Source: a bacterium
Lineage (GTDB): Bacteria > Zhuqueibacterota > Zhuqueibacteria > Zhuqueibacterales > Zhuqueibacteraceae
Direction: 5' to 3'
NCBI GenBank assembly: GCA_022072515.1
Contig: JAJVHT010000069.1
Span: forward strand, 30,910-94,909
Length of the DNA: 64,000 nt
In this document: positions 1 through 64,000 of the stretch, in pieces
How the letters are laid out: the number at the start of each line of letters is the position of its first letter
Position numbering within the stretch: the first letter of the stretch is position 1
Program-made: the position numbers and the translations under genes
Notes under the pieces: generated by a model
Databases searched by the model: none
Seen by the model: only the letters and a program-made list of their open reading frames with translations
Told to the model about the DNA's origin: nothing

Positions 1-2184
1 ATTGAGAATCTCATATTTGTCGTATTTCCCTTTTGCATGCTCGCGATTCAAGCGTTGCTCCAAGAGATGCTCAAATGTTTCTTCGTGTACCACCCCCGAG
101 CCCATTATCACCGAGGCGCCCAGCAAGGCAATGCGATACGTATTGGGGGGCGGCGTTTGTTCGTAGTCATCATCCCGCATGCCCCAACGATTCGCTTTGA
201 ACGGCACGTCCAACAAAGAGCCTACGTACGAAGGCACAATCTCATACTTCATCAGATCGTCGGTCTTGCGCACGGCATCGGTTTCCGTCAGTGGCTTCCA
301 ATCATCCGGCTTTTTGGCGTAAAGCTCCCAAAGCTGCGAATTAAACGAATGGACGTTGTAGAGCTGTTCGTAGTATCCGCGCTCGAGCAAGACAGCGTCC
401 CGATCATTGAGGCGATCCATCTTCAGTTCCGCAATAAAGTCACTCGCCTTGGCGCCGAGCCGGAAGGCATAAGCTGGTTGCGCCAAAAAATAAAGCAACA
501 AGATTGCCGCCGCGGTCGGCAGGGCAAACCGAAAAAAAGCTAATCGCGATTTTGGCGCTGCGGTTGACCGTGCCGACCATTTTTCATTTACCAGCATCGC
601 GCTGCCAATCCCAGCGATGATCAACAGGAGCGTCATCCCCAACTCCGGCAAGCTTACTTCGGTGTTTGATATGAGATCGATCCATTCTGCCAGGGACGGG
701 CTGATCCAGAGCGACCAGAGCAGTGACATCACCACAAAAACACCTGCGGCCCGCAGGGTTTTGGAGGCGATTTCCTTCAAGGTGGCTTTGCCTTTCACCA
801 AAACCCGCTTACGTCCATATTTCGTTTCGTATATGGAATTGGTCAGTACCAACAAACCGATGCCCAGCCAAAACAAAATATCCGGCAGGGAAAGCAGGAA
901 TGCGCCACGAATCCAAAACCATTGGTAAGCGTGGAAGAACCAGGTGATCAGAAAACCCCACGTAGTCGCCACCACGAGTTTGGTCATATTGCCCGCTTTT
1001 CGCATCCGACAATAGGCCGGATAGAAAAACAATTTTTGGATAAACTCTTTCCAGTAGACATTGACACGCCGCCAGTAATCCGTGAAGCCGGTGGAAAGAA
1101 AATAGAGATCCATGATCCGCAGCAGATTAAAGCCAAACAGATGCAAAATACCGATAATGAGATGAAACTGGCCGGAGATCCGGATAATCAGCGCATAATT
1201 CGTAACCAGGTATTGTACCAGCGTACCGGTGTCGTGCACTTTTTCGGGACTGATAATCCAGTAATAATTAATGTAGCGATAGATCAGCAGATGCACGACC
1301 CCCCAAAACATCCATTTTATGCCGGTTTGATAAATACGATAATCGTCATCATCATAATAGGTTTGGCAAAACGTGCTATAATCCACCACCGGAAACAGCG
1401 GAAAGGCCACATTGGGCAGCAAAAAGAAATACGAGAGCGTGTGGGCAAAACCCGCTTTGTCCGGCGGGACTTGATTATGCTTGAGATCATAAAGATAAAT
1501 AATCAACCGAAACATCAGCATCGAAGCGAGAATCGGCCACAGGGCTTTTGTCCAGGGAACCGGCATATATCCAAAGCGCGCCGCTGTCAGCGCGCCGGCA
1601 GCAATCAACAAAATCGCCACTCGCGCCGCAAAGGCGATCGGCAGATGGCAGATGCCGATCAATAGAAGGCTAAGCCCAATTAACCAGGCGCTGTCGGCAA
1701 AGCCCAATACACTTAAAAACGCGGCCAGCGACAGGACGATAAAAAAAGTTAATCGATACGGACGCGGCAACAGATGATGAATGATAAATCCGTAGAACAC
1801 CAGGGGCATCACTTTTTCATAAAACGCATTGTGCTCCAAATAACATGTGCGCATGATCACCAGCAGTAAACCCAACTGCGCGGCGATGGTCAAGAATTTG
1901 AACAAACCCGGCCAGTCGAGCACAATGGGTTTAAGCCACGCGAGTAAGCCGCGTTGACCGAACGTGAGATCCAGCGCCGCGCCGATGGCCGCAATAACAA
2001 GGCCGCTCAGCATGAGTTTGCTTTGCCAATCACCATTTTTGCCAAACAGGCCGGCGATGCCGATCAAATCTGCGCCTGCGGCAAGCGCGGTTATCGCGCC
2101 GCCGGCCACGAACGCATAAATCGGCAGTATCCGGGGAATGGAGACTGTAGTTTTCTGTGCGAGCTGAGTTTCAGTTTTTGCCAT
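1..2184 (-). CDS. MBOAT-family O-acyltransferase fused to C-terminal SGNH/DltD-like domain, paralog C (C-terminus beyond window edge)
   Basis: Absent from the ORF track because it has no in-window stop. My reverse-strand translation from ATG 2184-2182 stays open to nt 1 (728 codons). It matches the two neighbours motif for motif: AFYEKVMPL, LFPVVDYSTFCQTYYD, GFTDYWRRVNVYWKEF, TWFFHAYQWFWIRG, then NRWGMRDDDYE and YRIALLGAS. Confidence 0.8.
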   Translation of the reverse strand, partial: MAKTETQLAQKTTVSIPRILPIYAFVAGGAITALAAGADLIGIAGLFGKNGDWQSKLMLSGLVIAAIGAALDLTFGQRGLLAWLKPIVLDWPGLFKFLTIAAQLGLLLVIMRTCYLEHNAFYEKVMPLVFYGFIIHHLLPRPYRLTFFIVLSLAAFLSVLGFADSAWLIGLSLLLIGICHLPIAFAARVAILLIAAGALTAARFGYMPVPWTKALWPILASMLMFRLIIYLYDLKHNQVPPDKAGFAHTLSYFFLLPNVAFPLFPVVDYSTFCQTYYDDDDYRIYQTGIKWMFWGVVHLLIYRYINYYWIISPEKVHDTGTLVQYLVTNYALIIRISGQFHLIIGILHLFGFNLLRIMDLYFLSTGFTDYWRRVNVYWKEFIQKLFFYPAYCRMRKAGNMTKLVVATTWGFLITWFFHAYQWFWIRGAFLLSLPDILFWLGIGLLVLTNSIYETKYGRKRVLVKGKATLKEIASKTLRAAGVFVVMSLLWSLWISPSLAEWIDLISNTEVSLPELGMTLLLIIAGIGSAMLVNEKWSARSTAAPKSRLAFFRFALPTAAAILLLYFLAQPAYAFRLGAKASDFIAELKMDRLNDRDAVLLERGYYEQLYNVHSFNSQLWELYAKKPDDWKPLTETDAVRKTDDLMKYEIVPSYVGSLLDVPFKANRWGMRDDDYEQTPPPNTYRIALLGASVIMGSGVVHEETFEHLLEQRLNREHAKGKYDKYEILN

Positions 2185-2205
2185 TGGCTTTTCCTGTTCA
2201 CAAAA

Positions 2206-4767
2206 TTACTTCGTCGCGAGAAGAATTCTGCTATTTTCGCGCAGCGTTTCATAAAGCCGATCGGCCAGGAGTTGATGTCCCTTCGCGTTCGGATGCAAAT
2301 CCCACTCCTTAACGCGCAACTCTTCCGCCGCATGGCCGTCAAAAGCAGAGGAAAGATTGACGATCGCAAATCCTGCGGCTTGGGCCAAATTCATAAAGCG
2401 CGTGCTTAATTTCGCATCGCGTTTGAGTTTTTCCGCCGCCGGCGTAACCACCGGTGTCAGCACATAAACCGGAAGAATGCCATGCTCCCGGCAAATTTGG
2501 GCAAAACGCGGAAAGGCTTCCGCCAGCGCCTCATCACCAAACTCTTTGAGGCGGGTGAAGATTTGCTCAAACGACATATCTTTGTTGACTTCGGCCTTTT
2601 GCACGATCGTGCGCAAAAAATCAAACGGCACGTCGCCGCCATCTTTCACCACATGGGTAAGATGCCGCGCCAGGCTGATTTCATCACGCGGCGTGGCACA
2701 CAAGAAAACGGCGTCCGGTTCAAACGCCACAACCTTTTTTTCCAACAAGAGGAGCTGGCGAATTGTGCAATAACCCGGCACTGAAAAATTCAACAATTCA
2801 TATTTGACAGACGGCTTGCCGCCGTTTTCCCGATTTAGGCGCGCTTCCAAAATGGCTTCGAAGATTTCATCGTCAGAAACACCGCTGCCAAAAGGTCCGG
2901 AAGCACCCAACACGGCGATCCGATAGACGCCGTGAGGTTTCTTTTGCTCATAATCCTGATCGCGAAATCCCCAGCGATTGATCGTCACTTTGGCGTTATG
3001 AAAAATGAGACTGGTTGAAGGAACCAACTCCAACCGCATAAAATCGCCGGTGCCGCGCCCGGCGGCGGTTTCCTGGATCATCGGCCAATCATCCGATTTT
3101 TTCATATCCAGTTCCCAAAGCTGGCTGTTGAATTGATTGGCCGCGTTGAGATTTTCATAATAACCGCGCGTGAGCAATTCAACCTCGTGCTGATTCAGCC
3201 GCGCCGTTTGCAGATCGCGGATGATTTCCTGCGTTCTATTGTCGAATGACGCCAAGGCCGCCGGTTTCCCGGACAAGAAAAGAAAAAGGCTTACAGCACT
3301 GGTCACTGCCGCCGTTCTCAAGAATGGAAAGAATCCGCTATTGGCCGCGGCGCGTTGGGGCGTTTTTTCAAACAGATAGGCGGCCGTTAAAAACACGCCA
3401 AACGCCAGCGCCAAGATGGGAATAAACTTAATCAGCGCGTCCAGCGTGATGTTGGCATTGGACCACAACGCCACCCAGTCGGCTACGGAAGTGCTTGTCC
3501 AAAGCGACCACAGCACCGTGACGATAAAAAAAAGTCCCATCACGCGCAATGCGAGAACAACGATTTCGGTAAACGCCAGTGCGCGTTGTCCCAACGCTTG
3601 TTGGCGACCACGTTTGTTTTCAAGAATCGAGTTGGCAATCACCAAGACGCCAAAGATCGCCCAAAACAGCATATCCGGCGCAGAAAAGAGAAACGAGCCG
3701 CGGATCCAAAACCACTGGTACGCATGAAAGAACCAGGTACACACAAAAACAACCGCCAGCGCAAGGAGCAGGCGGCTGGTGGCGCCCAATTTGCGCAAAC
3801 GGAAATAAAGCGGATAGAAAAAGACTTTCTGCATAAAGTCTTTCCAGTAAACGTTGGCCCGGCGCCAAAAATCCGTAAAGCTGGCCGCCAGAAAAAACCG
3901 CTGCATCGGTTTCGGCAAATTGAAGCCAAACAAATGCAACATGCCGACAACGAGAGTGAACAGTCCGATCAGCCACAGGATCAGCAAATAATTCGCCGTC
4001 ATGTATTGCGCCAAATCACTCAAACTCTTCACGTCTTCAGGGGGAAGCATCCAATAATAATTGATCGCGCGATAAAACATCAGTTGGATGATTCCCAGCA
4101 GCAGCAAATTGATGCCCTTTTGGTAAATCTGATGGCGGTCAGAGTCGTAATAGGTTCGGCAAAACGTGCTGTAATCCACCACCGGAAAGAGCGGGAACAC
4201 CACGTTCGGCAGCATAAAAAAATACGCCAGCGCATGTGGCAGGCTGGTTTTGCCTTTTTGATGTTTGAGATCGTAAAGATAAACCATGAGCCGGAACATG
4301 AACATGGAAGCCAGGATCGGCAAAACGACGCCGGCCCACGCAACTTTGATCTGGCCCAGACGCAGCACAACCAACATGGCGGCCATGGCAAGCAGCAGCG
4401 TGACGCGAACAGCAAGCGAAGCCGGCAGATGGCAAATGCCGATGAGCAGCAGGCCGAGGCCAATCAACCAGAGGCTGTTGGGAAAACCCAGAGCCGCATA
4501 AATTCCCACCACCGAAAGCACGATGAAAAATGGCAACCGATAGCGCTGAGGCAAAAAATAATGAATCAGGAAACCGCCAAAAGCCAACGGCATGATTTTC
4601 TCGTAGAACACCCGATTTTCCAACTGAAACTGGCGGACAACGAGAACAAGAAGGCCGACTTGAATAGCCAGGCTCAAAAACTTAGCCGCACCCATCCAAT
4701 CGCCAAAGAGCGTCCTGAGCCATCCAGAAGAAGTTGGCGAGGTGAGGTTAGCGTCTACTTTGCTCAT
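2206..4767 (-). CDS. MBOAT-family O-acyltransferase fused to C-terminal SGNH/DltD-like domain, paralog B
   Basis: 853-aa ORF with ATG start. The N-terminal ~400 aa are multi-TM, with MBOAT-type signature SFTDFWRRANVYWKDFMQKVFFYP and a conserved His in TWFFHAYQWFWIRG. About three further TM helices follow. The ~330-aa soluble C-terminal domain has YRIAVLGASGPFGSG (Ser block) and KEWDLHPNAKGHQLLADRL (DxxH block of SGNH/GDSL hydrolases). Confidence 0.8.
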   Translation of the reverse strand: MSKVDANLTSPTSSGWLRTLFGDWMGAAKFLSLAIQVGLLVLVVRQFQLENRVFYEKIMPLAFGGFLIHYFLPQRYRLPFFIVLSVVGIYAALGFPNSLWLIGLGLLLIGICHLPASLAVRVTLLLAMAAMLVVLRLGQIKVAWAGVVLPILASMFMFRLMVYLYDLKHQKGKTSLPHALAYFFMLPNVVFPLFPVVDYSTFCRTYYDSDRHQIYQKGINLLLLGIIQLMFYRAINYYWMLPPEDVKSLSDLAQYMTANYLLILWLIGLFTLVVGMLHLFGFNLPKPMQRFFLAASFTDFWRRANVYWKDFMQKVFFYPLYFRLRKLGATSRLLLALAVVFVCTWFFHAYQWFWIRGSFLFSAPDMLFWAIFGVLVIANSILENKRGRQQALGQRALAFTEIVVLALRVMGLFFIVTVLWSLWTSTSVADWVALWSNANITLDALIKFIPILALAFGVFLTAAYLFEKTPQRAAANSGFFPFLRTAAVTSAVSLFLFLSGKPAALASFDNRTQEIIRDLQTARLNQHEVELLTRGYYENLNAANQFNSQLWELDMKKSDDWPMIQETAAGRGTGDFMRLELVPSTSLIFHNAKVTINRWGFRDQDYEQKKPHGVYRIAVLGASGPFGSGVSDDEIFEAILEARLNRENGGKPSVKYELLNFSVPGYCTIRQLLLLEKKVVAFEPDAVFLCATPRDEISLARHLTHVVKDGGDVPFDFLRTIVQKAEVNKDMSFEQIFTRLKEFGDEALAEAFPRFAQICREHGILPVYVLTPVVTPAAEKLKRDAKLSTRFMNLAQAAGFAIVNLSSAFDGHAAEELRVKEWDLHPNAKGHQLLADRLYETLRENSRILLATK

Positions 4768-4875
4768 ATAAACCTTCTTTTTCTATTTCCTGCTTCAGTA
4801 AAATTTCGCGAAATCGGCATTTGCTAACACCGTTTATGGGTGAAAACCAGTGGCCAGCAGCCGCAAAATGAATCT

Positions 4876-5130
4876 CTACTTGCCGCCCAATTTGGCTTGG
4901 ACGAGGCTCGCCAGGCTGGCGATGGTGTTAAAATTTTTGGTGTTCATTTCGTGTGCTTCGATTTGAACTCCATATTTCTTCTCGAGGAACGCCGCCATTT
5001 TAATGGTAGCCATGGAATCAAGAATTCCGCCGCTGACGAGCGGGGTCTCGTCGGCTAATCCCGCCGGATCCTCGCCGGGGAGAAATTCTTCCAGAATATA
5101 ATCCTTCACGATTTTTTTAATTTCGTTCAT
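4876..5130 (-). CDS. Stand-alone acyl/peptidyl carrier protein, DltC-like
   Basis: 84-aa ORF with ATG start. Carrier-protein size, with attachment-site-type motif GGILDSMATIKM (compare DltC LLDSFGTV). It sits between two MBOAT-SGNH genes. Confidence 0.8.
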   Translation of the reverse strand: MNEIKKIVKDYILEEFLPGEDPAGLADETPLVSGGILDSMATIKMAAFLEKKYGVQIEAHEMNTKNFNTIASLASLVQAKLGGK

Positions 5131-5155
5131 CTGTAAATCTCCTTATATGGTTTTT

Positions 5156-5267
5156 CGTAACTATTCAGCTATTTCACCGCCCGGGCGCTTATTTTTGATA
5201 TTGGTTATATCGCGCCATTTATTTTTGTACACAGATTTGAGCGCCCGGGCGGTACTGAATAGTTACG
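5156..5267 (+). repeat. Palindromic ~110-nt intergenic repeat (MITE/REP-like), copy 1
   Basis: Sequence runs cgtaactattcagctatttcaccgcccgggcgc ... gcgcccgggcggtactgaatagttacg. The termini are inverted repeats around a CCCGGG core. Near-identical copies occur at 55663-55772 (same orientation) and 56731-56843 (inverted). It lies between the MBOAT-A stop and the carrier-protein start. Confidence 0.85.
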
Positions 5268-5292
5268 TTTTTTCATCTGTTTAAGAAAAAAA

Positions 5293-7842
5293 TCACTTCC
5301 CTTCGAGATCAAGTAACTCCCGGTTTTCCTGGATTGTTTGATAGAGGCGGTCGGCCAACAGCCGATGTCCTTCGGCGTTGGGGTGCCAATCCCACTCAGC
5401 CACGCGCAGCGAATCCTTATTTTGATTTTCATACGCGTCGGATATATCGATAATCACAAATCCGTTCTCGCGGGCAACACCCATAAAATAGGCATCGCGC
5501 TCCGCATCCTTTTCCAATTTATGCACCACCGGCGTGTAAACATAAATGGGCTGAATGCTGTGCTGCCGGCAAATCTCGGCGAAGCGCGCATAGAGCCAGC
5601 CGAGCATTTCGTTGCCATAAGGTTTGAGGCGCTTCATCGCTTGATCCTCCGTCAGAGACGAATCGATAGCCGCCTTTTGCGCGATCGCCGCCAAGTAATC
5701 ATAGGGCATCGCCACCCCTTTTATCGCTGTTGCCGCCAGATGGCGCAATGAACTGATGTCCTCGCGCGGCGTGGCAATATAGAAGAGCGCATCCGGCTTG
5801 AAATCCAGCGCTTTCTTTTCGAGGACCACAAGTTCCTGAAGTGGGCTGTAGCCCGGCGAGGCAAAATTCAAAATTTCGTATCGGGCCGGCCCCTCGCCAT
5901 TGCGCGCATGATTCAAGCGCTCTTCCAAAAGCCATTCGAACGTCTCATTATCGGCAACGCCGCTGCCGAACACATGCGAGGCGCCGAGAACGGCGATACG
6001 ATAAGTCTGGTCCGCTTTCTCTTTTTCATATTCCTTGTCGCGCATCCCCCAACGATTGGTGCTGAGTTGGGCGCCATGAAAAACAATACGCTTTGAAGGG
6101 ACGATTTCGTCCCGCATAAAATCGCCGGTCAAGCGGCCGGCCGGCGTTTCCCGCAATGTGGGCCAATTGTCTGCCCGTTTCATGTAAATATCGCCAAGCT
6201 GGGTATTGAATTGGTTGGCTTGGTTGATATCTTCGTAGTAGCCGCGCGTCAATAGTTCCTCATCATGGCGATTCAATCTGGCCGTTTGCAGATCGCGAAC
6301 CAGCGCCGGCGTTTTTTCGCCCAAGTGGGTGTTAATATCCGGGTTTCCGATCAAACATAAAGCCAGCATGGGAACACCGGTAAGGAGAGCGGGGCGAAAA
6401 AATGGAACTTCGGTGTCTGGCGCGGCAGCATCACGCCAGGATAATTTTTCCAACACAATGATGGCCACCAAGAACACCCCGGTTGCCAGCAAGCAAGCGA
6501 CGATGACGCCTTGCAAAGTTACACCGGCGCCGGACAACAGGGCAAGCCAGTCCGCTATGGAAGGACTGATCCACAGAGACCAGAGAATGGCAATGACCGC
6601 AAAGACGCCGACAGTACGCAGCGTCCGCACCATGATTTCGCGCCAATTCCACGACGGCTTTTTTAAGATGCGTTTTCTGCCGTGCTTCGCCTCATAAAGC
6701 GAGTTTGCAATCACGATCAATCCAAAGCCGGACCAATACAACACGTCCGGCGCGGAAAACAAGAAAGAGCCTTTAATCCAAAACCATTGATAAGCGTGAA
6801 AAAGCCATGTTAAAATAAAAACCAGCGCCATGGCGAGAAAAAGGCCACTGCTCTCGCCCCGCTGGCGCAGCCGGATATAGAAAGGATAGAAAAACACCTT
6901 CTGCATGAAATCCTTCCAATAAATATTGGCGCGGCGCCAAAAATCCGTGAAACTCGACGCTAAAAAATAATTGTGCATCGTTTCCGGCAGATTGAATCCG
7001 AACAGGTGCAGCATACCGACAATCAAATGAAACTGCCCGGAAACGCGAAGCAAAACCATCATATTCGAAATCATGTATTGGATGAGCGTGCGCAAGCTGA
7101 CCACTTCGTCCGCAGCAATCGCCCAATAATAATTGACATAGCGATACAGAATCAGCAGCACCACCCCGCGGAACATCCAGTAAATCCCTTTCTGGTAAAT
7201 CCGCTGGCGGTCGCTGTCATAATAAGTCTGGCAAAACGTGCTGTAATCCACCACCGGAAAAAGCGGGAACACGACATTGGGCAGCAAAAAGAAATACGCC
7301 AGTGTCGACGCCAGGCGCTTTGTTGGGACGAGGCCGTGCTTCAGATCATAAAAATAAATCATGAGCCGGAACATAAACATGGAGGCGAGAATCGGCAAAA
7401 CCGCGCCGGCCCATGCAACTTTAATCTGGCCGATCCGCAGCAGCGCCAAACCAACACCGCCGGCGAGGAGTAAACCGGCGCGAACGACAAAAGCCACCGG
7501 CAGATGGCAGATACCGATCAACGCCAAGCCAATGCCAACCAGCCATAAACCATTGGGCAAGCCAAACGCCAGATAAATTCCTCCGAAGGAGAGAACAATA
7601 AAAAAAGGCAGACGATAGCGCAGCGGCAAAAAATAGTGCATCAAAAAACCACCAAAAGCCAGCGGCATAATTTTCTCGTAGAACACCTGGTTCTCCACCT
7701 GAAACTGGCGGGAAAGGAAAACGAGAAGGCCGAACTGAATCGCCACGCTCAGAAATTTGCCCACAGCAGCCCAAGCGCCGGCAAGCTGGCCAAACCCTCC
7801 AGCAGCGGCTGGTTGAACAAGCTGAGCGTCTGCTTTGATCAT
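5293..7842 (-). CDS. MBOAT-family O-acyltransferase fused to C-terminal SGNH/DltD-like domain, paralog A
   Basis: 849-aa ORF with ATG start. Same architecture as 2206-4767: SFTDFWRRANIYWKDFMQKVFFYP, TWLFHAYQWFWIKG, YRIAVLGASHVFGSG and AEWDWHPNAEGHRLLADRL. Long stretches are near-identical to its paralogs at the DNA level. Confidence 0.8.
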   Translation of the reverse strand: MIKADAQLVQPAAAGGFGQLAGAWAAVGKFLSVAIQFGLLVFLSRQFQVENQVFYEKIMPLAFGGFLMHYFLPLRYRLPFFIVLSFGGIYLAFGLPNGLWLVGIGLALIGICHLPVAFVVRAGLLLAGGVGLALLRIGQIKVAWAGAVLPILASMFMFRLMIYFYDLKHGLVPTKRLASTLAYFFLLPNVVFPLFPVVDYSTFCQTYYDSDRQRIYQKGIYWMFRGVVLLILYRYVNYYWAIAADEVVSLRTLIQYMISNMMVLLRVSGQFHLIVGMLHLFGFNLPETMHNYFLASSFTDFWRRANIYWKDFMQKVFFYPFYIRLRQRGESSGLFLAMALVFILTWLFHAYQWFWIKGSFLFSAPDVLYWSGFGLIVIANSLYEAKHGRKRILKKPSWNWREIMVRTLRTVGVFAVIAILWSLWISPSIADWLALLSGAGVTLQGVIVACLLATGVFLVAIIVLEKLSWRDAAAPDTEVPFFRPALLTGVPMLALCLIGNPDINTHLGEKTPALVRDLQTARLNRHDEELLTRGYYEDINQANQFNTQLGDIYMKRADNWPTLRETPAGRLTGDFMRDEIVPSKRIVFHGAQLSTNRWGMRDKEYEKEKADQTYRIAVLGASHVFGSGVADNETFEWLLEERLNHARNGEGPARYEILNFASPGYSPLQELVVLEKKALDFKPDALFYIATPREDISSLRHLAATAIKGVAMPYDYLAAIAQKAAIDSSLTEDQAMKRLKPYGNEMLGWLYARFAEICRQHSIQPIYVYTPVVHKLEKDAERDAYFMGVARENGFVIIDISDAYENQNKDSLRVAEWDWHPNAEGHRLLADRLYQTIQENRELLDLEGK

Positions 7843-7983
7843 ATCAATTTCCTTCGTTCTTTGTCAACGGCCAAGAGAGTCGTCGATGAATTCAAGGCCA
7901 GACGAGACTGCGGCGCCGGCGCGCGCGTCCGCCAGTGTTGCCTCGACTCGCCGTTTCCACAATGGCATAACCGTATGAAAACA

Positions 7984-9138
7984 CTATAACCCCAGCCAGC
8001 GCGCAATAATATTCCTCTGCATCTCCGAAGTGCCCGAATAAATCGTGCTGCCGATGGCGTCGCGCAGCGCGCGTTCCACCTCGTATTCGGTCATGAAACC
8101 ATAGCCGCCAAAAATTTGCACGGTGTTCAACGCCGTTTGCACGAGCGCTTCGCTGCCGAACACTTTGGCAATGGCCGCATCAATTGCCACCATGCGCGAG
8201 CGCTCCAGCCCCCAGGCCGCCTTGTAAATGAGCAGCCGCGCCGCCTCCAAACTGATCTTCATATCGGCAATACGGTGCGCCACCGCTTGAAACTTGCCGA
8301 TGGTTTGTCCGAACTGCTTGCGCGTGCGCGCCTGCCGAATTGCCTTCTCCAGCAGCCGCTCCATCGTGCCGACATGACAAGCCACCAGGCAAGCTCGCTC
8401 CCAATCCATCGAATGGGTGAACTGCGTGGAACCGGCGCCGACTTTGCCAAGAACTTGCGAAGCAGGAACATAAACATCTTCATACACCAACTCGCCAATC
8501 GGCGAGGTGCGCAAGCCCATCTTGTCCCACTTCTTACTCGATCTGAAACCGGGCGTGCCTTTCTCCACGAGAAACGTGGTGACGCCGCCGTGGTATCCTT
8601 TTTCCGGATCGGTCAGCGCAAAAGTCACAGCCAGATCGGCGACCGGCCCGTTCGAGCTGAAGGTTTTGGTGCCGTTTATGCGAAAACCCAAGCCGTCCGG
8701 TGTCGCCACGGCGCGCGTGCGCATCGCAAACGCATCCGATCCGGAGTCCGGCTCGCTCATCGCATTCACCGCGATAATCTTGCCGTTGCATAAACCCGGA
8801 AGGTATTTATGCTTTTGCTCTTCACTGCCAAATTTCCAGATCGGAATCACGCAAGCCAGCAAATGCGCGGCAAGAGAAAACGCCAATCCGCCGTCGTGAC
8901 AACCGTACCCAAACGCTTCGAGGGCGATGGCGGTTGACAGGGCATCCAAACCGCCGCCGCCATATTCTTCCGGCACCGGCAGACCCGGCAGCTTCATCTC
9001 GCCGCATTTGAGCCAAAGTTCGGGGGCAAAAATCTGCTCGCGATCCCTTTGCGCAATGCCTTCATTCAACTCTTGCTGCGCGAAACGAACAATCTCATCG
9101 CGCAGCAGCTTTTGTTCATCCGAATAAGAGAAATCCAT
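7984..9138 (-). CDS. Acyl-CoA dehydrogenase-family flavoprotein (probably acting on a carrier-protein-bound acyl or aminoacyl group)
   Basis: 384 aa with the ACAD pattern end to end: MSEPDSGSDA, FGGYGFMTEYEVERALRDA, IYSGTSEMQRNII. The canonical YEGT Glu is Ser here, and a Glu sits in MDWERACL, the isovaleryl-CoA-dehydrogenase-type position. Confidence 0.8.
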   Translation of the reverse strand: MDFSYSDEQKLLRDEIVRFAQQELNEGIAQRDREQIFAPELWLKCGEMKLPGLPVPEEYGGGGLDALSTAIALEAFGYGCHDGGLAFSLAAHLLACVIPIWKFGSEEQKHKYLPGLCNGKIIAVNAMSEPDSGSDAFAMRTRAVATPDGLGFRINGTKTFSSNGPVADLAVTFALTDPEKGYHGGVTTFLVEKGTPGFRSSKKWDKMGLRTSPIGELVYEDVYVPASQVLGKVGAGSTQFTHSMDWERACLVACHVGTMERLLEKAIRQARTRKQFGQTIGKFQAVAHRIADMKISLEAARLLIYKAAWGLERSRMVAIDAAIAKVFGSEALVQTALNTVQIFGGYGFMTEYEVERALRDAIGSTIYSGTSEMQRNIIARWLGL

Positions 9139-9255
9139 ATCGTGCTCTCATCACCGTAGTCTCGACCCCTTGCGGGCCGCTGTTACAAACATCGAATTGT
9201 TGTTCCTCGCCTGTCCCCACCAGGGGCGGCGCGACGAAGTTATTTATGCGCCGTT

Positions 9256-10599
9256 TTATGCGAAAGAAGATTTGAGCACATCCGCCGTCAGCGAACCCAG
9301 CTTGCTGTGCCAAATATGATTTTCGTTGTTTTCGACAATGTGAATAATTTCCCGCATTTTGCGCAACACTTCGGGTTGCTCCTCATCGTAAACGTCGCCT
9401 TGCAGCAGCTTGAGTACATCGAGGCGGTATTTGGGATTGCTAATAAATGCGGTGAACAGAATATTCAAACGATAATAGACCGCGATAAACTCATACCAGT
9501 TTCGCGTGCCGCGCTTGATGGTGGTCTCAAAAGTTTTGAAACTGTCTTTCGAGAAATTACCGCTTTCCAAAGCCGCGATAATATCCCGGCTGGCAAAGCG
9601 GGAGCTGTTTAACGCAATGCTGACGCCGGTGGAAAAAATGGGATCGACGAAACGCGCCGCGTCACCGACCATCACAAAACGATCGCCGCAAATTTCTTTG
9701 ATGGCATAACTGTAATCGCCTTCTTCCGTAAACGGGCGCATTTGCTCGGATTGTTTGAGCCGCGTAAAGATCTCCGGCCGGGTTCCGACGCAATCCCAAA
9801 AAAACTGCTCGCGCGCGGCGCGCTCTTTAGGAAAATTCATTTTCTGGGTCACCACCCCGATGCTGGTGATCGACTTCGTAATGGGAATCTGCCAGACCCA
9901 ACTATTGTTGAGCGGCAAAAAATGAATGAAAATGTAATCTTGCTTTTCCGAGGAGCCGCGATCATACCCGCGAAACCAGGTATGAATGGCGTATTGATCG
10001 AAAACCGGATCTTTAATTTTCAGTTTCAACCGGTTGCCGAGAAAAGTCCGGCGGCCGCTGGCGTCAACCACCAGGCGCACGTTCACCGGCATTTCTTTTG
10101 CACCGAGACCGACTTTGAGCTGCGCAAAGCCGTTGGCGTTCATATCCACATCTTTAACGGTGACTCCGCTGTAAACCGTCGCGCCGAGCTTTTGCGCATG
10201 TTGCAGCAACAACAAATCAAACTTCCCGCGATCCACGTGGTAGGTGTAATTTTGCTGGACGCCGGGTTGCTCGCGTTCCTCAAAGCGCAGATTGGCCTGA
10301 CAGTCCGGCTCCAGTCCTTCCCACTGGTGATCAGCCGTCAAAGCGCTCGTCGCCACCGTCCACACGGCGCCGTATTTGTGCGGAAATTTATTTTCTTCCA
10401 TCTGCTCGAGCAGACCGAGCTCTTTCAAAACCCGTGTCGAAGACGGCACGAGTGACTCGCCTACGTGCGGGCGGGGGAAAAGCTCGCCTTCGAAGACCAC
10501 ACATTTGATGCCGGCCTTGGCAAGATAAGCCGCCATGCTCGAACCCGCCGGGCCGCCGCCAACAATTCCAACTTCAAAATCTGGTTTTTCGTGATTCAT
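9256..10599 (-). CDS. Flavin-dependent halogenase 1
   Basis: 447 aa. Motifs: GIVGGGPAGS (GxGxxG), FPHKYGAVW (conserved Lys region), NNSWVWQIPIT (WxWxIP) and ARFVDPIFSTGVS (FxxPxxSxG). Confidence 0.85.
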   Translation of the reverse strand: MNHEKPDFEVGIVGGGPAGSSMAAYLAKAGIKCVVFEGELFPRPHVGESLVPSSTRVLKELGLLEQMEENKFPHKYGAVWTVATSALTADHQWEGLEPDCQANLRFEEREQPGVQQNYTYHVDRGKFDLLLLQHAQKLGATVYSGVTVKDVDMNANGFAQLKVGLGAKEMPVNVRLVVDASGRRTFLGNRLKLKIKDPVFDQYAIHTWFRGYDRGSSEKQDYIFIHFLPLNNSWVWQIPITKSITSIGVVTQKMNFPKERAAREQFFWDCVGTRPEIFTRLKQSEQMRPFTEEGDYSYAIKEICGDRFVMVGDAARFVDPIFSTGVSIALNSSRFASRDIIAALESGNFSKDSFKTFETTIKRGTRNWYEFIAVYYRLNILFTAFISNPKYRLDVLKLLQGDVYDEEQPEVLRKMREIIHIVENNENHIWHSKLGSLTADVLKSSFA

Positions 10600-10640
10600 C
10601 TTTCATCTCCATCGCGAATAAGATATGGTAAATGCGCCAA

Positions 10641-11927
10641 TCAATTGACATAGATATCGGATAACGCCTTCTTGAAAATATTTCCTTCCGGCGCATTTTC
10701 GACTTTCTGAATGAATTTCCGCATCTCTTCGAGCACCTCGACTTCGGCGCGATCATAGACTTCTCCCTGCAGCAGTTGCAGAACCTGCACGCGGTACTCT
10801 TTGTGGCTAATAAAGTAGGTGAACGACGGCAGCAGTTTGTAATAAAGCCGGATGAACTCATACCAAATATTGACGCCGCCTCGCACCTTGTCCTCGTAGG
10901 GCTTGAAGGTGGCTTCGCTGAAGTCGCCGGTTGCAAAAGCGAGACGAATTCTTTCCGAGGCGTATTTGGCGCTGTACATGGCGACGCTCACGCCGGAGGA
11001 AAAAATGGGATCGACGAAGCGCGCGGCATCGCCGACCATCAAAAAGCCGTTGCCGCAAAATTTCTCCATGCTATAGCTGTAGTCGCCCTCGCTTTTGAAT
11101 TCATTGATGCGCTCCGCGTTTTGCATGGCGCGGGCGATTTCGGGCGTCGAATTCAACAGCGATTTGAACCAGCCATCGGGATCGAGCTTCGATTCCTTGA
11201 ACACGTCGCGTTCGGCCACCACGCCGACCGAGGTAATCTTATCCGTGATCGGAATCTGCCAAATCCAGCCGCGGTTGACTTTCAAAAAATAGATGTGAAT
11301 ATAATCCGCGCTCTCGCCGGCGCCGCGATCGACGTCTTTGAACCAGGCGTGCACGGCGTACTGATTGAAAATCGGATCCTTTTTCTTCAAATTTAACTGC
11401 CGGCCGAGAAAAGTGCCGCGGCCACTCGCATCGACCACCATCTTGCACGGTATGGTTACCGCTTGGCCGCCAATCTCGAACTGAACTCCCTGCGGATAGC
11501 CATCTTTAAAGATGACTTCCTTGGCGTGGGCACCCTGGTAAACTTTCGAACCAAGCTTCTCGGCATGTTTCAACAGCAGCAAATCGAGCTTGCCGCGATC
11601 GACGTGATAAGTATAATCCTGGTCGATGCCGGGCTGCGCAAATTCGCGAAAGGCGATGTCAAATTCGCCGCGTTTTTCCGGTGGATGCCAGGCGGCGCCG
11701 TATTTTTTGACGAACCCCTCGCGCTCCATCGTCTCCAAAAAGCCGATTTCTTTGAGCACTCGCGTTGTGCTGGTTACCAGAGACTCGCCAACATGCGGCC
11801 GGGGATGATTGGCGCTATCAAAAATCATGTTTTTGATGCCGGCCATCGAAAGATAACTGCCCAATGTCGAACCTGCCGGCCCGCCGCCGATGATGACAAC
11901 GTCTTGCATTCCATTTGATGATTGCAT
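10641..11927 (-). CDS. Flavin-dependent halogenase 2
   Basis: 428 aa, with AAGGAG 8 nt upstream of ATG 11927. Motifs: VIIGGGPAGS, VKKYGAAW, NRGWIWQIPIT (WxWxIP) and ARFVDPIFSSGVS. Paralog of 9256-10599. Confidence 0.85.
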   Translation of the reverse strand: MQSSNGMQDVVIIGGGPAGSTLGSYLSMAGIKNMIFDSANHPRPHVGESLVTSTTRVLKEIGFLETMEREGFVKKYGAAWHPPEKRGEFDIAFREFAQPGIDQDYTYHVDRGKLDLLLLKHAEKLGSKVYQGAHAKEVIFKDGYPQGVQFEIGGQAVTIPCKMVVDASGRGTFLGRQLNLKKKDPIFNQYAVHAWFKDVDRGAGESADYIHIYFLKVNRGWIWQIPITDKITSVGVVAERDVFKESKLDPDGWFKSLLNSTPEIARAMQNAERINEFKSEGDYSYSMEKFCGNGFLMVGDAARFVDPIFSSGVSVAMYSAKYASERIRLAFATGDFSEATFKPYEDKVRGGVNIWYEFIRLYYKLLPSFTYFISHKEYRVQVLQLLQGEVYDRAEVEVLEEMRKFIQKVENAPEGNIFKKALSDIYVN

Positions 11928-12071
11928 TGATGAACTCCTTTAGGTTGAAAGACACACGATGCATTGACCATCCATTCTGACGAAGAAAATCCATCGAGAG
12001 TTTTTCAGTTCATTGAATAAACATTTTTTTGTATTTTTACTCACACATTTAAAAAAATCGCCATTTAAAAA

Positions 12072-13538
12072 TTAAGCCGCCAAACTCGTTGCCGGGGCTC
12101 GCACCGCCTCGCGCCGTTTCACAAACTCGAGCAGTGCGAGCAGCGGCCCGGTCATAAATGTCGTCACCAGCGCCATGAGCACCATCATGGCAAAAACGCG
12201 CGGGGAAAGAATCCCCATATCGTATCCAAGGTTGAGCACGATCAACTCCATCAAGCCGCGGGTATTCATCAGCACGCCGATGGATAACGCATCATGCCAG
12301 CTCATGCCGGTCCACCGGGCCGCCAACGCGCTGACGCCTAATTTTCCGGCAATGGCGATTGCAATAATGCCCGCGCCCAGCAACCAACTCTGCCAGTCAT
12401 TCAGCAAGCCAATCTGAGTGCGTAACCCGGTGAAGGCAAAAAACAGCGGCAGCAGAAAGACCGCGCTGAACGTTTCAAGACGCTCGCGGAGAAACAGCCG
12501 CAAACTTGCGTGTTGGGGCATGGCCACGCCGGCGAGAAAAGCGCCGAACAGCGCATGAATACCGATCACTTCGGTGAACAACGCTGCCGCAAAGACAAAT
12601 ATTAAAACGCTGGCGACAACGCCCTTGCCCAACGGCGCATTCTGCGCTTTTGTATCCATAAGACGGCCAGCACTGGGCTTGACGAAAAGCAGCATGATGC
12701 CAATAAAACCCAGCGACAGTGAAATCGTCAGCACGGCCCCGCTCAAGCCGGAGGCTTTGGCAATGGCGACCACGACAGCGAGAAGGCACCAAGCCGTCAC
12801 GTCATCCACCGCCGCGCACGCGATGGCGGTGCTGCCAAGATACGATTTCGCCAAACCGCGCTCTTCGATGATGCGGGCCAGCACCGGAAACGCCGTAATA
12901 CTCATCGCAATTCCGATAAACAGCGCAAATGCGATGAAGGAAACATGCGGAGCTGCCAAAAAATTGTATACCAGCAGTGAGAATGCCACACCGAGAAAAA
13001 ACGGCACCACGATACTAACATGACTCACCAACACCGCGGCGTGCGCTTTTTGGCGCAGGTACTGCAAATTCAATTCAATCCCGACAACGAACATAAACAG
13101 AATCACGCCAATCTGACTGAGCAACCTTAAGGCGCCCATCGAAGCCTCGGGAAAGAGAAAAGCTTCCATTCCCGGCGACAGCATCCCGAGCAAAGAAGGG
13201 CCGAGCAAAATACCGGCAATCATCTCGCCGATTACAGCCGGTTGCCCAATTTTTTGGAAAAGCGCTCCGAACAATCTTGCCGCGGCGATAATCACAATGA
13301 TTTGCAAGAGCAAAATGCTCAACGGATGGTGCAGATTGTCGAGTAAACCTTTGAACAAGTGGCTTGCCGGTGTTTCCGATTGCTGTAATGGCGTCGGCGT
13401 TGTTTCCTGTGAAGGAACGATTCTTTTATATGGGAACGTCTGGCCGGGATGCAGGCGCGAACCGACTTCCAATATAAAGGAAATACCGACTCCAAAGATG
13501 ATGATCAGAACGCCATACACCAACAAATTCTTGCGCAT
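12072..13538 (-). CDS. Cation:proton antiporter (CPA2 / Na_H_Exchanger family)
   Basis: 488 aa, about 12 hydrophobic segments, family-typical GEMIAGILLGPSLLG near the N-terminus. No KTN/TrkA domain. Confidence 0.75.
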   Translation of the reverse strand: MRKNLLVYGVLIIIFGVGISFILEVGSRLHPGQTFPYKRIVPSQETTPTPLQQSETPASHLFKGLLDNLHHPLSILLLQIIVIIAAARLFGALFQKIGQPAVIGEMIAGILLGPSLLGMLSPGMEAFLFPEASMGALRLLSQIGVILFMFVVGIELNLQYLRQKAHAAVLVSHVSIVVPFFLGVAFSLLVYNFLAAPHVSFIAFALFIGIAMSITAFPVLARIIEERGLAKSYLGSTAIACAAVDDVTAWCLLAVVVAIAKASGLSGAVLTISLSLGFIGIMLLFVKPSAGRLMDTKAQNAPLGKGVVASVLIFVFAAALFTEVIGIHALFGAFLAGVAMPQHASLRLFLRERLETFSAVFLLPLFFAFTGLRTQIGLLNDWQSWLLGAGIIAIAIAGKLGVSALAARWTGMSWHDALSIGVLMNTRGLMELIVLNLGYDMGILSPRVFAMMVLMALVTTFMTGPLLALLEFVKRREAVRAPATSLAA

Positions 13539-13616
13539 AAAGCACGCCTTTCTAAAGCATCGGAGTTGATGAATTTACGAATCCAAAGCCCTTGCCGGGC
13601 GGCGAATGGACCGGCC

Positions 13617-15188
13617 TCACGCAGCCGTCGTCTTCAGCCGTTGGTAATCAATTTTGTCCGTCGAAGTTTTGGGCAGCGTCTCCAAAAACATAAAGAGATC
13701 GGGCACCATATAAGACGGCAAATTTTCCGCACAAAATCCTTTCAGCTCGATCAGTGAGGGGCGCTTGCCGTCTTTGCAACTGAGAAACGCTTTGACGCGC
13801 ACGCCGTTGGTTTCATCCGACAGCGCAATCACTGCGGCTTCGCGGATCGCCGGATGTTTGTAAAGTCCCGCTTCGATCTCGCCGAGCTCGACACGGTAAC
13901 CGCGCTTTTTGACCATGCGATCGCGCCGGCTCACGTAAATATAACCTTCTTCGGCATGCTCGACGACGATGTCGCCGGTTTTATACCAGCGCCGGCCCGT
14001 GTGCTCGGCAAGGAATGACTGCGCCGTGCGTTCCGGCAAATTCCAATAACCCTGCATTACCCCTTCGCCAGTAACGACCAACTCGCCTTCCTGTCCGGCG
14101 GGAACTTCCTGGCCTTGCTCGTCTACGACTTTGCATTGCACGTGCGCGCAGGATTTCCCAATCGGATAGGGCGTGTTGCGCTCTTCCGGAATCGTGGCCG
14201 GGATTTCGTACCAGGTGCAAACGTTCGTTTCGGTCGGACCGTACAAATTGAAATAGCGCGGTTGCGGCAGCAAATTTTTCAACGCGCGCAGATGCTTGAC
14301 GGGAAACACTTCGCCGGCAAAAAAAACGCTGCGCAACGCCGAGCAATCATATTTTTCCAATTTGCCGTATTGCATGAGAAAGCTCAAAATCGACGGCGTC
14401 GAATACCACACCGAAATTTTTTTCTCGGCTAGCAACGGCGCCAGTTGCGCCGGAGCTTTGCCGGTTTCTTCGCTGATCAACACCAGCGTACCGGCATGTT
14501 TGATGGCGAGATAAATATCCAAAATCGACAGATCAAAATGGAACGGCGCATGGGAAGAGAAGCGATCATCGGCGTTCGGCGCAAAAGTATCCGAGCACCA
14601 GTTCACAAAACTGGTGGCGTTGCGATGCGACAGCATCACCCCTTTGGGCAAGCCGGTCGATCCCGAGGTATAGAGAATGTACGCGAGATCATCCGGCGCC
14701 GAAACGGCGGTTGCAGCCGCCGGGGCCGGAGCTTTTTCCTGCGCTTCGTCCAGAGCTTTTTGCAAAAATTTGCCGCCGCCAGTTTCTTCCAGAAGAATGA
14801 AAGCTGGCATGGGAGTTTCCGGCGGCCACTCGGCGCGAAATTTCTCTTCGAAGCGTTGCTCTATGATCACTGCTTTGATCGAGCAATTGCTCAGAATGTA
14901 AACGCCGCGACTAACCGGGGCATTCGGATCGATGGGCACATAAGCCGCACCGGTTTTCAATATGCCGAAGATGGCCGCTACCGCGTCAATGGATTTGCGC
15001 AGATACATTCCAACACGGTCGCCGCGTCGCACACCGAGATAATGCAAACGGTCACGCAGTTGGTCAGAAAGTTTGGCCAAATCGCGATAGGTGATCACGC
15101 CGCTCTCCGGCTCATCCACCGCGGGATGCTCCGGACGAACGCGGGCGGAATCGTCGAGAAACTGATGCAAAGGGTTGAACGCCGTCAT
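13617..15188 (-). CDS. Stand-alone adenylation enzyme, DltA-like (amino acid--carrier protein ligase)
   Basis: 523 aa. Motifs: LAYILYTSGSTGLPKGV (A3), FHFDLSILDIY (A4), VWYSTPS, FFAGEVFPV, NLYGPTETNV (A5), WYKTGD (A7), VKKRGYRVELGEIE (A8) and KTSTDKIDYQ (A10). The spacing and motifs resemble B. subtilis DltA as I recall it. Confidence 0.8.
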   Translation of the reverse strand: MTAFNPLHQFLDDSARVRPEHPAVDEPESGVITYRDLAKLSDQLRDRLHYLGVRRGDRVGMYLRKSIDAVAAIFGILKTGAAYVPIDPNAPVSRGVYILSNCSIKAVIIEQRFEEKFRAEWPPETPMPAFILLEETGGGKFLQKALDEAQEKAPAPAAATAVSAPDDLAYILYTSGSTGLPKGVMLSHRNATSFVNWCSDTFAPNADDRFSSHAPFHFDLSILDIYLAIKHAGTLVLISEETGKAPAQLAPLLAEKKISVWYSTPSILSFLMQYGKLEKYDCSALRSVFFAGEVFPVKHLRALKNLLPQPRYFNLYGPTETNVCTWYEIPATIPEERNTPYPIGKSCAHVQCKVVDEQGQEVPAGQEGELVVTGEGVMQGYWNLPERTAQSFLAEHTGRRWYKTGDIVVEHAEEGYIYVSRRDRMVKKRGYRVELGEIEAGLYKHPAIREAAVIALSDETNGVRVKAFLSCKDGKRPSLIELKGFCAENLPSYMVPDLFMFLETLPKTSTDKIDYQRLKTTAA

Positions 15189-15218
15189 ACCGGTTCTCTT
15201 AAAAATAAAGTCAAAGTT

Positions 15219-16259
15219 TTATGCCGCTTTATATCCGCGCACGAAACTATTCACGCCGTAAACTGACATCGCACTGGAGACGATATTGCTGAAACCCGCT
15301 TCCGCCAACCAGCGTTTGCTGTCGCTCATCGTATGGTTCTTGCCGTGTTTTGTCGTGCAGAGCAAATCCAGATCGATGAAGACGGCCCAACGCCCGCCTA
15401 GGCGGTTTTCCTGCAAGTGTTGTGACTGGATGACGACGGAGCCGCCGGGATTGAGTGCTTCATGCAAACGCGCCAGGAGCCGCCGGCGTGTCGCCTCATC
15501 GAAAATGTGCAGCAGATTCGAGGCGAGAATCAAATCGTACGATCCGGGAATATCGTCGCGCACCGCATCGAACGGCAAATAGTGCACTTCATTTTGCAAT
15601 GGATACTTTGCCTGAATTTCTTTGGCCACGTCCAGAACGCCGGCATTATCCATCAGATAAAGCTGCAAATCCGGATTGCGCATTCCCAACATAAACGCAT
15701 ACGTGCCCGAGCCGCAGCCCAAATCCAACAAAGTTTTGCAGCCGCGCGTGTCCAGATAGTGCGCCAGCTCTTTGCCGCGCAATGACGCGTAGTTGTGCAT
15801 GGCCAGCGTGTAAGTGCGCGTGAGATTGGGGTCGACGCCGAGATAATCGGCCTGGTCGGCCGTGGGTTCGGAGCTGAGCACGGCTTCATCAAGGCGGAAG
15901 ATGGCCGTGCAAAATTCTTTCTGCAGGCGAATCCAATTGCCGAGGTAATTATCGCCGGCGGACGGCAACAACACAGACCGGCATGCTGGTGCGGCCCGAA
16001 AGCTGGTGCCGTCTTCGGTTTCAAGCAGCTTCAGCACGACGCCGGCATTTAACAAACGCACCAAAGATTCCGGCCGCGCTTTGATTTCTGCCGCCAGCGC
16101 TTGCACCGTCTTGCTGTCATCGCCGAGGCGCTCGAAAATTTCCAGTTTGAGCAGCGCGAACAGAACGCTGGACTGATAAAAGCCTTCGGCGATGGTCAGC
16201 ACCTGAATTTGATCTTTGATGATCGAGGTGCGGTTCGAGGTTGTCGGTGGTTGCGCCAT
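15219..16259 (-). CDS. SAM-dependent O-methyltransferase (class I, with N-terminal dimerisation-type domain)
   Basis: Motif I is LLDLGCGSGTYAFML, with a helical N-terminal domain typical of small-molecule OMTs. The track ORF extends to 16334, but that overlaps the upstream gene by 71 nt. The internal ATG at 16259 (MAQPPTTS) leaves a 4-nt gap after the upstream stop. Confidence 0.75.
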   Translation of the reverse strand: MAQPPTTSNRTSIIKDQIQVLTIAEGFYQSSVLFALLKLEIFERLGDDSKTVQALAAEIKARPESLVRLLNAGVVLKLLETEDGTSFRAAPACRSVLLPSAGDNYLGNWIRLQKEFCTAIFRLDEAVLSSEPTADQADYLGVDPNLTRTYTLAMHNYASLRGKELAHYLDTRGCKTLLDLGCGSGTYAFMLGMRNPDLQLYLMDNAGVLDVAKEIQAKYPLQNEVHYLPFDAVRDDIPGSYDLILASNLLHIFDEATRRRLLARLHEALNPGGSVVIQSQHLQENRLGGRWAVFIDLDLLCTTKHGKNHTMSDSKRWLAEAGFSNIVSSAMSVYGVNSFVRGYKAA

Positions 16260-16263
16260 AATT

Positions 16264-16857
16264 TTAGAATTGATAGCCGAATTTTTCAATATCAGTTTGA
16301 AACCAGCGCCCGACGATTGCAAGCGAGGCGTCATTGTAGTACTGCCGATAGTCGCCGCGGTCGGATTTCTTCAAATGCGGCAACTCGGCCTCCCGGTTGA
16401 GCAGCAAACAAATTTTCGCGAAATCGGCCTGCAGATTCTCAAATCTGCCGATGAAATTAACCGCCTGCTTGCCGTTCTCGTCGATCAGCCAATGCCATTG
16501 CGGCATGAACATCTTGGGTTTGTTATAATACTCCGGCGCATTATCGCCGTAGGCCAATTTCACCCACTCATTAAAATCGACGGCCTTCGTTCCCAATGCG
16601 GTTTGGTTCGTCATGACGCGGTAATGATAATGCGACACCACGCGATCCCAGGGATTTCTGACGATTGCGAAGCTGAACAATTTTTTCCACGTGTCTTTGC
16701 CCAGCTCGGATATTTTCTCCAAAGCCGTCCGGTGTCCGAAATTCAATCCCAAGGCCTGCTCGATGCTGCTGCCGCCGGTCTTGTTGATATGAATAAAGAA
16801 AAATCCCCGTTGCACCGCCAGCGGGCGGCGCCGGCGGCCTTCTCCGATCTCGTTCAT
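16264..16857 (-). CDS. Sulfotransferase (family-2-like)
   Basis: 197 aa. FFFIHINKTGGSSIEQAL is a PAPS 5-prime-phosphosulfate-binding loop; AIVRNPWDRVVSHY is the 3-prime-phosphate-binding motif. ATGA overlap with the upstream gene. Confidence 0.75.
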   Translation of the reverse strand: MNEIGEGRRRRPLAVQRGFFFIHINKTGGSSIEQALGLNFGHRTALEKISELGKDTWKKLFSFAIVRNPWDRVVSHYHYRVMTNQTALGTKAVDFNEWVKLAYGDNAPEYYNKPKMFMPQWHWLIDENGKQAVNFIGRFENLQADFAKICLLLNREAELPHLKKSDRGDYRQYYNDASLAIVGRWFQTDIEKFGYQF

Positions 16858-17936
16858 GAATCCAATCTATCCTCAAAATCAAATTTTTTTGCCATCGTCG
16901 CAATGGATTCAGCTTCAGCGCTCGATAAAACTTTTTTCCAGCCCGCAATGCGTTCGCCAACCGGCAGGCCGCGCCGATGTTTCGCGCTTGACGAGCTGTC
17001 GTCATCAAACACCCGAAAATCGTGTTCGCCAACCGGCGCCACGTTTAGGCGTTGCAGCATTTCCAAAACAACCTGCTCGCGCCGACGGCACAAGTCTTCA
17101 TAACTCACAAAAACGATGCGGGCGCGGTTATCGGCAAAGCTGTGCTGCACAAACTTCTCGGTCAATGCCCAGTAAGCTGTGAGGCGCGTTACCATATCAC
17201 CTTCGTCGTAATGCTTGATCTCCTCACGCCATTGGCCGAAAAAATCGGCGCGCCCATCGTCCGGGTGGAGAAGTTGATTTGCCAAACTCAGATGCTTGAA
17301 CATGCTTCCCCACGGCGTCGTTTTGGCGCTCGCCATCACAGCGCGCGGATCGCGATAAATGTGAATGACCGGCAAGGCGAACGTATTGTGTACAGCCCGC
17401 AGGCAAAGCTGAGCCCGAACACATTTTAAAATGACGCGCGTGCGAAAGCTTTCATCCAGACGGTTGCGATAAATTCGAACCCATCTGCCCGAGAGGGCGG
17501 AATGCAGCGCCAGATCGAAGACGCGGTGCAACGGATGCCCTGCGAGCGTGGGCGCGCCGCAGAAAGGCATATACTGCCATAAAAATCCTTTTTTTCTTTC
17601 AGCCAGATAATTGTCTTGCGCGTAAAGGGCCTTTACTTCCGGCACCTCGGAAAACAGCGGCTCAAAAACCAGTTTGGCGGTGAGCATTTTCGTCAGCGAC
17701 TCTTGCAGCCAGGTCGTGCCGCTGCGCCAAAAACCGCACATGAACAGGCTGTCACGCGGATTGATTTGCGCGGCAACTTGCCGATCAATGTCATAAGAAG
17801 CGGCGGCGGCGCGCAATTTTTTTTCACGGTTTTTTGACGCCGCCGTTGTCGCCGCTTGGGGCTTACCTGAATTCATAAAGTGCTCTGTCTCATTGCAACA
17901 TATCATCCGGAGCGCCGGGAACTTTGTGCTTACCAA
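16854..17936 (-). CDS. Sulfotransferase (P-loop RSGTTW type)
   Basis: CGFWRSGTTWLQESL is the 5-prime PSB loop; HIYRDPRAVMAS is the 3-prime PB motif. The track start at 17936 is TTG. In-frame ATGs at 17906 and 17876 are alternative starts. Confidence 0.75.
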   Translation of the reverse strand: MVSTKFPALRMICCNETEHFMNSGKPQAATTAASKNREKKLRAAAASYDIDRQVAAQINPRDSLFMCGFWRSGTTWLQESLTKMLTAKLVFEPLFSEVPEVKALYAQDNYLAERKKGFLWQYMPFCGAPTLAGHPLHRVFDLALHSALSGRWVRIYRNRLDESFRTRVILKCVRAQLCLRAVHNTFALPVIHIYRDPRAVMASAKTTPWGSMFKHLSLANQLLHPDDGRADFFGQWREEIKHYDEGDMVTRLTAYWALTEKFVQHSFADNRARIVFVSYEDLCRRREQVVLEMLQRLNVAPVGEHDFRVFDDDSSSSAKHRRGLPVGERIAGWKKVLSSAEAESIATMAKKFDFEDRLDS

Positions 17937-17941
17937 AAACT

Positions 17942-18547
17942 TCAGGAAAATTCTTCAATATCACGTATTGAATTATGCGGCGTGTGTTTTTTCTTATCAC
18001 GCACACTTGCTTTATTGGTGTGCGGAAACGGCACGGCCGGAATTTCCTTGTGCAAAAAAGCGCATAATTTCTCCCAGCCATCGCCGTCGGCAAAATTCAT
18101 CACCAGCAGATCATTGGGGCGCTCGCGAAAATATTCCAGCACGTCGCGATTGTGCCGCTCGTATCTTGCGGCATAAATCGTTTCGTTACCGGCCGGATTA
18201 CCGACGCCGTAAATCCATTTTCGCATCGGCGTCTTTGCGGCGCCGAAGTATTTCACCATGCTCGCCACCCAACTTTCCGTCGAGCGCACGGTCAAAATAA
18301 ATTTGCTGCCGGGATATTTTTGATCGAGTTCTCGATAGATAATCGGCCACGGATTGTCACTGAACGCATCGTATTGCTCCACCAATGCAAAAGCGAAGGC
18401 ATAAACTTCCTGCGCAATATACGGATTCTTGTAAACGCTCAGCTCGGCTTTGTTGACGTGATAGCCTAAAATCCGCAGCGCTTTGCTCAGCGACGAGGTG
18501 CCGGTACGATGAAAACCGATGCAGAAAATTTTAAACTGATTCATCAT
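17942..18547 (-). CDS. Sulfotransferase (small, family-4-like)
   Basis: 201 aa. FCIGFHRTGTSSLSKAL is the PSB-type loop. The ATG start directly abuts the TAA stop of the upstream GT2. Confidence 0.65.
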   Translation of the reverse strand: MMNQFKIFCIGFHRTGTSSLSKALRILGYHVNKAELSVYKNPYIAQEVYAFAFALVEQYDAFSDNPWPIIYRELDQKYPGSKFILTVRSTESWVASMVKYFGAAKTPMRKWIYGVGNPAGNETIYAARYERHNRDVLEYFRERPNDLLVMNFADGDGWEKLCAFLHKEIPAVPFPHTNKASVRDKKKHTPHNSIRDIEEFS

Positions 18548-19624
18548 TTATTCATCTTCTTCGCTCGGCAGGGAAAATGGCGCAACCCTGCCGGGCGCTT
18601 TTTTTAAATGGGTCCGGCCATCAGAAGAACGGACGATGGAACGAGCCGAAAAATCAATTTTTTCTTTCTGGGTCAGCCGTTGCCAACCCTGCATCATCGG
18701 CCGGACAATCTTCTGTCCACCCAGCAAGCAGTTGATCATCCGGCGCAGATGGCCCGGCCGCGTCAACGGCGATTGCAATATGCCGGGAAACAAACGAATG
18801 GTTTCAAAACACGCCCGCAGCGCCTGAAAAGTTTTCGCGCTGTGATATTGATCTCTCGCCAATCGCCTTTGCTCCCGGGCCGCAAAAATTCGCTCTGCCA
18901 CTTGCCGCTCTTTGCCGTCCAGTTCCTGAACAGCGCGCTGGCGCATCTTCGTCAAAAGCTTGCGCACTTTCTGCTTGGGAGGGCGCCACTGTCCGCTATG
19001 AACACGCCAGAGGCAAACTGTGCCCGGAACCAATATCACCAAACCCCGCCGCGACAACCGCAGCCACAATTCATGATCCTCGCCAAAACTATAAGTCGTG
19101 TTCCAGCCATGCAGCGATTTGATGGCTGCCGTTAGAAACAAACACCGCGAACAAACCGGCGACCAGCCCAACAAAATATCGGGCCAGAGATTGCGCAAAT
19201 AATGCCGCCGCACGAATTTGCTCGACATTTGCGCGCCATGCTCGTCAAATCTCACAATATTTCCGATTGAAGCAATGGCCGACGGATAACGCGCGAAAGC
19301 ATCAACATGGGTTTGCAATCCCGCCGCGGGCAGCAAATCATCGTCATCTAAAAAGAGAATGAACTTGCCTTGTGCAACGTCAAGGCCGGTATTGCGCGCG
19401 GCCGACCGTTCGGCATGTTGCTCGAGCCGAAGAATCTTGACCCGTTTGTCACCAAGCTGTTGCACGTAGGCAAACGTGTCGTCTTCCGACGCATCATCTA
19501 CGACAACCAGCTCCCACTGCACAAACGTTTGCGCCAAAATGCTGTTAATCGCCTCCGCCAGTAAAACACGGCGATTGCGCGTGGGGATAACAATCGAAAT
19601 CACTGGCGCGTCATTCATGCCCAT
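18548..19624 (-). CDS. Glycosyltransferase family 2
   Basis: 358 aa. ISIVIPTRNRRVLLAEAINSILAQTFVQWELVVVDDASEDDT and FLDDDD (DxD). Confidence 0.85.
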   Translation of the reverse strand: MGMNDAPVISIVIPTRNRRVLLAEAINSILAQTFVQWELVVVDDASEDDTFAYVQQLGDKRVKILRLEQHAERSAARNTGLDVAQGKFILFLDDDDLLPAAGLQTHVDAFARYPSAIASIGNIVRFDEHGAQMSSKFVRRHYLRNLWPDILLGWSPVCSRCLFLTAAIKSLHGWNTTYSFGEDHELWLRLSRRGLVILVPGTVCLWRVHSGQWRPPKQKVRKLLTKMRQRAVQELDGKERQVAERIFAAREQRRLARDQYHSAKTFQALRACFETIRLFPGILQSPLTRPGHLRRMINCLLGGQKIVRPMMQGWQRLTQKEKIDFSARSIVRSSDGRTHLKKAPGRVAPFSLPSEEDE

Positions 19625-19703
19625 CCCTTGATTTTGGGTTTCATACCGGTTGCTCCGTTCGTCTCAAAAAACTGCAAAACAGTCCAACGGCTGTATGGGC
19701 ACT

Positions 19704-20753
19704 TTATTCGCCTGGCGATTCGATCGCGTGCCAACGCGCCTGCGGCTGGACATTCGTGTCGGCGCTGCGCGTGTCCGTCTCGTCGTCGCGATTATCCAGG
19801 CGCAACGACGAAAATTCCAGCGACTTTCTGCCGGGCAGACGTTCGATCACCGGCCGGCCGCCGATCAAACATTTAAGCATTGGCGAAACGAGCATCCTGC
19901 GCGTCACCGGCGACAGCAGCACGCCGGGCAGCAAACGCATTGTCTGGAGATAAGCCTGCAGCGCTTTAGCGGTCTCGCCGGCGGCATAGTGTTTTTCGCC
20001 CGCGCGGAAAAACTCGCGCGCCTGCAAAATTTTTTCCGCCGGCGCACGCTGTTTGGCGTCCAGCTTTTTGATGGCGCGCTTGCGAATCTTCGTCATCAAT
20101 TGCCAAAGTTTGCGCGGCCGCCATTGGCCACCGTGCAGGCGATAGTGCAAAACAATATCCGGCAAAAGCACGATTCGGCCCAATTGCGACAACTTGAGCC
20201 ACAACACATGATCTTCGCAAATGTTGTAGTCCGTATCCCAACCGTGCATGGCTTTGATCACTTGCGTGCGAAACAAACTTTGCCCGGAAACCGGAATATG
20301 GCCGAACAGCAAATCCGGCCAGAGATCATACAATTTTCGCCGCCACCCGTAACGAATGGCTTGCCGGCCGCCATTCTCATCAAACATGATGAAGCTGCCG
20401 GCGGTGCCGGGCGCAACCGGATATTTTTGCAACGCTTCCCAATGCGCTTGCAAAGCCGCGGCGGGCAAGAGATCGTCATCATCAAGAAAAAGAACAAATT
20501 CGCCCTTGGCTGCTTCCAGCCCAAAGTTCCGCGCCTGCGTGCGTTCGCGGTGTTCCTCAAACCGAAAAGGGCGAACCTGGGCGTTTTGTAACCCGCGCAA
20601 CCACGACCACGTCTCGTCCGTCGAGGCGTCATCGATAACGAGCAACTCCCAATTCCGATACGTTTGCGCCAAAACGCTCTCGACGGTTTCCTGCAGCAAA
20701 CGCCGCCGGTTATGGGTTGGAATGATGATCGAGATTGTCGGATTGCGGCTCAT
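19704..20753 (-). CDS. Glycosyltransferase family 2
   Basis: ISIIIPTHNRRRLLQETVESVLAQTYRNWELLVIDDASTDET and FLDDDD. Paralog of 18548-19624. The track ORF (to 20882) overlaps the SHMT gene; ATG 20753 (MSRNPTISIII) fits the family N-terminus. Confidence 0.8.
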   Translation of the reverse strand: MSRNPTISIIIPTHNRRRLLQETVESVLAQTYRNWELLVIDDASTDETWSWLRGLQNAQVRPFRFEEHRERTQARNFGLEAAKGEFVLFLDDDDLLPAAALQAHWEALQKYPVAPGTAGSFIMFDENGGRQAIRYGWRRKLYDLWPDLLFGHIPVSGQSLFRTQVIKAMHGWDTDYNICEDHVLWLKLSQLGRIVLLPDIVLHYRLHGGQWRPRKLWQLMTKIRKRAIKKLDAKQRAPAEKILQAREFFRAGEKHYAAGETAKALQAYLQTMRLLPGVLLSPVTRRMLVSPMLKCLIGGRPVIERLPGRKSLEFSSLRLDNRDDETDTRSADTNVQPQARWHAIESPGE

Positions 20754-20845
20754 TTTAAAACGTTGCGATAAAACGTTTGCCGGTGGACGTGTTTTTAGAT
20801 TAGCGGCTATTGAACTTTGCTTGGCGCCATAACGAAGCAACCGTC

Positions 20846-22186
20846 TCACACCGGATAACAGGGGATCGGAAAACGCGAACACAATTTTTTCACATCCGCG
20901 CGCACGGCATTCCGAACAGTCTCGTCGAGTTTATAGTGGCTCTCATCAATCGCTTTTATGGCGGCCAACACCCGGTGCACGAGATCGGCGCAGGTCGCCA
21001 TTTCGCCCGGCCCCATTTCGCGGCGCGCCAAACTGTTGGTGCCGATGCGAATGCCGCTGGTGATCGTCGGCGATTTCTGGTCGCCGGGAATTCTATTTTT
21101 ATTGACGACGATGTGGCAATCTTCGAGCGCGCGTTCGGCGATGATGCCGGTGAGGCCTTTTTGCAGCACATCGATGACGACGAGATGATTATCGGTGCCG
21201 CCGGTGATGACGCGATAGCCGCGCTCGAGAAAACATTGGGCCAGCGCGCGGCCGTCATCCACAATTCTTTTCGCCAATTTTTTAAATTCCGGACGCGCCA
21301 CCATTCCCAGGGCGCGCGCCATCGCCGCAATCGTGTGCAAATGCGGCGCGCCTTGAAAGAAAGGAAAAACCGCTTTCTGCAATTTTTCCGCCAGCGTCAT
21401 TTTGCCGTCCGGCGCCGGGCGATCAAAATCTTTTCCCATCATGATCAAACCGGCGCGCGGCCCGTAAATCTGCTTGTGCGTGCAGGTCGTCGTGAAATGC
21501 GCGTGATTGATCGGGCTGGGATGCTCGCCGGCGACCACGAGTCCGGAAATGTGCGTGATGTCAGCCAAAACATACGCGCCGACTTCATCGGCAATCTCGC
21601 GAAAGCGCTTGAAATCGATGACGCGCGGATATGAGGTGGTGCCGCAGATAAGCAGCTTGGGTTTGTGCTCGTGCGCCAGCCGCTGCACCTGCTCGTAGTC
21701 AATGCTGCCGGACGGATGCAAGCCATAACCAATCGCATTGAAATACTGGCCGGAAACCGAAGCCTTGGAGCCGTGCGTGAGATGGCCGCCGGAACTAAGC
21801 TCCATGCCCAGCAGCGTATCGCCGGCTTTCATCATGCTGCACATCACGATCTGATTGGCCGTGGTCGCGGAGTGCGCTTGCACATTTGCATACTGCGCGC
21901 CGAAAGCGGCTTTGGCGCGATCAATCGCCAGTTGCTCGATCTCATCGATAACGACGCAGCCGGCGTGAAATCTGGCCTGCGGATAGCCCTCGGCGGTCAC
22001 GTTCATCGGTGTCATGCTTTCACAAATCAACACCGACGGATCGACGACGCTCGAAGCCGCGACCATCGTCAGCACCGTGGTTTGGCGCTCGTGTTCGCGA
22101 TCCAATAAACCATAAAGCTGCGGATCATCTTTTCGCAAAGTTTCAATGCCCTGATGCACGAAACTTTCCAACCGGTTATCATTCAT
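20846..22186 (-). CDS. Serine hydroxymethyltransferase-fold PLP enzyme, divergent paralog
   Basis: 446 aa, collinear with GlyA: AEGYP, EQLAIDRAKAAFGAQYANVQAHS, GGHLTHG, and PLP-Lys motif TTCTHKQIYGPRAG. The canonical IASEN motif reads VAASS. Confidence 0.8.
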   Translation of the reverse strand: MNDNRLESFVHQGIETLRKDDPQLYGLLDREHERQTTVLTMVAASSVVDPSVLICESMTPMNVTAEGYPQARFHAGCVVIDEIEQLAIDRAKAAFGAQYANVQAHSATTANQIVMCSMMKAGDTLLGMELSSGGHLTHGSKASVSGQYFNAIGYGLHPSGSIDYEQVQRLAHEHKPKLLICGTTSYPRVIDFKRFREIADEVGAYVLADITHISGLVVAGEHPSPINHAHFTTTCTHKQIYGPRAGLIMMGKDFDRPAPDGKMTLAEKLQKAVFPFFQGAPHLHTIAAMARALGMVARPEFKKLAKRIVDDGRALAQCFLERGYRVITGGTDNHLVVIDVLQKGLTGIIAERALEDCHIVVNKNRIPGDQKSPTITSGIRIGTNSLARREMGPGEMATCADLVHRVLAAIKAIDESHYKLDETVRNAVRADVKKLCSRFPIPCYPV

Positions 22187-22219
22187 CTTATGTTTTTCTC
22201 CCTTGGCTCAGCTATACCA

Positions 22220-24976
22220 TCACGTCACGATTCCAGCTAACGCCGCTTTTTCCGCCAGCATCGCCTCGATTTGTTCATCCGAAAGCTGGTTGATTTGCAT
22301 CAGCGTGCGCGCAATTTCAACGATATCGATTTCTTCTGCCTGGCCGGCGGCGATGAGGCGCGTAGCAAATTGGGCCACTGTCGGCGCTTCCCAAAACTCA
22401 TGCACCGGCAAGATCACCGGAAAAATATCGCGCAATTGCGCCATAATTTTCGTTGCCATTAACGAGTGGCCGCCCAATTCCAAAAAATTGTCCTGCACGC
22501 CGATCGGCGCGAACGCAAAAACGTCGCTCCAAATTTGCGCCACCACTTCTTCCACCGGATGGCGCGGCGCGACAAACGCCGTCGACAATTCCGGCCGCGA
22601 AAAATCTGGCGCCGGCAGCGCCCGGCGATCAATTTTGCCGTTGGGTGAAAGCGGCAGGGCTTCCAGCAAAACAAAAGCCGTTGGCACCATGTATTCGGGC
22701 AAACATTTGTGCAGATACTCGCGCCACGCCGGCACGAGTTCGTGCGCGGCTTGACCATATTTCGAATCCGGGACAATATAGGCCACAAGACGCTTGCCGC
22801 TTCCGACTTGATCGGGCTTTTCATCTTTCGCAACGACCACCGCTTCTTTGACGGCGGGATGCTTGGCCAACGCCGAGATAATTTCACCAAGCTCGATGCG
22901 ATAGCCGCGAATCTTCACTTGAAAATCCATGCGACCGAGCAGCTCGAGATTGCCGTCCCGCACCGCCGGGTGGCGTGCGAGGTCGCCGGTTTTGTACATG
23001 CGGTCGCCGGCAATGCCGCTGAACGGATTGGGAATAAATTTCTCCGCTGTCAACTCCGGGCGATTCCAATAACCGCGGCCCACGCCGATGCCGCCGAGAT
23101 GCAATTCACACGGCACGCCGACTGGAACCGGCTGCAGATATTTATCCAACACGTAAGCGAGCTGATTCGCCATCGGCACGCCGTAAGGAATACTTTTCCA
23201 TGCCGACGAGGCGTCCACGATATCGTAAATAGTGGAATCCATCGACACTTCGGTCGCACCGCCCATGCTGACCACGTGCACGCCGGGAATCAAACTTTTG
23301 AGGCGATCCGGCAAACTCACCGGAATCCAATCCCCGCCGAGCAAAGCTAGGCGCAACAAGCGTGGCGTGAGGCCGGGATGATCGCTGCAATGATTCACCA
23401 GCATCTCGAGCAGCGCCGGCACCGAATGCCAAACCGTGATGTCGTGATGCACCATTAACTCCGCCCAACGGCCCGGCTCCAAAATGGCGGGGGCTGCAAC
23501 GATGACGATCGTGCCGCCGGTCAGCAGCGTGCCGAAAATATCGTACGCCGACATGTCGAAACTCAGCGAAGCCAAGCCGAGCAGGCGATCATTGGCGCCA
23601 ATCGCGTAGCGCCGGTTGAAATCACAAAAATTGCTGACGCGGCCACGATGGTTGAGCACGGCGCCCTTGGGACGGCCGGTCGAGCCCGAGGTGTAAATCA
23701 CATAGGCGAGATGCGCGGGCGTGACGCTGCTGTGCGGATTCACGGCGCTTTCCGGCGCGATCGTTTCTGCAATTTGATCCAGGCAGATTAATTTAAAATT
23801 CGCCGTGGCAAAATTTAAATTTGCACGCAACGAGGTTTCCGTCAACAAAACCTGCACCTGCGTATCTTCCAGCATAAACGCCAATCGTGATGCCGGATAT
23901 GAAGGATCCAACGGCACGTAAGCGCCGCCGGCTTTGAGTATGCCATAGAGGCCGATCACCATTTCGAGCGAACGGTTCATGTAAACCCCGACAAGCGTAT
24001 CCGGCCCCACGCCCAACTTTTGTAAATAATGCGCCAGTTTATTGGCGCGGCGATTCAACTCACCGTAAGTGAGTTGCGCGTCTGCGAAAACGACGGCAAT
24101 CTTATCCGGCAAACTCTCCGCTTGCGCCTCAAAGAGATGATGCAGACATGCATCAGAGGGAAACGGCGCCTCCGTCGCATTCCACTTTCTCACAATCTGC
24201 TGCCATTCTTCATCCGGCAAAATCTGCAGCAAGGCGATTCGCGTGTCCGGATTGGCAACCGCGCCGTGCAGCAAGGCCTGGTAGTGCCCGGCCATGCGTG
24301 TGATCGTCGCAGCGTCAAACAAATCGGCGTTGTAAGTGATGACGCCTTCGCAGCCTTGCGGGCCGTCAACTATTGCGAAGTCCACCTCGAACTTGGCGAG
24401 TTCATCATTCGCTGGCGTCCCATCGGCGCCAGTGTAATCAGTTACGCCATTTTTAAAAGCAAAGGCCGATTGAAAAAGACGGCTCGGGTCACGCTGCGGG
24501 TAAAGCTCGTGGGCCAGTTGCGCCAACGGCAGCGCTGCGTGCGCTCGTGCTGCGTGTAAGATTCCGCGCACGCGGTTGAGCAACTCGCGAAAGGTCGGAT
24601 TGCCGCTTAGATCCACGCGCAACGGCAGTGTATTCGCGATCGTCGCGGCCGTAACCAGGTCATTTTGGCCCGAGTAACGCTGCAATAAAATTTGATAGGC
24701 GGCAAACAAGCCTTCAAAAAGGGTGGCGGCTTCCTCGCCACACAACCGGAGTAGTCCTTCCCTCGCGATGGGAGAAAGCGCGAACCGCTGGCTTTCACGC
24801 CGGTAAGTTGGCACGGCGGGACGGGCGCGGTCCGTGGGCAGTTCCAACGCCGGCGGGTTTTCACCCAACTGCTTTTTCCAGTAAGCGCGCGAGGTATGCA
24901 ACGCTTCACCTTGCAACCAATTTTCCGGCACCGCCGCCTGCTTTTCAGCTGGGGGTCTCATGTTGCGCGTGCTCAT
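22220..24976 (-). CDS. Non-ribosomal peptide synthetase module: remnant C domain - A - T (PCP)
   Basis: 918 aa. The N-terminal ~255 aa match only the C-terminal half of a condensation domain (YWKKQLGENPPALELPTDRARP onward; no HHxxxDG). A domain: LTYGELNRRANKLA, AYVIYTSGSTGRPKGA, SLSFDMSAYDIFG, SMGGATE, ELHLGGIGVGRGYWNRPELTAEKF, YKTGDLAR, GRMDFQVKIRGYRIELGEI, NGKIDRRAL. PCP: FLELGGHSLMATKIM. Confidence 0.9.
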   Translation of the reverse strand: MSTRNMRPPAEKQAAVPENWLQGEALHTSRAYWKKQLGENPPALELPTDRARPAVPTYRRESQRFALSPIAREGLLRLCGEEAATLFEGLFAAYQILLQRYSGQNDLVTAATIANTLPLRVDLSGNPTFRELLNRVRGILHAARAHAALPLAQLAHELYPQRDPSRLFQSAFAFKNGVTDYTGADGTPANDELAKFEVDFAIVDGPQGCEGVITYNADLFDAATITRMAGHYQALLHGAVANPDTRIALLQILPDEEWQQIVRKWNATEAPFPSDACLHHLFEAQAESLPDKIAVVFADAQLTYGELNRRANKLAHYLQKLGVGPDTLVGVYMNRSLEMVIGLYGILKAGGAYVPLDPSYPASRLAFMLEDTQVQVLLTETSLRANLNFATANFKLICLDQIAETIAPESAVNPHSSVTPAHLAYVIYTSGSTGRPKGAVLNHRGRVSNFCDFNRRYAIGANDRLLGLASLSFDMSAYDIFGTLLTGGTIVIVAAPAILEPGRWAELMVHHDITVWHSVPALLEMLVNHCSDHPGLTPRLLRLALLGGDWIPVSLPDRLKSLIPGVHVVSMGGATEVSMDSTIYDIVDASSAWKSIPYGVPMANQLAYVLDKYLQPVPVGVPCELHLGGIGVGRGYWNRPELTAEKFIPNPFSGIAGDRMYKTGDLARHPAVRDGNLELLGRMDFQVKIRGYRIELGEIISALAKHPAVKEAVVVAKDEKPDQVGSGKRLVAYIVPDSKYGQAAHELVPAWREYLHKCLPEYMVPTAFVLLEALPLSPNGKIDRRALPAPDFSRPELSTAFVAPRHPVEEVVAQIWSDVFAFAPIGVQDNFLELGGHSLMATKIMAQLRDIFPVILPVHEFWEAPTVAQFATRLIAAGQAEEIDIVEIARTLMQINQLSDEQIEAMLAEKAALAGIVT

Positions 24977-25668
24977 ATCAATTCATAACCAAAAAACTTA
25001 AGAACGTCTTCATGCTCTTGGAGAACCGCGTTGATGCGATCGATATCCGTTCGCCGCAAACGGCCGATTTTTTCATGATTAAAATTTTGAATCGTTTCGT
25101 CGCTTGCATGCGCGGCAAAGGATTGCGTGATGTCAATATCCTGCAAGGCCGGCATAAAGTTCAGAATCTGTTTTTTAATTTGCGGGGTTTGTTCGGTAAA
25201 GCGTTCATATGTAAAATGCGTCAGCTTTTTTAAGCCTGTAATATTTTTGATTTGATAGGCCGCGTGCGCAATCCATTTGCCTGCAGAAATTTGAACATCG
25301 TGATCGAGCCGCCGGCGGTGGCTTTCACAAAAGGCATACGGATTTCTGATCATCGCCACAAAAGCCGCCGGCTGAAAAACTTTTTCGATCTCAAAAGCGC
25401 GCGCGATGTTCGGCGGACTTTTTTCCAGCAAAATCGGCTTATGCAAATCCCAATGCTTTTCCCAGGTCGCTTTAATCTGAAGCCACGGCAGACGCTTCCC
25501 GGGATTCCACGGCTCGGTGCGCATGAATTCTCTCACGCCCTCCAGCGCCTGGCCCTCATACGGCAGCGACGACACGGCCGGCGAAGTGCCAAGCAATTTC
25601 CACAGGACCGTCGATCCGGAAAAAGGCGGGCAGAGAACAAATAAATATTCATGCGCCATAACTGCCAT
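24973..25668 (-). CDS. Sulfotransferase
   Basis: LCPPFSGSTVLWKLL is a PSB-type loop; AMIRNPYAFCES is the 3-prime PB motif. ATGA overlap with the NRPS start. The track start 25734 is TTG and would run through the 25714-25753 hairpin. ATGs at 25668 and 25659 are more plausible. Confidence 0.65.
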   Translation of the reverse strand: MAVMAHEYLFVLCPPFSGSTVLWKLLGTSPAVSSLPYEGQALEGVREFMRTEPWNPGKRLPWLQIKATWEKHWDLHKPILLEKSPPNIARAFEIEKVFQPAAFVAMIRNPYAFCESHRRRLDHDVQISAGKWIAHAAYQIKNITGLKKLTHFTYERFTEQTPQIKKQILNFMPALQDIDITQSFAAHASDETIQNFNHEKIGRLRRTDIDRINAVLQEHEDVLKFFGYELI

Positions 25669-25700
25669 CCAAAGCGGGTAATGTCGAAATACTATAAATC

Positions 25701-25753
25701 GTAAAAAGTCGTGCGTAAAACGTAACACGCGCAAAGACGTGTTACGTTTTACG
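25701..25753 (-). terminator. Perfect 15-bp inverted repeat hairpin (possible intrinsic terminator or attenuator after the protease gene)
   Basis: cgtaaaacgtaacac (25714-25728), a 10-nt loop, then gtgttacgttttacg (25739-25753). On the minus strand the stem is followed, after 6 nt, by TTTTT. It starts 15 nt downstream of the protease stop. Confidence 0.45.
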
Positions 25754-25768
25754 TGTTGCCTGTTTTCC

Positions 25769-27610
25769 TTATTTCATCAGCACGAGACGGCGAACCTGCC
25801 GCACGGCGCCGACTTCCAGGACGGTGAAGTAAACCCCGCTCGGCAAATGGCCCGCTTCAAAACGCGCCAAATGATGGCCGGCGGCGCGGCGCTGATTCAC
25901 CAGCGTCGCCACTTCGGCGCCGACGAGATTGTACACTTTCAACGTCACAAAAGCTTCTTCCGGCAGACTAAAAGCAATCGTCGTGCTCGGATTAAACGGG
26001 TTCGGATAATTGGGATACAAGGCAATCTCTTGGGGAACGCCTGCTGTCGCCGATTCGGCGGCAACCGGCTTTTGCGCCCGGCTCGTCGCTGAGCAAACTT
26101 CAAATTCGGCAAGGCGCAGATGGCCGTTATTGAAAACCGTCGCCTGCAGCATGATATACCGTTCCGTGCGCGTCGTGGGCAAATTGATTGTCTCGGTGCC
26201 GCCGGCGCCGGTCGTCGTGCTGAACACGGTTACAAACGAATTGCCATTGGTCGAATTAGAGACACGGATCGAATAACTTTTGGCGTAGCGTGTCGGGTCG
26301 CTGCTGCTCCATTTCAAAGTCACCTGATTGTAGCTCTTCCCGGTTCCCAAATCAATGCGGATTGATTGGGGCGCCGAATTTTTGTTTCGCCAATATGTGC
26401 TCGTATTGCCGTCAACGGCCTTGGGGGCGTTGGTGCTGCTGTTAAAATTGCTGGTCGCCGTCGCCGGCCGGCCTTGCGCGATGTTGGTGCAACCGCCGCC
26501 CCCACCGCCGTCGCAAGTCGGCCCATTCAGCGCATTCCAAAATGCGGTGTTAAAGGTGCTTGTGCCGCTGTTGTTGCCGCCCCCTGTGGAGCAGCCGCCA
26601 TGCGTGTGAACACCGACGGCATTGCCGGTGGCCTCGTCAATGACCGGGCTGCCGGAGTTGCCGCCCTCAGTGTCAACCTGATAGCGCATAGTGGTTCCGG
26701 AGGAGCCCGCGTTGGGGCCGGCGTGAGTCTGCTGGGTTTGGTTGCGCGCCGGGTCGTTGAAATCAACACCGAAGCCGGTAATGCGGATGGTCGGCGGACC
26801 AAGATTCTGCACGACATTAAAAGACGCGCCCTGCGCAGCGATCGGCTGCAGACCGGTTACCGAGTTATTGAACACGCAAAAGCGGCCCCAATCATTGCCG
26901 ATACCGCCGTTGACAAATTGCCAACTGCCGGGATCAATCGAATATTGATCCTGCGGACCGGGATTGTTGAGCGTGCCGTCGGAATTGGAAGGCGGCACAT
27001 TAAATTGCAAAACCAGATTGCTGCCGCCCGAACAATGCCCGGCGGTGACATGCAAGCCGTTGGCAATAATCCATCCGGTGCAGCCAATATTCAAAATACG
27101 GCCCGAAGCCGGATGATTGGAAGGAACGCGATCATCCGCTGATCCGCACTGGGACGCCGGCAGGGCGACGCCGCCAACCCATTCACCGACTTCAAGCGCT
27201 TTGAGTTGAAAGAAAATTCCCTCGTCATCCGGGCCGACGTAAAGGTGCACATCGACGGCATCGCCATTGAAATACGCGCTGGAATTTTGCCATTGCGCCA
27301 ACTTGGCGGCATTGAGGTCTTGCCGGGCGCCGTCTTTGCGCGAGATGAGCGCCAGATAGCTGTTGGCGCCGAGATGGACTTGGCCAAAATACACTCGCAG
27401 CCATGGCGCTCCGGCAACTTCGACGCGGCGGCTTTCTGCTAAAAAGGTTCTGGCGCCGTCACCTCTTTCGCCTTGATGTTCTGCGGACTTCCAGGAATAG
27501 GCCTCTTGGTGAAACGGAATCTCGGCGGTTTGCGCCGCGACCAGCGCGGGCCAAACCATTCCGACCACCATGCCAAGCAGCCCGAGACGTTGTAGCAGTG
27601 ATCTTTTCAT
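25769..27610 (-). CDS. Secreted trypsin-like (Glu-specific/V8-like) serine protease with discoidin (F5/8 type C) domain and T9SS C-terminal sorting domain
   Basis: ATG 27610 is preceded by AAGGAGG and gives signal peptide MKRSLLQRLGLLGMVVGMVWPALVAAQ. Catalytic motifs are HVTAGHC (His) and EGGNSGSPV (Ser). A discoidin-like block runs NIAQGRPATATS...STYWRN...LAEFEV. The C-terminus (YPNYPNPFNPSTTIAFSLPEEAFVTLKVYNLVGAEV...GVYF) is typical of a T9SS CTD. Confidence 0.85.
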   Translation of the reverse strand: MKRSLLQRLGLLGMVVGMVWPALVAAQTAEIPFHQEAYSWKSAEHQGERGDGARTFLAESRRVEVAGAPWLRVYFGQVHLGANSYLALISRKDGARQDLNAAKLAQWQNSSAYFNGDAVDVHLYVGPDDEGIFFQLKALEVGEWVGGVALPASQCGSADDRVPSNHPASGRILNIGCTGWIIANGLHVTAGHCSGGSNLVLQFNVPPSNSDGTLNNPGPQDQYSIDPGSWQFVNGGIGNDWGRFCVFNNSVTGLQPIAAQGASFNVVQNLGPPTIRITGFGVDFNDPARNQTQQTHAGPNAGSSGTTMRYQVDTEGGNSGSPVIDEATGNAVGVHTHGGCSTGGGNNSGTSTFNTAFWNALNGPTCDGGGGGGCTNIAQGRPATATSNFNSSTNAPKAVDGNTSTYWRNKNSAPQSIRIDLGTGKSYNQVTLKWSSSDPTRYAKSYSIRVSNSTNGNSFVTVFSTTTGAGGTETINLPTTRTERYIMLQATVFNNGHLRLAEFEVCSATSRAQKPVAAESATAGVPQEIALYPNYPNPFNPSTTIAFSLPEEAFVTLKVYNLVGAEVATLVNQRRAAGHHLARFEAGHLPSGVYFTVLEVGAVRQVRRLVLMK

Positions 27611-27623
27611 ACCACATTCCTCC

Positions 27624-28400
27624 TTAAATTTGAGTGCCACATCCGTTAGTTAAAACATCCTGCCGCAACTGGCCGCACACCGCCTGCAGCAGCGACAAGC
27701 GCGAAGCCTTAAGAAAAAAATGGTCGCCTTCAAACATGTTCAGCGAGAAGGCATTGCCGGTCTGCTGGCGCCACGCTTCCAAATGCGTCCGCGGCGAACT
27801 GTGATCCTGCAATCCGCCAAAACAAGAAATCGGGAAATCGAATGGCGCTTCGTCGTCGTAGACATAGGTATCGCTCATCGCAAAATCCGCCCGTAAAGCC
27901 GGCAGCAACAGCGCCAGCATCTCCGCATTTTCCAAAATCTCGCGCGGAATGCCCTTGTAACGAACGCTGACTTCCTGCACGAAATCATCATCCGGCAAAT
28001 GCTGCAGCGGCGGATGGGGATCGGGAATCTGCGGCGCGCGCGAGCCGGAGACGAACAGGCGCAGCGGCTGTGCGTCATTTTGCCGGCGCAATTGGCGGCT
28101 CAATTCAAAGGCGGTGATCGCACCGAGGCTATGGCCGAAAAAAGCAAACGGCTTGTCGAGGGCCGTCGCGAGGATTGGCGCCAAGGCTTCGCACAGCGCG
28201 TCCAGCTTCGTGAACGGTGTTTCTTGCAAGCGCGCTTCCCGCCCCGGCAACTGCACCGCAACAATTTCCACTTCCGGCGGCACACTCAACGCCCACGTCC
28301 GATATTCAAATGCGCCGCCACCCGCGTACGGAAAGCAGAACAACCGCACCCGCGCTTGCGGATGCGATTTGGGAATACTGAGCCAGCCGTTGTTCGTCAT
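27624..28400 (-). CDS. Type II thioesterase
   Basis: LFCFPYAGGGAFEYRTW and FFGHSLGA (GxSxG), with a C-terminal GDHFFL. The track start 28439 is TTG; ATG 28400 gives a typical ~259 aa. Confidence 0.85.
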   Translation of the reverse strand: MTNNGWLSIPKSHPQARVRLFCFPYAGGGAFEYRTWALSVPPEVEIVAVQLPGREARLQETPFTKLDALCEALAPILATALDKPFAFFGHSLGAITAFELSRQLRRQNDAQPLRLFVSGSRAPQIPDPHPPLQHLPDDDFVQEVSVRYKGIPREILENAEMLALLLPALRADFAMSDTYVYDDEAPFDFPISCFGGLQDHSSPRTHLEAWRQQTGNAFSLNMFEGDHFFLKASRLSLLQAVCGQLRQDVLTNGCGTQI

Positions 28401-28469
28401 CTTCGTTCGCAAGATTGAATTCGAAATTACACTCTTCAATTCACCCTTTTTACCGCTTGGCCAAAGCGT

Positions 28470-29048
28470 TTACGCGCCGAGGCGCTCCAAATGCCCTTTG
28501 CCGGCGAGCGTGCTGAGATCGATGTCCGCAATGCAGCGCACCTTGACGTAATCCAGCGTTAAGCCGCCAACGAGGCGGAGGTTGCCACGTTGTCCGGCAA
28601 AATCAGCCTCACGAAAATTACTCGCGTCTTTATCGAGTCGAACGCCCAACTCCGTGCCGCCTTGCGTGTTCGTGAATTTTATATGAACATAACCGCGTTC
28701 GATGCACGCTTTCAACGCCTGCGCGGTTTTCTCCGGCCGCAAGCTCACTTCCACCGGATGCTCGCCAGTCGACAAGCGCTGCACCAAATCGTTTTGCACC
28801 GGGGCCGATTGCGCGGGCGGCGGTGGCGGCGGATTCTTGGCCTGTGCTTCCATTTTTTTTCGCAAACTCAGCGGCCGCATGTCGGTCCACACTTCCTTTA
28901 TATAGGCCAGACACTCCTCTTTCGGCCCGCTCTTTCCCACCTCGCGCCAACCCAGCGGATTGTCGCGCTCCGCCGGCCAGATCGAATATTGCTCTTCGTG
29001 ATTCACCACCACTTTGTATATGATGGCATCGTCTTGATCTTGATTCAT
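28470..29048 (-). CDS. MbtH-like protein fused through a poly-Pro linker to an uncharacterised ~100-aa C-terminal domain
   Basis: The N-terminus carries the full MbtH signature: [20 protein letters not shown]. This is followed by the linker [10 protein letters not shown] and then a distinct domain ([38 protein letters not shown]...[25 protein letters not shown]). AGGAG lies upstream of the ATG. Confidence 0.85.
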
Positions 29049-29147
29049 ATGATCTCCTGTTTATCCGCCGTCAGACGTCGGGTGTTAACATCACCGCCGC
29101 AAGCATGCTGTCTGGCGTTTTATTTTTTACGTATAACTTACTGCGCT

Positions 29148-31466
29148 TTACTTCTGCAACGTCACTTTCCGCACGATCGTCTGCGGCCCGACCTGCAAGC
29201 GATAGAGGTAAACGCCCGAGCTGACTTCCCGCCCCGAATCATCCCGACCGTTCCACCGCGCCAATTTGTATCCCGGCGTTTGCGTTTCGTGAATCAATAA
29301 TCGGACACGCTGGCCCATGACATTGTAAATGCCCAAATGCACCGGCGTTTCTTCCGGCAACGCGTATTCAATCACCGTTTGCGCGTTGAACGGATTTGGA
29401 TAACTCGGTGCGAGTGTGACTCGCTCCGGTTTTTGGGCAGTAATACTCAGCGGCTGCGCCAACGCTGCGGCCGGCGCCGGCAGCTCGCGCGCCGCAGCGG
29501 CCGCATTCATTTGCAAAACCAATTGCGGCTTATCGGCGCCTTCCTTTGAGCTGTATTGCACCGTGGTTGCAGAGTTATTCTGCATGCCGAAACTAAACGT
29601 GCCGTTGCCGGTGAGGGCCGGCGTGACATCCCACTCAACCCACTGCCCGACCGTTACGCTGCCCACCGTACCCAGGGCGCTCCCCGTAAAATTTGGCGCG
29701 TTAGTGGCATTGATGCCGTTCTCGAGCCACGGCGTGGAAGTACTGCGATAATTATTTGAGGTTGTGTAAACCGAACCGCCGCTGTTGCTCGCCACGGTCA
29801 CGCGCAAACGCAGCTTCGCGCTCTGCACCGTGGCGGTTAAGCCGCTCACCACAAACTTCAGATAACTGCGCAGAACCGTCGAAGACTTTTGTAAACGCAG
29901 GGTCGTCGCCGAGCCATTATTCTGCGTGCGATTCGCCGAGTTTATGTATGCATCGGCCGTCGGATTGAAAATTAAATTTTGCGGCGGTGGCGTGACGGTA
30001 AAATCATCCGCGCTCATGGCCGTGCCTCCCGGCGCGGTAACGCTGATTTTGCCGGTGGTGGCGCCGGCGGGAACATCGGCGCGCAGGCTCGAATTTGACA
30101 TGACCGTCACAGTGCTCGCGGCGACACCATTGAAAGCAACTTGCGTCGCGCCAGTAAAATTCGCGCCGGTGATGGTTACTTGGGTGCCAACCACGCCATT
30201 GGTAGGATTAAAAGAAACAATGCCCGGCGGCAGCGGCGGGGTCAGGACGAAATCATCCGCGCTGGTTGCCGTACCGCTGGGATTGGTGACCGTAATTTTC
30301 CCGGAGGTTGCGCCCGCCGGCACCTCCACTTGAATTTCCGTATCGGAGGCGATGGTGAAACTGCTCGCCGCCATGCCATTAAAAGCAACCTGGGTTGCCG
30401 TATTGAACGAGCTGCCAATAATTGTCACGGCCGTACCAATAGCTCCCGACAATGGACTGAAAGACGAGAGGACCGGCGCCGGCGGCGGCGCCACGCTCGA
30501 TCTGACAAAAAAAGCATCCGGCTGCGCGCCATTGATCGCTTTGAAATAAAAGCGCGCCATATCCGGTTGGCCGTTATAATTGAACTCGCCAAACAGGGCG
30601 CCGTAGGTGGCGTTCTGCGTCGAGGTGTAAATGCTCGCCCACCAGGCGCCGCTCAGTTTTTGCGAGCGGATGCTTTTGCCGCCCAGCCCTGAAACGAAAA
30701 CAAAGCTTCTGCCCTCATCCGCCGGCGTGTTCGCATCGTCTTTGGCGAGGACCAACGTGTTCGAGGTGCTGGCCACGGTTTGATTTTGACAACTGCTCAG
30801 CAGATGCGTCCGGCTGTAAGAATGTTCATGCGCAGTCGCAATGATGGCCCCGCCTTTTCGCGCTTCTTCGTAAACGGGCCAGCCCGTGTCGTCGCCCTTG
30901 TCGCCGACTTGCATGAGCTTCATGTTTTTGTGCCAACTGCTGATGCTCCAAATGGAATTATCCACCGCCAGCTTGTCACGAATGTAAATGTCGTGGCCGC
31001 TGCCGGTGACGCCGGGCGCGGTCAAAACGAAAAAAATGCCGCTATAATTAAATGAAGATTTGACGCCCAGATCTCCATCCCACGTGATGCCCAGCCGGTT
31101 CATGCGCGCGATCAAGAACGATTGATAACCACTGGCGCCATAAAAATTGCTCTTATCGTGGTTTCCAATCGACGCGAAGTATGGAAAATTCGCGCCTAAC
31201 ACGCTGGTGATCAAATTATCCCACGCCGCCGCGTTGTCGCCATAGTCGAAATCGCCGGAATGCACGACGGTTTGCGCACCTTCATTTTTGATGAGATTCA
31301 AGACCGCGATCGCATTCGCTCCCGTGCCTTGATCGCCGATAAAAGCGACCTTGAAATTGGCCGGCGTTTGCGATGTTTGCGCCAGCAGCGTCGAGACACT
31401 CACGCTGGCGAAAGCAGCCATACCGAGAAGCATAAGCCTTCTCTGCAAAAAACGGATCCCTTCCAT
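29148..31466 (-). CDS. Secreted calcineurin-like metallophosphoesterase with two IPT/TIG-like repeats, a beta-rich module and T9SS C-terminal sorting domain
   Basis: Signal peptide MEGIRFLQRRLMLLGMAAFASVSVSTLLAQ. Metallophosphoesterase motifs: VAFIGDQGTG, HSGDFDY, GNHD. Two ~80-aa repeats (FSPLSGAIGTAVTIIGSSF...GKITVTNPSGTATS and FNPTNGVVGTQVTITGANF...GKISVTAPGGTAMS). The C-terminus (YPNPFNAQTVIEYALPEETPVHLGIYNVMGQRV...GVYLYRL) is T9SS-CTD-like. Confidence 0.8.
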   Translation of the reverse strand: MEGIRFLQRRLMLLGMAAFASVSVSTLLAQTSQTPANFKVAFIGDQGTGANAIAVLNLIKNEGAQTVVHSGDFDYGDNAAAWDNLITSVLGANFPYFASIGNHDKSNFYGASGYQSFLIARMNRLGITWDGDLGVKSSFNYSGIFFVLTAPGVTGSGHDIYIRDKLAVDNSIWSISSWHKNMKLMQVGDKGDDTGWPVYEEARKGGAIIATAHEHSYSRTHLLSSCQNQTVASTSNTLVLAKDDANTPADEGRSFVFVSGLGGKSIRSQKLSGAWWASIYTSTQNATYGALFGEFNYNGQPDMARFYFKAINGAQPDAFFVRSSVAPPPAPVLSSFSPLSGAIGTAVTIIGSSFNTATQVAFNGMAASSFTIASDTEIQVEVPAGATSGKITVTNPSGTATSADDFVLTPPLPPGIVSFNPTNGVVGTQVTITGANFTGATQVAFNGVAASTVTVMSNSSLRADVPAGATTGKISVTAPGGTAMSADDFTVTPPPQNLIFNPTADAYINSANRTQNNGSATTLRLQKSSTVLRSYLKFVVSGLTATVQSAKLRLRVTVASNSGGSVYTTSNNYRSTSTPWLENGINATNAPNFTGSALGTVGSVTVGQWVEWDVTPALTGNGTFSFGMQNNSATTVQYSSKEGADKPQLVLQMNAAAAARELPAPAAALAQPLSITAQKPERVTLAPSYPNPFNAQTVIEYALPEETPVHLGIYNVMGQRVRLLIHETQTPGYKLARWNGRDDSGREVSSGVYLYRLQVGPQTIVRKVTLQK

Positions 31467-31578
31467 GAGTCTCTCCGTTTTGTGATAAATGAGATGCTTT
31501 TTCCTCTAATTACAAACGGCCATCCTAATCGCAGGACACAAGGCGCAAAGCCAAGCCTTGCGCTTTATATTTAAGTCT

Positions 31579-33057
31579 TTATTTCCGAATCATGGTGATC
31601 CAATCCTGAACCACCGAAAACGCCAAAGCCATGTTTTTGATGCTCACCGTTTCACGCCGCTTGAGCGCAGCGTGAATTTTCCCCAAAAGAAAAGCCGCTA
31701 CATACCACGCCAACCGCCGGCGGTCAGCGGCCCACGGCACTTGCCGCTGGTAACTCGTCAAATAAAGCTCGATGCTTTCATCCACCGGCGCGGCGGGAAT
31801 GGCATCACTTACTTTTAAAAACGCCAACGAAGCCACGAATTCCGCCACATCATAGAGCGGATCGCCGCAAGCAATCGAATCAAAATCAATGAGCGCCAGT
31901 GCGCCGTCCCGGCACAAAAGCTGCGCCAGCTTAAAGCTGCCGTGAATCGTCGTTTGCGGCATTTCGGCCTCCAACCAGCCAACCGGCGCTTCCAACGTTT
32001 TAACAAAATGCTCCAACTCTTCTCGCCGTTGCGGCAAAAACGGCGCAATGTCGCTCGCATCATCGCAAGCATTGAGAAACACCGCTTGCAGAGACGGCCC
32101 GCGCCGCAGTTGCACGCCGTCAATCACGATCTGATGCAGCGCCGCGAGCATGCCGGCGATTTGTTGCGGAAACGCCGTCCGCGGCAAATTCACCCAACCG
32201 GTTCGCTGCATCATGACATTGAAATCTTCACCTTCCCATGCCTGCTGCCAAACGCTGTGGGCCGCGTCGAGATACGCGATCGGCGCCGGTACATTCAGCC
32301 GCCCGTCATGACAAGCCGGACTCGCACAAATTTTTTGCAAGGCCCGATACACGTGCCAGCCTTGCCCGTCGTCATAAGTTTTGCTATAAAAAATGGGGGC
32401 CAAGCCGGTCGTTGTGGACGCGCTCAGCTCCAGCGTGAAACGCAACACACAGCGTTTACCGGGCATGTATTTAATTTTGTCGATAACCACGTGCTGGCAC
32501 GTGACGCCGTCCGGCAAACCCAAACCGGCACGATTGGCTTCGATTTGTTGCATGATCCACGCCGGCTCCAAAAGTTGGCCGAGATAAGGCAGCTTGCGAT
32601 CATACGGAAACGCGTACAGCACCATATCCATTTCCGGCCACACGTTGACGGGTTTCCAAAAACCGCAGCCCGGCCAGGTGTCCGGCGTTTCACGCCAATC
32701 CTTGCCGCGCTTGCAGGGCATTTGGGCCTGAAACCACATCGCATAATTTTTCTGCCGATGCTCGCGATCACGGCAACGCACGGTGTAGGTGATCTCACAA
32801 CTCTTTCCCGGCTTGTGGTAAACTTTGCCGACGGCGACAGTGTCGATCAACAGCGCATGGCCGGGATACTCCCGCTGAAAAAACTCCTGCAAGGCCGGTT
32901 TCATCCACACCGCATCCAGCGCGCGCGCCAACTGCGGCAGATGTTCATCCTGTCCGTCCTGCTTTTTGCGCTTGCGCGGCAAGCGCGCGGCGCCGGTGTT
33001 TTTAGGGTCGTCTGCAAGCATGCTTTGTTGTATTTCGTTGGGTTGGCATCTCTGCAA
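31579..33057 (-). CDS. Kinase-fold (APH/CotS-like) protein K1, long form with duplicated N-lobe; catalytic Asp replaced
   Basis: 492 aa. The C-lobe reads TIHGSFKLAQLL...LIDFDSIACGDPLYDVAEFVASL. Two N-lobe-like units: VGKVYHKPGKSCEITY and IDKIKYMPGKRCVLRF...IFYSKTY. The track start 33057 is TTG; an alternative ATG is at 33021. Confidence 0.7.
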   Translation of the reverse strand: MQRCQPNEIQQSMLADDPKNTGAARLPRKRKKQDGQDEHLPQLARALDAVWMKPALQEFFQREYPGHALLIDTVAVGKVYHKPGKSCEITYTVRCRDREHRQKNYAMWFQAQMPCKRGKDWRETPDTWPGCGFWKPVNVWPEMDMVLYAFPYDRKLPYLGQLLEPAWIMQQIEANRAGLGLPDGVTCQHVVIDKIKYMPGKRCVLRFTLELSASTTTGLAPIFYSKTYDDGQGWHVYRALQKICASPACHDGRLNVPAPIAYLDAAHSVWQQAWEGEDFNVMMQRTGWVNLPRTAFPQQIAGMLAALHQIVIDGVQLRRGPSLQAVFLNACDDASDIAPFLPQRREELEHFVKTLEAPVGWLEAEMPQTTIHGSFKLAQLLCRDGALALIDFDSIACGDPLYDVAEFVASLAFLKVSDAIPAAPVDESIELYLTSYQRQVPWAADRRRLAWYVAAFLLGKIHAALKRRETVSIKNMALAFSVVQDWITMIRK

Positions 33058-33163
33058 TAAGGAACAGTCGCAAATTCCAACACCAGGGCGATACTGAAAC
33101 GCTGATCCTTATGGCCGCTGTGCATGAGATTCCGTTCGAACAGAGATGCAACCTCATTCCAAC

Positions 33164-34279
33164 TCAGTTTAAAGTTTCCGGCATAGCGGCAAACTTCTCC
33201 GAAGTTTGCCGCAACATCGCCGTGAATTTCGCGAGCACGCATTCGGCGGAATAATGTTCCAGCAAATAAGCGCGCGGCGAATAGTTCTGATACGTATCCA
33301 GCAATTCCGCCAGTCCGAGATGAAACTCCGCCGGCGTTTTGATCAAACCCGCCGCCGGGCCGACATAACGGCTGCCGGCCCACAATTCCGCATTCACCAG
33401 CACCGGCACATTGGCGGCCATGTATTCCAAAATCGCGCGCGGCGCGGCATCCAACGTGGCGCACATCACGCCGATTTTTGCCTGATTCACATAACGATTC
33501 ACTTCCGCCTTCGGCACTTCGCCGGTAAAATGCACCGCGAGATTCAGCTCGCGCGCCAATTTCTCCAACTCGGCGCGATTGCCTTTACGATCGTCGCCAA
33601 TGCAAATACAACGCAACTGGCGCTCCGGCAATTTCGCCATCGCCCGCAACAACAATTCATGATTTTTGCGTTCGCGCAAATAAGCGACGTAGCAAATGTC
33701 ATAAATTTTTTCTCCGGGCAGCGGATAATGCGTGGCACGGTAATCAATGAGCTTGTCCCAAATCGCACAGTGGATTTGCGGGCAAACCCGCTTGACTTCT
33801 TCCACCTCCCAAGCTTCATCGACTAAACAAAGATCGTAACGCGGCAAGGCTTTGATTTTTTCCGGCCGCCAATCTTTCGAGTAAACCATTTTAAAACTGC
33901 CGGGGCAGCAGTCGAAAATTTGCGCCAGATATGGCGGATAATCCGGGCCTTCAACCCAAATGATATCGGGTTGTCCGGTGCGGCGAATATACCGGGGCAG
34001 CTCTTCCGAAGTCAAATCTTCCCGACCGGGAAACAGCAACACCGGCAACTGCCCCGGCACCGCGACTTCCTGAAACGCCTGATTCCAAAATTTCCACTCC
34101 TCGGCGCCGGTGAGAAAGTGCCGTTGCTGCAAGCCCATAATGATATTTTTCGAACTGCTGCCGGCCTTCGCTGAGATTTTCATCTGTTCCAGCGCCGCGC
34201 CATCCAAAGCCGGCGCGGCTTGATTTTCCCGCGTAAAGACAGTGCTTTCTGTTTTGGTGCGAACAAATGCCAATCGCAT
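33164..34279 (-). CDS. GT-B fold glycosyltransferase (GT4-like C-terminal half)
   Basis: C-terminal pattern: RKNHELLLRAMAKL...LRCICIGDD...HFTGEVP...ATLDAAPRAILEYMAANVPVLV. ATG 34279 avoids overlap with the upstream gene (stop at 34302). Confidence 0.55.
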   Translation of the reverse strand: MRLAFVRTKTESTVFTRENQAAPALDGAALEQMKISAKAGSSSKNIIMGLQQRHFLTGAEEWKFWNQAFQEVAVPGQLPVLLFPGREDLTSEELPRYIRRTGQPDIIWVEGPDYPPYLAQIFDCCPGSFKMVYSKDWRPEKIKALPRYDLCLVDEAWEVEEVKRVCPQIHCAIWDKLIDYRATHYPLPGEKIYDICYVAYLRERKNHELLLRAMAKLPERQLRCICIGDDRKGNRAELEKLARELNLAVHFTGEVPKAEVNRYVNQAKIGVMCATLDAAPRAILEYMAANVPVLVNAELWAGSRYVGPAAGLIKTPAEFHLGLAELLDTYQNYSPRAYLLEHYSAECVLAKFTAMLRQTSEKFAAMPETLN

Positions 34280-34301
34280 CGGGGCAACAATTCCTTTGAG
34301 C

Positions 34302-35678
34302 TTAAATCGCCTGCAGCCAATCTGCCAAGACTTCAAAAATCGCGTCGCGTTTGGCCATGGCCGGCCTGTCCAAATTTTTCATCGTGTCGTGCATTTTGCT
34401 CAGCAGCGCCGAAATCGCATAAAAAGCCAACCGCGCCGGCGGCAGTTTCCAAGGCACATGCCGTTCATAGCTTTTTATAAACAACGCTGCCGCTTGCGCC
34501 AAACGCTGCCGCGAATGGCCGGCGGTGAATTCAAGATACTGCAACGAGGCCATGAACTCCGCCACATCATACAGCGGATCACCCAACGCCACGGCGTCGA
34601 AATCTACCAACGCCAACTCGTGCTGGCGCGCGACAAATTGCTCGAGGCGAATCGCACCGTGAATCGGGGTGACCGGCGACTCGGCGGCGCCGGGCAACAA
34701 CATTTCCCGCCGCGCTTTGAGGCGGGCCAAAATTTCATCGAGATGTGGCTGGCATGGCGGCAACAGCCATCCCAGCATTTGCGCGTCTTCCTCCGCCGAA
34801 TCAAAAGCGCGCTCGAGTGTGTTCGCCGGCGGCAACTGCTCGCACTGGCTTTGATGAAAGCTCGCGATGCCGGCCGCCAAACGCGGAAATAATTCTTCCC
34901 AATCGGCAGTATCAAGCTGCGCCATGAGCGGGCGGCCTTCCCACGGCGTTTGCCACAACGTATTTGCCGCTTCGAGATGCAGCAACGGCCGCGGAATGTC
35001 GATGGCGTGCCGGAGGCGCGCATAAACCTGTTGCAAGACTTCATAATGAAACCGGCTCATGCCATCGCTGTAGGTCTTGCTAAAAAACGAAAGCGCGCGT
35101 TCCTCTCCAGCGGAATTTTGCAAACGGGCGTGATAGCGCAACACGCAACGCTTGCCCGGCATGTATTTCACGCGCACAAAATTTGTCTGCACGCCCCGCC
35201 AATTTCCCGCCAATCCGAACGCCGCGAGATTCGCTTCGATGTGCGCCTGCACAAAACCGGGATCGGCGGCTTTGACCAATCCCGCCATGTCAGGATCATT
35301 GGGAAACGTCCACACCACCATTTCGAGATCGGACCACAGGCTCACCGCTTGCCAAAGGCCGTTTTGCAAATTTCCGGCGGCGCGCGCGGTTTCATAGTGC
35401 CGGCGTGCTTGGCCGGCCCGCACCAGTTTGCCCAAGAACCATTGGTCCATTTTTTCCCCGCGCGTGTTGCGCAGATTCAGACGATACAGCAGCCGGCAGC
35501 GTTTGCCGAGCCGATGTTGGATCCGCTCGAGGACGCAGCTTTCGACGCGTGCTTCCAGCCGCGCCAGCGCCGCGTGAAATTTCTCCGCGAAGATCGGCGT
35601 CATCGCGTCCGCATCGGTTACAGTGGCGAGAGCCGGCAACCGGTCATCTCGCCAGATTTTTTCTGCCAGCGGTTGCAT
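34302..35678 (-). CDS. Kinase-fold protein K2, long form with duplicated N-lobe; catalytic Asp replaced
   Basis: 458 aa. PIHGAIRLEQFV...LVDFDAVALGDPLYDVAEFMASL. N-lobe units: LERIQHRLGKRCRLLY...WFLGKL and VRVKYMPGKRCVLRY...SFFSKTY. The ATG directly abuts the TAA of K3. Confidence 0.7.
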   Translation of the reverse strand: MQPLAEKIWRDDRLPALATVTDADAMTPIFAEKFHAALARLEARVESCVLERIQHRLGKRCRLLYRLNLRNTRGEKMDQWFLGKLVRAGQARRHYETARAAGNLQNGLWQAVSLWSDLEMVVWTFPNDPDMAGLVKAADPGFVQAHIEANLAAFGLAGNWRGVQTNFVRVKYMPGKRCVLRYHARLQNSAGEERALSFFSKTYSDGMSRFHYEVLQQVYARLRHAIDIPRPLLHLEAANTLWQTPWEGRPLMAQLDTADWEELFPRLAAGIASFHQSQCEQLPPANTLERAFDSAEEDAQMLGWLLPPCQPHLDEILARLKARREMLLPGAAESPVTPIHGAIRLEQFVARQHELALVDFDAVALGDPLYDVAEFMASLQYLEFTAGHSRQRLAQAAALFIKSYERHVPWKLPPARLAFYAISALLSKMHDTMKNLDRPAMAKRDAIFEVLADWLQAI

Positions 35679-37076
35679 TTAAAAGAGTCCCTCACTTCCT
35701 GCGAGTATTGCCGCCGCCCAGTTCAACAATTGGTCGACTTTTTCGGCATGATTCTCTTTCGCCAAACGAATGCATTTCTTCGCTTGTTTGCCCAACAGAT
35801 GCGCCGCGGTTTGCCAGACCAACACGTCGTTTGGCAAACCCCACGGCGCCGCCGCCGCATAAGCCCGGCAAAATTGCCGAATCGCCGCGCGGCTGCGCGC
35901 GGGCGAAAGCCCGTCTTTGACTGACTCTCCTTTCAACGGCAAATACAACAGATGCGCCACGAAACTCGCCACATCGGCAATCGGATTGCCGAGAACGAAA
36001 TCATCAAAATCGATCAAAGCCAATTTGCCGTCGACCACGAGAAATTGCGAAAGCCGAAACGCGCTGTGAATCAGCGCCGGCGGCAAAGACGGCAAGCCGT
36101 CATATTTTTCCTGCAACGTGCGCGCCAGGGCTTCGACACGCGGGCGGTAGGCCGGATTGAAATTGCCCAAAATTTCCACGGCTTCGGCAGCTTCCGCGAT
36201 GACGTGCTCATCGCCGCGCGCCGGCAAGCCGGCGATTTGGCATTGATGGATGCCGGCCAGCCCGGCGCCGATCTGCGCGGCCACACGCTCAAGATCAAGC
36301 GCGCTGAGATGATCGTCCGCATTCTTGCCTTGCAAACCGCGCACGAAAGTGGTATTCATTTCCGCCGCAAAAAACAACGGCTCCGGAATCAACAACCCGC
36401 CGGCTTGGCAAACCGGCGCCTGCCACAACGCTTGCATGGTTTTGAAAATCAATTCGCCGTTGGTTTTCGGATTGAGCATTTTGCTAAAGATCACCTGCGG
36501 CGCCGCGCCCTCGAAAAGCAACCGATGGCGCAATGTGCAGCGGTCGCGGGGAACGTATTTAATGCGCTTGGTAAAAATCCGGCGCAATCTGGCCTCGGGC
36601 GGCAGATGCAAATACGGCCATAACGATTGCACGACTTCCTTAAAATTTTCGCGATTGGTCAACCGGTGCAGATGCCGCAGCTTGGGGTCATTGGGATAAC
36701 CCCACAAGATCATGTTCAACTGCGGCAAAAAATGCAAAGCCGGCAACACCTTGGGTTGAAACAGCGCGTGGCGGAGCGCCTTGGCATAATTCGCGGCGGC
36801 CTCGTTCTGCGGCAAATGAGGCTCGACCATCGCAAAACAAAGCGGCCGCTGCATTTTGCCTTTTGCCAGATCTTTGACGACCAGTTGATAATTCAAATGA
36901 CACTTTTTGCCGGGTTCATAACGCATTTGATTCAGCAACACATGGTGCAGCTCCAACCGGCCATCGCCAAAGCCGGGAAGCTCGCGCTGAAAAATTTCCT
37001 TCATCGCCAGCGTATTGGTAACGACCGCCAATTGCGGGAAAACCGTGTCATCGTATTTTTCGGCAAATTTGAGCAT
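35679..37076 (-). CDS. Kinase-fold protein K3, long form with duplicated N-lobe; catalytic Asp replaced
   Basis: 465 aa. LIHSAFRLSQFL...LIDFDDFVLGNPIADVASFVAHL. N-lobe units: LNQMRYEPGKKCHLNY and KRIKYVPRDRCTLRH...VIFSKML. Confidence 0.7.
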   Translation of the reverse strand: MLKFAEKYDDTVFPQLAVVTNTLAMKEIFQRELPGFGDGRLELHHVLLNQMRYEPGKKCHLNYQLVVKDLAKGKMQRPLCFAMVEPHLPQNEAAANYAKALRHALFQPKVLPALHFLPQLNMILWGYPNDPKLRHLHRLTNRENFKEVVQSLWPYLHLPPEARLRRIFTKRIKYVPRDRCTLRHRLLFEGAAPQVIFSKMLNPKTNGELIFKTMQALWQAPVCQAGGLLIPEPLFFAAEMNTTFVRGLQGKNADDHLSALDLERVAAQIGAGLAGIHQCQIAGLPARGDEHVIAEAAEAVEILGNFNPAYRPRVEALARTLQEKYDGLPSLPPALIHSAFRLSQFLVVDGKLALIDFDDFVLGNPIADVASFVAHLLYLPLKGESVKDGLSPARSRAAIRQFCRAYAAAAPWGLPNDVLVWQTAAHLLGKQAKKCIRLAKENHAEKVDQLLNWAAAILAGSEGLF

Positions 37077-37116
37077 GTGTTTGAGAACCGCGTGTTTCCA
37101 ATCTGATTAACGGCAA

Positions 37117-38463
37117 TTAGGCGCCAAGCTGATCGGCAATTTTGAGCAGCCGGCTCACCAGGCTCGTATCCATGCGCTTGACGGATTTATAGACTTGGCT
37201 GGCGATCAAATGACTCGCCGCAAACCAATTGATGCGCGCCGGCGATAACGGCACGGCTGCCGCGCGATTGTACGACGCGCAGAAATCGGCTATCGTCTGC
37301 TCGGCCGCTTCCGGAGCGATTTTCCAATCGGCCTTCATTTTATAAAGATGCGCGATAAAACGGCCGACATCGTAGCCGGGATCGCCAAGGCTGGCGCCGT
37401 CAAAGTCAATGAACGCGATGCCTTTGGCCGTGGCAAAAATATGGCTGAATTTGAACGACGCGTGCACCGGCGTCACCGGGCCGGAACCGAATTGCGCTGC
37501 GGCGGCCAAAAGTTTTTCGCCGGTTTGCGCGCAACGCGCCGCATACTCCGGAAAAGTTTTACTGATCTTTTTCATCGCCTGACGCAACTCTTCCACTTGC
37601 GCCGCAACCGTTCTTTCCACCGGCAGTTGCAAAGGGATGCTGTGAAACGCCGCCAGGCGCTCGCCAATCTCCTGCGCCACCTGCGAAAAATCCGGCATAC
37701 GCTCGGCGATTTTTGCCAACGGCTCACCGGCGATCATTTCCTGCCACAGCACGTGCCGCCCGGTGTCGTAACTATACGGCTCCGGTAAAATTAAGCGGCC
37801 CTGCCGGCGCGCTGCACTTGTCCAAATTTGCTGCATGAGCGTGAACGCCTTGCGGCCTTCCGCAGGCCGATAGGCCTTGCCAAAAATCCCGGCGGCAGCG
37901 CCATCGGCCAGGGTCAGATGAAAAAAATAACCACACCGCATACCGGGAACATACTTGCTTTGCACCGCGCGAATGGTGACCGGCGCCTGGCGCAGGCCGA
38001 ATTTTTCCGGCGCGGCCCGCATGTCGGCCAAAACTTTTTCGGCATCGGCCATCTTCGCCACTCCCGGCACTTTCGGATCATTGGGATAAGCCCACAGCAC
38101 CGTCAACCAGTCCGGCAGGTAAACCACTGCCGGCCCCCATGCCGGCGGCGTCCAGCTTTTCTGTTGTTGGCGCGCAAAAATTTTTTCAGCGCGCGCCGCC
38201 CGCCGGAACAACTTTCCGTAAAAACGCTGTTGCCCAAGCTCGCGCTGCTGGCGGTCACGGATGCTGGCCGTAAACAAAATCACACAAGCCGCACCGGGGC
38301 GATAATTCAACTGCTCGATGGCGCAATTGGCCACGTGCAGATCACCCGCGGCAAACGCCGGCCCCAAATATTGATTCAGCTTTTGCGCCAGTGTCGCCGT
38401 TTCCGCCATTTCGCGCAATTGCGGAAACTCACAATCGGCGGGAATGTTTGCCAGCTTGGCCAT
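37117..38463 (-). CDS. Kinase-fold protein K4, long form with duplicated N-lobe; catalytic Asp replaced
   Basis: 448 aa. PVHASFKFSHIF...FIDFDGASLGDPGYDVGRFIAHL. N-lobe units: IEQLNYRPGAACVILF...RFYGKLF and VQSKYVPGMRCGYFF...GIFGKAY. Confidence 0.7.
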   Translation of the reverse strand: MAKLANIPADCEFPQLREMAETATLAQKLNQYLGPAFAAGDLHVANCAIEQLNYRPGAACVILFTASIRDRQQRELGQQRFYGKLFRRAARAEKIFARQQQKSWTPPAWGPAVVYLPDWLTVLWAYPNDPKVPGVAKMADAEKVLADMRAAPEKFGLRQAPVTIRAVQSKYVPGMRCGYFFHLTLADGAAAGIFGKAYRPAEGRKAFTLMQQIWTSAARRQGRLILPEPYSYDTGRHVLWQEMIAGEPLAKIAERMPDFSQVAQEIGERLAAFHSIPLQLPVERTVAAQVEELRQAMKKISKTFPEYAARCAQTGEKLLAAAAQFGSGPVTPVHASFKFSHIFATAKGIAFIDFDGASLGDPGYDVGRFIAHLYKMKADWKIAPEAAEQTIADFCASYNRAAAVPLSPARINWFAASHLIASQVYKSVKRMDTSLVSRLLKIADQLGA

Positions 38464-38514
38464 CCGGTATTGTTCCAGTTCAGACTTTAACCCGCAAGCG
38501 GGGTTCGTTCTGTG

Positions 38515-40470
38515 TTAAAATTCTCTAAACGTTTCTGGCGCAAATTCGACTTCGCCCAAATCCATCCGCTTTTCTTTTTTGCCCTCAGCACCAGCTGTTG
38601 CCGGCGCCAGCGCCAATTCCCGGGCACGGCCGCATTGCAATTCATACAGCTCGCGGTAAGGCGCGCAAGTTTTCATCAACTGCTCGTGCGTGCCGAAACC
38701 GGCGAGGCGGCCTTCCTCCAAAACCAAAATTTTGTTGGCGCGGGCAAGCGTCGAAAATTTATGCGCGATAATGATCGTTGTTTTGCCTGCCGTCAATTCA
38801 TCGAGAGCCGCGTGCATCTTCGCTTCCGTCTTGGCGTCCAAAGCCGTCGCCGGTTCGTCAAGAATCACAATCGGCGTATTGCGAATGATGGCGCGCGCAA
38901 TATTGAGCCGCTGCTTCTGCCCGCCGGAGAGATTTTCGCCGCCTTGCAAAATCATGGTGTCGTAGCCCTGCGGCATTTGCTCGATGAATTCATGCGCTTG
39001 CGCCAGCTTGGCCGCGTTCACGACCTCGTCATCGGTGGCGTCGATCTTGCCAAAAGCGATATTCTGCCGCACGGTTTTGTTGAAGAGTTTCGCTTCCTGC
39101 AACAACACGGTCAATTGGCCGCGCAGCGATTTGAGCGTAAATTCGCGAATGTCGGCGCCGTCGATCAACACCTGCCCCTGCTGCGGGTCATAAAAACGCA
39201 ACAATAAACTCACGAGCGTGGATTTGCCGGCGCCGCTGTGGCCGACGAGCGCGACGGTTTCACCCGGCGCGATCGCGAAACTGACTTGCTTGATAACGTC
39301 AATATCCTTTTTATAAGCGAAACTTACCCGGCGGAATTCGATGCGACCGGTGAACGCCGGCGCCGGAACCGCATTCGGCGCGTCTTCCATGACGAACTCA
39401 CAATCAATCAGCTCCAAAATGCGCTCGGCGGCAACTTGGGAGCGCGCCAGGTCGAGCAACATGCCGGCAAATTTATCAAGCGGACTGTAAAGTTTTTTCA
39501 AATACGCGACAAACAACACCAGCGTACCGGGCGTAATGGCGCCGCTGAGCGCGAGGCTGCCGCCGTAATAGACCACCAAACAGGTGCCGATCGCAACCAG
39601 CGTATCGGTGACGCGGGAAAAAACCTTCGAGAGCCGCGTCGCCGTGAGCGTCGACTCGAGGCTTTGCCGATTTTCAGTGGCGAATCGGGCCTGCTGCGAA
39701 TCTTCGCGGCCATACGCCTGCACCAAAGCCATCGCGGTGACGCTTTCGGTGATCATGGAGGCGATATTGCTTTCCGTGTTGCGTTTTTTCTTGGTGGCTT
39801 TATGTACTTTCGTGCCGAAACGCCGGTTGTAATAATACATGATCGGAATAACACTGAACGCCATCAGCGCCAAACGCCAGTTCATCGTCCACATCAGGCC
39901 GACGTGCGAGCCGATGGTAACCAGACGATAAACGACATTCTGCGGCACGCCGAGCAGAATCGTCGGCAGTTCGCGCAAATCCGAAATCATGCGATACACC
40001 AGATCGCCGGAGCGAAACGATTCATGAAACGCCAGCGACAACCTTTGCATGTGGCCGAAAATGCGCTCGCGAATTTCCCGAATCATTTTCGCCGAGACCA
40101 TCATCATGCCGACTTTGTGAAAATAAGAAACGAAACTGTCGGCCACATTCAACCCGATAAAAGCCAGCGCGAGCACGGCGAGCAAAGTCGACGGCTCGGC
40201 GCCAAACCAGTTCGTCAAGAAAGCCGCTTGCGGCGGTAATGGATTTTTCAAAATCACGTAATCCATGATCAGCTTCAACGGCCAGGGCGTCAGCAAAGCG
40301 AACCCGACGGTCAACAGCAAGCCGAAATAAGCGACGAGAAGCTGCCGCCAGTGGTTTTTGTAGTGATTGCCAAAAACCTTATAAACCCGCAACAGAATCC
40401 GGTAATCGATCCGATCGACGTCGATCGGCTGTTTGCCAAGTTTGCGTTTAAATTGTGCGCGACCTTGCAT
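38515..40470 (-). CDS. ABC exporter half-transporter (MsbA/type IV exporter-like, TMD-NBD)
   Basis: 651 aa, six N-terminal TM segments. Walker A GHSGAGKSTL, signature LSGGQKQRLNIARA, Walker B IVILDEP, H-loop IIIAHKFST. Confidence 0.9.
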   Translation of the reverse strand: MQGRAQFKRKLGKQPIDVDRIDYRILLRVYKVFGNHYKNHWRQLLVAYFGLLLTVGFALLTPWPLKLIMDYVILKNPLPPQAAFLTNWFGAEPSTLLAVLALAFIGLNVADSFVSYFHKVGMMMVSAKMIREIRERIFGHMQRLSLAFHESFRSGDLVYRMISDLRELPTILLGVPQNVVYRLVTIGSHVGLMWTMNWRLALMAFSVIPIMYYYNRRFGTKVHKATKKKRNTESNIASMITESVTAMALVQAYGREDSQQARFATENRQSLESTLTATRLSKVFSRVTDTLVAIGTCLVVYYGGSLALSGAITPGTLVLFVAYLKKLYSPLDKFAGMLLDLARSQVAAERILELIDCEFVMEDAPNAVPAPAFTGRIEFRRVSFAYKKDIDVIKQVSFAIAPGETVALVGHSGAGKSTLVSLLLRFYDPQQGQVLIDGADIREFTLKSLRGQLTVLLQEAKLFNKTVRQNIAFGKIDATDDEVVNAAKLAQAHEFIEQMPQGYDTMILQGGENLSGGQKQRLNIARAIIRNTPIVILDEPATALDAKTEAKMHAALDELTAGKTTIIIAHKFSTLARANKILVLEEGRLAGFGTHEQLMKTCAPYRELYELQCGRARELALAPATAGAEGKKEKRMDLGEVEFAPETFREF

Positions 40471-40494
40471 GTTGGGTTTCGGAATCTATCCTTA

Positions 40495-42426
40495 TTAGTT
40501 CACCGTGAGGGGCGCCGGCACCAGACGTCCATTATCGCCGCCGGCTTCCATTTCGGGCATGGCCGTTGTCTTTTGCCGGCCAAATTGCAATTCATAAAGC
40601 TCACGATAGGGCGGGCTGTTGTGCAAAAGCTGCTCATGCGAGCCCAAATGCGCCAATTGCCCTTCTTCCAACAAGAGAATTTTGTCGGCATTGGCGACGG
40701 TCGAAAATTTATGCGCGATGATAAACGTCGTCTTGCCGCGAGTGAGACGATGGATGGCGGTATTGATTTGGGCTTCCGTCCGCGCATCCAGGCCGGTGGT
40801 CGGCTCATCGAGGAACACGATCGGCGTCTGGCGCACGACCGCGCGCGCGATGTTGAGGCGTTGCCGCTGCCCGCCGGAAAGATTTTCGCCGCCTTCGTGC
40901 ATCATCGTGTCATAACCTTTCGGCATCTGTTCGATAAAATCATGCGCTTCCGCCAATTTTGCCGCGGTGCGAATCTCCTCATCGGTCGCGTCAAGTTTTC
41001 CGAAGGCGATATTCTCATGCACAGTTTGATGAAACAATCGCGCTTCCTGCAGCAAGATGGTCATTTGTTGGCGCAAAGATTTGAGCGTATAGCGGCGAAT
41101 ATTCACGCCGTCAATAAGAATTTCTCCTTGTCGCGGGTCGTAGAAACGCAGCAACAAGCTGATCAGGGTGGATTTGCCGGCGCCGCTGTGGCCGACGAGC
41201 GCCACCGTTTCGCCCGGCTCTACGACAAAATTGAGATCTTTTAAAACATCGTGACCCGGTTTGTAAGCGAAGCTGACATTTCTGAATTCGATGCGGCCCT
41301 GCAGCGCCGGGGCCGGGATGGCATCCGGATCATCTTGCATGACCATTTCATTTTCAACCAGCTCGAGCAAACGCTCCGCCGCCACCAATGATTTGGCCAG
41401 GCCAAAGAACAGGCTGGTGAATTTTTCAAACGAGCCCACAACCGCCCGCATGTAGTTCACAAAAACCCACAACGTGCCGACGGTGATCGCGCCGCCGAGC
41501 GCAAATTGGCCGCCCCAATATAGCACGCCCGCCGTGCTGAGCACGATGAGAAAATCACTGAGGCGGCTATAGGTTTGATGCATTCGCAGGGTGCGCAATT
41601 GCGCTTCCAAATTCAGCAAATTGCTGGCGCCCAAGCGATAGCGTTCGCTTTCTTCACGGCCATACGCCTGCACGACGGCCATCGAAGTCAAGTTTTCGAC
41701 GATTACCGAGGCCAGCTCACCGGCGCGTTTGCGGGCTCGTTTCATATATTTTTTCATGCCGGCGGTGAAATAACGCGTAAACCAGTAAACCAGCGGCATG
41801 GTGCTGCAGGCAATCAGCGCAAGACGCCAATCAAGGGCCAACATCAGGCCGACATAAGCGACGAACGTCACCACCCGCTGGATAAAATCCTGGGGAAAAT
41901 CAATGAGGATACTTTTCATCTCACTGACATCCGACGTCATCAGATAGACGAGATTGCCGGAGCTGGCGGATTCGTGAAACGACAGCGAGAGGCGGTTGAA
42001 ATGAGAAAAGACGCGTTCGCGGATGTCGGCGGTCATGCGATCTCCGGCGCTCGACACCCAATACTTGTTAATAAACGAAAAGTAGGCTTCGCCAACGGTA
42101 ATGCCGATAATGGCGAGCGCCAGCCCGAGCAAAACCAGCTTGGGCTGTTCAGTAAACAGCGGATTCAGAAAAGCGGCCGGACCTTCCAACGGCGCCCGCA
42201 AAATTAAATTGTCCAAAATGAACTTGAGCGGCCATGGCGACAAAACTTCCAGCCCAATGGCAACCAGCAAGCTCAAATAAGCCACGGTCAGAGTTTTCCA
42301 ATGCTTTTTATAATGCCGTCCGAATACTTTATACACCTTGAGCAAGCCGCCGCGGTCAAGCGGACCAGCGTCGTCCTTTTTCTTGCCAAGGGCGCGTATT
42401 TCGGCGAGGTCTTCCAAAAAGCGCAT
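40495..42426 (-). CDS. ABC exporter half-transporter (MsbA-like), paralog; probable heterodimer partner
   Basis: 643 aa. GHSGAGKSTL, LSGGQRQRLNIARA, IVFLDEP, FIIAHKFST. It lies 24 nt upstream of its paralog. Confidence 0.9.
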   Translation of the reverse strand: MRFLEDLAEIRALGKKKDDAGPLDRGGLLKVYKVFGRHYKKHWKTLTVAYLSLLVAIGLEVLSPWPLKFILDNLILRAPLEGPAAFLNPLFTEQPKLVLLGLALAIIGITVGEAYFSFINKYWVSSAGDRMTADIRERVFSHFNRLSLSFHESASSGNLVYLMTSDVSEMKSILIDFPQDFIQRVVTFVAYVGLMLALDWRLALIACSTMPLVYWFTRYFTAGMKKYMKRARKRAGELASVIVENLTSMAVVQAYGREESERYRLGASNLLNLEAQLRTLRMHQTYSRLSDFLIVLSTAGVLYWGGQFALGGAITVGTLWVFVNYMRAVVGSFEKFTSLFFGLAKSLVAAERLLELVENEMVMQDDPDAIPAPALQGRIEFRNVSFAYKPGHDVLKDLNFVVEPGETVALVGHSGAGKSTLISLLLRFYDPRQGEILIDGVNIRRYTLKSLRQQMTILLQEARLFHQTVHENIAFGKLDATDEEIRTAAKLAEAHDFIEQMPKGYDTMMHEGGENLSGGQRQRLNIARAVVRQTPIVFLDEPTTGLDARTEAQINTAIHRLTRGKTTFIIAHKFSTVANADKILLLEEGQLAHLGSHEQLLHNSPPYRELYELQFGRQKTTAMPEMEAGGDNGRLVPAPLTVN

Positions 42427-42503
42427 GAATCCGATTCCAGTTAAAATCCGTTGTGGCGCTGGCTACCGCGCCGCATGACCGGCGCAAAGTTTTGCCGCTC
42501 CAT

Positions 42504-43499
42504 TCACGCGGCGCTTTTCAAGAAAGCGCTGCCGGCCTCGAGAAGTTGCCGCACCTGTTGTCGCCAATCGGCAACCGCTGGCGCGCGGGTGCAAATCACC
42601 GCTCGGCGCAAATATGCAAAAGCCTGATAGGCCTGCAATCCAGTGAGCATCAGTTGAGGCCGGCGAGCATTATAAGCTTCCAGGAAAGCGTTCTGTAATT
42701 TTTTGCTGCGTGAGCCAAAATGAACTTGCAACGTGACCAAAAAATTGGCAATATCCAGCGCCGGCGTCGAAAGGCATAAGCCGTCGAAATCAATAAAAAA
42801 GGCGCGGTCGGCTGCGAGAAAAATTTGCGCAAGATTCAAATCGCCGTGCACTGGGCACACCGGCGCCGGCGATTCCCTTTCCTCCTGCACCAAACGGATC
42901 AGCAGCGTCTCGACCAATGGCGCGATTTCCGGGTATGCCGCGCTCAACACTTCCGGGCCGGGATGGCAATATTTCTTGAGATGGTCGTCGAGGGTTTTCT
43001 TTTCGCCGACCGCGGCCGTCACCTGATGCAACGTCGCCAAATTTTGAGCGACACGGCGCATCGCCACCACCAGCGTTTCCGGCTCTGCCAGCTCAGATAA
43101 AGCCTGGCCGGGAACAGCACTTTGCACGAGCATGCCCAACTCCGGCTCATACGCCAAAGGCTCCGGCATGCCTAACGGCGCGCCGCCGGCGTGCGCCCCG
43201 GCGCCATCATCACCGGGCGCCGCTTGCCAAAGCTGCCGCCAATTGGCAAAAATGCTTTCACCGCGATTTTTGCGATACATCTTGCCGATGAGGCGGCGCG
43301 GGCGCGCCGGTTTCCCGGCGAACCACAAGAGGTATTCAATCACGCAACGCTTGCCCGGCGTATATTTTAAAACACGGCTGCGAACTTGCCGAAGAGAGTT
43401 CTCTCGCAGCGCCGAATTCCATTGTGCCGAGGCAAACCAGGACAGCATTGCCTCGTCGTCGAGGGCGCGTTTGAGGCCGGGCAGCTTGCGATCATTCAA
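42504..43499 (-). CDS. Kinase-fold protein K5, short form with intact HGD catalytic motif
   Basis: 331 aa. One N-lobe (RVLKYTPGKRCVIEY...LIGKMY), PVHGDLNLAQIF and FIDFDGLCLSTPALDIANFLVTL. The track start is TTG, overlapping the upstream TGA by 4 nt. Confidence 0.7.
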   Translation of the reverse strand: MNDRKLPGLKRALDDEAMLSWFASAQWNSALRENSLRQVRSRVLKYTPGKRCVIEYLLWFAGKPARPRRLIGKMYRKNRGESIFANWRQLWQAAPGDDGAGAHAGGAPLGMPEPLAYEPELGMLVQSAVPGQALSELAEPETLVVAMRRVAQNLATLHQVTAAVGEKKTLDDHLKKYCHPGPEVLSAAYPEIAPLVETLLIRLVQEERESPAPVCPVHGDLNLAQIFLAADRAFFIDFDGLCLSTPALDIANFLVTLQVHFGSRSKKLQNAFLEAYNARRPQLMLTGLQAYQAFAYLRRAVICTRAPAVADWRQQVRQLLEAGSAFLKSAA

Positions 43500-43960
43500 A
43501 AGCCTTCGATCTCCGTTTTGTCGTTCACGATAATCGTGAACCCCAGAACTTCGAGCGTTTTCGTGGCCGCATCGATTTTGGTGATGCCGCCTTGCAATTC
43601 TTCGATATTAAAACCTTTGGATTCCTGCATTTTAACCTTGACCGGCGCAAAACCCGTGGCTTCCGAAAAAGGGCCTTTGAGCTTGACGAGGTCGCCCGCC
43701 TTCAGGTTCTTCAACGTGATAGGCTGCCGTTGCACGTTTTTAATCTCCACACTGCCGTTCAGCACAAAATCACGATTCATCAGACGCATAGAATTCTTTT
43801 CCACCTCGAGACTTTGAATTTTGCCTTCCAGCGCGCATTCTTCATCGCCGGGCTTGATGCTGACTTCGAGTGCGGAAAAATTATTGCCGTCGGCAGGTTT
43901 GCCCTTCACCTTGACCCGTTGTCCCACTTTGAGATTATTGAACCCGATGGTTTTCTCCAT
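43496..43960 (-). CDS. Cytoplasmic DUF5666-like beta-rich protein D2
   Basis: 154 aa, no signal peptide, GGAG upstream of the ATG. Repeated units: LKVGQRVKVKGKPADGNNFSALEV, LKAGDLVKLKG, GGITKIDAATKTLEVLGFTIIVNDKTEIE. The family name is assigned from memory of the motif pattern and is unverified. Confidence 0.55.
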   Translation of the reverse strand: MEKTIGFNNLKVGQRVKVKGKPADGNNFSALEVSIKPGDEECALEGKIQSLEVEKNSMRLMNRDFVLNGSVEIKNVQRQPITLKNLKAGDLVKLKGPFSEATGFAPVKVKMQESKGFNIEELQGGITKIDAATKTLEVLGFTIIVNDKTEIEGF

Positions 43961-44096
43961 AAAAATTCTCCACTGATGAGTTATTTTATTTTTAATCGAA
44001 CATCTTTTTTATAGCCAAACACCGACACAACTTTTCAGAATGGATGCAATGCCATCACCGCGGCCAATCTGCCGGCGGTGATAGGGGCGCGCCGGC

Positions 44097-44606
44097 TTAG
44101 ATGGGAATGTACGGCGTTGGGGCTTCCCGTGCTTCTTCCGGCGTTTCACCCAGCTCAATAACGGTTTTGCCTGACATCAAAATTTTTATCCCGTTCACCC
44201 AAAAAATTTTGCGTTCGTGGTCGATTTTATCGATCACCCCCTGCACCTGTTCAATATTGAATTCCCGGGTTTCTCGCAATTTTATTCGTTTGGGCACAAA
44301 GCCGGCGGCGGGCGTGTGCCGCCCTTTGAGCTTAATCATATCCCCCGCTTCCAAGGCCACTGCATTCAACGGCGCGCCTTCCTCGTCTTTCATTTCCAGA
44401 TCATCCGCTATCAAAATCTCCTGATCACAAAGCCGCAGCACTTTGCGGCGGCGATCGACGCTCTGAATCGGGCATTCGATTTCACTGTCTTTGAGCGCCG
44501 GTTCCAAGCTAATTTCCACGGCCAGAAATCCGGCTCCATCCCGGAATTTGCCGGTAATCTTGACACTGTGACCGGCTTGCAAGTCGCTAAACTCAATCAG
44601 GCTCAT
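44097..44606 (-). CDS. Cytoplasmic DUF5666-like beta-rich protein D1 (paralog of D2)
   Basis: 169 aa, collinear with D2: LQAGHSVKITGKFRDGAGFLAVEI, LEAGDMIKLKG, GVIDKIDHERKIFWVNGIKILMSGKTVIE. ATGA overlap with the K6 stop. Confidence 0.55.
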   Translation of the reverse strand: MSLIEFSDLQAGHSVKITGKFRDGAGFLAVEISLEPALKDSEIECPIQSVDRRRKVLRLCDQEILIADDLEMKDEEGAPLNAVALEAGDMIKLKGRHTPAAGFVPKRIKLRETREFNIEQVQGVIDKIDHERKIFWVNGIKILMSGKTVIELGETPEEAREAPTPYIPI

Positions 44607-45718
44607 AACGTGCTCAGTGGGGTAGGTTCCATTTCTTCCTCAACGTCCGCCGGATCTTCATCCGCGTCAAAATCAAACAGATAACGCTCGGACGACCAGC
44701 CGTGGCGCTGCATTTCTTCAATACACTTGACGCCGGTTTCCACCATGCGTTGGACGCGCCGCCGCCAACCTTCTTCTTGCAAGCGCAAACATTTACAAGC
44801 CCGGCGCAAATTGGTTAATCCTTCGTAGAGCAAGATGCGGTGCGCCACATCGCGCTCGATGCGGGAAAAATATTCATCCAAAAATACGTTGATCAAGTCG
44901 ACCATGGCGGGATTTTTCTTAATCTTGCCGCGCAAAAACACCAGCATGTTACCAAGATCGGAAGCGGGATCACCATAGGCGAGGGCGTCAAAATCGATCA
45001 GCCAGGCGTTGCCGTTTTCAACGTGAATCTGGCCGAGATGAAAATCGCCGTGGATGGGCGTCAGCTTGGCGTCACGAATGAGGCCGGCCTCGATTTTGTG
45101 GGCGGTTTGCACCATGTACTCGATGCGGCTTTCCAATTCCGGGCAAGCCAGCTCGAGAAACGGATAACGCGGATGGCAGCGTAATAAATGATCCTTGACG
45201 AGAAAAGGCTGGTCCAAATTAAGCTCGCACCGATGCAGCTTGGCAATGGTGCGGGCGAGCAGCCGAAAATGCGCCGGACTCGAAGCTTGTTTGACCAAAG
45301 TTTTCAACGGCACGCCCGGCACTTCTTCCTGGAAGAGCATGCACAAGCCGGTGGAAAAGGAGAGCGGCTCGGGAATGCTGATGCCGTCCGCGGCGTTGCG
45401 GGCGAACCCATTTTTCCACAATTGCTGCATGGTTTCAAAAACATGCTCGCCGCGTCTGGCTTTATAAACCTTGCCGATAACACGCCATTCGTGGCGCTGC
45501 TGGGTCGCCAAATTCACCGCGTCGACACGATAGCGAATCACGCAGCGCTGATTGCGCCGGCGAATGATTTCAATGCCGACCGCACGGACTTCGAAATTCT
45601 CACCAAAGTGATTACAAACCAGGGGGGCAAACGTTTGGCACATCCGTTGGGGGTCAAGAGCGATGTCCAACGTGTACAACTTGTCGTGTAAAACCGATGC
45701 GGAAGATGCAGTAGACAT
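44603..45718 (-). CDS. Kinase-fold protein K6, short form with intact HGD catalytic motif
   Basis: One N-lobe (IEIIRRRNQRCVIRY...VIGKVY), PIHGDFHLGQIH and LIDFDALAYGDPASDLGNMLVFL. The track start 45733 is TTG; ATG 45718 is preceded by GAAGGG. Confidence 0.7.
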   Translation of the reverse strand: MSTASSASVLHDKLYTLDIALDPQRMCQTFAPLVCNHFGENFEVRAVGIEIIRRRNQRCVIRYRVDAVNLATQQRHEWRVIGKVYKARRGEHVFETMQQLWKNGFARNAADGISIPEPLSFSTGLCMLFQEEVPGVPLKTLVKQASSPAHFRLLARTIAKLHRCELNLDQPFLVKDHLLRCHPRYPFLELACPELESRIEYMVQTAHKIEAGLIRDAKLTPIHGDFHLGQIHVENGNAWLIDFDALAYGDPASDLGNMLVFLRGKIKKNPAMVDLINVFLDEYFSRIERDVAHRILLYEGLTNLRRACKCLRLQEEGWRRRVQRMVETGVKCIEEMQRHGWSSERYLFDFDADEDPADVEEEMEPTPLSTL

Positions 45719-45870
45719 GACGCTACCCTTCAAAGCTGAATTTCGACGACACGTTTTGAATTAACGCTGCAACGCTTCCGCGTTGCATTCCGTTTACTTT
45801 GTATCTTCAAGCACTCACCCTCCAGACGCCAATCAGCAACCGCAAACGTCCGGACGGTTTTACGAATTTT

Positions 45871-47232
45871 TCAAGCAACAGGTACAGGTTGCGTGGCATC
45901 GGCGCCGCGTGGCGAAACTGCCGGCGCTGCCGCAGGGTGTAATTCAGCGTTTGTAAATGTACCGCGCCGTAGCGCCGTACGCAGAAGCACGCCGATTTTT
46001 TCAATATTCCGAAGCGCGTCAAATTCACGCTCGACTTTGGCGCGCCCTGCCGCACCGAGCCGCCGGGCCAACTCCGGATGCCGCAGCAAAGACTCGAGCG
46101 CTACGGCCACCGCTGCAGAATTTTTTTCCGGCGTCAACAAGCCGCTGACACCGTGTTCCACCAATTCCGGAATGCCGGAAATCGCCGTGGAAACGACCGG
46201 AATGCCCATGGCCATGGCTTCCACCAAAACATTGGGAATGCCGTCACGGTCGCCGTCATTTTGCACTTCACAAGCCAGCGCAAAAACGTCCGCCCGCCGA
46301 TAATATGACCATAACTCGGTTTGCGACATTTGCGGCAACAGCGTGACCTGATTTTGCAAACCCAAGTCCATGATTAATTTTTCCAGCTCGTTTTTCAACG
46401 GCCCGCCGCCAATGAGATAACTCTGAAATTCTAATCCCGCCTGCCGCAGTTGCTGCAACGCCTGCACGAGCACGGGAAAACCTTTTTTCGGCACGAAACG
46501 TCCAATCGACAGAATAACCGGGCAAGCAGCGTTCGCTATTGGGGCGCGTTCCGGCTTGAATAATTCCAGATCGTTGCCATGGTAAACCCGGAACACTGGC
46601 GCGTCCGCGCCGGCAACACGCGCCAAATAAGCGCGGTTGAATTCTGTGCAGGTGACGACGAACTGCGCCCGGCGAATTTTTTCGCGCAAAAAATCGTGCT
46701 CCTGCAAATAAATATCTTTGGCATGCGCGCTGAAGCTGTAGCCCATGCCGGTCAACCAACTCGCGAAATAAGCCACCGTAGTCGGACCGTGGCTAAAGTG
46801 CGCATGCAAATGCGCGACATTCGTTCCCGGCAAACTTTTTTGCACGAGATACGCCGCCTGCGCAAAGCGTTTGATCGTGGATGAACTGCGCTGGCGCAGG
46901 CTGCGTCCCGAAGCAAAGCAAAACGCCCGCCAATAACAGCCCGGCCGATTCCACCACAAACGGAGATTGGCGCCGATAAACGAGAAAAAGAACCGCCAAA
47001 AATAATCCGGAATGTAAGTCACCTGAGCGCGCACCCGGCGCACGCTGTCATGCACCTTGCTCTCGCCGGGATTGCGCATGGCAAAGATGTGCAGCGGTTG
47101 GCCGAGTTGTTCGAGCAATAAAATCTCGTTGACAATGAACGTTTCGGAAAGGCGCGGATAGCCTTTCAGAATGAAACCGACTTTACTTGCCCCGCGGGGG
47201 CGGGAGTTGGGTTGCGCTTCGACAGGCGGCAT
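45871..47232 (-). CDS. Glycosyltransferase family 4 (WcaL-like)
   Basis: 453 aa. The N-terminus (KVGFILKGYPRLSETFIVNEILLLEQLG) is WcaL-like. The C-terminus (DGDRDGIPNVLVEAMAMGIPVVSTAISGIPELVEHGVSGLL) carries the GT4 Ex7E region. Confidence 0.8.
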   Translation of the reverse strand: MPPVEAQPNSRPRGASKVGFILKGYPRLSETFIVNEILLLEQLGQPLHIFAMRNPGESKVHDSVRRVRAQVTYIPDYFWRFFFSFIGANLRLWWNRPGCYWRAFCFASGRSLRQRSSSTIKRFAQAAYLVQKSLPGTNVAHLHAHFSHGPTTVAYFASWLTGMGYSFSAHAKDIYLQEHDFLREKIRRAQFVVTCTEFNRAYLARVAGADAPVFRVYHGNDLELFKPERAPIANAACPVILSIGRFVPKKGFPVLVQALQQLRQAGLEFQSYLIGGGPLKNELEKLIMDLGLQNQVTLLPQMSQTELWSYYRRADVFALACEVQNDGDRDGIPNVLVEAMAMGIPVVSTAISGIPELVEHGVSGLLTPEKNSAAVAVALESLLRHPELARRLGAAGRAKVEREFDALRNIEKIGVLLRTALRRGTFTNAELHPAAAPAVSPRGADATQPVPVA

Positions 47233-47424
47233 GATTGTACGAGCCGGATGTTAGTTCAAAAGTGATCGCTGTTACCGCGCATTTTTCATTATCGGAATTA
47301 TCGCGAAGAGTAAAATATTTTTCCGCGATTTTACTTTCGGCGGATAATCATTCAATATTAGTTTGGCGTATCTCGCAGAGAATGCCGGCGCCATCTGCTT
47401 GCCGGTTATTTATAGCACCGGGGC

Positions 47425-48627
47425 CTATGTTAATTCTGACACGCTATCATTCACGATTAAGGAAGCCACGCGGGAAGCGCCGCTTAAATCCGGCATTTGG
47501 GCTTCCGCAAAGCGCGGCGTTTTGCGCAAACGCTGCCAGATCAGCTCGGCAAAATTTTCCGGCGTCAGGCGCGTCGGATGGATCGTGCCGAACAGGCCAC
47601 GCGCGGCCATCAGACGCGAGCGCATGCTTTGTTCGGCGCTGGGACCGGCGCGGGGAACGACGATGGCGTTTTTGCGAAAATGCAGAATTTCGCTGATCGT
47701 GTTGTAGCCGGCCATCGAAATGACGAGATTGGCCCGCCGCAAAAAGCGCACACTGTCTTCGCCCATCCGGCTCACCGTGATCGGCAAGTTTTTGGTTTTG
47801 TGATGCAGCAGCTCACGTTGCTCTTTGCTCATAAACGGGCCGGTGGTGACGAACGCCTGGAACTTCAAATCGCTGCGCAACAAACGGGCAGCGTCGATAA
47901 ATTGATCCATAAAAAACGAGGCATCTGCGCCGCCGCCGCCGGTGACCAAAATAAACTTGCCGTCTTGCTTTGCGCGCCGCAATTTCTTTTTCGGCCCCGG
48001 CAGGGGCTCGACGTTTTCGCGGCAGACATAACCGCAATACTGCGCTTTGCCCAACAACGAGGCGGGAAATTCATATTGCGCGATCACATCGAACAAATCA
48101 GCGCAGCCGTAAATAAACACGGCGTCATAAAACGCATCGATGGCCTCAAAAGCGCCTTCCGTTTTCCATTGCCGGCGAATCACTTCCGGCGCCCCTAAAA
48201 TATCCCGAATGCCCAAAATCACTTTAGTATGCGGGCTGTGTTGCCGCAAAATTTGCAAAGGTTCGGCCAATTCACCCAATGCGCCATGCGGCATATGGTC
48301 CACCAAAAAAACGTCGGGCTGATAGCTGATGGCAACATTGCGAATAATGTCGGAGCGAATCGCCAATACCTCCCGCTCGCTCATGGGCAGCCGGTCCGGC
48401 CGCCAAACGCCGGTATCAACCTTGATGATAGTTGGGATCTTGATGAAATCACAATTGGACGGCAGTTTAAAGAAGGGGGCTACCGGGGAATCCGCGATAA
48501 TGAGACACGAAGCCTGGGTGCGGCGCTTCTTGATCTGCGTACAGATATTGAGGTTACGTCGCAAATGTCCCAAGCCGAAGCCGTCCTGGGAATAAATCAA
48601 AACCCTGGTTGCTGATCCGTGTGCCAT
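47425..48627 (-). CDS. GT-B glycosyltransferase, MurG/GT28-like (COG4671-type predicted glycosyltransferase)
   Basis: 400 aa. RVLIYSQDGFGLGHLRRNLNI at the N-terminus; VISMAGYNTISEILHFRKNAIVVPRAGPSAEQSMRSR resembles a GT28 C-terminal domain. Confidence 0.65.
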   Translation of the reverse strand: MAHGSATRVLIYSQDGFGLGHLRRNLNICTQIKKRRTQASCLIIADSPVAPFFKLPSNCDFIKIPTIIKVDTGVWRPDRLPMSEREVLAIRSDIIRNVAISYQPDVFLVDHMPHGALGELAEPLQILRQHSPHTKVILGIRDILGAPEVIRRQWKTEGAFEAIDAFYDAVFIYGCADLFDVIAQYEFPASLLGKAQYCGYVCRENVEPLPGPKKKLRRAKQDGKFILVTGGGGADASFFMDQFIDAARLLRSDLKFQAFVTTGPFMSKEQRELLHHKTKNLPITVSRMGEDSVRFLRRANLVISMAGYNTISEILHFRKNAIVVPRAGPSAEQSMRSRLMAARGLFGTIHPTRLTPENFAELIWQRLRKTPRFAEAQMPDLSGASRVASLIVNDSVSELT

Positions 48628-48735
48628 AAGCCGTCAAGTGCAAGTTGTAAACACGGTACATCAAATAAAGAATGCGGTTGACTCCTTGACAACCGCAGGT
48701 GGCCATGCGTCGAATGGGTGAGGCAGAAGAAATAA

Positions 48736-49959
48736 TTATGATGCAACTTTAAGCTCAACCGCTGGCGACGAGCCGCTGAGCGCTCGAATCCTTTCTGCAA
48801 GTTTTGCAAAGCCATCCAACGGAATGCCTTCATAAAACGGCTTCTGTGCCAAGCGCGGTCCGTTGAACAGCGTCTGGTTGATGAATTCCTGCAAAACGGC
48901 GGGGTGATACTCTTCCGGCGACACGAGCTTGAGCAAACCCAGCTCTTGCAATAAGCGCGCGCGGCAGAAATTCGCCGGTTGCTGCTTGAGGTTGGGAACC
49001 GCCAACGCGGCTTTACGATGCGCCAGAATTTCACAGATCAAATTATACTCGCCCGCGCCGATCACCAGACTGGCAAAGCGCACATATTGCAAAGTGTGCT
49101 TGCCAAACCGTTGAAACATCACATTGGGCAGCTTTTGCGCGCGCTGGGCAAAGCTGCGTTTTTCATGCGGGCCAATTGCCGGGCCCGCGACGACAAAACT
49201 TTGAAACGCGATACCGTCATTCTTTTTTTCCAAAAAGCGCAAATACGCGTCAATCATGGCGCTATCGCCGGCGCCGCCCGCCGAGCTTAACATCACCAAC
49301 GGCAAATTGCGGTTCATTTTCGCCACGTTTTCACTAACCTTGCGTGACGGCATGCTGAGACGCGCCAGATAGCCGGTATAAAAAATTTTGCCCGCGACCG
49401 CCGGCGGAAGCTGATACTTTTCGGCCAGATTAAAGACCCGCGACGCGCCATAAACAAAAATTTCATCCGCGCACTGCGTTAAGACCTCGAGAATATCGTT
49501 GCGGGCCCATTGTTGCATAACCCATTCCGGCGCCCCCAGCGTATCGGACAAACCCCAAATAATTTTAGCGGTTGCCAACTCATCCCGCACGCAATCCACG
49601 ATCCGCCGCATTTCATCCGGCTGCTCCAATAAGCTCTCATCCAGCATCACCACATCCGGGCGAAAAGTCTTAATGGCGCTCTGCGCAATCTTGCGGCGAA
49701 GGCGCAGCTTGTTATCATGCTCGATATTGAGGCCGCCGAACAACTGGCCTGCCTGATCTTTAACCTCAAGAACAGGAAGATGCACATAATCAACTCTCTC
49801 GGCCAACCGAAACCGGCCCACGGTCGATAGATCCGTCAGCACCAGAATCGAACAACCTTCCAATGCTTTGGAGAGGGAAGCCGCGATGTTGAGCGTGCGC
49901 GATGTCTGTCCCAATCCTCGGCTGTCATTACAATACATGAGTATGCGCAGCGAGGACAT
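48736..49959 (-). CDS. GT-B glycosyltransferase, MurG/GT28-like, paralog
   Basis: 407 aa. LRILMYCNDSRGLGQTSRTLNIA and VIGAGEYNLICEILAHRKAALAVP. Same architecture as 47425-48627. Confidence 0.6.
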   Translation of the reverse strand: MSSLRILMYCNDSRGLGQTSRTLNIAASLSKALEGCSILVLTDLSTVGRFRLAERVDYVHLPVLEVKDQAGQLFGGLNIEHDNKLRLRRKIAQSAIKTFRPDVVMLDESLLEQPDEMRRIVDCVRDELATAKIIWGLSDTLGAPEWVMQQWARNDILEVLTQCADEIFVYGASRVFNLAEKYQLPPAVAGKIFYTGYLARLSMPSRKVSENVAKMNRNLPLVMLSSAGGAGDSAMIDAYLRFLEKKNDGIAFQSFVVAGPAIGPHEKRSFAQRAQKLPNVMFQRFGKHTLQYVRFASLVIGAGEYNLICEILAHRKAALAVPNLKQQPANFCRARLLQELGLLKLVSPEEYHPAVLQEFINQTLFNGPRLAQKPFYEGIPLDGFAKLAERIRALSGSSPAVELKVAS

Positions 49960-50385
49960 ACGGCAAACCTTTAAAAAAAGAATTCACACGACCGGAGACA
50001 GGAATTTGACCAGCAACGGCAACCGGCCATTGCTCCAAACCCTAACCCAGCCAATGATTTATACGGACGCGTCATTTAAAATAAAAATGCCGCCGCCCTG
50101 ATCCGATAATAACCAAAGATGAAAAATCAAATGCTGTGACTTATCGGTGCTTCGTGTCTCGTCTGTTTAAAATTAATAAAGTGATGAGTGCTGGAGATTT
50201 TGGCGTGGTAACGAATACCCCTTTGTGCCAGCCCGAAATACCCTACACATCCCAAACAACGACAAACAATCGGGGAGACTCGCGCGCCAAAAAATTAAAA
50301 TGCGTTAAAAGATATAAAATCTCACGGTCGAAGTCAAGACTTTTTTTCCTCTTTTTAAAAATTGCCAATCACATTTGTTCACTAC

Positions 50386-50437
50386 AAAAAAAACCGGTCA
50401 CGAAAAATCCTTTTTTCGAGGGTTTCTCATGACCGGT
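50386..50437 (-). terminator. Candidate intrinsic terminator downstream of the efflux operon
   Basis: Minus-strand RNA: ACCGGUCA...UGACCGGU (8 bp) is stacked on an inner CGAAAAA/UUUUUCG stem with an 11-nt bulge, followed directly by a U run (plus-strand A run 50386-50392). It lies ~125 nt after the permease stop. Confidence 0.45.
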
Positions 50438-50559
50438 CAAATGGTCAAACCGTGTTGTAAAATGCCGCACTTGCTGCCCCAACCAGCCCGGCAAAGCCCG
50501 AAACGCGAATCTACAAATTGAGTTTTGCCATGAAAGTCAGGCGGTCGCCCAAAAAATTA

Positions 50560-51795
50560 TTACTCGAATCGCAATGCCGCAATCGGATCCATTTTGGCGG
50601 CCTGGCGCGCCGGATAGATCCCGAAAACAATTCCAACCAGAGCGGAGATACCGAAGGAAATCACCACGCTGAACAGTGAGATCACCGTTTCCCAACCGGC
50701 AAATAGATTGATGGCTTTCGCCATTACCACCCCGAGAATGATACCGATCGTGCCGCCGGTCACGCTGATCATAATCGTTTCATTGAGAAATTGGCCAAGA
50801 ATATCACGCTCGGTGGCGCCCAAGGCGCGGCGCGTCCCGATCTCTTTCGTGCGTTCGGTCACACTGGCCAGCATGATATTCATAATGCCAATGCCGCCAA
50901 CCAGCAGCGAAATTGCGGCAATCGAGCCCATGACAATATTGAATACGCGCTGCGTTTTTTGGCTCTGCGCCAACAGCTCGGCCGGAATGATAATTTCATA
51001 ATCATTCACGCCGTTGTGCGTGCGGTTCAGCAGCCGCTTGACCACTTCAGAAGTGGGAACGACTTGATCTTCTTTTTCAACTTGAATCGCAATCTCCTCG
51101 ACGGCATTGGGCCGGTCTTCGTCGGTGTAACGCTTCAAGGCCGTGGTGATGGGTATATAAACATCTTTATTGATATTACGCAGCTTGATCACCGAGGCCT
51201 TGCCCTCTTTGACCGTCTTGGCCTCCATCACGCCGATCACGACAAACCACGTGTCGCCAATTCTGATCCGGCGGCCAACCGGATTGCGATATCCGAACAA
51301 CTCGCTGCGAATTTCCGAACCGATCACACAAACGCGCTTGGCCTCCGCCACATCCAGCGCGCCGATGAAACGGCCCTCGCTCGGATGAAAATTGGTCACC
51401 CATTGGTACGTTTCGTCGGTGCCGACGACGCGGCCATTGGATTCCTTATTGCCCAACATAATTTCCGTTTCCACAAAACGCACAGGCGTCACGCCTTTGA
51501 CGCTGGGCAAATTCTCACGAATCAATTGGCCGTCGCGATACGTCAAACCACGGGAGTTCTTTTGCTCTGCCTCTTCAGCTTGTTCGCCGGTCAGCTTCAA
51601 CTGATTGACGCGAATATTATTGGTTCCCAGCAGTTTGATCTGTTCCACGGCCTCACGCTTGGCACCTTCTCCGATCGACAGCATTGAAATGACGGCTGCC
51701 ACGCCGAAAATCACGCCGAGGGTCGTTAAAAACGACCGCAGCTTGTGAACCAATATGCTTTTGATGCCGATGCGTAAGTTTTCCGAAAATTGCAT
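50560..51795 (-). CDS. ABC transporter permease, MacB/FtsX family
   Basis: 411 aa. N-terminal TM (LRSFLTTLGVIFGVAAVISMLSIGEG), a large periplasmic domain, then three C-terminal TMs with ERTKEIGTRRALGA. Confidence 0.9.
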   Translation of the reverse strand: MQFSENLRIGIKSILVHKLRSFLTTLGVIFGVAAVISMLSIGEGAKREAVEQIKLLGTNNIRVNQLKLTGEQAEEAEQKNSRGLTYRDGQLIRENLPSVKGVTPVRFVETEIMLGNKESNGRVVGTDETYQWVTNFHPSEGRFIGALDVAEAKRVCVIGSEIRSELFGYRNPVGRRIRIGDTWFVVIGVMEAKTVKEGKASVIKLRNINKDVYIPITTALKRYTDEDRPNAVEEIAIQVEKEDQVVPTSEVVKRLLNRTHNGVNDYEIIIPAELLAQSQKTQRVFNIVMGSIAAISLLVGGIGIMNIMLASVTERTKEIGTRRALGATERDILGQFLNETIMISVTGGTIGIILGVVMAKAINLFAGWETVISLFSVVISFGISALVGIVFGIYPARQAAKMDPIAALRFE

Positions 51796-51975
51796 GGTGT
51801 CAACCTCGATGAATAAGCGCCTCGCTGCACCGACACGCTTAGTTGTACTGTCATTCCAGCAGGTTCGCGCAAAATGAAATGGTCAGGATTTATCCGGCGT
51901 AGAAGTAAATATGTACAACGCAATCTCGCAATCAACCGGTGGCGAGAAATCGTTTCAAGATTTATGTCTTGCGTC

Positions 51976-52701
51976 TCACGCTTCCGGCATTTCTTGAAAT
52001 AAATCTTTCAACTGTTGAATCTCTTTGCCCACAAGCTGACGCAAAATTTTCCCGTCTTGCATGTGAATAAGCCGGCGCGCCCATTTGGCTTTGTTCATTT
52101 CGTGGGTCACCAAAACGACGGTCGTGCCCTTCGCGTTCAAACCTTGCAAAATTTCCATGATTTCGTGGCCGGTTTTGGTGTCGAGGTTGCCTGTCGGTTC
52201 ATCCGCGAAAATAATCTGCGGCTTGGTTACCAGGGCGCGCGCAATCGCCACCCGCTGGTTCTCGCCGCCGGAAAGCTCATTGGGACGGTGATTGGGGCGG
52301 TGTCCCAGGCCGACGGCCTTCAACATTTCGAGGCAGAGCTCCCGCCTTTGTGCCCGCTCGATGCCCATGTAAATCAACGGCACTTCGACATTTTCCACGA
52401 CGGTAAGCTGCATAATTAAATTGAAGGCTTGAAACACAAAACCGACTTTACGATTGCGCAGGCGGGACAACTCCACGTCGTCAAGCTTCTCCACCGGCGT
52501 GCCATCAAGCGAGTAGGTGCCGCCGGAAGGTCGATCCAAACAGCCCAGCAAATGCATGAGCGTGGACTTGCCGGAGCCTGACGGCCCCATGATCGCCAGG
52601 AATTCACCTTTCTCGACATTCAAAGAGACGCCGCGCAGCGCTTTCACTACCGTCTCACCCATCACATATTCCCGCCGCAGCTCTTTTACCTCAACCAGCA
52701 T
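51976..52701 (-). CDS. ABC transporter ATP-binding protein (MacB/LolD-type)
   Basis: [44 protein letters not shown] 52701 is preceded by AAGGAG; the track start 52704 is TTG. Confidence 0.9.
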
Positions 52702-52752
52702 CAATTTCTCCTTACGGAATTTTATTCCGCCTTAAATTTCCCGTCTTGCCAA

Positions 52753-53982
52753 TCAAAGCGAGGAGGGCCGGCCGAGCAGCACCTCGTCGCCTGCTGCCAA
52801 ACCATCTTTCACCACGGCAACCCGGTCGTTGCTTTCAACGATATGAATACGCCGAACGTCAACACCGCCGCGCCTTTTCACATAGGCAATGGTTTGATCC
52901 TGATCATCCAAAAAAACGGCCTCCAAGGGAATGCTCAATACGTTTTCATGCTGGCCGACAATGATATCCAACGTCGCCGTCAATCCCGGTTTCAGGCGTT
53001 TATCTTGATCGAGCACCTGAATCGTGACGTCAAAAACTTTGGCGCCAGTGGCTTTGCCGGTCACCCGGCTGATCTTGCGTTTGGCCAGGTCTGCAATATA
53101 AGTGACTTGCCCCTTGAACACGGCATTGTCATAAGCATCCAATCGAATTTCCACCGGTATTCCATTGTTGACCCGGGCAAGATCAACTTCGCTGATTTCG
53201 GTGTCCACCATCATGGAAGAAATATCCGGCAAATACATCAGCTCCTGGCCTTCAAAGGGAATCATGCCGACGTTGATTTTTTTCTGATTCTCCACGTCGC
53301 CGGTCATCGCATAGACCACCAAACCGGCACGTGGCGCCAGCACCGCGCCCTGCCGCAGTTTTCGTTCTTGTTGTTCCAAGCCGCGCTGCGCCCGCTGCAC
53401 GTTGGCTTGCGCAGCGTTTAAAGCCGCTTTGAGCGAGCGCGCTTTTGACTTCAATTCCAGATAAGCCAGCTCCGCCTGTTCGACCTCGCTTTGCTGAATG
53501 AAACCCTTTTTAACGAGATCCGGCAATGTTTCGAGATTTTTTTTCGCGGATTGTTCCCGGGCCTCCAGCGCTTCCAAATCGCTTTCCGCGCGCACCAAAT
53601 CGGACTGCGCCACCAACACTCCGGACTCGGCTTCGCCTTTGGAGATGATATATTTCTCCGATTCATAGCGGATCAACGTATCCCCTTCCTCAACCGTCGT
53701 GCCTTCCGGCACCAGCCACAGAATTTGTTTATCCGTTTCCGCACTAATCACCACCTGGTCTTGCGCCCGCAACTCGCCGGTCTCGCTGATTTTAATGGTC
53801 ACATGCCCTTGCTTGACCCGGGCGATTGGGATCGACGTATCATCCGTCTCGGATATCAACAGCGAGCTGCTGAGGGCAAGCAGCAATACGACACCCGCAG
53901 CGCCCAAGAACAGCATTTTACGCCGGCTGGGAGTGGAAAAAATTTTTTTAATGCCGCCCTGCAAATTTTGCGATGCTTTCAT
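52753..53982 (-). CDS. Periplasmic adaptor (membrane fusion protein, HlyD/MacA-like)
   Basis: 409 aa. An N-terminal anchor, a long coiled-coil region (AESDLEALEAREQSAKKNLE...LKAALNAAQANVQRAQRGLEQQERKL) and a beta-barrel C-terminus. Confidence 0.85.
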   Translation of the reverse strand: MKASQNLQGGIKKIFSTPSRRKMLFLGAAGVVLLLALSSSLLISETDDTSIPIARVKQGHVTIKISETGELRAQDQVVISAETDKQILWLVPEGTTVEEGDTLIRYESEKYIISKGEAESGVLVAQSDLVRAESDLEALEAREQSAKKNLETLPDLVKKGFIQQSEVEQAELAYLELKSKARSLKAALNAAQANVQRAQRGLEQQERKLRQGAVLAPRAGLVVYAMTGDVENQKKINVGMIPFEGQELMYLPDISSMMVDTEISEVDLARVNNGIPVEIRLDAYDNAVFKGQVTYIADLAKRKISRVTGKATGAKVFDVTIQVLDQDKRLKPGLTATLDIIVGQHENVLSIPLEAVFLDDQDQTIAYVKRRGGVDVRRIHIVESNDRVAVVKDGLAAGDEVLLGRPSSL

Positions 53983-54020
53983 AAATTCACCTGATATGGA
54001 TTCGCCTGCAATGTCCCGAC

Positions 54021-55619
54021 TTATGGCGCGATCGGCCGGCCGACCAAACTTTCCAACAAAGCCAATTGCGTATGATAATCGACCAACTTACGGAGATACC
54101 CATTTTGCGCCTTGAGCAAAAACTCTTGTGCGTCGGTGATGTCGAAATTGGAGGCGCGGCCCAGATTGAACATGGTCGTGGCAAAGTCAAATTTATCCTG
54201 GGCAATGACAATACTGTGCTGAATCGCTTTAATCTGTTCGGCAGCGCTGTAAACACCGCGCACGATATCGCGCACATCAATCATCGTTTGGCGCTGCACT
54301 TCAAGCAGCCGGAGCTCCTGTTGGGTAACCGCGATCTCTGCGTCTTCGGCTTTCGCGGCAGCTTCCCGATTTAAAAAGGGATAACTTAGGTTTAAACTTG
54401 CTTGCCAACCGCCGCTCCGGTTCAAATCGCGATTGCTGACCAAGCTCCTTCTGGCGTCAGCAGAATAAGAGGCAACCAGGTCGAGCTGCGGTAACAACGA
54501 ATTCTTGGCGAGGCTCCGCTGCAAGCGGCTGCGGCTAATTCCAATTTCAGCGCTGTGAATGAGCGGATTATTCTCCAAAGCCTCCCGCACGAGCGCCGGC
54601 TCGTCAAGCACGATCGGGCTATAGCTCAAGTCAGTGGCATCCAGCTCGATGACCATGTCGATCGGCAGTCCCATCGCATCCTTGAGATTATCAAGCGCCA
54701 ACTGATAGTCGCTTTGGCTGGCCAGCAAGGAGGCTTTGTCATCGGCAAAACGAATTTCTGCGCTCAACACATCGCGCCGTGTCGCGAGCTTGGCGACGGT
54801 GAGCGCCTTCGACGCCTCCACCAAAACCGAATCTTTAATAAAAGCCGATTCGTTCACTTTGACGATGGCGCGTTGCTGCAAGGCAACAAAATAAACGCGC
54901 TTGACCACGAAGACCGTTTGCAGTTTACGGTTCAACAGGTTTCTCTCTTCAATCCGTTGATCATAACCGGTACCGAGAAAAGAGCTGCGCGCCACTGTCG
55001 TTCCGGCGTCGCGCAACAAAGGCTGGTTCAGGCTAAAGGCATAGCCGCGATCCCGGTTTTTAATCGTGGGATTTTCAAAAGGATACTGTACGGAGCGCGC
55101 CAAATCACTGGAAAATTGCACTGTCGCGCCGGTCGGCAGAAAAAGCTGGGCCTTACCGGCGATGTTGGTGTTATTAGAAAAATCCTTTTCGACGATATTA
55201 ACCAACACATTGGTGGAATCATCGATCTCGACTTCGTCTAATGTAAAGGATTTGTCGAGCGTATTCGCCCTCGTGCCGTCGATGCTGAAAACCGGCAAAA
55301 ACCTGCCATAGCTCCCCGCATGCTGGGCTGCCGCGCGGTCAAACTCACCTTGTGAAATGCGCAACGCAATGTTCTGCGACAGCGCAATGCGGATGCAGTC
55401 GTTCAGTGTCAGTGGTTTTTGCACGGCGGCCTTGATTTCTGCATCCGTATACGGCTGATAATAAAAATCGCGCGCTTTTTCGCGCCCGTTGTCGCCGGCA
55501 CGAACGGAACAGGCCACAAGCAGAAAAAGCATCGCCATGCGCTTGCCGGCCGGCTGCCATTTTCTGGGTATGCCAAACCACCGCGGTCGAAAGGTACTCA
55601 TGGAGATCATAGTTGTCAA
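54021..55619 (-). CDS. TolC-family outer membrane efflux protein
   Basis: 532 aa, with two repeats of the OEP pattern (LTLNDCIRIALSQNIALR...; ALENNPLIHSAEIGISRSRLQ...). The track start is TTG. In-frame ATGs lie downstream, so the exact start is uncertain. Confidence 0.8.
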   Translation of the reverse strand: MTTMISMSTFRPRWFGIPRKWQPAGKRMAMLFLLVACSVRAGDNGREKARDFYYQPYTDAEIKAAVQKPLTLNDCIRIALSQNIALRISQGEFDRAAAQHAGSYGRFLPVFSIDGTRANTLDKSFTLDEVEIDDSTNVLVNIVEKDFSNNTNIAGKAQLFLPTGATVQFSSDLARSVQYPFENPTIKNRDRGYAFSLNQPLLRDAGTTVARSSFLGTGYDQRIEERNLLNRKLQTVFVVKRVYFVALQQRAIVKVNESAFIKDSVLVEASKALTVAKLATRRDVLSAEIRFADDKASLLASQSDYQLALDNLKDAMGLPIDMVIELDATDLSYSPIVLDEPALVREALENNPLIHSAEIGISRSRLQRSLAKNSLLPQLDLVASYSADARRSLVSNRDLNRSGGWQASLNLSYPFLNREAAAKAEDAEIAVTQQELRLLEVQRQTMIDVRDIVRGVYSAAEQIKAIQHSIVIAQDKFDFATTMFNLGRASNFDITDAQEFLLKAQNGYLRKLVDYHTQLALLESLVGRPIAP

Positions 55620-55662
55620 TACCTCGGTGTAACTAACAAAGCGGAGCGTTCATTATTTTATT

Positions 55663-55772
55663 GCACCTATTCAGCTATTTTACCGCCCGGGCAGTTATTT
55701 TGGAGATGTGTTATATCGCGCCATTTATTTTTGCACACAGATTTGAGCGCCCGGGCGGTACTGAACAGTTAC
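55663..55772 (+). repeat. Palindromic ~110-nt repeat, copy 2
   Basis: gcacctattcagctattttaccgcccgggc ... gcgcccgggcggtactgaacagttac. By eye about nine-tenths identical to copy 1. It ends 3 nt from the stop of the DUF5666-like gene. Confidence 0.85.
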
Positions 55773-55775
55773 ATT

Positions 55776-56354
55776 TTATTTTACAACAGATTGCACCTTG
55801 GTCGCCTCGACGATTTTAAACGTCGTGCCCATCATCGTTACCGTCCGCTTAATCGGATCGATTTTTTCGACTTTTCCGACCGCCCGGATTTCATTCAACT
55901 CGTTCGGCTTGAAATCGGTTTCCTGCTGAATTTCTTCCGCCGAAAATGTACCGTCTTTCAAAAAGGTGCCCTCACACTCCACCAACATGCCTGTTTTCAG
56001 ATCAGCAAAACCTTTGAAGGTGCCTTCGGGACTTTCGTACTCGCTCTCCGCTGTGGCCAACACGGAAATACGTCCAATCGTAAATTGTTTTTTGGTCGGA
56101 CTGATCGTTTTCACCACCCCTTTCAACTCCCAATCATCATCCTGAAAATCACCGGTCAGAAATTTAACCTTCTTGGTGCTCAGAGAAAAATCCGATTGTA
56201 GAGTGCCTTCCAACTCCACCCATTGGCCGACCTTGATCGTTTTAAACAGATCCGCCGCTGACTTTTGCATACCCACCTGGGCGACGCCGGTGTTGACCAT
56301 GGCCAAAAACACGGCGGCGATAAGGGACGAGGTCCACTTCGTATTCGCTTTCAT
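55776..56354 (-). CDS. Secreted DUF5666-like beta-rich protein D3
   Basis: ATG 56354 is preceded by AAGGAG and gives signal peptide MKANTKWTSSLIAAVFLAMVNTGVAQV. Repeated units: IKVGQWVELEG, LKTGMLVECEG, VGKVEKIDPIKRTVTMMGTTFKIVEATKVQ. Confidence 0.6.
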   Translation of the reverse strand: MKANTKWTSSLIAAVFLAMVNTGVAQVGMQKSAADLFKTIKVGQWVELEGTLQSDFSLSTKKVKFLTGDFQDDDWELKGVVKTISPTKKQFTIGRISVLATAESEYESPEGTFKGFADLKTGMLVECEGTFLKDGTFSAEEIQQETDFKPNELNEIRAVGKVEKIDPIKRTVTMMGTTFKIVEATKVQSVVK

Positions 56355-56730
56355 AATAGACTCCTTGCAATAGATTTGATTGAATGCTTGGTTTGTTGAC
56401 AGCGGCTTTCTTATATTTTGCATTTCTAAAAGTCGCGTGCCAATTTTCCGGCCGAGTGACTAAACCAGAAACGGAAGCACTCACGGGTTCGCACAGTTAA
56501 AAGGGCAAATAGGAATTTTTAGGGTGACCAACTGCATGGTAAATATACGAATACTGCGGCTGACTTTGTGTCATGAACTTGTCCGGTGTTTGTAAAATCT
56601 ACGTCACAAAATCTATCGCTGTGCAACAAGAGATAGGGGGATAAGAGTGAGGCGGAGAGGTTGGCCCAAAATAAAAAGCGCAGAGCGGCGCGCCACAGCC
56701 CTGCGCTTATACAAAAATACCAAAAATTTA

Positions 56731-56843
56731 CATAACTATTCAGTACCGCCAGGGCGCTCAAATCTGCGTACAAAAATAAATTGGCGCGATATAACAAATC
56801 TCAAAAATAAGCGCCCGGGCGGTAAAATAGCTGAATAGTTACA
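56731..56843 (-). repeat. Palindromic ~110-nt repeat, copy 3 (inverted relative to copies 1 and 2)
   Basis: Its reverse complement aligns with copy 1, with only a handful of substitutions and one 1-nt indel by eye. It lies 377 nt upstream of the D3 start. Confidence 0.85.
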
Positions 56844-56937
56844 GATTTACCGCCTTAAAGGCTTTGCAAAGAAATACAAAATTCGACTTCCATAGTCGTC
56901 CACTGCATAGCAAAACATCAACGAATCAATACTGCTT

Positions 56938-57540
56938 TTAAGCAGCAACCGCAACGGCTTGCTGATGCGTGACATGCACGCCGTCGCTGCTGCTTTGAGC
57001 AAGTGGCGCCAAATAGCCCATTTCTTCCAGCTTGCGGACGATCTTCTGCGCGCTTTCAAGCGGCGATTCCTTCTCGGTTTCGCAAATCACTTCCGGATTC
57101 GTCGGCGGCTCATACGGATCGCTGACGCCGGTGAACTCTTTGATCTCGCCGGCCAGCGCTTTTTTGTACAAACCCTTGACGTCCCGCTGAATGCAGGTTT
57201 CGAGCGAGACTTTCACATAAACTTCGACAAAATCCTTAATAAGGGCGCGATTCTCGTCCCGAATATTTTTGTACGGTGAAATCGCCGCCGCAATGGCAAT
57301 GACGCCGTTGCGCGACAACAAATGACAAACGAAGCCGATCCGGCGAATATTTATATCGCGATCTTCCTTGGAAAATCCCAAACCTTTGCTCAAATTCGTG
57401 CGCACGACATCGCCATCGAGAACTTCAACTTTACTCCCACGGGTTTTTAACAACGGGACCAGATGTTCGGTGATCGTCGATTTCCCAGCGCCGGAAAGGC
57501 CGGTAAACCAAATGGTGCAACCGCGAGGTGAATGAGTCAT
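56938..57540 (-). CDS. cysC: Adenylyl-sulfate (APS) kinase
   Basis: [14 protein letters not shown]-loop and LDGDVVR. About 200 aa from ATG 57540 (GGGA 9 nt upstream). The track ORF extends to 57576. Confidence 0.9.
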
Positions 57541-57616
57541 GATAGTATTCCCTTGAGTGTTATGTTTTAAAATCATAAGACGTAATGCATATTTTTATGC
57601 TTTACGTTATTAAGCT

Positions 57617-58786
57617 TTACGAATTACCATTACGCAAGCCTTTGATCAAAATCTCCACGACCTCGGCGCGGCTGAATTCAGGCGGAGGGGCTTCGCCGCG
57701 GCCGAGCATTTCCCGAACCTGGGTGCCGGAGAGTGACACTTGCTGCGCACTGTCATGCGGGCAGGTCTTGTTCGTCACCACCGCGCCGCATTTCTTGCAG
57801 AAAAATGAGTTCTCAAAATTCAACGTCGTGATGCCCAACTCTGCCGGCGTGAAGTTGGTAAACATTTTTTGCGCATCATAAGTGCCGTAATATTTGCCGA
57901 CGCCGGCATGATCGCGGCCAACGATGAAATGCGTGCAGCCATAATTCTTGCGGCACATCGCATGAAAAATCGCTTCGCGCGGGCCGGCATAGCGCATCGC
58001 CGCGGGAAACACGCTCAAGAGCACACGGTTGGCGGGATAATAATTTTTCAGCAGGGCGTGATAACTTTCCATGCGCAATTCTGCCGAAATATCATCGTTT
58101 TTGGTTTTGCCGACGAGCGGATGCAGCAAAAGGCCGTCGACGATTTCCATCGCGCATTTCTGAATATACTCGTGGGCGCGATGGACCGGGTTGCGTGTTT
58201 GAAAACCCACCACCGTGTTCCAGCCGCGCTCGGCAAAAATCTTGCGCGTCTCCGCCGGATCCCGGCGGTATTCAAGAAACGTGCTTTCCGGATGGCGATT
58301 GATCATCCACACCTCGCCGGCCAGGCAAACTTCGCCCTGGCCCATCACGCGCGCCACGCCGGGATGCGCCGTTTCTGCCGTGCGATAAACTTCCATCGCC
58401 TCGCGCGTTTTATTGTACTCGAATTTCTCCACCACCTGCATGACGCCGAGAATTGTGGCGCCGTTGCCGTTTTCCACCAGCGCAATTTCTTCATCGAGCC
58501 GGATGCCGGCGGCAACGTCTTTGGCAACCGGCAAAGTAATCGGCAGCGACCAGACGAGACCGTTGGCGAGCCGCATCGTTTCCACGACGCTGTGATAATC
58601 GGCTTGCGACATAAAGCCGGTGAGCGGGCTCATCGCGCCGTTGGCGATCATTTCGAGATCGGCGACGCCGACTTCAGAAAGCGGAATTTTTTTTGCATCG
58701 CGGGCGCGTTGTAACGCCGCTTCACGTTCTTCACCGCGCAGCATGCGATCCACCAATTTACCGCCGTGAGGTATGTTGAGGGACAT
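57617..58786 (-). CDS. sat: Sulfate adenylyltransferase (ATP sulfurylase)
   Basis: 389 aa. [12 protein letters not shown] and VGRDHAGVG motifs, with an N-terminal PUA-like region. Confidence 0.9.
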
Positions 58787-58985
58787 GATATAAATTTTCT
58801 CCAGACTATTTTATTAATGTAAAAACAGAGTTGTTGATGATTTTTATGACAACCCAAAAGTTATATTTACCGGCAATGCAAGGTTTTTGCGGGTTAAAAA
58901 AATGTCACCAGACCTGACCGCCGGAGCGCATAAAAAATTAAAACTTGCGTCGGGCAAAAATGTTTTATTTTTTTAACAACTGCCG

Positions 58986-59033
58986 CAAAATAAAAATCCC
59001 CAAGTCAATACCTCGACTCGGGGCAACTTGGGG
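58986..59033 (-). terminator. Candidate intrinsic terminator immediately after tRNA-CAU
   Basis: Minus-strand CCCCAAGU, a 20-nt loop, ACUUGGGG (8 bp), followed by AUUUUUAUUUUG. Confidence 0.55.
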
Positions 59034-59035
59034 CG

Positions 59036-59109
59036 TGGGCCCTGTAGGGCTCGAACCTACGACCAGCGGATTATGAGTCCGCGGCTCTAACCAACTGAGC
59101 TAAGGGCCC
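59036..59109 (-). tRNA. tRNA with CAU anticodon (Met by anticodon; features resemble lysidine-type tRNA-Ile2)
   Basis: The reverse complement GGGCCCTTAGCTCAGTTGGTTAGAGCCGCGGACTCATAATCCGCTGGTCGTAGGTTCGAGCCCTACAGGGCCCA folds as a 74-nt cloverleaf with anticodon loop CTCATAA. It is not an initiator: 1:72 is paired and the anticodon stem lacks GGG/CCC. C4-G69 and C5-G68 match E. coli ileX as I recall it. No encoded CCA. Confidence 0.9.
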
Positions 59110-59191
59110 TTTGGAAAGCAAAAAACAAATGGCAAACAGCAAAACACACTTGCCTTTTGCCGTTTGCTCTTTTCTTTTTGCTCTACTTTCG

Positions 59192-59264
59192 TGCGCCTAC
59201 CAGGAATCGAACCTGGAACCTTGTGATTAAGAGTCACCTGCTCTGCCAGTTGAGCTATAGGCGC
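59192..59264 (-). tRNA. tRNA-Lys (CUU)
   Basis: The reverse complement GCGCCTATAGCTCAACTGGCAGAGCAGGTGACTCTTAATCACAAGGTTCCAGGTTCGATTCCTGGTAGGCGCA gives a 73-nt cloverleaf with loop CTCTTAA. Confidence 0.9.
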
Positions 59265-59300
59265 TTGTTTTTTGCCTTTTTCTTTTTGCTGTTAAAGAAG

Positions 59301-59373
59301 TGAGCCTGGAGAGAATCGAACTCTCGGCCAACGGATTAAAAGTCCGCTGCTCTACCAGCTGAGCTACAGGCTC
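59301..59373 (-). tRNA. tRNA-Lys (UUU)
   Basis: The reverse complement GAGCCTGTAGCTCAGCTGGTAGAGCAGCGGACTTTTAATCCGTTGGCCGAGAGTTCGATTCTCTCCAGGCTCA gives a 73-nt cloverleaf with loop CTTTTAA. Confidence 0.9.
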
Positions 59374-59452
59374 GCCCGCTTTATCAATCGTTATTCAATT
59401 TCACAAGGCAGCTTTAAATATAAACAATTTACCCGACGCAGTCAATCAAAAT

Positions 59453-61222
59453 TTACGCCAATTTAATGCCCAGTTCGCGCAATTGTTTCTCGTCAACCGG
59501 CGACGGGGCGCCATCCATGAGCGACAGCGCCGCGTTGGTCTTTGGAAAAGCAATAACATCTCGAATGCTTTTCCGGCCGGCAAACAGCATCACCAGCCGG
59601 TCAAAGCCGAACGCAATTCCACCATGCGGCGGCGCGCCATACTCGAAGGCTTCGAGCAGAAAGCCGAATTTATTTTCCGCCTCGGCATCGCTGAGCTTGA
59701 GCAAATTAAACATCTTCTTCTGCAATTCCCGCTGATGAATTCGAATGCTGCCGCCGGCGATCTCAGTGCCGTTCAGCACCAGATCATAAGCTTTAGCGCG
59801 CACTTTTTCCGGCGCGGTGTCCACGAGCGCAATGTCTTCATCTTTTGGCGCGGTGAACGGATGATGCCGCGCCATCCAGCGCTTCTCTTCCTCATCAAAT
59901 TCCAGCAGCGGAAAATCGACGACCCACAAAAAATTGAACGAATTTTCCGGGATCAGCTTCTCCTCCTGGGCCAGCCGCAAACGCAAGGCGCCCAAAACTT
60001 TTTGCGCCTTTTCTTCTTCGTCGGCAACAAAGAGCAGCAAGTCCCCGGCCTTTGCCGGCCAGGCGGCATTGACTTTCCCGATCACGCCACTGGAGAAAAA
60101 TTTGGCGGCGCCACCTTCCCAGCCGCTCTCGGTGACTTTGAGCGTGACCAAACCCTTCGCGCCCATTTGGGTGGCGTACTGCGCGAGATCGTCGATTTGC
60201 TTGCGCGAATATTTCGCGCCGCCGGGCAAACAAAGCGCTTGCACAGTTTTGCCGCCGGTCACGGTTTCAACGAAAATTTTAAATTCGCTTTGTCCGGCCA
60301 ACGCCGTTACGTCGCGGATTTCCAAGCCAAACCGCAAATCCGGCTTGTCGCTGCCGAAGCGCGCCATGGCCTCGGCATAAGTCAGCCGCGGCAACGGCAG
60401 AGAAATTTTGCGGCCGAGAATATTTTGCATCATCTCGGCGGTAAGCCCTTCGACCAGCGCCATCACATCTTCCTGATCGACAAACGACATTTCGATATCG
60501 ATCTGGGTAAATTCCGGCTGGCGGTCGGCGCGTGTGTCTTCGTCCCGGAAACAACGCACGATTTGAAAATACCGATCCATGCCCGCGACCATGAGAATCT
60601 GCTTGTACATCTGCGGGCTTTGCGGCAGCGCATAAAAACTGCCCTTGTAAAGGCGGCTCGGCACCAAATAATCGCGCGCGCCTTCCGGCGTGCTGCGCAT
60701 CAGAATCGGCGTTTCAATATCGACAAAGCCGTGGCGGTCCAAATAGGCGCGGGTGGTTTTATACAATTCGTTGCGAATGAGCAAATTGCGCTGCATATCC
60801 GGCCGGCGCAAATCGAGATAGCGGTATTTCAAACGCAGCTCTTCCGCCGCTTCCACATAAGCGCTAACCTCGAATGGCGTCACTTTCGCGGGGTTGAGAA
60901 TTTTGAGTTCTTTTGCGGCGACTTCAATTTCACCGGTCGCAATATTTTTGTTAATCATGCCGGTGGGCCGCAACGCCACCTGCCCGCGCACCGCCACCAC
61001 AAATTCGTTGCGCAAGTCCTTGGCCTTTTGGTACATTTCTCCGGCTTCAGGATTGAACACGATCTGCGTTTTGCCATAACGATCCCGCAAATCAACAAAA
61101 AAAACGCCGCCGTGATCGCGCCAGCTATCCACCCACCCCATCAGGGTGACTTCCGCGCCGGCGTTTTCTTTTCTTAATGCCCCGCACGTGTGGCTGCGTT
61201 TCCAGTTGCCTAACTTTTCCAT
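59453..61222 (-). CDS. aspS: Aspartate--tRNA ligase
   Basis: 589 aa. N-terminal OB domain (VTLMGWVDSWRDHGGVFFVDLRDRYG), class II motifs (FRDEDTRADRQPEFTQID, GGIAFGFDRL) and a bacterial insertion domain. Confidence 0.95.
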   Translation of the reverse strand: MEKLGNWKRSHTCGALRKENAGAEVTLMGWVDSWRDHGGVFFVDLRDRYGKTQIVFNPEAGEMYQKAKDLRNEFVVAVRGQVALRPTGMINKNIATGEIEVAAKELKILNPAKVTPFEVSAYVEAAEELRLKYRYLDLRRPDMQRNLLIRNELYKTTRAYLDRHGFVDIETPILMRSTPEGARDYLVPSRLYKGSFYALPQSPQMYKQILMVAGMDRYFQIVRCFRDEDTRADRQPEFTQIDIEMSFVDQEDVMALVEGLTAEMMQNILGRKISLPLPRLTYAEAMARFGSDKPDLRFGLEIRDVTALAGQSEFKIFVETVTGGKTVQALCLPGGAKYSRKQIDDLAQYATQMGAKGLVTLKVTESGWEGGAAKFFSSGVIGKVNAAWPAKAGDLLLFVADEEEKAQKVLGALRLRLAQEEKLIPENSFNFLWVVDFPLLEFDEEEKRWMARHHPFTAPKDEDIALVDTAPEKVRAKAYDLVLNGTEIAGGSIRIHQRELQKKMFNLLKLSDAEAENKFGFLLEAFEYGAPPHGGIAFGFDRLVMLFAGRKSIRDVIAFPKTNAALSLMDGAPSPVDEKQLRELGIKLA

Positions 61223-61468
61223 ATCTTTTCCTTAAAAACATCCATTCGTAAAAGCGCCGTGGTTTTTTCTTTTTGCCGCAATGACGCCGTCATGCCAATC
61301 TCATCTTACTGCCAAATAAAAAAAATGCCGATCTCAAGATACGCCTCTGAGATGCGGCCGCGTTGCAATTTTTGCGATTAAAATTTGCAAGCCGATTTCC
61401 CGCCGTTACACAATTATAAAATCGGCATTTTTGCCCAAAAAGGCAAGCAGATTTTTGCCAACCAATCC

Positions 61469-61909
61469 CTATAACAGCGCCTGGACTTCTTCCTTGACCC
61501 GCATCGGATTGGCCACCTCGTCAAAAACCACTTCGGCGTCGTCGCTGGCAGCGCTGCTAAATTCCACGTCGCCAATACCCAAAAGGCGCTGCAGAATCGA
61601 CTGTTTGACATTGATGCTGCGTACGTCCTCAACGCGAATTGAGTTGACGCGGCGCGCCACCAAGCCATGCCGGCTTTCGACAATCTCCCCATCGAAGATG
61701 AATCGCGCGGCGTAATGCCGGTAGAGCATTATCGCACAGACCACGATAAAAGGCACGGCAAATATCAAGCTCACGCTGGCAAGAAAATCCGTCGAATTCG
61801 TTGACGAGTATGCTTCCAACAACGGCAGACAAGTCAACAAGAAAAGAACAATAGCGATGGTCATTAACCCCGATTGACTTCGCCAGGCGGGTCGCAAGAT
61901 ATAAGGCAT
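61469..61909 (-). CDS. Membrane protein with bacterial PH (bPH2, YdbS/YdbT-like) domain
   Basis: 146 aa. Two N-terminal TM helices, then IFDGEIVESRHGLVARRVNSIRVEDVRSINVKQSILQRLLGIGDVEF. GGAGGAG lies upstream of the ATG. Confidence 0.7.
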   Translation of the reverse strand: MPYILRPAWRSQSGLMTIAIVLFLLTCLPLLEAYSSTNSTDFLASVSLIFAVPFIVVCAIMLYRHYAARFIFDGEIVESRHGLVARRVNSIRVEDVRSINVKQSILQRLLGIGDVEFSSAASDDAEVVFDEVANPMRVKEEVQALL

Positions 61910-62075
61910 GCTCTCCTCCTCTCAGCCAAAAACTCACTTTTTAGGAGATCACTTTTCTGGGATAACAGCACCATGTTTAATTTAGTCAGATCGTGGCATC
62001 CTGTCAATAACAATTTTATGCGGCGCCCCCGACTCGCTTTCGCGGAATGACGGAATAGGTGGCAATGGAAAAAAG

Positions 62076-62924
62076 CTATGGCGTTGACAACAGTTCCAAC
62101 ACCGCTTCGTTCCATCCCGCCGGGCCAGGTTTTGTGGTGAGCTTGGCCTTAACCTGCGCCAGAACATTCTCGTCAATCGCGCCATTTTTCTTGCGAACTA
62201 AAATCGGCACGTCAACCGTTTGCAGCAGCGGCAAATCATTCAGGCTATCGCCGAGGCCGGCCGTGCAAATGGATTGTTGTAAGGCGGCTTGATAAAGCTC
62301 AATGAGCCGGCGCGCGGCCACACCCTTGTCGCTGTCGCCGGTGAGATGGAAGAATCTCCCGCCGCGTGTCACGCGCAAGCCTTTGCGCCAAGCTTCGACT
62401 TGCAGCCGTTTGACCTCATCTTCATCAAAATCACGATTGATGAAAAACGGTTCGTCCGCGTCGCGCATTTTTGCCAGACGCGCTTGCGCGAATGTCAAAT
62501 CGGTTCGTGCAGCGATTTGCTCAACCGTTAAATCGCCGAAGCCGGTGAGCGGCAGATCGGCGCGCTCAGCAATCTCGACGAGCGCGGCGCGCAAGATCGA
62601 ATAACCCGCGCCGGTGAGAATCAGATGATGTTCATCCCGATCCGCGGCAGTCGCCACTGGCTGATCAAAATAATTTTGGGGAATGAAAAGCGCGCCGCCA
62701 TTCTCCGCAACAAAAGGATGAACGAGATTGAGCCTTTTGCACCAATATTGCATTTCGGCGAAAGTTTTGGAGGAGCATAAAATCAGCGGCACTTGCGCAG
62801 CTCGCAAGGCTTTCAGCGCTGGCAACGCTGGAGAAAAATCGTAGGTGTCGTGATCGAGTAGCGTGCCGTCGAGATCGGTAAAAATTAACAGACGTGAGAT
62901 TGTCGGTGTATTCGTTAGCGTCAT
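62076..62924 (-). CDS. HAD-IIB phosphatase, mannosyl-/glucosyl-3-phosphoglycerate phosphatase (MpgP/YedP)-like
   Basis: 282 aa. LIFTDLDGTLLDHDTYDFSPALPALKAL...LILCSSKTFAEM and GLGDSLNDLPLL. Confidence 0.7.
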   Translation of the reverse strand: MTLTNTPTISRLLIFTDLDGTLLDHDTYDFSPALPALKALRAAQVPLILCSSKTFAEMQYWCKRLNLVHPFVAENGGALFIPQNYFDQPVATAADRDEHHLILTGAGYSILRAALVEIAERADLPLTGFGDLTVEQIAARTDLTFAQARLAKMRDADEPFFINRDFDEDEVKRLQVEAWRKGLRVTRGGRFFHLTGDSDKGVAARRLIELYQAALQQSICTAGLGDSLNDLPLLQTVDVPILVRKKNGAIDENVLAQVKAKLTTKPGPAGWNEAVLELLSTP

Positions 62925-62988
62925 CCGTTGCTTGGTCTACAAACTTTTTTTTAAATCGAATACAAGTGAGAGCAAAATCGTATGGCAC

Positions 62989-63708
62989 TTACAAATGCGC
63001 TATTTCATCCAATTCCGGCTCACGTTTTGGCTTTTGTTTGTTTTTGCCAAAGCGGCGCTCGAGCATGTCGCGCGCCAAATCACGGCCGCCGAGGCCAAAG
63101 GCCAAGGCCACCGCCAACACGGCGCCGCCAAAGAGAATTGAAAACGTGGCGACGACAATGCCCTGGCCGATGCCGGCTTGCTCCAGCGCAATGGCCAAGA
63201 AGAAAACGAAGACCAGCGCTTGCGCCGCCATCGCCAGGGCGCGGGCGAATTGCAAATTGGCATTAACCGCCGCGATCAGCACGGTGCGGTTGACAAAGGC
63301 GCTCAGCAAATGGCCGGCAAAAAGAATGAGCAGCGCGGCCGCCAGCCGCGGCAAGTAAACAAAAAGCTGCGCGATGAACGCATCAATTGCCGGCGACTCC
63401 AGCGCGTGCAATCCCAGCAATAAAAAAACGAAAAAGAGCAGATAATAAACCGCGCGACTGAAAAGCTCGGTTGGCGTCAGGCGCACACCCGCACGTCTCA
63501 GCACTTCGCCAAAGCCCAGGCGATGCGCGAAGCGGTCGAAATGGATCAGGCGCAAAAAACCATGCAGCGCCCAACGCACCATCCGGCCCAAAAGCCAGCC
63601 GCTGAGCAGGATCAACAGCATGATAATAATGTTATCCATCATGCCGTAGAAATCTTGCCACAGTTTCTGCAGCGGCGTCCACAAAACATCATTGAAAAAT
63701 TTTTTCAT
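62989..63708 (-). CDS. Membrane protein with conserved-TM-helix repeats (MscS N-terminal-like)
   Basis: 239 aa. Four to five TM segments, with repeated LPRLAAALLILFAGHLLS-type helices. GAGGTG lies upstream of the ATG. Confidence 0.5.
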   Translation of the reverse strand: MKKFFNDVLWTPLQKLWQDFYGMMDNIIIMLLILLSGWLLGRMVRWALHGFLRLIHFDRFAHRLGFGEVLRRAGVRLTPTELFSRAVYYLLFFVFLLLGLHALESPAIDAFIAQLFVYLPRLAAALLILFAGHLLSAFVNRTVLIAAVNANLQFARALAMAAQALVFVFFLAIALEQAGIGQGIVVATFSILFGGAVLAVALAFGLGGRDLARDMLERRFGKNKQKPKREPELDEIAHL

Positions 63709-63798
63709 TTTTCACCTCGACCACAAATAAAGCAGCAACCACGTTCGGAAAATTTTAACTTTTGGCGTAAGCAACCAAGAAATCCGTCAACGTCGGTT

Positions 63799-63999
63799 TC
63801 ACTTTGCTACCCACCGGCGCAACAACTCCGGCTTGAATTTTTCATAAACCCGGCACAAATTTTCAATCCGGGCTTCGACCTCCTCGGCCGAGCTTTCCAG
63901 CATTTCCAAAACAAAAGCAGCGGTGCGGCCGAGGTAAAGGGGAATCAACGAGCGGAGCAAATGCTCGTAAGGCAGGCGACGATGATGATGCGCCAGCAC
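63799..63999 (-). CDS. C-terminal fragment of an unidentified protein (N-terminus beyond window edge)
   Basis: The reading frame is open to the window edge. Only ~66 C-terminal residues are visible (…LIPLYLGRTAAFVLEMLESSAEEVEARIENLCRVYEKFKPELLRRWVAK). That is not enough to name a family. Confidence 0.4.
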   Translation of the reverse strand: MLAHHHRRLPYEHLLRSLIPLYLGRTAAFVLEMLESSAEEVEARIENLCRVYEKFKPELLRRWVAK

Positions 64000-64000
64000 G

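Follow-up and report, generated by a model that had tools for sequence, protein, structure and literature searches.

A stand-alone NRPS module with half a condensation domain in a glycan-type locus: a candidate amino acid loader for Dlt-like acylation

What is the purpose of a NRPS module that has retained only one half of its condensation (C) domain and is surrounded by genes for polysaccharide modification? The question is raised by a 918-aa protein encoded in a bacterial DNA stretch of 64,000 nucleotides (64 kb, hereafter the window; Table 1). With a rough probability of 0.55 we favour the explanation that the protein is a functional stand-alone loader, in which the C-terminal lobe of the C domain (C-lobe) serves as platform for the adenylation (A) domain, an SHMT makes an alpha-substituted serine as substrate, and the loaded amino acid is off-loaded in a Dlt-like manner.

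Table 1. Features of the window referred to in the text (positions counted from the first letter of the window; aa, residues of the encoded protein)
Feature	Position	Strand	Basis
Stand-alone NRPS module, C-lobe (CAsub)-A-PCP-two-helix tail, 918 aa	22220..24976	(-)	ORF; Pfam/NCBIfam; AF2 pLDDT 84.6
Condensation domain C-terminal lobe, aa 19-261	24194..24922	(-)	Pfam; alignment; dN/dS; tblastn
Adenylation domain, aa 282-781, code DMYHLGMMD(K), A5 SMGGATE, Cys/alpha-methylserine-type clade	22634..24133	(-)	TIGR01733; 1AMU alignment
PCP, aa 811-874, GGHSL phosphopantetheine site	22355..22546	(-)	PF00550 E 1.9e-14; sequence
Conserved two-helix C-terminal tail, aa 881-918, '..LSDEQIEAML..', docking-like	22220..22336	(-)	Family consensus; model helices 885-896, 900-917
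PbzB-type serine hydroxymethyltransferase (SHMT), 446 aa	20846..22186	(-)	PDB match 7QCW; T/H signature; conserved adjacency
Sulfotransferase, translationally coupled (ATGA) to NRPS gene	24973..25734	(-)	PF13469; same-position orthologs in L001, L004
Type II thioesterase, GHSLG	27624..28439	(-)	PF00975 E 2.4e-46; motif
MbtH-like protein with extra C-terminal domain of ~110 aa	28470..29048	(-)	PF03621 at aa 2-52; sequence
Three paralogous DltB-like MBOAT-SGNH fusions: X1 1-2184 (partial), X2 2206-4767, X3 5293-7842	1..7842	(-)	Fold and sequence
84-aa carrier protein, GGILDSM, between two MBOAT-SGNH genes (X3, X2)	4876..5130	(-)	PF00550; NCBIfam ACP models; weak DltC match
Prolyl-carrier-protein dehydrogenase, PigA/RedW-like	7984..9138	(-)	NCBIfam PigA E 4.6e-132, RedW E 1.6e-126
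Two FADH2-dependent halogenases, 9256-10599 and 10641-11927	9256..11927	(-)	PF04820; CmlS-type NCBIfam matches
Stand-alone adenylation enzyme, proline-type	13617..15188	(-)	6o6e match; TIGR01733

The Pfam match of the protein to Condensation (PF00668) covers only positions 184-455 of the 456 in the profile (aa 19-261, E 2e-36), and is followed by AMP-binding (aa 282-637), AMP-binding_C (701-781) and PP-binding (811-874). As stated in the initial annotation, the A domain with its SMGGATE motif is complete and is followed by a PCP with GGHSL: it scores 438 bits with TIGR01733 (NCBIfam cut-off 317) and has the full A1-A10 core, including D235 (by alignment to 1AMU) and the A10 lysine within SPNGKIDR. 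That the protein begins in the middle of a C domain is equally borne out, as its earliest recognisable motif is YWKKQLG..LELPTDRARP, a motif search found HHxxxDG (C3; pattern HHxxxD[GAE]) nowhere in the 918 residues, and alignment with intact C-A-T relatives places the protein start about 45 residues past the HHxxxDG position. Profile coverage and alignment agree that the whole N-lobe is missing, so that the domain search returned a C-lobe only and not the intact, possibly divergent C domain that had been considered as an alternative. The region before LPLRVDL, described earlier as shortened, lacks 17 residues when aligned with the same relatives, so that little of motif C5 (IGxFVNT) is left and the sequence reads ATI---ANTLPLRVDL. 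In tblastn searches of the window, full C queries match the half-C only from query position ~212 onward. The NRPS gene starts with an ATG that shares bases with the stop codon of the sulfotransferase ORF upstream (ATGA), so that there is no N-terminal half concealed in a different frame. Since the N-lobe, HHxxxDG and most of C5 are absent, the remnant is unable to form peptide bonds. The view that the module has every motif required to activate an amino acid as its adenylate and load it, and is without what condensation needs, is thus supported at the level of domain content and motifs, in line with the original proposal.

A missing partner domain might be encoded nearby, and the window was surveyed by Pfam on 50 non-overlapping ORFs and by six-frame tblastn with full C, stand-alone C, Cy, KS-AT and TE queries. 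On neither strand of these 64 kb, out of a contig of 126 kb, did the searches detect a second C domain, an N-lobe, or a Cy, KS/AT or reductase domain; they also found no TE-I, the stand-alone type II enzyme being the sole thioesterase, so that the earlier statement on absent domains holds, as does that on a type II thioesterase and an MbtH-like protein close to the module (a 195-aa ortholog of the latter occurs in KSB1). According to Pfam, the surrounding genes of the window are those of glycosyltransferases and sulfotransferases, of PAPS synthesis, and of kinases and exporters. Synteny extends over the whole locus in candidate division KSB1 (63% identity) and in a further relative, L004 (84%), and no C, Cy or KS domain was found in ~45 kb of syntenic sequence of relatives, comprising both sides of the module and the equivalent of the region beyond the left edge of the window. 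Further NRPS or PKS modules just past this edge had been envisaged; at the equivalent region, downstream of the MBOAT-SGNH genes, two syntenic relatives have GT4, sulfotransferase and NDP-sugar epimerase genes, and no NRPS or PKS.

These results bear on the explanation that the module is the loader of a peptide or hybrid assembly line, with its partner (a trans-acting C domain, or a C-A-T protein or PKS) encoded elsewhere in the genome and the tail behind the PCP acting as docking domain. The tail is helical and conserved, and several homologs (P0024, P0030, P0065, P0091) are the first modules of multimodular NRPSs. In another lineage (L009), a C-lobe-A-T protein accompanied by a PbzB-type SHMT precedes a sulfotransferase-C-A-T protein and a PKS and is the loading module of this NRPS-PKS line; because the half-C architecture serves there in such a line, the genome could conceivably carry a trans-acting C domain at another site in the present case as well. 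However, neither the window nor the syntenic sequence of its relatives holds a C, Cy or KS domain, the locus is otherwise of glycan type, and the architecture recurs in an unrelated polysaccharide locus without any C domain (L010). We consider an assembly-line partner unlikely.

A second question is whether the half-C is a piece of debris. The initial annotation had called it decayed, a description that we do not retain. Its dN/dS is 0.23 (aa identity 77%), compared to 0.15 for the A core and about 1 for the 18-aa N-tail, and values of 0.07-0.27 are obtained in every domain of the protein; the half-C is under purifying selection. It is also modelled with confidence (AF2 pLDDT 83-95 over aa 20-262), and 30 of the top 120 homologs begin at the same lobe junction of the C domain. 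Whether the remnant-C/A/T architecture is conserved in relatives had been posed as a question, and the syntenic occurrences in KSB1 and L004 answer it together with these homologs. That the gene is a decaying NRPS relic, functionless today, is hardly credible: the catalytic half of the C domain has been lost, C5 is deleted and the half-C diverges more rapidly than the A domain (40% vs 72-81% identity to the KSB1 ortholog), but this reading is already contradicted by an intact 918-codon frame with all A and PCP core motifs, by selection in each domain, by an architecture and synteny that persist in three or more lineages at identities as low as 63%, by translational coupling to a neighbouring gene, and by the retention of a dedicated MbtH-like protein, TEII and SHMT.

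What is being conserved is indicated by structure prediction. The closest structural matches of the module are C-A didomains (LgrA 6mfy with an rmsd of 2.9 Å over 691 columns; Txo1 with 3.8-4.3 Å), and in the AF2 model the C-lobe packs on the A core as it does in C-A crystal structures (rigid-body superposition, rmsd 2.9-4.3 Å, ~690 columns). The half-C is accordingly modelled, and predicted by us, to retain the canonical C-lobe/A-core platform. It has to be weighed whether it might instead have a non-canonical catalytic or presenting role, holding a sugar or lipid acceptor or recruiting a sulfotransferase or glycosyltransferase for the PCP-tethered amino acid, with the thioesterase releasing the product. 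Such a role would be compatible with the purifying selection on the C-lobe and with the presence of a thioesterase, with the coupled sulfotransferase and its orthologs in L001 and L004, and with relatives in which the C-lobe or C domain is preceded, in the same protein, by a fused glycosyltransferase (P0045, P0076) or methyltransferase-containing region (P0018, P0020, P0021). Yet the C-lobe alone has no known catalytic residues and its most conserved positions in the family adjoin the A domain, the fused sulfotransferase of L009 resembles that of the window in the P-loop only, and the thioesterase is, by Pfam alone, of the editing (type II) kind. We regard this role as quite improbable and prefer that of a platform.

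The position of the truncation has a counterpart in NRPS engineering, as XUC units are swapped at the hinge where the donor (N) lobe of the C domain meets the acceptor (C) lobe (PMC11546977). Like an XUC (CAsub-A-T-CDsub), the window protein begins at the lobe hinge and has its A domain still connected to the acceptor lobe. In fungal NRPSs, C domains that are truncated and presumably inactive (“C*”) have been annotated (PMC10212144). The window protein differs from both in that the cut is natural, occurs at the extreme N-terminus of a stand-alone protein and is accompanied by the C5 deletion, while a downstream donor lobe or partner C domain is lacking at the locus. Judged by its sequence, the protein is a natural CAsub-A-T unit that is unable to condense. 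Such a starter would have arisen from an elongation module cut at the junction of the C-domain lobes, with the C-lobe kept as structural platform of the A domain.

The probable substrate is suggested by the adjacent SHMT, for which the closest PDB entry is 7QCW (PbzB; E 3.5e-134, with 3e-113 for the second-ranked match). PbzB-type SHMTs have the signature TAEG--R[YF]H (PMC10098953), in which Y55 and Y65 of GlyA are changed to T and H. The window enzyme carries this T/H signature as NVTAEG..RFHAG, and NVTAEGYPQARFHAG is found in it and in all NRPS-linked homologs, the GlyA controls having KYAEG..RYYGG. An insertion and a C-terminal extension are also common to the window enzyme and PbzB, while overall identity to PbzB is 48%, hardly more than the 42-47% to GlyA. 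The SHMT gene adjoins the NRPS gene in L001, L004, L009 and L012, and is nearby in L011.

A prediction of A-domain specificity, as had been recommended, returned the code DMYHLGMMDK (read by alignment to 1AMU), which is conserved in dozens of proteins and has no characterised A domain with the same code, so that we can only infer the substrate of the module. In at least 6 of 9 positions, DMYHLGMMD differs from the codes of PbzD-A2 (DMFAVACNW) and FmoA3 (DAYNVSGCW), and what it has in common with PbzD-A2 is limited to D235, M236 and, at 239, an aromatic residue. The A3-A6 core is closest in the PDB to BmdB (Cys) and to the alpha-methylserine enzyme FmoA3, and the domain belongs to the Cys-type “xGG(A/P)TE” clade, having SMGGATE where PbzD-A2 has SCGGPTE. 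The 2-hydroxymethylserine domain PbzD-A2 has itself been placed in the Cys-type clade (PMC10098953). Given a PbzB-type SHMT and a pairing encountered in five loci, we consider an alpha-substituted serine the likely substrate, which the adjacent enzyme probably makes. Ordinary L-Ser may be the substrate instead, since the best overall structural matches of the module are Ser modules and the H278/D331 pair of the code resembles plain serine codes. As in the window, a PbzB-type SHMT is found beside a Cys-type A domain in the benzobactin system (PbzB 7QCW, PbzD-A2) and the related FmoH/FmoA3 and AsmD, PbzB forming 2-hydroxymethylserine, the latter being alpha-methylserine systems (PMC10098953). 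The window differs by an SHMT just 48% identical to PbzB, by its A code, by the lack of a Cy or C domain and of benzoxazolinate genes, and by its setting, a glycan cluster in KSB1.

The locus encodes a second thioester-loading system. The stand-alone adenylase and carrier reported earlier are both present, and the pair can be refined to a probable proline-to-(halo)pyrrolyl-carrier cassette that includes the dehydrogenase and the halogenases. The top stand-alone PDB match of the adenylase is the L-Pro-[prolyl-carrier-protein] ligase 6o6e (E 1e-98); in a KSB1 relative the proline-type adenylase is fused to an O-methyltransferase, and the small carrier protein has 2-3 paralogs in relatives. The dehydrogenase scores 440 bits with PigA (cut-off 500) and 422 bits with RedW (cut-off 650), and the cassette genes are assigned by family-level matches that lie under the equivalog cut-offs. 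With the pyrrolyl cassettes of pyoluteorin (PltF/PltL/PltE/PltA) and prodiginines (PigI/PigG/PigA, RedM/RedO/RedW) the locus has in common, at family level, a stand-alone adenylase of Pro type, a small carrier, a prolyl-carrier dehydrogenase resembling acyl-CoA dehydrogenases, and FADH2 halogenases. In contrast to those cassettes, the window has no PKS or C enzyme to extend a pyrrolyl unit, and the genes sit among those for MBOAT-SGNH proteins, sulfotransferases and glycosyltransferases.

The three MBOAT-SGNH proteins (X1, X2, X3) share 50-57% mutual identity and have about 10 TM segments. By sequence they have no MBOAT match in Pfam or NCBIfam, a profile of the 50-sequence family finds no MBOAT in the PDB, and only some of the relatives are named AlgI/DltB in JGI annotations. 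The fusion architecture that had been proposed is nevertheless recovered by predicted fold (X2 model, pLDDT 84.9): Foldseek ranks DltB first (8jem/6bug, TMt 0.62-0.65, E 2e-7 to 5e-7), then HHAT and PORCN, and matches the remaining part to SGNH esterases (TMt 0.70-0.76). All 50 family members have N305 and H348, which we take to be the MBOAT catalytic pair, and the SGNH triad S623/D823/H825 is likewise invariant. The canonical FxYxxF shuttle motif was not found in these proteins; an invariant GYYE (535-538) is located at the corresponding point, where the chain passes from the last TM helix to the SGNH domain. In the unrelated locus L010, a half-C-A(MT)-T gene is directly followed by one for a membrane-anchored SGNH protein homologous to the SGNH part of these fusions (E 2e-18).

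The Dlt pathway (DltA-DltC-DltB-DltX-DltD) performs the D-alanylation of teichoic acids and is, to our knowledge, the only MBOAT/SGNH system with a carrier-protein donor. The window resembles it in having carrier-loading adenylating enzymes (two A domains), small carriers interleaved with MBOAT genes, DltB as top fold match of the MBOAT part and an intact SGNH Ser/Asp/His triad. It differs in that each of three paralogs combines MBOAT and SGNH in a single chain, in that the invariant GYYE is seen instead of a DltX microprotein or FxYxxF, in its acyl groups, for which (halo)pyrrolyl and an amino acid of serine type are envisaged in place of D-Ala, and in its host, a T9SS-bearing (diderm-type) candidate phylum. 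For Dlt itself, carrier-dependent transfer via an acyl-Tyr intermediate is established (PMC12148441).

Taken together, the following sequence of events can be envisaged. The PbzB-type SHMT would convert Ser/Gly (or D-Ala) and methylene-THF to 2-hydroxymethylserine or alpha-methylserine, as suggested by the conserved gene pairing; the A domain, aided by the MbtH-like protein, would adenylate this alpha-substituted serine and load it onto its own PCP, and the type II thioesterase would clear misloaded carriers. Since C, KS and TE-I are all absent from the window, an enzyme outside the NRPS class would, from context only, take up the aminoacyl thioester. For this step the leading candidate is a Dlt-like relay through the three DltB-like MBOAT-SGNH proteins, from the carrier thioester to the MBOAT His, the Tyr of the GYYE linker, the SGNH Ser and finally the acceptor. 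The same relay may deliver a (halo)pyrrole-2-carboxyl group from the small carriers of the proline cassette to a glycoconjugate that is exported, sulfated and perhaps also phosphorylated. A distance of ~15-20 kb from the NRPS gene to the MBOAT-SGNH genes, and the small carriers that the latter have of their own, weigh against a link with the NRPS PCP. In our analysis the locus is best read as one for a putative Dlt-like transfer of acyl groups onto a sulfated glycoconjugate, and not for peptide assembly. The fully specified version, in which a KSB1-type bacterium uses a Dlt-like fused MBOAT-SGNH relay to esterify an exported sulfated glycoconjugate with two groups that are neither acetyl nor D-Ala, a halogenated pyrrole-2-carboxylate and an alpha-substituted serine, the C-lobe-A-PCP protein acting as a combined “DltA+DltC”, is put forward tentatively and may well be wrong in part.

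PbzB-type SHMTs paired with Cys-clade A domains are known so far from benzobactins, JBIR-34/35 and ashimides; if our interpretation is correct, this pairing reaches far beyond Proteobacteria and Firmicutes, and the new code DMYHLGMMDK could be assigned by one assay. It would also mean that nature repeatedly builds starters by cutting the C domain at its lobe hinge, the acceptor lobe staying with the A domain, which would lend independent support to the XUC fusion point, and would call for caution in genome mining, as a “C-A-T” call may represent a non-condensing loader. The locus would further be a testable candidate for carrier-fed MBOAT-SGNH acylation outside Dlt, with unusual acyl groups and in an uncultured phylum. 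Should the relay prove true, carrier-fed MBOAT chemistry would extend past the D-alanylation of teichoic acids, and NRPS-type loading would be joined to the decoration of polysaccharides.

The NRPS module carries half of a condensation domain, truncated at a defined point. Pfam's Condensation profile is matched at positions 184-455/456 only (aa 19-261, E 2e-36), followed C-terminally by AMP-binding (282-637), AMP-binding_C (701-781) and PP-binding (811-874); the score under the NCBIfam amino-acid adenylation model, 438 bits, exceeds its cut-off of 317. In an alignment with intact C-A-T relatives, which carry HHxxxDG at residues 165-179 and A3 at 641-658, the module and its family start at '..WLQGE..L..YWKKQL', about 45 residues past the HHxxxDG position, which is the junction between the two C-domain lobes. 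A deletion common to the family, of 17 residues in the window protein, takes out most of motif C5. The start ATG shares bases with the stop codon of the sulfotransferase ORF upstream of it (ATGA); the gene is thus translationally coupled, with no space left for an N-terminal half in another frame.

The whole window was searched by tblastn with four complete C domains, one Cy domain, one segment spanning KS-AT and one TE domain. The C queries matched through their C-lobes only (query residue 212 onward, 24922-24212, minus strand), no match to an N-lobe, Cy or KS/AT was found, and the sole thioesterase match was the stand-alone TEII. Pfam scans of the 50 non-overlapping ORFs of the window agree, and contain no reductase domain. 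The half domain described in the initial annotation is borne out in every particular, as is its statement that the 64 kb hold no other C, KS or TE-I. With the N-lobe, HHxxxDG and most of C5 missing, the remnant is, as claimed there, unable to condense.

The same annotation had called the half domain decayed, and this does not hold. Compared with the 84% identical ortholog L004, dN/dS is 0.23 for the half-C, 0.15 for the A core, 0.07 for the A subdomain and 0.27 for the PCP, and near 1 for the unaligned 18-residue N-terminal tail; identity to the KSB1 ortholog is 40% in the half-C versus 72-81% in the A domain. Judged by these substitution patterns, the half-C is relaxed, yet clearly constrained. 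An AlphaFold2 model of the module is confident (mean pLDDT 84.6, and 83-95 across aa 20-262 bar one loop). Its closest structures are C-A didomain crystal structures, on which half-C and A core superpose as a single body (LgrA 6mfy, rmsd 2.9 Å over 691 columns; Txo1, 3.8-4.3 Å, 37% identity). The architecture also recurs: 30 of the 120 best database homologs open with a Met and the C-lobe and lack an N-lobe in front of it. Among these are lone modules of ~920 aa, first modules of multimodular NRPSs, and modules of ~1300 aa in which a methyltransferase sits inside the A domain. Because of this selection, fold and recurrence we regard the module as a natural 'CAsub-A-T' unit, in which the remnant would be retained as a structural platform of the A domain. 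Its truncation falls at the same place as the cut used for XUC exchange units in NRPS engineering (PMC11546977). Fungal NRPSs, too, are known to contain truncated 'C*' domains, which are presumed inactive (PMC10212144); our literature search for truncated condensation domains found only unrelated cases, and the module is a new example of a recurrent, little-described starter architecture. In the homologs P0018, P0020 and P0021, ~570 aa without an N-lobe precede the C-lobe, and the annotation of these homologs includes methyltransferase domains.

Aligned to GrsA-PheA (reference fragment 100% identical to 1AMU residues 185-526), the A domain gives the specificity code DMYHLGMMD(K). This code recurs unchanged in KSB1 orthologs, methyltransferase-containing family members and one intact C-A-T relative, while other family members have the sister code DMYNIGLIH/DMYNLGMIH. 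We take H278/D331 of the window code to resemble Ser codes, and the sister code to resemble Thr codes. The A core is most similar to BmdB, a Cys enzyme, and to FmoA3, an alpha-methylserine enzyme, and its A5 motif, SxGGATE, is typical of the Cys-type clade, in which PbzD-A2 of benzobactin synthesis has been placed (PMC10098953). The window code, however, matches neither that of PbzD-A2 (from benzobactin loci of Pseudomonas and Brenneria genomes), DMFAVACNW, nor that of FmoA3, DAYNVSGCW. Assignment by likeness to either was therefore dropped, and the substrate was inferred from gene pairing instead.

The gene directly downstream of the module encodes an SHMT-like protein, which among PDB entries matches 7QCW by far the best (E 3.5e-134 versus 3e-113 for ordinary SHMTs). 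This is PbzB, which makes 2-hydroxymethylserine for the benzobactin NRPS (PMC10098953, supplement). PbzB-type enzymes (PbzB, XvbB and the alpha-methylserine synthases FmoH and AsmD) have TAEG--RYH in place of the YAEG--RYY of GlyA (PMC10098953); the window protein reads NVTAEGYPQARFHAG at this motif. Like PbzB it has lost the IASEN motif, and the two proteins have in common an ~11-residue insertion and an extended C-terminus. A role as L-threonine transaldolase (ObiH/FTase-like) was rejected, the fluorothreonine transaldolase model scoring 83 bits versus 464 for SHMT; in the keanumycin paper SHMT appears in the reference list only. SHMT genes of the PbzB type adjoin this A-domain clade, or lie close to it, in five further, very different loci, namely the KSB1 ortholog (L001), the close ortholog (L004), an NRPS-PKS line (L009), a multimodular NRPS (L011) and a GT-fused module (L012). 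Going by this pairing, our best estimate is that the substrate would be an alpha-substituted serine, to which we give an even chance, with plain serine the alternative. The homologs P0045/P0076 of L012 are fusions of a GT1 glycosyltransferase to a full C-A-T, after which comes the PbzB-type SHMT.

Features of the window in transcription order (58.8 to 0 kb; nearly all genes on the minus strand), followed by features of loci in other genomes
Feature	Position	Strand	Remark
ATP sulfurylase	57617-58786		first
APS kinase	56938-57576		after ATP sulfurylase
Three small DUF5666 proteins	43496-43960, 44097-44606, 55776-56423	-	after APS kinase, among kinase, GT and exporter genes
TolC/HlyD/MacB exporter			after APS kinase and DUF5666
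GT28- and GT4-type transferases			after exporter
Six APH-fold kinase paralogs	31579-38463, 42504-43499, 44603-45733	-	GT1 among them
Two ABC exporters			after APH-fold kinases
Two secreted proteins with T9SS C-terminal sorting domains	25769-27640, 29148-31466	-	MbtH-like protein and TEII interleaved
MbtH-like protein	28470-29048	-
Coupled sulfotransferase, NRPS module, PbzB-type SHMT	25.7-20.8 kb	-
NRPS module	22220-24976	-	918 aa
Two-helix tail of NRPS module	22220-22336	-	aa 881-918
PbzB-type SHMT	20846-22186	-	446 aa
Two GT2, three further sulfotransferases			after SHMT
Sulfotransfer_2-like ORF	16264-16857	-	197 aa (FIHINKTGGSS); overlaps O-methyltransferase start by 71 nt
O-methyltransferase	15219-16334	-	next to adenylase
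Stand-alone adenylase, Pro-type	13617-15188	-	best stand-alone structural match L-Pro-[prolyl-carrier] ligase
Na/H exchanger			between adenylase and halogenases
Two FADH2 halogenases	9256-11927	-
Acyl-CoA-dehydrogenase-like protein	7984-9138	-	best models PigA, RedW (L-prolyl-carrier dehydrogenases)
MBOAT-SGNH fusions X3, X2, X1 (~850 aa)	5293-7842, 2206-4767, 1-2184 (partial)	-	last (7.8-0 kb)
Carrier protein	4876-5130	-	84 aa; between first two MBOAT-SGNH genes
L001 (KSB1) O-methyltransferase-adenylase	16940-19594		884 aa
L005 small carriers	55-300, 15443-15691
L007 small carriers	9703-9948, 15401-15649
L009 sulfotransferase-C-A-T	14225-18415
L012 GT1-C-A-T (P0045/P0076)	3646-8310

The locus is syntenic in a metagenome contig of candidate division KSB1, with which it has in common the order APH kinases, GT1, MbtH, TEII, sulfotransferase, C-lobe-A-T, SHMT, sulfotransferase, GT2, sulfotransferase, OMT-adenylase fusion, Na/H exchanger and halogenases; a KSB1/halogenase literature search returned no description of this cluster. 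Most of the six APH-fold kinases, which are conserved in the KSB1 relative, have an N-terminal region of ~200 aa without a family match; sugar hydroxyls may be what these kinases act on. In the MbtH-like protein (192 aa), a poly-proline linker joins the MbtH domain to a further ~110-aa domain without a family match, an extended form kept in the KSB1 ortholog (195 aa); the MbtH protein of the unrelated polysaccharide locus L010 has only 71 aa. Of the two T9SS proteins, the trypsin-like one, which has an F5/8 type C domain, also occurs in L004, and the other, with TIG and CBM96 domains, is a metallophosphatase; neither is found in the stretch of L001 that was read. Counting the Sulfotransfer_2-like ORF, which a simple non-overlap gene map misses, the window has at least five sulfotransferases. 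L009, within an EPS-type locus (Wzy, deacetylases, carbamoyltransferase), has an NRPS-PKS line whose C-lobe-A-T loader and PbzB-type SHMT are directly followed by a C-A-T with a sulfotransferase domain fused to its N-terminus. That this domain is the same enzyme as the coupled sulfotransferase of the window was rejected, the similarity being confined to the P-loop.

The downstream part recurs in two more relatives, as halogenases, dehydrogenase, T9SS esterase, MBOAT-SGNH, carrier, two MBOAT-SGNH and a second carrier paralog, and past this GT4, sulfotransferases and NDP-sugar epimerases. Genes for NRPS or PKS are absent there, and the synteny of these two relatives speaks against further modules just beyond the left edge, where the second carrier copy of the window probably lies. 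Two or three small carrier paralogs, with the motif GGILDS[LMI]AT[LI]K, adjoin MBOAT-SGNH genes in relatives.

A stand-alone adenylase/carrier pair had been noted initially. The dehydrogenase resembles PigA and RedW (about E 1e-132 and 1e-126, both below the equivalog cut-offs) and the adenylase a prolyl-carrier ligase, and we therefore read the pair, on these family-level matches and together with the dehydrogenase and the two FADH2 halogenases, as a proline-to-(halo)pyrrolyl-carrier cassette. The window holds no PKS or C enzyme to take its product. In L001, O-methyltransferase and Pro-type adenylase form one protein, and in the window separate adjacent genes.

The three MBOAT-SGNH proteins are paralogs (50-57% identity) with ~10 TM segments and a C-terminal SGNH domain. 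MBOAT was not recognised by Pfam, NCBIfam, phmmer or a 50-sequence profile against the PDB. The AlphaFold2 model of X2 (pLDDT 84.9) matches DltB best (8jem, 6bug; TMt 0.62-0.65), then HHAT and PORCN, and its C-terminal domain resembles SGNH esterases (TMt 0.70-0.76), so that the model upholds the earlier designation. Across 50 members of this large, mostly unannotated family (>2400 matches), N305, H348, the GYYE motif and the SGNH triad S623/D823/H825 are invariant; GYYE, which follows the last TM helix and precedes the SGNH domain, may hold the acyl-shuttle tyrosine. MBOAT/SGNH systems pass an acyl group from a cytoplasmic thioester via an invariant Tyr and the SGNH Ser to a polymer, and Dlt is, as far as known, the only one to draw it from a carrier protein (PMC12148441). 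Like Dlt, the window has a DltB-like MBOAT, an SGNH, interleaved small carrier genes and adenylating systems, here two.

A trans-acting C domain encoded elsewhere in the genome could use the aminoacyl thioester of the module, which is the main alternative to the reading preferred here: the same C-lobe-A-T architecture loads the NRPS-PKS line of L009, and the two-helix tail after the PCP ('..LSDEQIEAML..'), kept across the family, looks like a C-terminal docking element. We favour a Dlt-like relay, since the carriers are interleaved with the DltB-like MBOAT-SGNH genes, two adenylating systems are present, the cluster contains no condensing enzyme, and in L010 a C-lobe-A(MT)-T gene is directly followed by a membrane-anchored SGNH homologous to the SGNH domain of the three fusions (E 2e-18). 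In such a relay, (halo)pyrrole-2-carboxylate and the serine-type amino acid of the module would both become ester-linked to a sulfated glycoconjugate that is exported. The small carriers are more obvious acyl donors than the NRPS PCP; from the gene context, we put the chance that this PCP itself feeds an MBOAT-SGNH at roughly one in three. The acylation of a surface glycoconjugate proposed at the outset is a plausible hypothesis. Each component is of a known kind. Their combination, in which a glycan cluster of KSB1 type unites a PbzB-type SHMT with a putative pyrrolyl cassette and with DltB-like MBOAT-SGNH fusions that have carriers beside them, is new.

Follow-up and report, generated by a model that had tools for sequence, protein, structure and literature searches.

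A conserved block of kinase-fold paralogs, glycosyltransferases and ABC exporters in an uncultured KSB1-type bacterium

Six APH-type kinase-fold genes occur together with ABC exporters and glycosyltransferases in the genome of an uncultured KSB1-type bacterium, which raises the question of what pathway such an array could serve. The window analysed here is a stretch of 64,000 nucleotides of contig JAJVHT010000069.1, and an earlier note on it had fitted the array to no known pathway. This view was borne out, as no match to a curated LPS-core, capsule, spore-coat, or lanthipeptide family was obtained. A description of this system could not be found in the searched literature, and the block is so far uncharacterised.

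Layout and conservation of the gene block

The block (31579-49959, minus strand) consisted of 14 tightly packed genes: six PF01636 (APH) kinase-fold paralogs (K1-K6), two DUF5666 proteins (D1 and D2), two half-size MsbA-like ABC exporters (ABC1 and ABC2), and four GT-B glycosyltransferases. All 14 minus-strand ORFs were present at the coordinates and in the order given by the earlier note, which in the direction of transcription is GT28a, GT28b, GT4, K6, D1, D2, K5, ABC1, ABC2, K4, K3, K2, GTB, and K1. The tight packing was likewise confirmed, with successive intergenic gaps of 108, 192, 137, -4, 136, -4, 77, 24, 51, 40, 0, -35, and 106 nt, K3 and K2 abutting at 35679/35678, and 4-nt overlaps at 44603-44606 and 43496-43499. 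Upstream of GT28a, 600 nt of AT-rich sequence are non-coding. The 14 genes represent one conserved, probably co-transcribed module.

Comparison across genomes, which the earlier note had suggested as a check, revealed that the whole block recurs in the same order in at least 12 other lineages of KSB1/Calditrichia-type MAGs. Block order was conserved in L003-L010, L014, L016, and L029-L032, and the GT28b orthologs of these loci were 51-80% identical. A compact version, consisting of GT28-like, GT4, about six APH genes, and ABC, was observed in Actinomycetota; carriers of this reduced operon included Actinopolymorpha alba, Nostocoides, and Dermatophilaceae. The actinobacterial and KSB1 kinases could not be paired as 1:1 orthologs.

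Gene fusions could also be identified. P0291 (1076 aa) joins an ABC exporter to a K4-type kinase, an ABC-kinase fusion was present in A. alba (L025) and, independently, in L026, two kinases were joined in P0280 and P0368, and GT4 was fused to a K6-type kinase in L008 (ORF 2306-4810). Through the ABC-kinase and GT4-kinase fusions, the kinases are in physical linkage with both the exporter and GT4. The gene set is a real conserved unit and no chance neighbourhood.

Two classes of kinase-fold proteins

Each of the K1-K6 proteins exceeded the Pfam gathering score of PF01636 (35.6-58.4 bits vs. 23.2), and the AlphaFold2 model of K4 matched APH-type kinases in the PDB, in agreement with the shared fold proposed earlier. 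Pairwise identities were 26-33% within the long group K1-K4 (E 1e-40 to 6e-76) and 30% between the short K5 and K6 (E 6e-41), and long-versus-short comparisons gave E-values of 1e-11 to 1e-24. By these alignments, K1-K6 are true paralogs. The kinases fall into two classes, the short K5 and K6 with HGD and the long K1-K4 without the catalytic Asp. The designation of six kinases was therefore overstated, since the catalytic Asp is kept only by K5 and K6. The H-x-x motif described earlier covers two states, HGD in K5/K6 versus HGS, HGA, HSA, or HAS in K1-K4, and the accompanying [DN]P..D[VIL] helix stands except in K5, which has TP..DI. In the 140 top-ranked representatives of the family, the residue at the catalytic position was Asp in 57, Ala in 41, Ser in 24, and Thr in 16.

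K6 (44603..45733, minus strand; PF01636, 58.4 bits) is a short APH-fold kinase with complete catalytic motifs, and K5 (42504..43499, minus strand; 49.8 bits) is a second short kinase with the catalytic Asp. The K6 loop IHGDFHLGQ...LIDFD has its match in two solved structures, glucosamine kinase 6hwj (VHGDFHVGQ...VVDFD) and maltokinase 5jy7, and K6 orthologs retain HGDFH[LMA]GQ. The K5 loop reads VHGDLNLAQ...FIDFD, with HGDL[NG]L[ASDTK]Q retained in the orthologs. All catalytic elements of the maltokinase/glucosamine-kinase branch of the APH superfamily are present in K5 and K6, namely the beta3 Lys, the HGD...Q loop, and the DFD loop. In SjGlcNK, D300 belongs to a D-x-H catalytic-loop motif at the canonical position of the kinase catalytic Asp and contacts the substrate together with H302, and the Mg ligands are Q305 and D317 (PMC6520443). 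Sequence matches to maltokinase/glucosamine kinase were weak (E 0.4-0.5 for K6 and 2e-4 for the K-long profile), and the GlcN-binding signature was absent.

The long kinase-fold proteins without the catalytic Asp, all on the minus strand, are K4 (37117..38463; PF01636, 56 bits), K3 (35679..37076; 52.6 bits), K2 (34302..35678; 42.7 bits), and K1 (31579..33057; 35.6 bits), the last gene of the block. They keep the ATP/Mg ligands and have Ser or Ala in place of the catalytic Asp (Thr in some K1 orthologs), with Lys or Arg two residues after it. The loss of Asp is ortholog-specific and conserved, and the beta3 Lys, the His, and the DFD motif are invariant. The K4 loop is VHASFKFSH, with H[AG]SFKFSH in nearly all orthologs and HGSFKSSH in one paralog (L017). 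The loops of K3, K2, and K1 are IHSAFRLSQ (ortholog pattern H[GS]AFRL[ST]Q), IHGAIRLEQ (H[GCR]A[ICLF]R[LVI]EQ), and IHGSFKLAQ (HG[ST]FK[LI]AQ), respectively.

The K4 protein, which is identical to NCBI ALAOOOJD_01400, could be modelled by AlphaFold2 with a pLDDT of 93.5. In the Foldseek search, this predicted model was matched best, over its full length, by maltokinase 4u94, followed by TvaE, ComG, PsiK, and APH(4). The K-long architecture in the model comprises a cap, an intermediate part, and a C-lobe, and its N-terminal cap repeats beta1-beta3/alphaC of the kinase N-lobe as an internal duplication (hhalign probability 90%, E 1.5e-6). Assignment of the system as LPS-core WaaP/KdkA, CotS, or LxmK was ruled out.

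Glycosyltransferases, exporter and DUF5666 proteins

The four GT-B genes reported earlier could all be recognised, three of them (GT4, GTB, and GT28b) above Pfam cutoffs and GT28a by its paralogy to GT28b. GT28a (48736..49959, minus strand), the first gene of the block, is MurG/GT1-like and scored just under the Pfam cutoffs (Glyco_tran_28_C, 21.2 bits vs. 22; Glyco_trans_1_3, 21.3 bits). GT28b (47425..48627, minus strand) is also MurG/GT1-like (PF04101, 42 bits vs. 22), and the two are clear paralogs (27% identity, E 4.5e-54). The GT28-like family profile matched GT1-type small-molecule glycosyltransferases and MurG in the PDB (E about 1e-7). Identification of GT28b as MurG itself was rejected, with 34.7 bits against 250 for the MurG equivalog. 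GT4 (45871..47232, minus strand; Glycos_transf_1, 129.9 bits) is EpsE/WcaL-like; it aligned over its full length with the NCBIfam EpsE model (188.7 bits vs. 400) and was 37-40% identical to the GT4 of actinobacterial operons. GTB (33164..34336, minus strand) is of the GT4 type with a divergent N-terminal half (Glycos_transf_1, 69.3 bits, residues 212-316 only). Its start is probably an internal Met, removing most of the 35-nt overlap with K2, and it accompanies K2 and K1 in L001, L003, L004, L006, L011, L014, L015, and L029.

ABC1 (40495..42426, minus strand) is a half-size type-IV (MsbA-like) exporter (ABC_membrane, 147 bits; ABC_tran, 124 bits). The second half-transporter, ABC2 (38515..40470, minus strand), has the same domains, is 55% identical to ABC1, and is its presumed heterodimer partner. 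D1 (44097..44606, minus strand) and D2 (43496..43960, minus strand) are cytoplasmic proteins of 38% identity which both exceed the DUF5666 cutoff (PF18914; 30.2 and 52.2 bits vs. 27), in line with their earlier description as DUF5666-like. No hydrophobic leader was present in the D1 sequence. D2, composed of tandem small beta-barrels, gave an all-beta AF2 model (pLDDT 93.5) with no PDB match below E 1e-2, the nearest being OB-like PilY2 and CusF, and D2 homologs were few (49) and belonged to one and the same type.

Island context and possible function

The block sits within a roughly 50-kb island of halopyrrole, NRPS, sulfation, and GT2 genes with a MacAB-TolC pump. The downstream biosynthetic genes (7984..29048, minus strand; Pfam, NCBIfam) encode MbtH, a thioesterase, sulfotransferases, an NRPS (C*-A-PCP), SHMT, two GT2, an O-methyltransferase, a stand-alone A domain, two FADH2 halogenases, and a PigA/RedW-like prolyl-PCP dehydrogenase, and their orthologs directly adjoin the kinase block in L001, L007, L011, L014, L015, and L031/32. 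ATP sulfurylase and APS kinase for PAPS supply (56938..58786, minus strand; Pfam) have orthologs of 80-86% identity adjoining the block in L005 and L031/32. In several genomes, sulfotransferase, halogenase, PigA-like dehydrogenase, MbtH-TE-NRPS, and PAPS-supply genes are interleaved with or beside the block. A MacB permease, a MacB ATPase, an HlyD-like adaptor, a TolC-like channel, and a third DUF5666 protein, whose translation shows a signal peptide, are encoded at 50560..56423 (minus strand; Pfam). By adjacency in this window only, this set is a possible outer export route; no orthologs of its genes were found in related loci, most of which end before this region.

Location inside a biosynthetic island, a context that the earlier note had left out of consideration, makes a specialised-metabolite role more likely than a housekeeping machine. 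The best explanation, a tentative one, is that the block may be the arm of a specialised-metabolite or glycolipid pathway in which an anionic glycoconjugate is glycosylated, phosphorylated, and exported. On the cytoplasmic side of the inner membrane, a small molecule or a lipid would receive a short glycan from the GT-B enzymes (two MurG/GT1-like, one EpsE/WcaL-like GT4, and one divergent GT4), and hydroxyl groups of the glycoside would be phosphorylated by K5 and K6. K1-K4 would be non-canonical partners, with Ser/Ala/Thr for the catalytic base, Lys/Arg at +2, and a duplicated N-lobe cap. They could pair with the active kinases and dock on the exporter in a substrate-holding or regulatory role, or they could themselves phosphorylate base-independent acceptors, e.g., an already phosphorylated or sulfated sugar. 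The anionic product would be exported by the ABC1/ABC2 heterodimer, and in this genome MacAB-TolC with the periplasmic DUF5666 protein may carry it across the outer membrane. Cytoplasmic D1 and D2 may be small binding or carrier proteins.

Less probable is an LPS-core-like envelope pathway. Here, a membrane lipid or lipid-linked sugar would be extended by the GT-B enzymes and phosphorylated by the kinases in the manner of WaaP, WaaY, and KdkA, and the MsbA-like pair would flip the finished glycolipid to the outer leaflet; the product would belong to the structural lipids of the cell surface and not to secondary metabolism. Lipid-linked acceptors are the usual substrates of MurG-like and WcaL/EpsE-like glycosyltransferases. 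MsbA and MsbA-related models were the best matches of the exporter (418-439 bits), with PglK-type matches also found; however, ABC1 scored 425-439 bits against the MsbA-related models, under their cutoffs of 602 and 780. Both the kinases and the glycosyltransferases are soluble proteins, most of them basic (pI 8-9.7), a property that fits membrane-peripheral enzymes or anionic ligands. In one KSB1 MAG (L001), K4-K3-K2-GTB-K1 is followed by two LpxL-type acyltransferases (Lip_A_acyltrans) and a GT8, which points to an envelope glycolipid. Scaffold-forming genes are absent from the actinobacterial core operon, so that the substrate of the core may be a primary metabolite or an envelope lipid and not a natural product, but these Actinomycetota are monoderm. 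Moreover, none of the six K proteins matched the Kdo/WaaP family PF06293 at E≤0.01, and the window contained no Kdo transferase, heptosyltransferase, or Lpt genes and, as noted earlier and supported by domain searches, no priming phosphoglycosyltransferase. The interleaving of KSB1 blocks with halogenase, prolyl-PCP dehydrogenase, NRPS, and sulfotransferase genes also speaks against this pathway, as does the rarity of the system: the patterns used gave 22 loci in 185,579 species representatives, which does not resemble the distribution of an essential envelope pathway.

It is unlikely that the block serves self-protection by a prodrug logic, whereby the product would be inactivated inside by glycosylation and phosphorylation, exported by the ABC pair, and re-activated by secreted phosphoesterases, the stand-alone actinobacterial operon being a resistance module against such compounds. 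Self-resistance is a proven function of APH-fold kinases in biosynthetic clusters, ComG of corramycin being one example (PMC10996006), and the ComG structure (8agy) is among the best matches of K4. OleD/OleI GT1-type enzymes are among the GT28-like matches. T9SS-secreted phosphoesterases adjoin the block, namely a metallophosphoesterase at 29148-31466 with an ortholog in L004 and a phytase-domain protein upstream of GT28a in L029/L030, but such neighbours occur in only two lineages. Six ordered paralogs, four without the catalytic base, far exceed self-resistance needs, and toxicity of the island's product is without support.

Far less credible is phosphorylation of Ser/Thr in a ribosomal peptide or the D proteins, followed by export of a glycosylated peptide. 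LxmK and TvaE-type kinases phosphorylate Ser/Thr in class V lanthipeptide and thioamitide pathways, and RiPP clusters commonly carry half-size ABC exporters. LxmK was the top NCBIfam match of all six K proteins, and both LxmK and leader-peptide-bound TvaE were among the structural matches of the K4 model; however, the LxmK scores were 29-40 bits against a cutoff of 315 and covered the catalytic core only, and the kinase loop motifs resemble those of sugar kinases. Pfam searches revealed no HopA1/LxmY-type lyase, cyclase, or ABC peptidase domain, in keeping with the lack of a lanthipeptide-type lyase or cyclase noted earlier. With no precursor-like small ORF in the 600-nt upstream region, no lyase, and no conserved Ser/Thr patch in D1 and D2, which are conserved folded beta-barrels, the protein substrate considered earlier was set aside. 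Chance or selfish accumulation of resistance-type genes (APH, macrolide-type GT, efflux ABC) with no shared substrate is disfavoured and scarcely plausible, for although every component family includes known resistance enzymes (APH, Mph, OleD-type glycosyltransferases, ABC efflux), gene order is kept across phyla, components are fused, catalytic-site changes are ortholog-specific and conserved, and the NCBIfam search gave no resistance-family equivalog matches.

Most likely, the block decorates and exports a sugar-containing compound of negative charge that the surrounding biosynthetic island produces.

Layout and distribution of the 14-gene block

The block at 31579-49959 consisted of 14 ORFs, all on the minus strand. 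The gene order claimed in the earlier note could be confirmed, and it reads in the direction of transcription GT28a-GT28b-GT4-K6-D1-D2-K5-ABC1-ABC2-K4-K3-K2-GTB-K1, where K1-K6 are six kinase-fold paralogs (long class, K1-K4; short class, K5 and K6), D1 and D2 are DUF5666 proteins, ABC1 and ABC2 are half-size MsbA-like exporters, and GT28a, GT28b, GT4 and GTB are GT-B glycosyltransferases. The tight packing also held, with inter-gene distances in the same order of 108, 192, 137, -4, 136, -4, 77, 24, 51, 40, 0, -35 and 106 nt. A promoter/terminator scan did not reveal convincing internal terminators in the block (37 terminator-like sites, where chance predicts 36.4). Upstream of GT28a lies a 600-nt AT-rich non-coding stretch, in which small ORFs were neither precursor-like nor conserved, and the Rfam search at gathering thresholds returned three tRNAs and no riboswitch. 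As to charge and solubility, the kinases and glycosyltransferases are soluble and mostly basic.

K4 and D2 were identical to NCBI entries ALAOOOJD_01400 and ALAOOOJD_01404, respectively, from an unclassified 'bacterium' MAG, and the nearest relatives belonged to candidate division KSB1 (Zhuqueibacterota) MAGs. The literature search yielded no account of this gene block, in agreement with the earlier note, whose author could place it in no familiar pathway. Assignment to an anti-phage defence system was rejected; ten block proteins gave 0 matches to the PADLOC-DB defence profiles at E ≤ 0.01.

A scan of one genome per species revealed 22 related loci, and more were added from contig look-ups. 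The genes co-occur across genomes: the order GT28(a)-GT28b-GT4-K6-D-D-K5-ABC1-ABC2-K4-K3-K2-GTB-K1 repeats with small variations in L003-L010, L014-L016, L021 and L029-L032, which come from KSB1, Calditrichia and MAGs labelled 'Cytophagia'. The ABC and K4-K3-K2-K1 portion was present in a Myxococcales-labelled MAG (L013), and in L001 and L011 the K4-K3-K2-GTB-K1 half is separate from the exporter half. In L008, L009, L016 and L017, GTB-K1 is swapped for a pair of different GT4 genes and, after them, a divergent kinase of 505-519 amino acids (loops such as HGTFRLNH), downstream of the K2 ortholog; this replacement indicates that the 3' end of the block is modular.

A compact operon with the order GT28-like, APH, APH, APH, GT4, APH, ABC, APH, APH occurs in Actinomycetota, among them Actinopolymorpha alba, Nostocoides sp. 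F2B08, Dermatophilaceae and others. Its flanks are unrelated, and it carries neither DUF5666 genes nor scaffold-forming genes. The catalytic Asp is kept in most of its kinases and absent in one. BLAST did not give a one-to-one mapping of these kinases onto K1-K6 (25-90 bits, no clear best partner). The actinobacterial long kinase had at least 744 homologs, all named merely 'phosphotransferase' or 'hypothetical', and the K-long profile matched 1,740 representative clusters (50% identity) at E ≤ 1e-30.

Several block components also occur as fused proteins. An exporter-kinase fusion of 1143 amino acids is encoded in A. alba (L025, 6573-10004), with which the independent contig L026 agrees. The related protein P0291 (1076 amino acids) joins ABC_membrane and ABC_tran domains to a K4-type Asp-less kinase, mirroring the adjacency of ABC2 and K4 in the window. 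Furthermore, K4-type and K1-type domains are joined in P0280, an Asp-less and an Asp-containing kinase domain in P0368, and GT4 and K6 in a continuous ORF of L008 (2306-4810). Such fusions are an argument for the kinases, GT4 and the exporter being physically associated when they act.

Kinase fold and catalytic loops of K1-K6

All six K proteins passed the APH family profile PF01636, scoring 35.6, 42.7, 52.6, 56.0, 49.8 and 58.4 bits for K1 to K6 against a gathering cutoff of 23.2. Pairwise comparison gave E values of 1e-40 to 6e-76 among K1-K4 (448-492 amino acids) and 6e-41 between K5 (331 amino acids) and K6 (376 amino acids); the paralogy, as read from these alignments, is far above chance. 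The description of the six as kinases stands for the family and the paralogy, but the catalytic Asp is kept in K5 and K6 only. The profile searches were likewise divided over the families suggested earlier: the APH assignment was upheld, while PF06293, the Kdo/WaaP profile of the LPS-core kinases WaaP and KdkA, matched none of the K proteins at E ≤ 0.01. The CotS spore-coat kinase family (TIGR02906, cutoff 172.7) gave 22.5 bits for K5, 20.1 bits for K6 and no match for K1-K4, and a CotS/CotSA spore-coat assignment was rejected.

Structure prediction and structural search also bore out the kinase fold, for which K4 was modelled. The AF2 model of K4 was bilobal and kinase-like with a pLDDT of 93.5. 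The PDB search gave it 147 matches at E ≤ 1e-3, of which the 50 listed first were all of the APH, choline-kinase, MTR-kinase or maltokinase type. The best whole-length match was maltokinase 4u94 with 482 aligned columns, followed by TvaE, ComG, PsiK, APH(4), homoserine kinase, MTR kinase and LxmK. In the model, an extra N-terminal domain (approximately residues 1-155, beta-beta-beta-alpha-beta-beta) precedes the full kinase, with predicted strands at 42-54, 60-70 and 75-85 and helices ahead of the core. Such a cap subdomain is described for the branch of actinobacterial maltokinase (Mak/Pep2, here Mak) and glucosamine kinase (GlcNK) (PMC6520443). K4 has its hallmark, three long antiparallel strands before the kinase core, and K5 and K6 are without the cap. 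Profile-profile alignment revealed that residues 44-100 of the cap arose by internal duplication, their counterpart being beta1-beta3/alphaC of the kinase at residues 161-211 (probability 90%, E 1.5e-6).

The catalytic loop of K6 (IHGDFHLGQ...LIDFD) was almost identical to that of the solved glucosamine kinase SjGlcNK (6hwj; VHGDFHVGQ...VVDFD) and to that of maltokinase. In SjGlcNK, D300 of the D-x-H catalytic-loop motif stands at the place of the canonical catalytic Asp and shares the substrate contact with H302, and two Mg ions are held by Q305 and by D317 of the DFD loop (PMC6520443). Further points shared with Mak and GlcNK are Gln instead of the usual Asn as Mg ligand and the presence of the DFD loop. 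The loop pattern HGD[FL]H[LV]GQ with DFD or DFE was exact in K6, partial in K5 (HGDLNLAQ) and absent from K1-K4. Overall sequence similarity to the solved enzymes was marginal (E of just 0.4-0.5), and a regular-expression search for the GlcN-binding signature Q-x2-RE-x2-YA-x3-LP-x-W found it in none of the six. Mak and GlcNK also differ from the block in being single cytoplasmic enzymes, whereas here six paralogs, of which K1-K4 lack the catalytic Asp, are coupled to an exporter and the TreS and GlgE partners are lacking. GlcNK sits in operons with a GT1 enzyme within biosynthetic clusters (PMC6520443). Of the enzymes characterised so far, the Mak/GlcNK sugar kinases of the APH superfamily come closest, and the block proteins are additions to superfamilies already known.

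The short-class proteins K5 and K6 have a complete catalytic set, both with HGD. The ATP/Mg ligands K226 and D391-F392-D393 (K1 numbering) were invariant in all six K proteins, and K196, D353 and D355 in 31 K-long sequences. K1-K4 keep the beta3 Lys, the loop His and the DFD motif, but their catalytic Asp is replaced, with a Lys or Arg two residues past the replaced position. The window loops read HGS in K1 (orthologs HG[ST]FK[LI]AQ), HGA in K2 (H[GCR]A[ICLF]R[LVI]EQ), HSA in K3 (H[GS]AFRL[ST]Q) and HAS in K4 (H[AG]SFKFSH, with HGSFKSSH in one paralog of L017). Every orthogroup has its own replacement, which is kept across some 20 loci. In an exhaustive search, the catalytic position in the best 140 family representatives was occupied by D in 57, A in 41, S in 24 and T in 16. 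Judged from these sequences, the loss of the Asp is a stable alternative active-site state and not random decay.

Companion proteins and the surrounding island

GT4, GTB and GT28b passed glycosyltransferase cutoffs, and GT28a fell slightly under, yet it is a clear paralog of GT28b. In GT28b the C-terminal GT28 domain alone passed Pfam. Against the MurG equivalog TIGR01133 (cutoff 250), GT28b scored 34.7 bits and GT28a gave no match. The GT28-like profile was nearest to MurG and to GT1-type small-molecule glycosyltransferases (YjiC, UGTs, OleD/OleI), and GT4 aligned over its full length with EpsE/WcaL-type enzymes at a score below cutoff. ABC1 and ABC2 are half-transporters with 55% identity, each with ABC_membrane and ABC_tran domains and no peptidase domain. 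The MsbA-related models were nearest to them, all below cutoff; for MsbA itself (TIGR02203, cutoff 602), they scored 418.6 and 425.5 bits.

DUF5666 (PF18914, cutoff 27) was matched by D2 with 52.2 bits, by D1 with 30.2 bits and by a third copy at 55776-56423 with 55.8 bits. The AF2 model of D2 consisted of tandem small beta-barrels (pLDDT 93.5), for which the structure search returned generic OB-like barrels only and no PDB match below E 1e-2. The D family is small (49 homologs matched) and has no conserved Ser/Thr patch. Some D2 orthologs (P0131, P0143) have a C-terminal tail of short repeats rich in Arg, Gly, Glu, Asp and Pro, such as RGERGDRGERPDRG, and the window D2 is without this tail. 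D1 and D2 have no signal peptide and no membrane segment. The third copy has a signal peptide, which suggests that DUF5666 proteins act on either face of the inner membrane.

The island to which the block belongs is on the minus strand and extends from the tRNA cluster at 59035-59373 down to approximately 7984. This cluster (Met-CAT, Lys-CTT, Lys-TTT), followed by AspRS at 59453-61222, forms the upstream border. In transcription order, the island begins with ATP sulfurylase and APS kinase (PAPS supply; 56938-58786), the third DUF5666 gene and, directly upstream of the block, a TolC-like channel, an HlyD-like adaptor and a MacB-type ABC system of ATPase and FtsX permease (within 50560-56423). 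The block is followed by a T9SS-tailed metallophosphoesterase with TIG and CBM96 domains (29148-31466), a 192-amino-acid MbtH protein in which only the first 52 residues form the MbtH domain (28470-29048), a type II thioesterase (within 27624-29048), a T9SS-tailed trypsin-like/F5-8 type C protein (25769-27640), a sulfotransferase (24973-25734) and a single 918-amino-acid NRPS module, C*-A-PCP, whose condensation match covers the C-terminal half of the profile only (22220-24976). Further along are SHMT, two GT2 enzymes, two more sulfotransferases (16854-18547) and an O-methyltransferase. The genes then encountered are a stand-alone amino-acid adenylation enzyme (13617-15188), a Na/H exchanger (12072-13538), two CmlS-like FADH2 halogenases (10641-11927 and 9256-10599) and a PigA/RedW-like L-prolyl-PCP dehydrogenase (7984-9138; 441 bits against a cutoff of 500). 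The adenylation enzyme, halogenases and dehydrogenase (7984-15188) are a predicted halopyrrole cassette, with the exchanger in its middle; no separate PCP gene was identified. At the distal end of the island are an 849-amino-acid ORF with no Pfam match (5293-7842) and an 853-amino-acid ORF with a C-terminal GDSL lipase domain only (2206-4767).

Parts of this setting are found at other loci. The MbtH-thioesterase-sulfotransferase-NRPS genes come immediately after K1 in L014 and L015, and ATP sulfurylase and APS kinase adjoin the block in L005 and L031/32. The L031/32 loci also have a sulfotransferase gene between K5 and ABC1 and a halogenase gene after ABC2, halogenases precede K4 in L001 and L011, and a PigA-like gene follows K4 in L007. 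In L001, from the KSB1 MAG GCA_034506095.1, a CMD-like gene separates GTB from K1, downstream of which come two LpxL-type (Lip_A_acyltrans) acyltransferases and a GT8/sulfotransferase protein (14347-17448); these neighbours point to an acylated glycolipid product in that genome. In L029 and L030, a T9SS-tailed phytase-domain protein is encoded just upstream of GT28a (L029, 2086-3477). It prompted the idea that the six kinases might correspond to the six hydroxyls of inositol, for which no further support was obtained. The secreted T9SS phosphoesterases could act on an exported phosphorylated product.

Proposed function and significance

On the best-supported reading, which we favour tentatively, the block forms the branch of a pathway in which an anionic glycoconjugate is glycosylated, phosphorylated and exported. 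The folds, motif states, synteny and fusions are observed; its substrate, the order of its steps and the roles of K1-K4 and D1/D2 are our inference. The GT-B enzymes would assemble a short glycan at the inner membrane face, with a small molecule or a lipid as its acceptor, and K5 and K6 would phosphorylate that glycan-bearing acceptor. K1-K4 may serve as non-canonical partners, either as binding or regulatory subunits or as base-independent kinases for acceptors that are already anionic. ABC1/ABC2 would export the product, and MacAB-TolC may complete the export in this genome. The KSB1 product is probably also sulfated and acylated, with halopyrrolyl or NRPS-derived groups and, in L001, fatty acyl groups.

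At the system level, the closest analogies are LPS-core phosphorylation with MsbA flipping, WbdD-type glycan capping before ABC export, and kinases encoded in biosynthetic clusters. An envelope glycolipid or LPS-core-like pathway is a somewhat unlikely alternative. Like LPS inner-core phosphorylation (WaaP, WaaY, KdkA, GT4/GT8/GT9) with MsbA flipping, whose product is a phosphorylated glycolipid, the block brings together several kinase-fold enzymes, GT-B glycosyltransferases and an MsbA-like exporter. Unlike that system, its K proteins are APH/Mak-like, Kdo and heptose enzymes are lacking, the exporter stays under the MsbA cutoff, and this type of block also occurs in Actinomycetota and is set in a secondary-metabolite-like island. 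In the E. coli O9a O-antigen system, the kinase-methyltransferase WbdD phosphorylates, in the cytoplasm and ahead of ABC export, a glycan that GT4 mannosyltransferases have built. As a bifunctional chain terminator WbdD is a single protein, and its exporter Wzm/Wzt is of the ABC-2 type, in contrast to the MsbA-like exporter here; that system is not known to have a paralog array or Asp-less members.

The masking of a prodrug, or self-resistance, is rather improbable as the role of the block. ComG of corramycin is an APH-family kinase that confers self-resistance within a biosynthetic cluster (PMC10996006). As with ComG, Cph/Vph and streptomycin 6-kinase, the kinases here lie within a biosynthetic cluster beside export genes, and ComG is a close structural match of K4. 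Such systems have one fully catalytic kinase, whereas the block has a conserved six-member set with exporter fusions. Peptide or protein kinases of the LxmK (class V lanthipeptide) or TvaE (thioamitide) type are very unlikely; they share the APH fold and are among the structural matches of K4, and LxmK (NF038156) was the best NCBIfam match, but the K proteins scored 29-40 bits against a cutoff of 315, approximately one-tenth. The block contains no lyase-like protein as an LxmY/HopA1-type partner, and no precursor peptide or cyclase. A loose set of resistance genes is hardly credible as a description of this conserved block.

The glycoconjugate reading can be extended to a bolder one, which we regard as doubtful. 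The core set of a MurG/GT1-like glycosyltransferase, GT4, about six Mak-like kinase-fold proteins and the ABC exporter would be an unrecognised membrane-bound multi-enzyme machine in several phyla, and a glycoside or glycolipid with multiple phosphates would be what it produces and exports. The Asp-less long paralogs would not be dead; they might assemble with the canonical kinases into hetero-oligomers at the exporter and there perform base-independent phosphoryl transfer onto groups that are already anionic, so that sugar diphosphates, for instance, are formed, or else they might gate transport. If true, the exported metabolite would be highly anionic and would belong to a new class.

Three features are without a described counterpart, namely the conservation of six kinases as a set, the predominance of cap-bearing paralogs that lack the Asp, and the kinase-exporter fusions. 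The analysis reveals a sizeable kinase-fold family without a characterised member, in which a conserved non-Asp catalytic loop is the common state and not an exception, and gene order and fusions connect it with glycosyltransferases and an ABC exporter. The compound made may be a novel kind of glycoconjugate, phosphorylated and/or sulfated, of the poorly known phyla KSB1/Zhuqueibacterota and Calditrichota. The source organism is uncultured, but the reduced operon in the cultured Actinomycetota Actinopolymorpha alba and Nostocoides sp. F2B08 opens the question to direct genetics and provides an experimental route into a large family with a striking active-site change. The Asp-less paralogs offer a natural case for how pseudokinase-like proteins may work in small-molecule metabolism.

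Follow-up and report, generated by a model that had tools for sequence, protein, structure and literature searches.

The window, a 64,000-nt stretch of bacterial DNA, contains six kinase-fold genes (K1–K6), all on the minus strand where the first-pass annotation had placed them (Table 1). All six encoded proteins exceed the cut-off of the Pfam APH model (PF01636), and K2 is 100% identical to the public hypothetical protein ALAOOOJD_01398. K2 and K3 abut with zero gap, and the DUF5666 genes share 4-nt overlaps with K6 and with K5; in the case of K5, the overlap is between its start and the stop of the DUF5666 gene lying upstream. Judged from sequence, K1–K4 are cytoplasmic kinase-fold proteins of the APH/CAK clan. 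Each is composed of a duplicated, degenerate N-lobe 'cap' (N1), a nucleotide-binding N-lobe (N2) and a C-lobe, in that order, and they belong to a conserved, uncharacterised family from sugar-polymer export gene clusters of uncultured bacteria.

Table 1. Features of the locus in window coordinates, with catalytic loops identified in the MAFFT alignment
Feature	Coordinates	Strand	N1	N2	Catalytic loop	[IV]DFD	Remarks
Metallophosphatase–TIG–CBM96 protein	29148..31466	-					Secreted, T9SS-tailed (Pfam); directly downstream of K1
K1	31579..33057	-	32608-32970	32227-32607	HGSFKLAQ, 31921-31944, residues 372-379	IDFD, 31879-31890	Long, Asp-less; 492 aa as ORF, 480 aa in public annotation
GT4b	33164..34336	-					GT4-like glycosyltransferase between K2 and K1; Pfam Glycos_transf_1, E 3.8e-19
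K2	34302..35678	-	35304-35666	34929-35303	HGAIRLEQ, 34638-34661, residues 340-347	VDFD, 34596-34607	Long, Asp-less; 458 aa
K3	35679..37076	-	36696-37070	36324-36695	HSAFRLSQ, 36045-36068, residues 337-344	IDFD, 36003-36014	Long, Asp-less; 465 aa
K4	37117..38463	-	38086-38454	37720-38085	HASFKFSH, 37441-37464, residues 334-341	IDFD, 37399-37410	Long, Asp-less; 448 aa
ABC exporter pair	38515..42426	-					Two MsbA-related half-transporters, 651 and 643 aa; Pfam ABC_membrane + ABC_tran
K5	42504..43499	-			HGDLNLAQ, 42825-42848, residues 218-225	IDFD, 42783-42794	Short, one N-lobe, intact HGD
DUF5666 proteins	43496..44606	-					Two small proteins between K6 and K5, 154 and 169 aa; Pfam PF18914
K6	44603..45733	-			HGDFHLGQ, 45029-45052, residues 228-235	IDFD, 44987-44998	Short, one N-lobe, intact HGD

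Active-site residues and the doubled N-lobe

The MAFFT alignment bears out the loops read earlier. The HxD Asp is replaced by a small residue in K1–K4 and is followed by K or R at +2, while K5 and K6 read HGD. The claim that the Asp is always replaced by Ser or Ala holds within K1–K4 and fails across homologues, in which the position is A, S, T, C or G. The proposed register of the loop stands: in a profile of 78 long forms, HG-A aligns without gaps on the HGD of glucosamine kinase 6HWJ (HGDFHVGQ...VVDFD) and of macrolide 2'-phosphotransferase 5IGH, so the absence of the Asp does not stem from misalignment. A search for an acidic residue that could substitute for the Asp and is conserved across all long forms found none; a Glu at +4 (R-x-E-Q; Glu346) is conserved in the K2 group only and is lacking from K1, K3 and K4.

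The metal-binding motif and the N-lobe Lys are retained, as had been reported. Specifically, [IV]DFD lies 18 residues downstream of the loop His in all six proteins, all six carry the beta-3 Lys, with K226 (K1 numbering) being an invariant column, and H340, D359 and D361 are invariant among long forms. The long forms further retain a Gln or His at +7 from the loop His and the P-loop hairpin KYxPGKRC, which is better conserved in them than in the short forms. K1–K4 are thereby predicted to keep all the residues required for binding Mg-ATP.

The ~120 extra residues of the long forms represent a genuine tandem duplicate of the N-lobe, in accordance with the first-pass annotation. Residues 10-121 of K2 align to residues 127-241; hhalign profiles of the two copies, built from 88 and 101 homologues, match over 112 columns (Prob 99.5%, E 5.6e-23), compared with E 0.2-0.34 in control comparisons with the C-lobe. 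In the AF2 model of K2 (pLDDT 95, pTM 0.91), the same secondary-structure string occurs twice. The hairpin consensus proposed for both copies is only approximate, since LGKRC (K2 copy 1) and PRDRC (K3 copy 2) depart from it. A Lys had also been described after each hairpin: the second-copy Lys (K201) is kept in 77/78 orthologues, whereas the first-copy position varies (K 40, R 20, Q 10 and E 3, n = 78).

The implied link between duplication and Asp loss is a local one. Among the best-scoring cluster representatives of the wider database and the related loci, 38 proteins with two N-lobes keep the Asp (HGDLHLKN, HRDLKLGN and others). Many of these two-lobe relatives are from other phyla, so the doubled N-lobe is older and more widespread than the loss, and the link holds only in clusters of the K1–K4 type.

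The doubling is most probably the counterpart of the 'N-terminal cap subdomain' architecture known from maltokinase and glucosamine kinase (Mak/GlcNK), which are the best PDB matches by sequence. Maltokinase 4U94 is the best whole-length Foldseek match (E 3.4e-10, ~500 aligned columns), and 6HWL is also matched. The Mak/GlcNK structures compared (PDB 4U94, 5JY7 and 6HWJ; PMC4306142, PMC6520443) share with the long forms the three-part build of N-terminal cap, intermediate N-lobe and C-lobe. Their cap comprises helices, three long antiparallel strands and short strands, and their active site is laid out as H-G-D-x-H-x-G-Q ... D-F-D, in which the Gln and the first Asp of DFD bind Mg (PMC4306142, PMC6520443); the K6 loop is of this kind. 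Unlike Mak/GlcNK, K1–K4 are without the Asp of HGD and carry R/K at +2, the TM-score is only 0.44, and the NCBIfam maltokinase and GlcN-kinase models match far below cut-off or not at all. Neither the N1 profile nor the isolated N1 model retrieved the Mak/GlcNK cap, and the Mak cap is described as unique and cystatin-like, whereas N1 of the long forms is demonstrably an N-lobe copy. The context differs as well, TreS and GlgE being absent around K1–K4.

Conservation, gene neighbourhood and fusions

We compared 43 related loci from KSB1, Calditrichia, Eisenbacteria and Rokubacteria. In these loci, 92/93 distinct two-lobe proteins lack the Asp and carry R/K at +2, the basic residue already noted as conserved in K1–K4, whereas 33/33 one-lobe proteins keep the Asp. 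Sequence comparison places the long forms in at least five ancient orthogroups, and each paralog has full-length orthologues with group-specific loop signatures (HG[ST]FK[LIVM]AQ in the K1 orthogroup) in several candidate phyla. The dN/dS of K1–K4 is 0.13-0.16, similar to that of neighbouring genes (0.12-0.19), and the catalytic-loop/DFD segment is the best-conserved part in every orthogroup (0.73-0.82 versus 0.42-0.65 elsewhere). Thus K1–K4 evolve under purifying selection that centres on the active-site segment, a finding that upholds the earlier suggestion of a functional subfamily rather than decay.

The conserved core around the long forms, which number four to eight per cluster, contains two Asp-bearing short kinases, two DUF5666 proteins, a GT4-like enzyme and the ABC exporter pair. 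The exporters, probably a heterodimer, are the most conserved neighbours (34/42 related loci, ~60% identity), and NCBIfam gives them sub-threshold MsbA_rel matches only. GT4b is found in 19/42 loci at ~66% identity. The metallophosphatase protein, present in 12/42 loci at ~73% identity and occupying the same position in locus L007, possibly belongs to the K1–K4 system. No signal peptide is evident at the N-termini of the DUF5666 proteins, read by eye.

Gene fusions tie the long forms to the ABC exporter, GT4, each other and Asp-bearing kinases. In particular, the exporter carries a K4-like domain at its C-terminus in three loci (L002, L032 and L041; 1076-1083 aa), GT4b is fused to K1 in an 841-aa protein from two independent assemblies (L005/L006), P0218 joins a K4-like to a K1-like protein, and P0307 joins an Asp-less to an Asp-bearing kinase. 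K6–DUF5666 fusion proteins also occur (P0204 and P0214), and L031 has an 876-aa K1-type ORF with a ~400-residue N-terminal extension.

Possible roles of the Asp-less long forms

We tentatively favour, at somewhat less than even confidence, a role for K1–K4 as Mg-ATP-binding, non-canonical (pseudokinase-type) subunits of a machine of several kinases, glycosyltransferase and exporter. K1–K4 would no longer carry out ordinary hydroxyl phosphorylation and would sit, loaded with ATP, in a multi-kinase complex close to the membrane. Each paralog would be specific for one glycoconjugate intermediate, probably an anionic one (phosphorylated or sulfated), and the long forms would link the catalytically active short kinases with glycosyl transfer and export. 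We favour this role because the motifs are in register with those of solved kinases, the Mg-ATP residues and above all the active-site segment are conserved under purifying selection, and core synteny, fusions and the contrasting Asp patterns of two-lobe and one-lobe proteins point the same way. In JAK JH2-JH1, Fam20A-Fam20C, HER3 and ILK, an Asp-less, nucleotide-binding kinase fold is paired or fused with an active paralog. The proposed mode would resemble the JAK JH2-JH1, Fam20A-Fam20C and ILK type, to which the P0307 and P0218 fusions are comparable by analogy only, the lineages being unrelated and the substrates there being proteins.

A precedent within the clan is provided by the BSK/CotS proteins, CAK/APH members with several paralogs per genome, of which some lack the catalytic Asp; these catalytically dead members are associated with glycosyltransferase genes, and a non-catalytic role has been predicted for them (PMC2860764). 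BSKs have no N-lobe duplication or ABC exporter link and belong to Firmicutes spore coats. Class V lanthipeptide and thioamitide clusters likewise combine an active LanK kinase, a dead kinase-fold paralog and ABC transporters; the comparison took in both the LanK kinases and the LanX/TvaE/RosX kinase-fold cyclases (PMC12291118; PDB 9DK2 and 8JSU). LxmK is the best NCBIfam match of all six K proteins, at sub-threshold scores ~10-fold below the family cut-off, and its Asp221, Gln226 and Asp241 have the same D...Q...D layout as K5 and K6 (PMC12291118). Unlike LanK systems, the K1–K4 cluster has no precursor peptide, lyase or decarboxylase gene. These clan scaffolds also argue against a pseudokinase subunit: BSK pseudokinases lose further motifs, variably, and LanX/TvaE lack catalytic, Mg-binding and ATP-binding residues, whereas K1–K4 lose the Asp alone. 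Every orthogroup preserves one and the same almost complete active site, as would sooner be expected of an enzyme than of a scaffold.

It is accordingly quite possible, if somewhat less probable, that the long forms are Mg-ATP-dependent enzymes that transfer a group to an acceptor for which no general base is required. An anionic oxygen might serve as acceptor, as in a phosphate monoester, a sulfate or a uronic-acid carboxylate; alternatively, a re-oriented ATP could permit nucleotidyl transfer. The change of Asp to a small residue plus R/K would turn a hydroxyl-activating site into an anion-binding one. The strict retention of both Mg ligands, the beta-3 Lys and the P-loop, and of one loop configuration over phylum-level times in at least five orthogroups, argues for such chemistry, as does the co-variation of the Asp with the basic position, the single Asp-bearing K2-clade member (HGDFQVEQ) also lacking the basic residue. 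The same pattern, with beta-3 Lys and metal-binding Asp kept and a small or hydrophobic residue in place of the HxD Asp, is found in the AMPylase SelO/YdiU (WHLK / HGVMNTDN / DYG; PMC12599244, Table 1). However, SelO is of a protein-kinase-like family and lacks the doubled N-lobe, and no sequence similarity was detected between the long forms and SelO, SidJ or known atypical transferases. Each paralog would serve one intermediate, for instance converting a sugar-1-P into an activated donor for the fused GT4; the GT4b–K1 fusion fits such donor supply, and the window yielded no gene for a sugar nucleotidyltransferase. PAPS genes and sulfotransferases, together with heparinase II/III-like genes in related clusters, indicate anionic glycans. 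Against this, the long paralogs outnumber the two short kinases, and the basic residue need not signal an anionic acceptor, because it also stands beside the Asp in relatives (HRDLKLGN type) and contacts the gamma-phosphate in classical protein kinases.

That K1–K4 are ordinary but slow kinases, still phosphorylating hydroxyls, is unlikely. The remaining phosphotransfer machinery is intact, and kinase Asp-to-Ala mutants retain residual activity; the proton would be handled by Ser/Thr at the Asp position, by the substrate or by another residue such as the conserved Glu346 of the K2 group. Yet the Asp position is often occupied by Ala, Cys or Gly and hence has no common side chain, and the +4 Glu is confined to one group. 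The Asp is kept in the short kinases of the same clusters and in most two-lobe relatives elsewhere, which shows that the family's normal activity needs it.

More doubtful still is self-protection, in which the long forms would bind, without modifying, a bioactive product or its phosphorylated pro-form, and either sequester it or deliver it to the ABC exporter. In this scheme the pro-form would be the product of the short kinases, and its activation would take place extracellularly through the secreted metallophosphatase. Two self-resistance kinases, corramycin phosphotransferase and amicoumacin kinase, are among the closest folds, the metallophosphatase is conserved beside K1, a K4-like domain is fused to the exporter, and the window resembles a large natural-product cluster in having NRPS, halogenase and sulfotransferase genes. 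However, these last genes lie outside the conserved core, in just 0-4/42 loci, and sequestration does not require the Mg-ATP ligands to be so strictly retained. Gene decay or misalignment, for which the missing Asp is the one argument, is refuted by the low dN/dS, the ungapped loop alignment and the occurrence of more than 150 distinct Asp-less relatives that are intact and full-length.

Catalytic loop and doubled N-lobe

All six kinase-fold paralogs of the window, the long forms K1–K4 and the short, Asp-bearing forms K5 and K6, score above the cut-off of the Pfam APH model PF01636 (35.6–58.4 bits vs 23.2 bits). None of them reaches a curated NCBIfam model; the top sub-threshold match of all six is LxmK, a class V lanthipeptide kinase. 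An unclassified MAG encodes a hypothetical protein, ALAOOOJD_01398, that is 100% identical to K2. The AF2 model of K2 shows a bilobal kinase fold (pLDDT 95, pTM 0.91) and has 158 matches in the PDB at E ≤ 1e-3; each of the best 50 is a small-molecule kinase of the APH/CAK type or a related one.

A MAFFT alignment of K1–K6 returns the loop sequences exactly as the first-pass annotation had read them, and the retention of the metal-binding DFD and the N-lobe Lys that it described is borne out by invariant H, D-F-D and β3 Lys columns. In K1–K4, the catalytic Asp is replaced by Ser or Ala and the Asn of the Brenner motif HxDxxxxN by Gln or His, while K5 and K6 retain HGD, with Gln at the Asn position. 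Across 78 long forms, the β3 Lys (K201; K2 numbering throughout) is present in 77, and D359 and D361 are invariant. Between the loop His and DFD, no gap interrupts the alignment of the profile of these 78 proteins with glucosamine kinase (GlcNK) 6HWJ (HGDFHVGQ...VVDFD) or with macrolide 2′-phosphotransferase MPH(2′) (HGDLYVGH...IDW), which rules out a mis-register of the catalytic loop against these solved kinases. The Mg ligands of glucosamine kinase are Q305, the Gln of the loop, and D317, the first Asp of DFD (PMC6520443). Their counterparts in K2 are Q347 and D359; the position of Q347 is Gln in 71% of long forms and His in K4- and K7-type loops. A compensating acidic residue at another site is rejected: among the positions conserved only in long forms, none is an Asp or Glu shared by all groups, and a Glu at loop position +4 occurs in the K2 group alone.

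The ~120 extra residues of the long forms, previously ascribed to a tandem N-lobe, are a true internal duplication. Specifically, the profiles of K2 residues 1–125 (N1, the first N-lobe copy; 88 homologues) and 126–250 (N2, the second copy, preceding the C-lobe; 101 homologues) align over 112 columns in hhalign with a probability of 99.5% and an E-value of 5.6e-23, whereas the C-lobe, as a control, aligns with either half at E 0.2–0.34. In addition, the AF2 model contains the order of two helices, three long strands, a helix and two short strands twice. The N1 and N2 HMMs match each other's regions reciprocally in independent family members, which together with the hhalign result and its negative controls rules out that N1 is an unrelated domain. 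The N1 hairpin Cys is present in 76 of 78 long forms and the following Lys is relaxed (K40/R20/Q10/E3 of 78), while the N2 hairpin KYMPGKRC is nearly invariant, with its Cys in 78/78 and the following Lys in 77/78. Because hairpin and Lys conservation differs in this way between the copies, we infer that nucleotide is bound by N2 and that N1 is a structural copy that has degenerated. The β1–β2 (P-loop) hairpin Cys residues of K2, C61 and C178, are also conserved in the short kinases; in fructosamine-3-kinases, a Cys of the P-loop serves as a redox switch (bioRxiv 10.1101/2020.01.13.904870).

Selection, orthogroups and the wider family

Comparison of the window with locus L005, an ~88% identical relative, gives dN/dS values of 0.145, 0.162, 0.127 and 0.150 for K1, K2, K3 and K4, near those of the ABC exporter genes (0.12–0.15) and K5 (0.19). 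Decay of K1–K4 into pseudogenes is ruled out by these values and by many intact orthologues. The view of K1–K4 as a functional subfamily thus stands, and with the catalytic-loop Asp lost from conserved, selected proteins they fit the sequence definition of a pseudokinase, a kinase fold lacking at least one canonical catalytic residue.

A search with K2 yielded 97 homologues, 96 of which have Ala, Thr, Ser or Cys at the Asp position; 95 of these 96 carry Arg or Lys two positions on (+2), the remaining one being the weak last match P0097 (HGSPHVHQ). The sole Asp-bearing homologue, P0081, has the loop HGDFQVEQ, in which the Asp and +2 positions are both changed; it falls inside the K2 clade and looks, from its sequence, like a reversion. 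A scan of species-representative genomes contributed 35 loci; the loci come from KSB1 (including Zhuqueibacter and Coneutiohabitans), Calditrichia, Eisenbacteria and Rokubacteria/Methylomirabilota, and from a single Myxococcales MAG and a single Deferribacteres MAG. Counting distinct sequences over 43 loci, 92 proteins have two N-lobe units, no Asp and Arg or Lys at +2; one protein has two units and keeps the Asp, and 33 have one unit, the Asp and no basic residue at +2.

The four long paralogs of the window fall into separate orthogroups, each recognisable by a stable loop motif, namely HG[ST]FK[LIVM]AQ for K1, HG[ATC]xRxEQ for K2, H[SGNT][AG]FR[LMI][STP]Q for K3 and H[AG]SFK[FS]SH for K4, and a fifth type reads HG[ST][LF]RLNH. 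The most conserved region in every orthogroup is the catalytic-loop/DFD/GDPxYDVA segment (mean 0.73–0.82 vs 0.42–0.65 elsewhere), and long forms vary less than short forms in the P-loop hairpin. A degenerate APH-like protein of ~511–513 aa occurs in three loci (L017 12912-14453, L020 12886-14427 and L032 14969-16504), with the loop HGALGW[GR]S or HGSFGWDS and with CHFE, YRFD or FRFD in place of DFD; of the three copies, only that of L032 has an N-lobe unit recognised by the HMMs, as one weak match of N1 type.

The long-form profile, searched against 1.84 billion cluster representatives, gave 11,737 matches at E ≤ 1e-3 and 1,981 at E ≤ 1e-30, long and short forms counted together. Among the 140 best new representatives, 116 have the N1-N2-C build and ~20 are double-kinase fusions; 84 loop motifs lack the Asp and have Arg or Lys at +2 and 61 keep it, each fusion contributing two motifs to this tally. 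Distinct Asp-less two-lobe proteins now exceed 150. The main Asp-bearing two-lobe type (HGDLHLKN...IDLD) is found in Nitrospinaceae, Bryobacteraceae and Chloroflexi, and a second type (HRDLKLGN) resembles eukaryotic protein kinases; individual Asp-bearing examples are encoded at L043 10001-11446 and L044 3521-5854 and include the proteins P0303, P0265, P0314 and P0324. The many Asp-bearing two-lobe proteins in this search refute a strict link from duplication to Asp loss, which the first-pass annotation had implied and which does not hold in general.

In L043 and L044, the Asp-bearing two-lobe kinases neighbour GT28, GT4, heparinase II/III-like and ABC exporter genes, and L043 also carries an Alginate_exp porin (alginate export). 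Because such kinases sit in clusters comparable to that of the window, the doubled N-lobe is a trait of a larger kinase subfamily, as yet without a name and associated with glycan export, in which the Asp loss is probably a later event. Whether the Asp was lost once was assessed with neighbour-joining trees, none of which carries support values: the long forms of the loci alone form one clade, all two-lobe proteins form a clade to the exclusion of short forms, and with the wider set Asp-bearing long forms nest among Asp-less groups.

Gene neighbourhood and fusions

K1–K4 lie in an operon-like array with GT4b, a GT4-like gene, and, upstream, ABC exporter, short-kinase and DUF5666 genes (Table). 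Around K2 orthologues in 42 loci, counts being limited by 10-kb flanks, the two ABC exporters recur in 34 (~60% identity), short kinases in 34–37, GT4b in 19, DUF5666 in 15, the T9SS-tailed metallophosphatase-CBM96 in 12 (~73% identity), a GT4 in nine and GT28-like genes in eight. Each locus has one to six long forms; in L004/L027, gene callers list up to eight long-form-sized genes, two of them unverified. KSB1 and related uncultured lineages thus share a conserved, unnamed and putative module for glycoconjugate export, built of two short kinases, DUF5666, a variable number of long forms, GT4 and a probable ABC heterodimer.

Table. Features of the kinase block and the surrounding window
Feature	Position	Strand	Remark
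Biosynthetic region	2206-28439 and 47425-58786		one long region, remainder of the window
849-aa ORF	5293-7842	minus	no Pfam match at E ≤ 1e-4
Two flavin halogenases	9256-11927
NRPS C-A-T module	22220-24976
Acyl-CoA dehydrogenase, AMP-ligase, O-methyltransferase			within biosynthetic region
Three sulfotransferases, two GT2 genes, SHMT			within biosynthetic region
Type II thioesterase			within biosynthetic region
Two GT28-like genes			within biosynthetic region
MbtH-like protein	28470-29048	minus	MbtH domain at residues 2-52 of 192
Metallophosphatase-TIG-CBM96	29148-31466	minus	T9SS-tailed, secreted; directly downstream of K1
K1	31579-33057	minus	long kinase-fold ORF
GT4b	33164-34336		between K2 and K1
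K2	34302-35678	minus	long kinase-fold ORF
K2 C178	35145-35147		P-loop hairpin Cys
K2 C61	35496-35498		P-loop hairpin Cys
K3	35679-37076	minus	long kinase-fold ORF
K4	37117-38463	minus	long kinase-fold ORF
Two ABC exporter genes	38515-42426		upstream of K1–K4
K5	42504-43499		short kinase
DUF5666b/K5 overlap	43496-43499		4-nt stop/start overlap
Two DUF5666 genes	43496-44606
K6/DUF5666a overlap	44603-44606		4-nt stop/start overlap
K6	44603-45733		short kinase; array ends at 45733
MacB/HlyD/TolC exporter	50560-55619
ATP sulfurylase and APS kinase	56938-58786

Long forms also occur fused to their neighbours. An ABC exporter is joined to a K4-like domain in L002, L032 and L041 (1076–1083 aa), GT4b to K1 in two independent assemblies (841 aa), a K4-like to a K1-like domain in P0218, and an Asp-less to an Asp-bearing kinase domain in P0307; an 876-aa K1-type ORF in L031 has an N-terminal part of ~400 residues. 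Read as Rosetta-stone links, these fusions tie the long forms to putative partners, and those to the ABC exporter, GT4 and Asp-bearing kinases lead to direct binding-partner hypotheses. K6 is fused to DUF5666 in P0204 and P0214; because of these fusions and the 4-nt overlaps in the window, the short kinases probably partner with, or act on, the small DUF5666 proteins. Reading by eye revealed no signal peptide on the latter, and a literature search on DUF5666 and on this gene combination returned nothing relevant.

The secreted phosphoesterase beside the kinase/ABC block suggests phosphorylation inside, export, and dephosphorylation outside. An anti-phage defence system is rejected, with no PADLOC match, as is the RiPP (class V lanthipeptide) cluster brought to mind by LxmK, whose scores of ~30–40 bits fall far below the cut-off of 315; the gene families identified in the window also include no lyase, decarboxylase or precursor gene, contrary to a RiPP. 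The conserved core excludes the NRPS, halogenase and sulfotransferase genes, which take up the remainder of the window, and genes of the biosynthetic region are mostly not conserved beside the kinase block in other genomes. The MbtH-like protein (~82% identity in four loci) has a C-terminal extension of ~140 residues with no family match.

Comparison with known kinases and proposed function

Among the matches listed, the best whole-length fold match of the K2 model is mycobacterial maltokinase (Mak) 4U94 (E 3.4e-10), and Mak and GlcNK are the only PDB entries aligned over ~500 columns (TM 0.44). The secondary-structure order of K2 equals the published order of cap (N-terminal subdomain), intermediate subdomain and C-lobe in these enzymes. 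Their cap, helices with three long antiparallel strands, was termed novel and cystatin-like (PMC4306142; PMC6520443), and N1 has the same topology. The N1 model alone (pLDDT 93) gave in a Foldseek search just weak VirB8/NTF2/cystatin-like matches (E ≥ 0.028) and no Mak/GlcNK cap, and the N1 profile had no match among PDB sequences. The N-terminal cap, seen as a copy of the N-lobe, suggests a possible origin for the cap domain of Mak and GlcNK. K6 alone matches the Mak model TIGR02457 (24 bits vs 375), K5 alone the GlcNK model NF041273 (17 bits vs 550), and K1–K4 neither. Furthermore, K5 and K6 share the HGD loop with Gln and the DFD/DFE of Mak and GlcNK, whereas K1–K4 lack the Asp.

Other kinase-fold proteins have lost catalytic residues. 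The AMPylase SelO (PMC12599244) reads WHLK / HGVMNTDN / DYG (motif table therein), i.e. it keeps the Lys and DFG-type Asp and has lost the HxD Asp, the pattern of K1–K4 with their Lys and DFD. SelO/YdiU homology of K1–K4 was not detected, either among Pfam and NCBIfam families or among the best 50 of the 158 PDB matches. The bacterial spore kinase (BSK) pseudokinases (PMC2860764) and the LanX/TvaE cyclases (PMC12291118) are catalytically dead members of the APH/CAK clan. Both have lost several catalytic and metal-binding residues, while K1–K4 keep Lys, Gln and DFD; LanX/TvaE lack catalytic, Mg- and ATP-binding residues altogether and sit in RiPP clusters with LanK, a lyase and LanD, a description that does not fit K1–K4.

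In the long forms, the Mg-ATP site residues are intact and the general base is missing, with selection centred on that site. They co-occur with Asp-bearing short kinases, GT4b and the ABC heterodimer, and are occasionally fused to each. We tentatively favour a reading in which the long forms would be ATP-loaded, pseudokinase-type subunits that recognise particular, probably anionic, intermediates and link what K5/K6 phosphorylate to glycosyl transfer and to export.

It is also quite possible that the long forms are still enzymes whose acceptor or chemistry needs no base, as the uniform, near-complete active site in five old orthogroups would indicate. A bolder version, which we consider unlikely, makes them a new class of bacterial kinase-fold enzymes with the general base swapped for a cationic residue, acting on anionic acceptors and passing the product to the fused GT4 and ABC exporter, the doubled N-lobe being the origin of the "unique" maltokinase-type cap; candidate reactions would yield a diphosphate, an NDP-sugar made from the sugar phosphate that the short kinases supply, or, with a uronic acid as acceptor, its acyl-phosphate or adenylate. 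That they are ordinary kinases working slowly is improbable, and we give little credence to product binding for self-protection, linked to the secreted phosphatase.

The long forms are a sizeable, uncharacterised branch of APH/CAK that is atypical, Asp-less and probably cap-bearing. In this branch, selection has preserved one precise change of the active site, loss of the Asp together with a basic residue at +2 while the Mg-ATP ligands stay, in at least five lineages of paralogs and across several candidate phyla. To our knowledge, pseudokinases among bacterial small-molecule kinases have barely been studied, and the discovery of AMPylation by SelO reportedly began from a family with this motif pattern, so the branch is of relevance to kinase and pseudokinase specialists.

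The long-form profile also picks up the ACAD11 kinase domain, whose loop reads HGAFKLDN in PDB entry 8V3U. Because the deposited sequences of 8V3U and 8V3V score differently, the Ala in 8V3U may stem from mutation of the Asp in an HGDFKLDN loop, in which case this characterised small-molecule kinase, too, would combine an Asp with Lys at +2.
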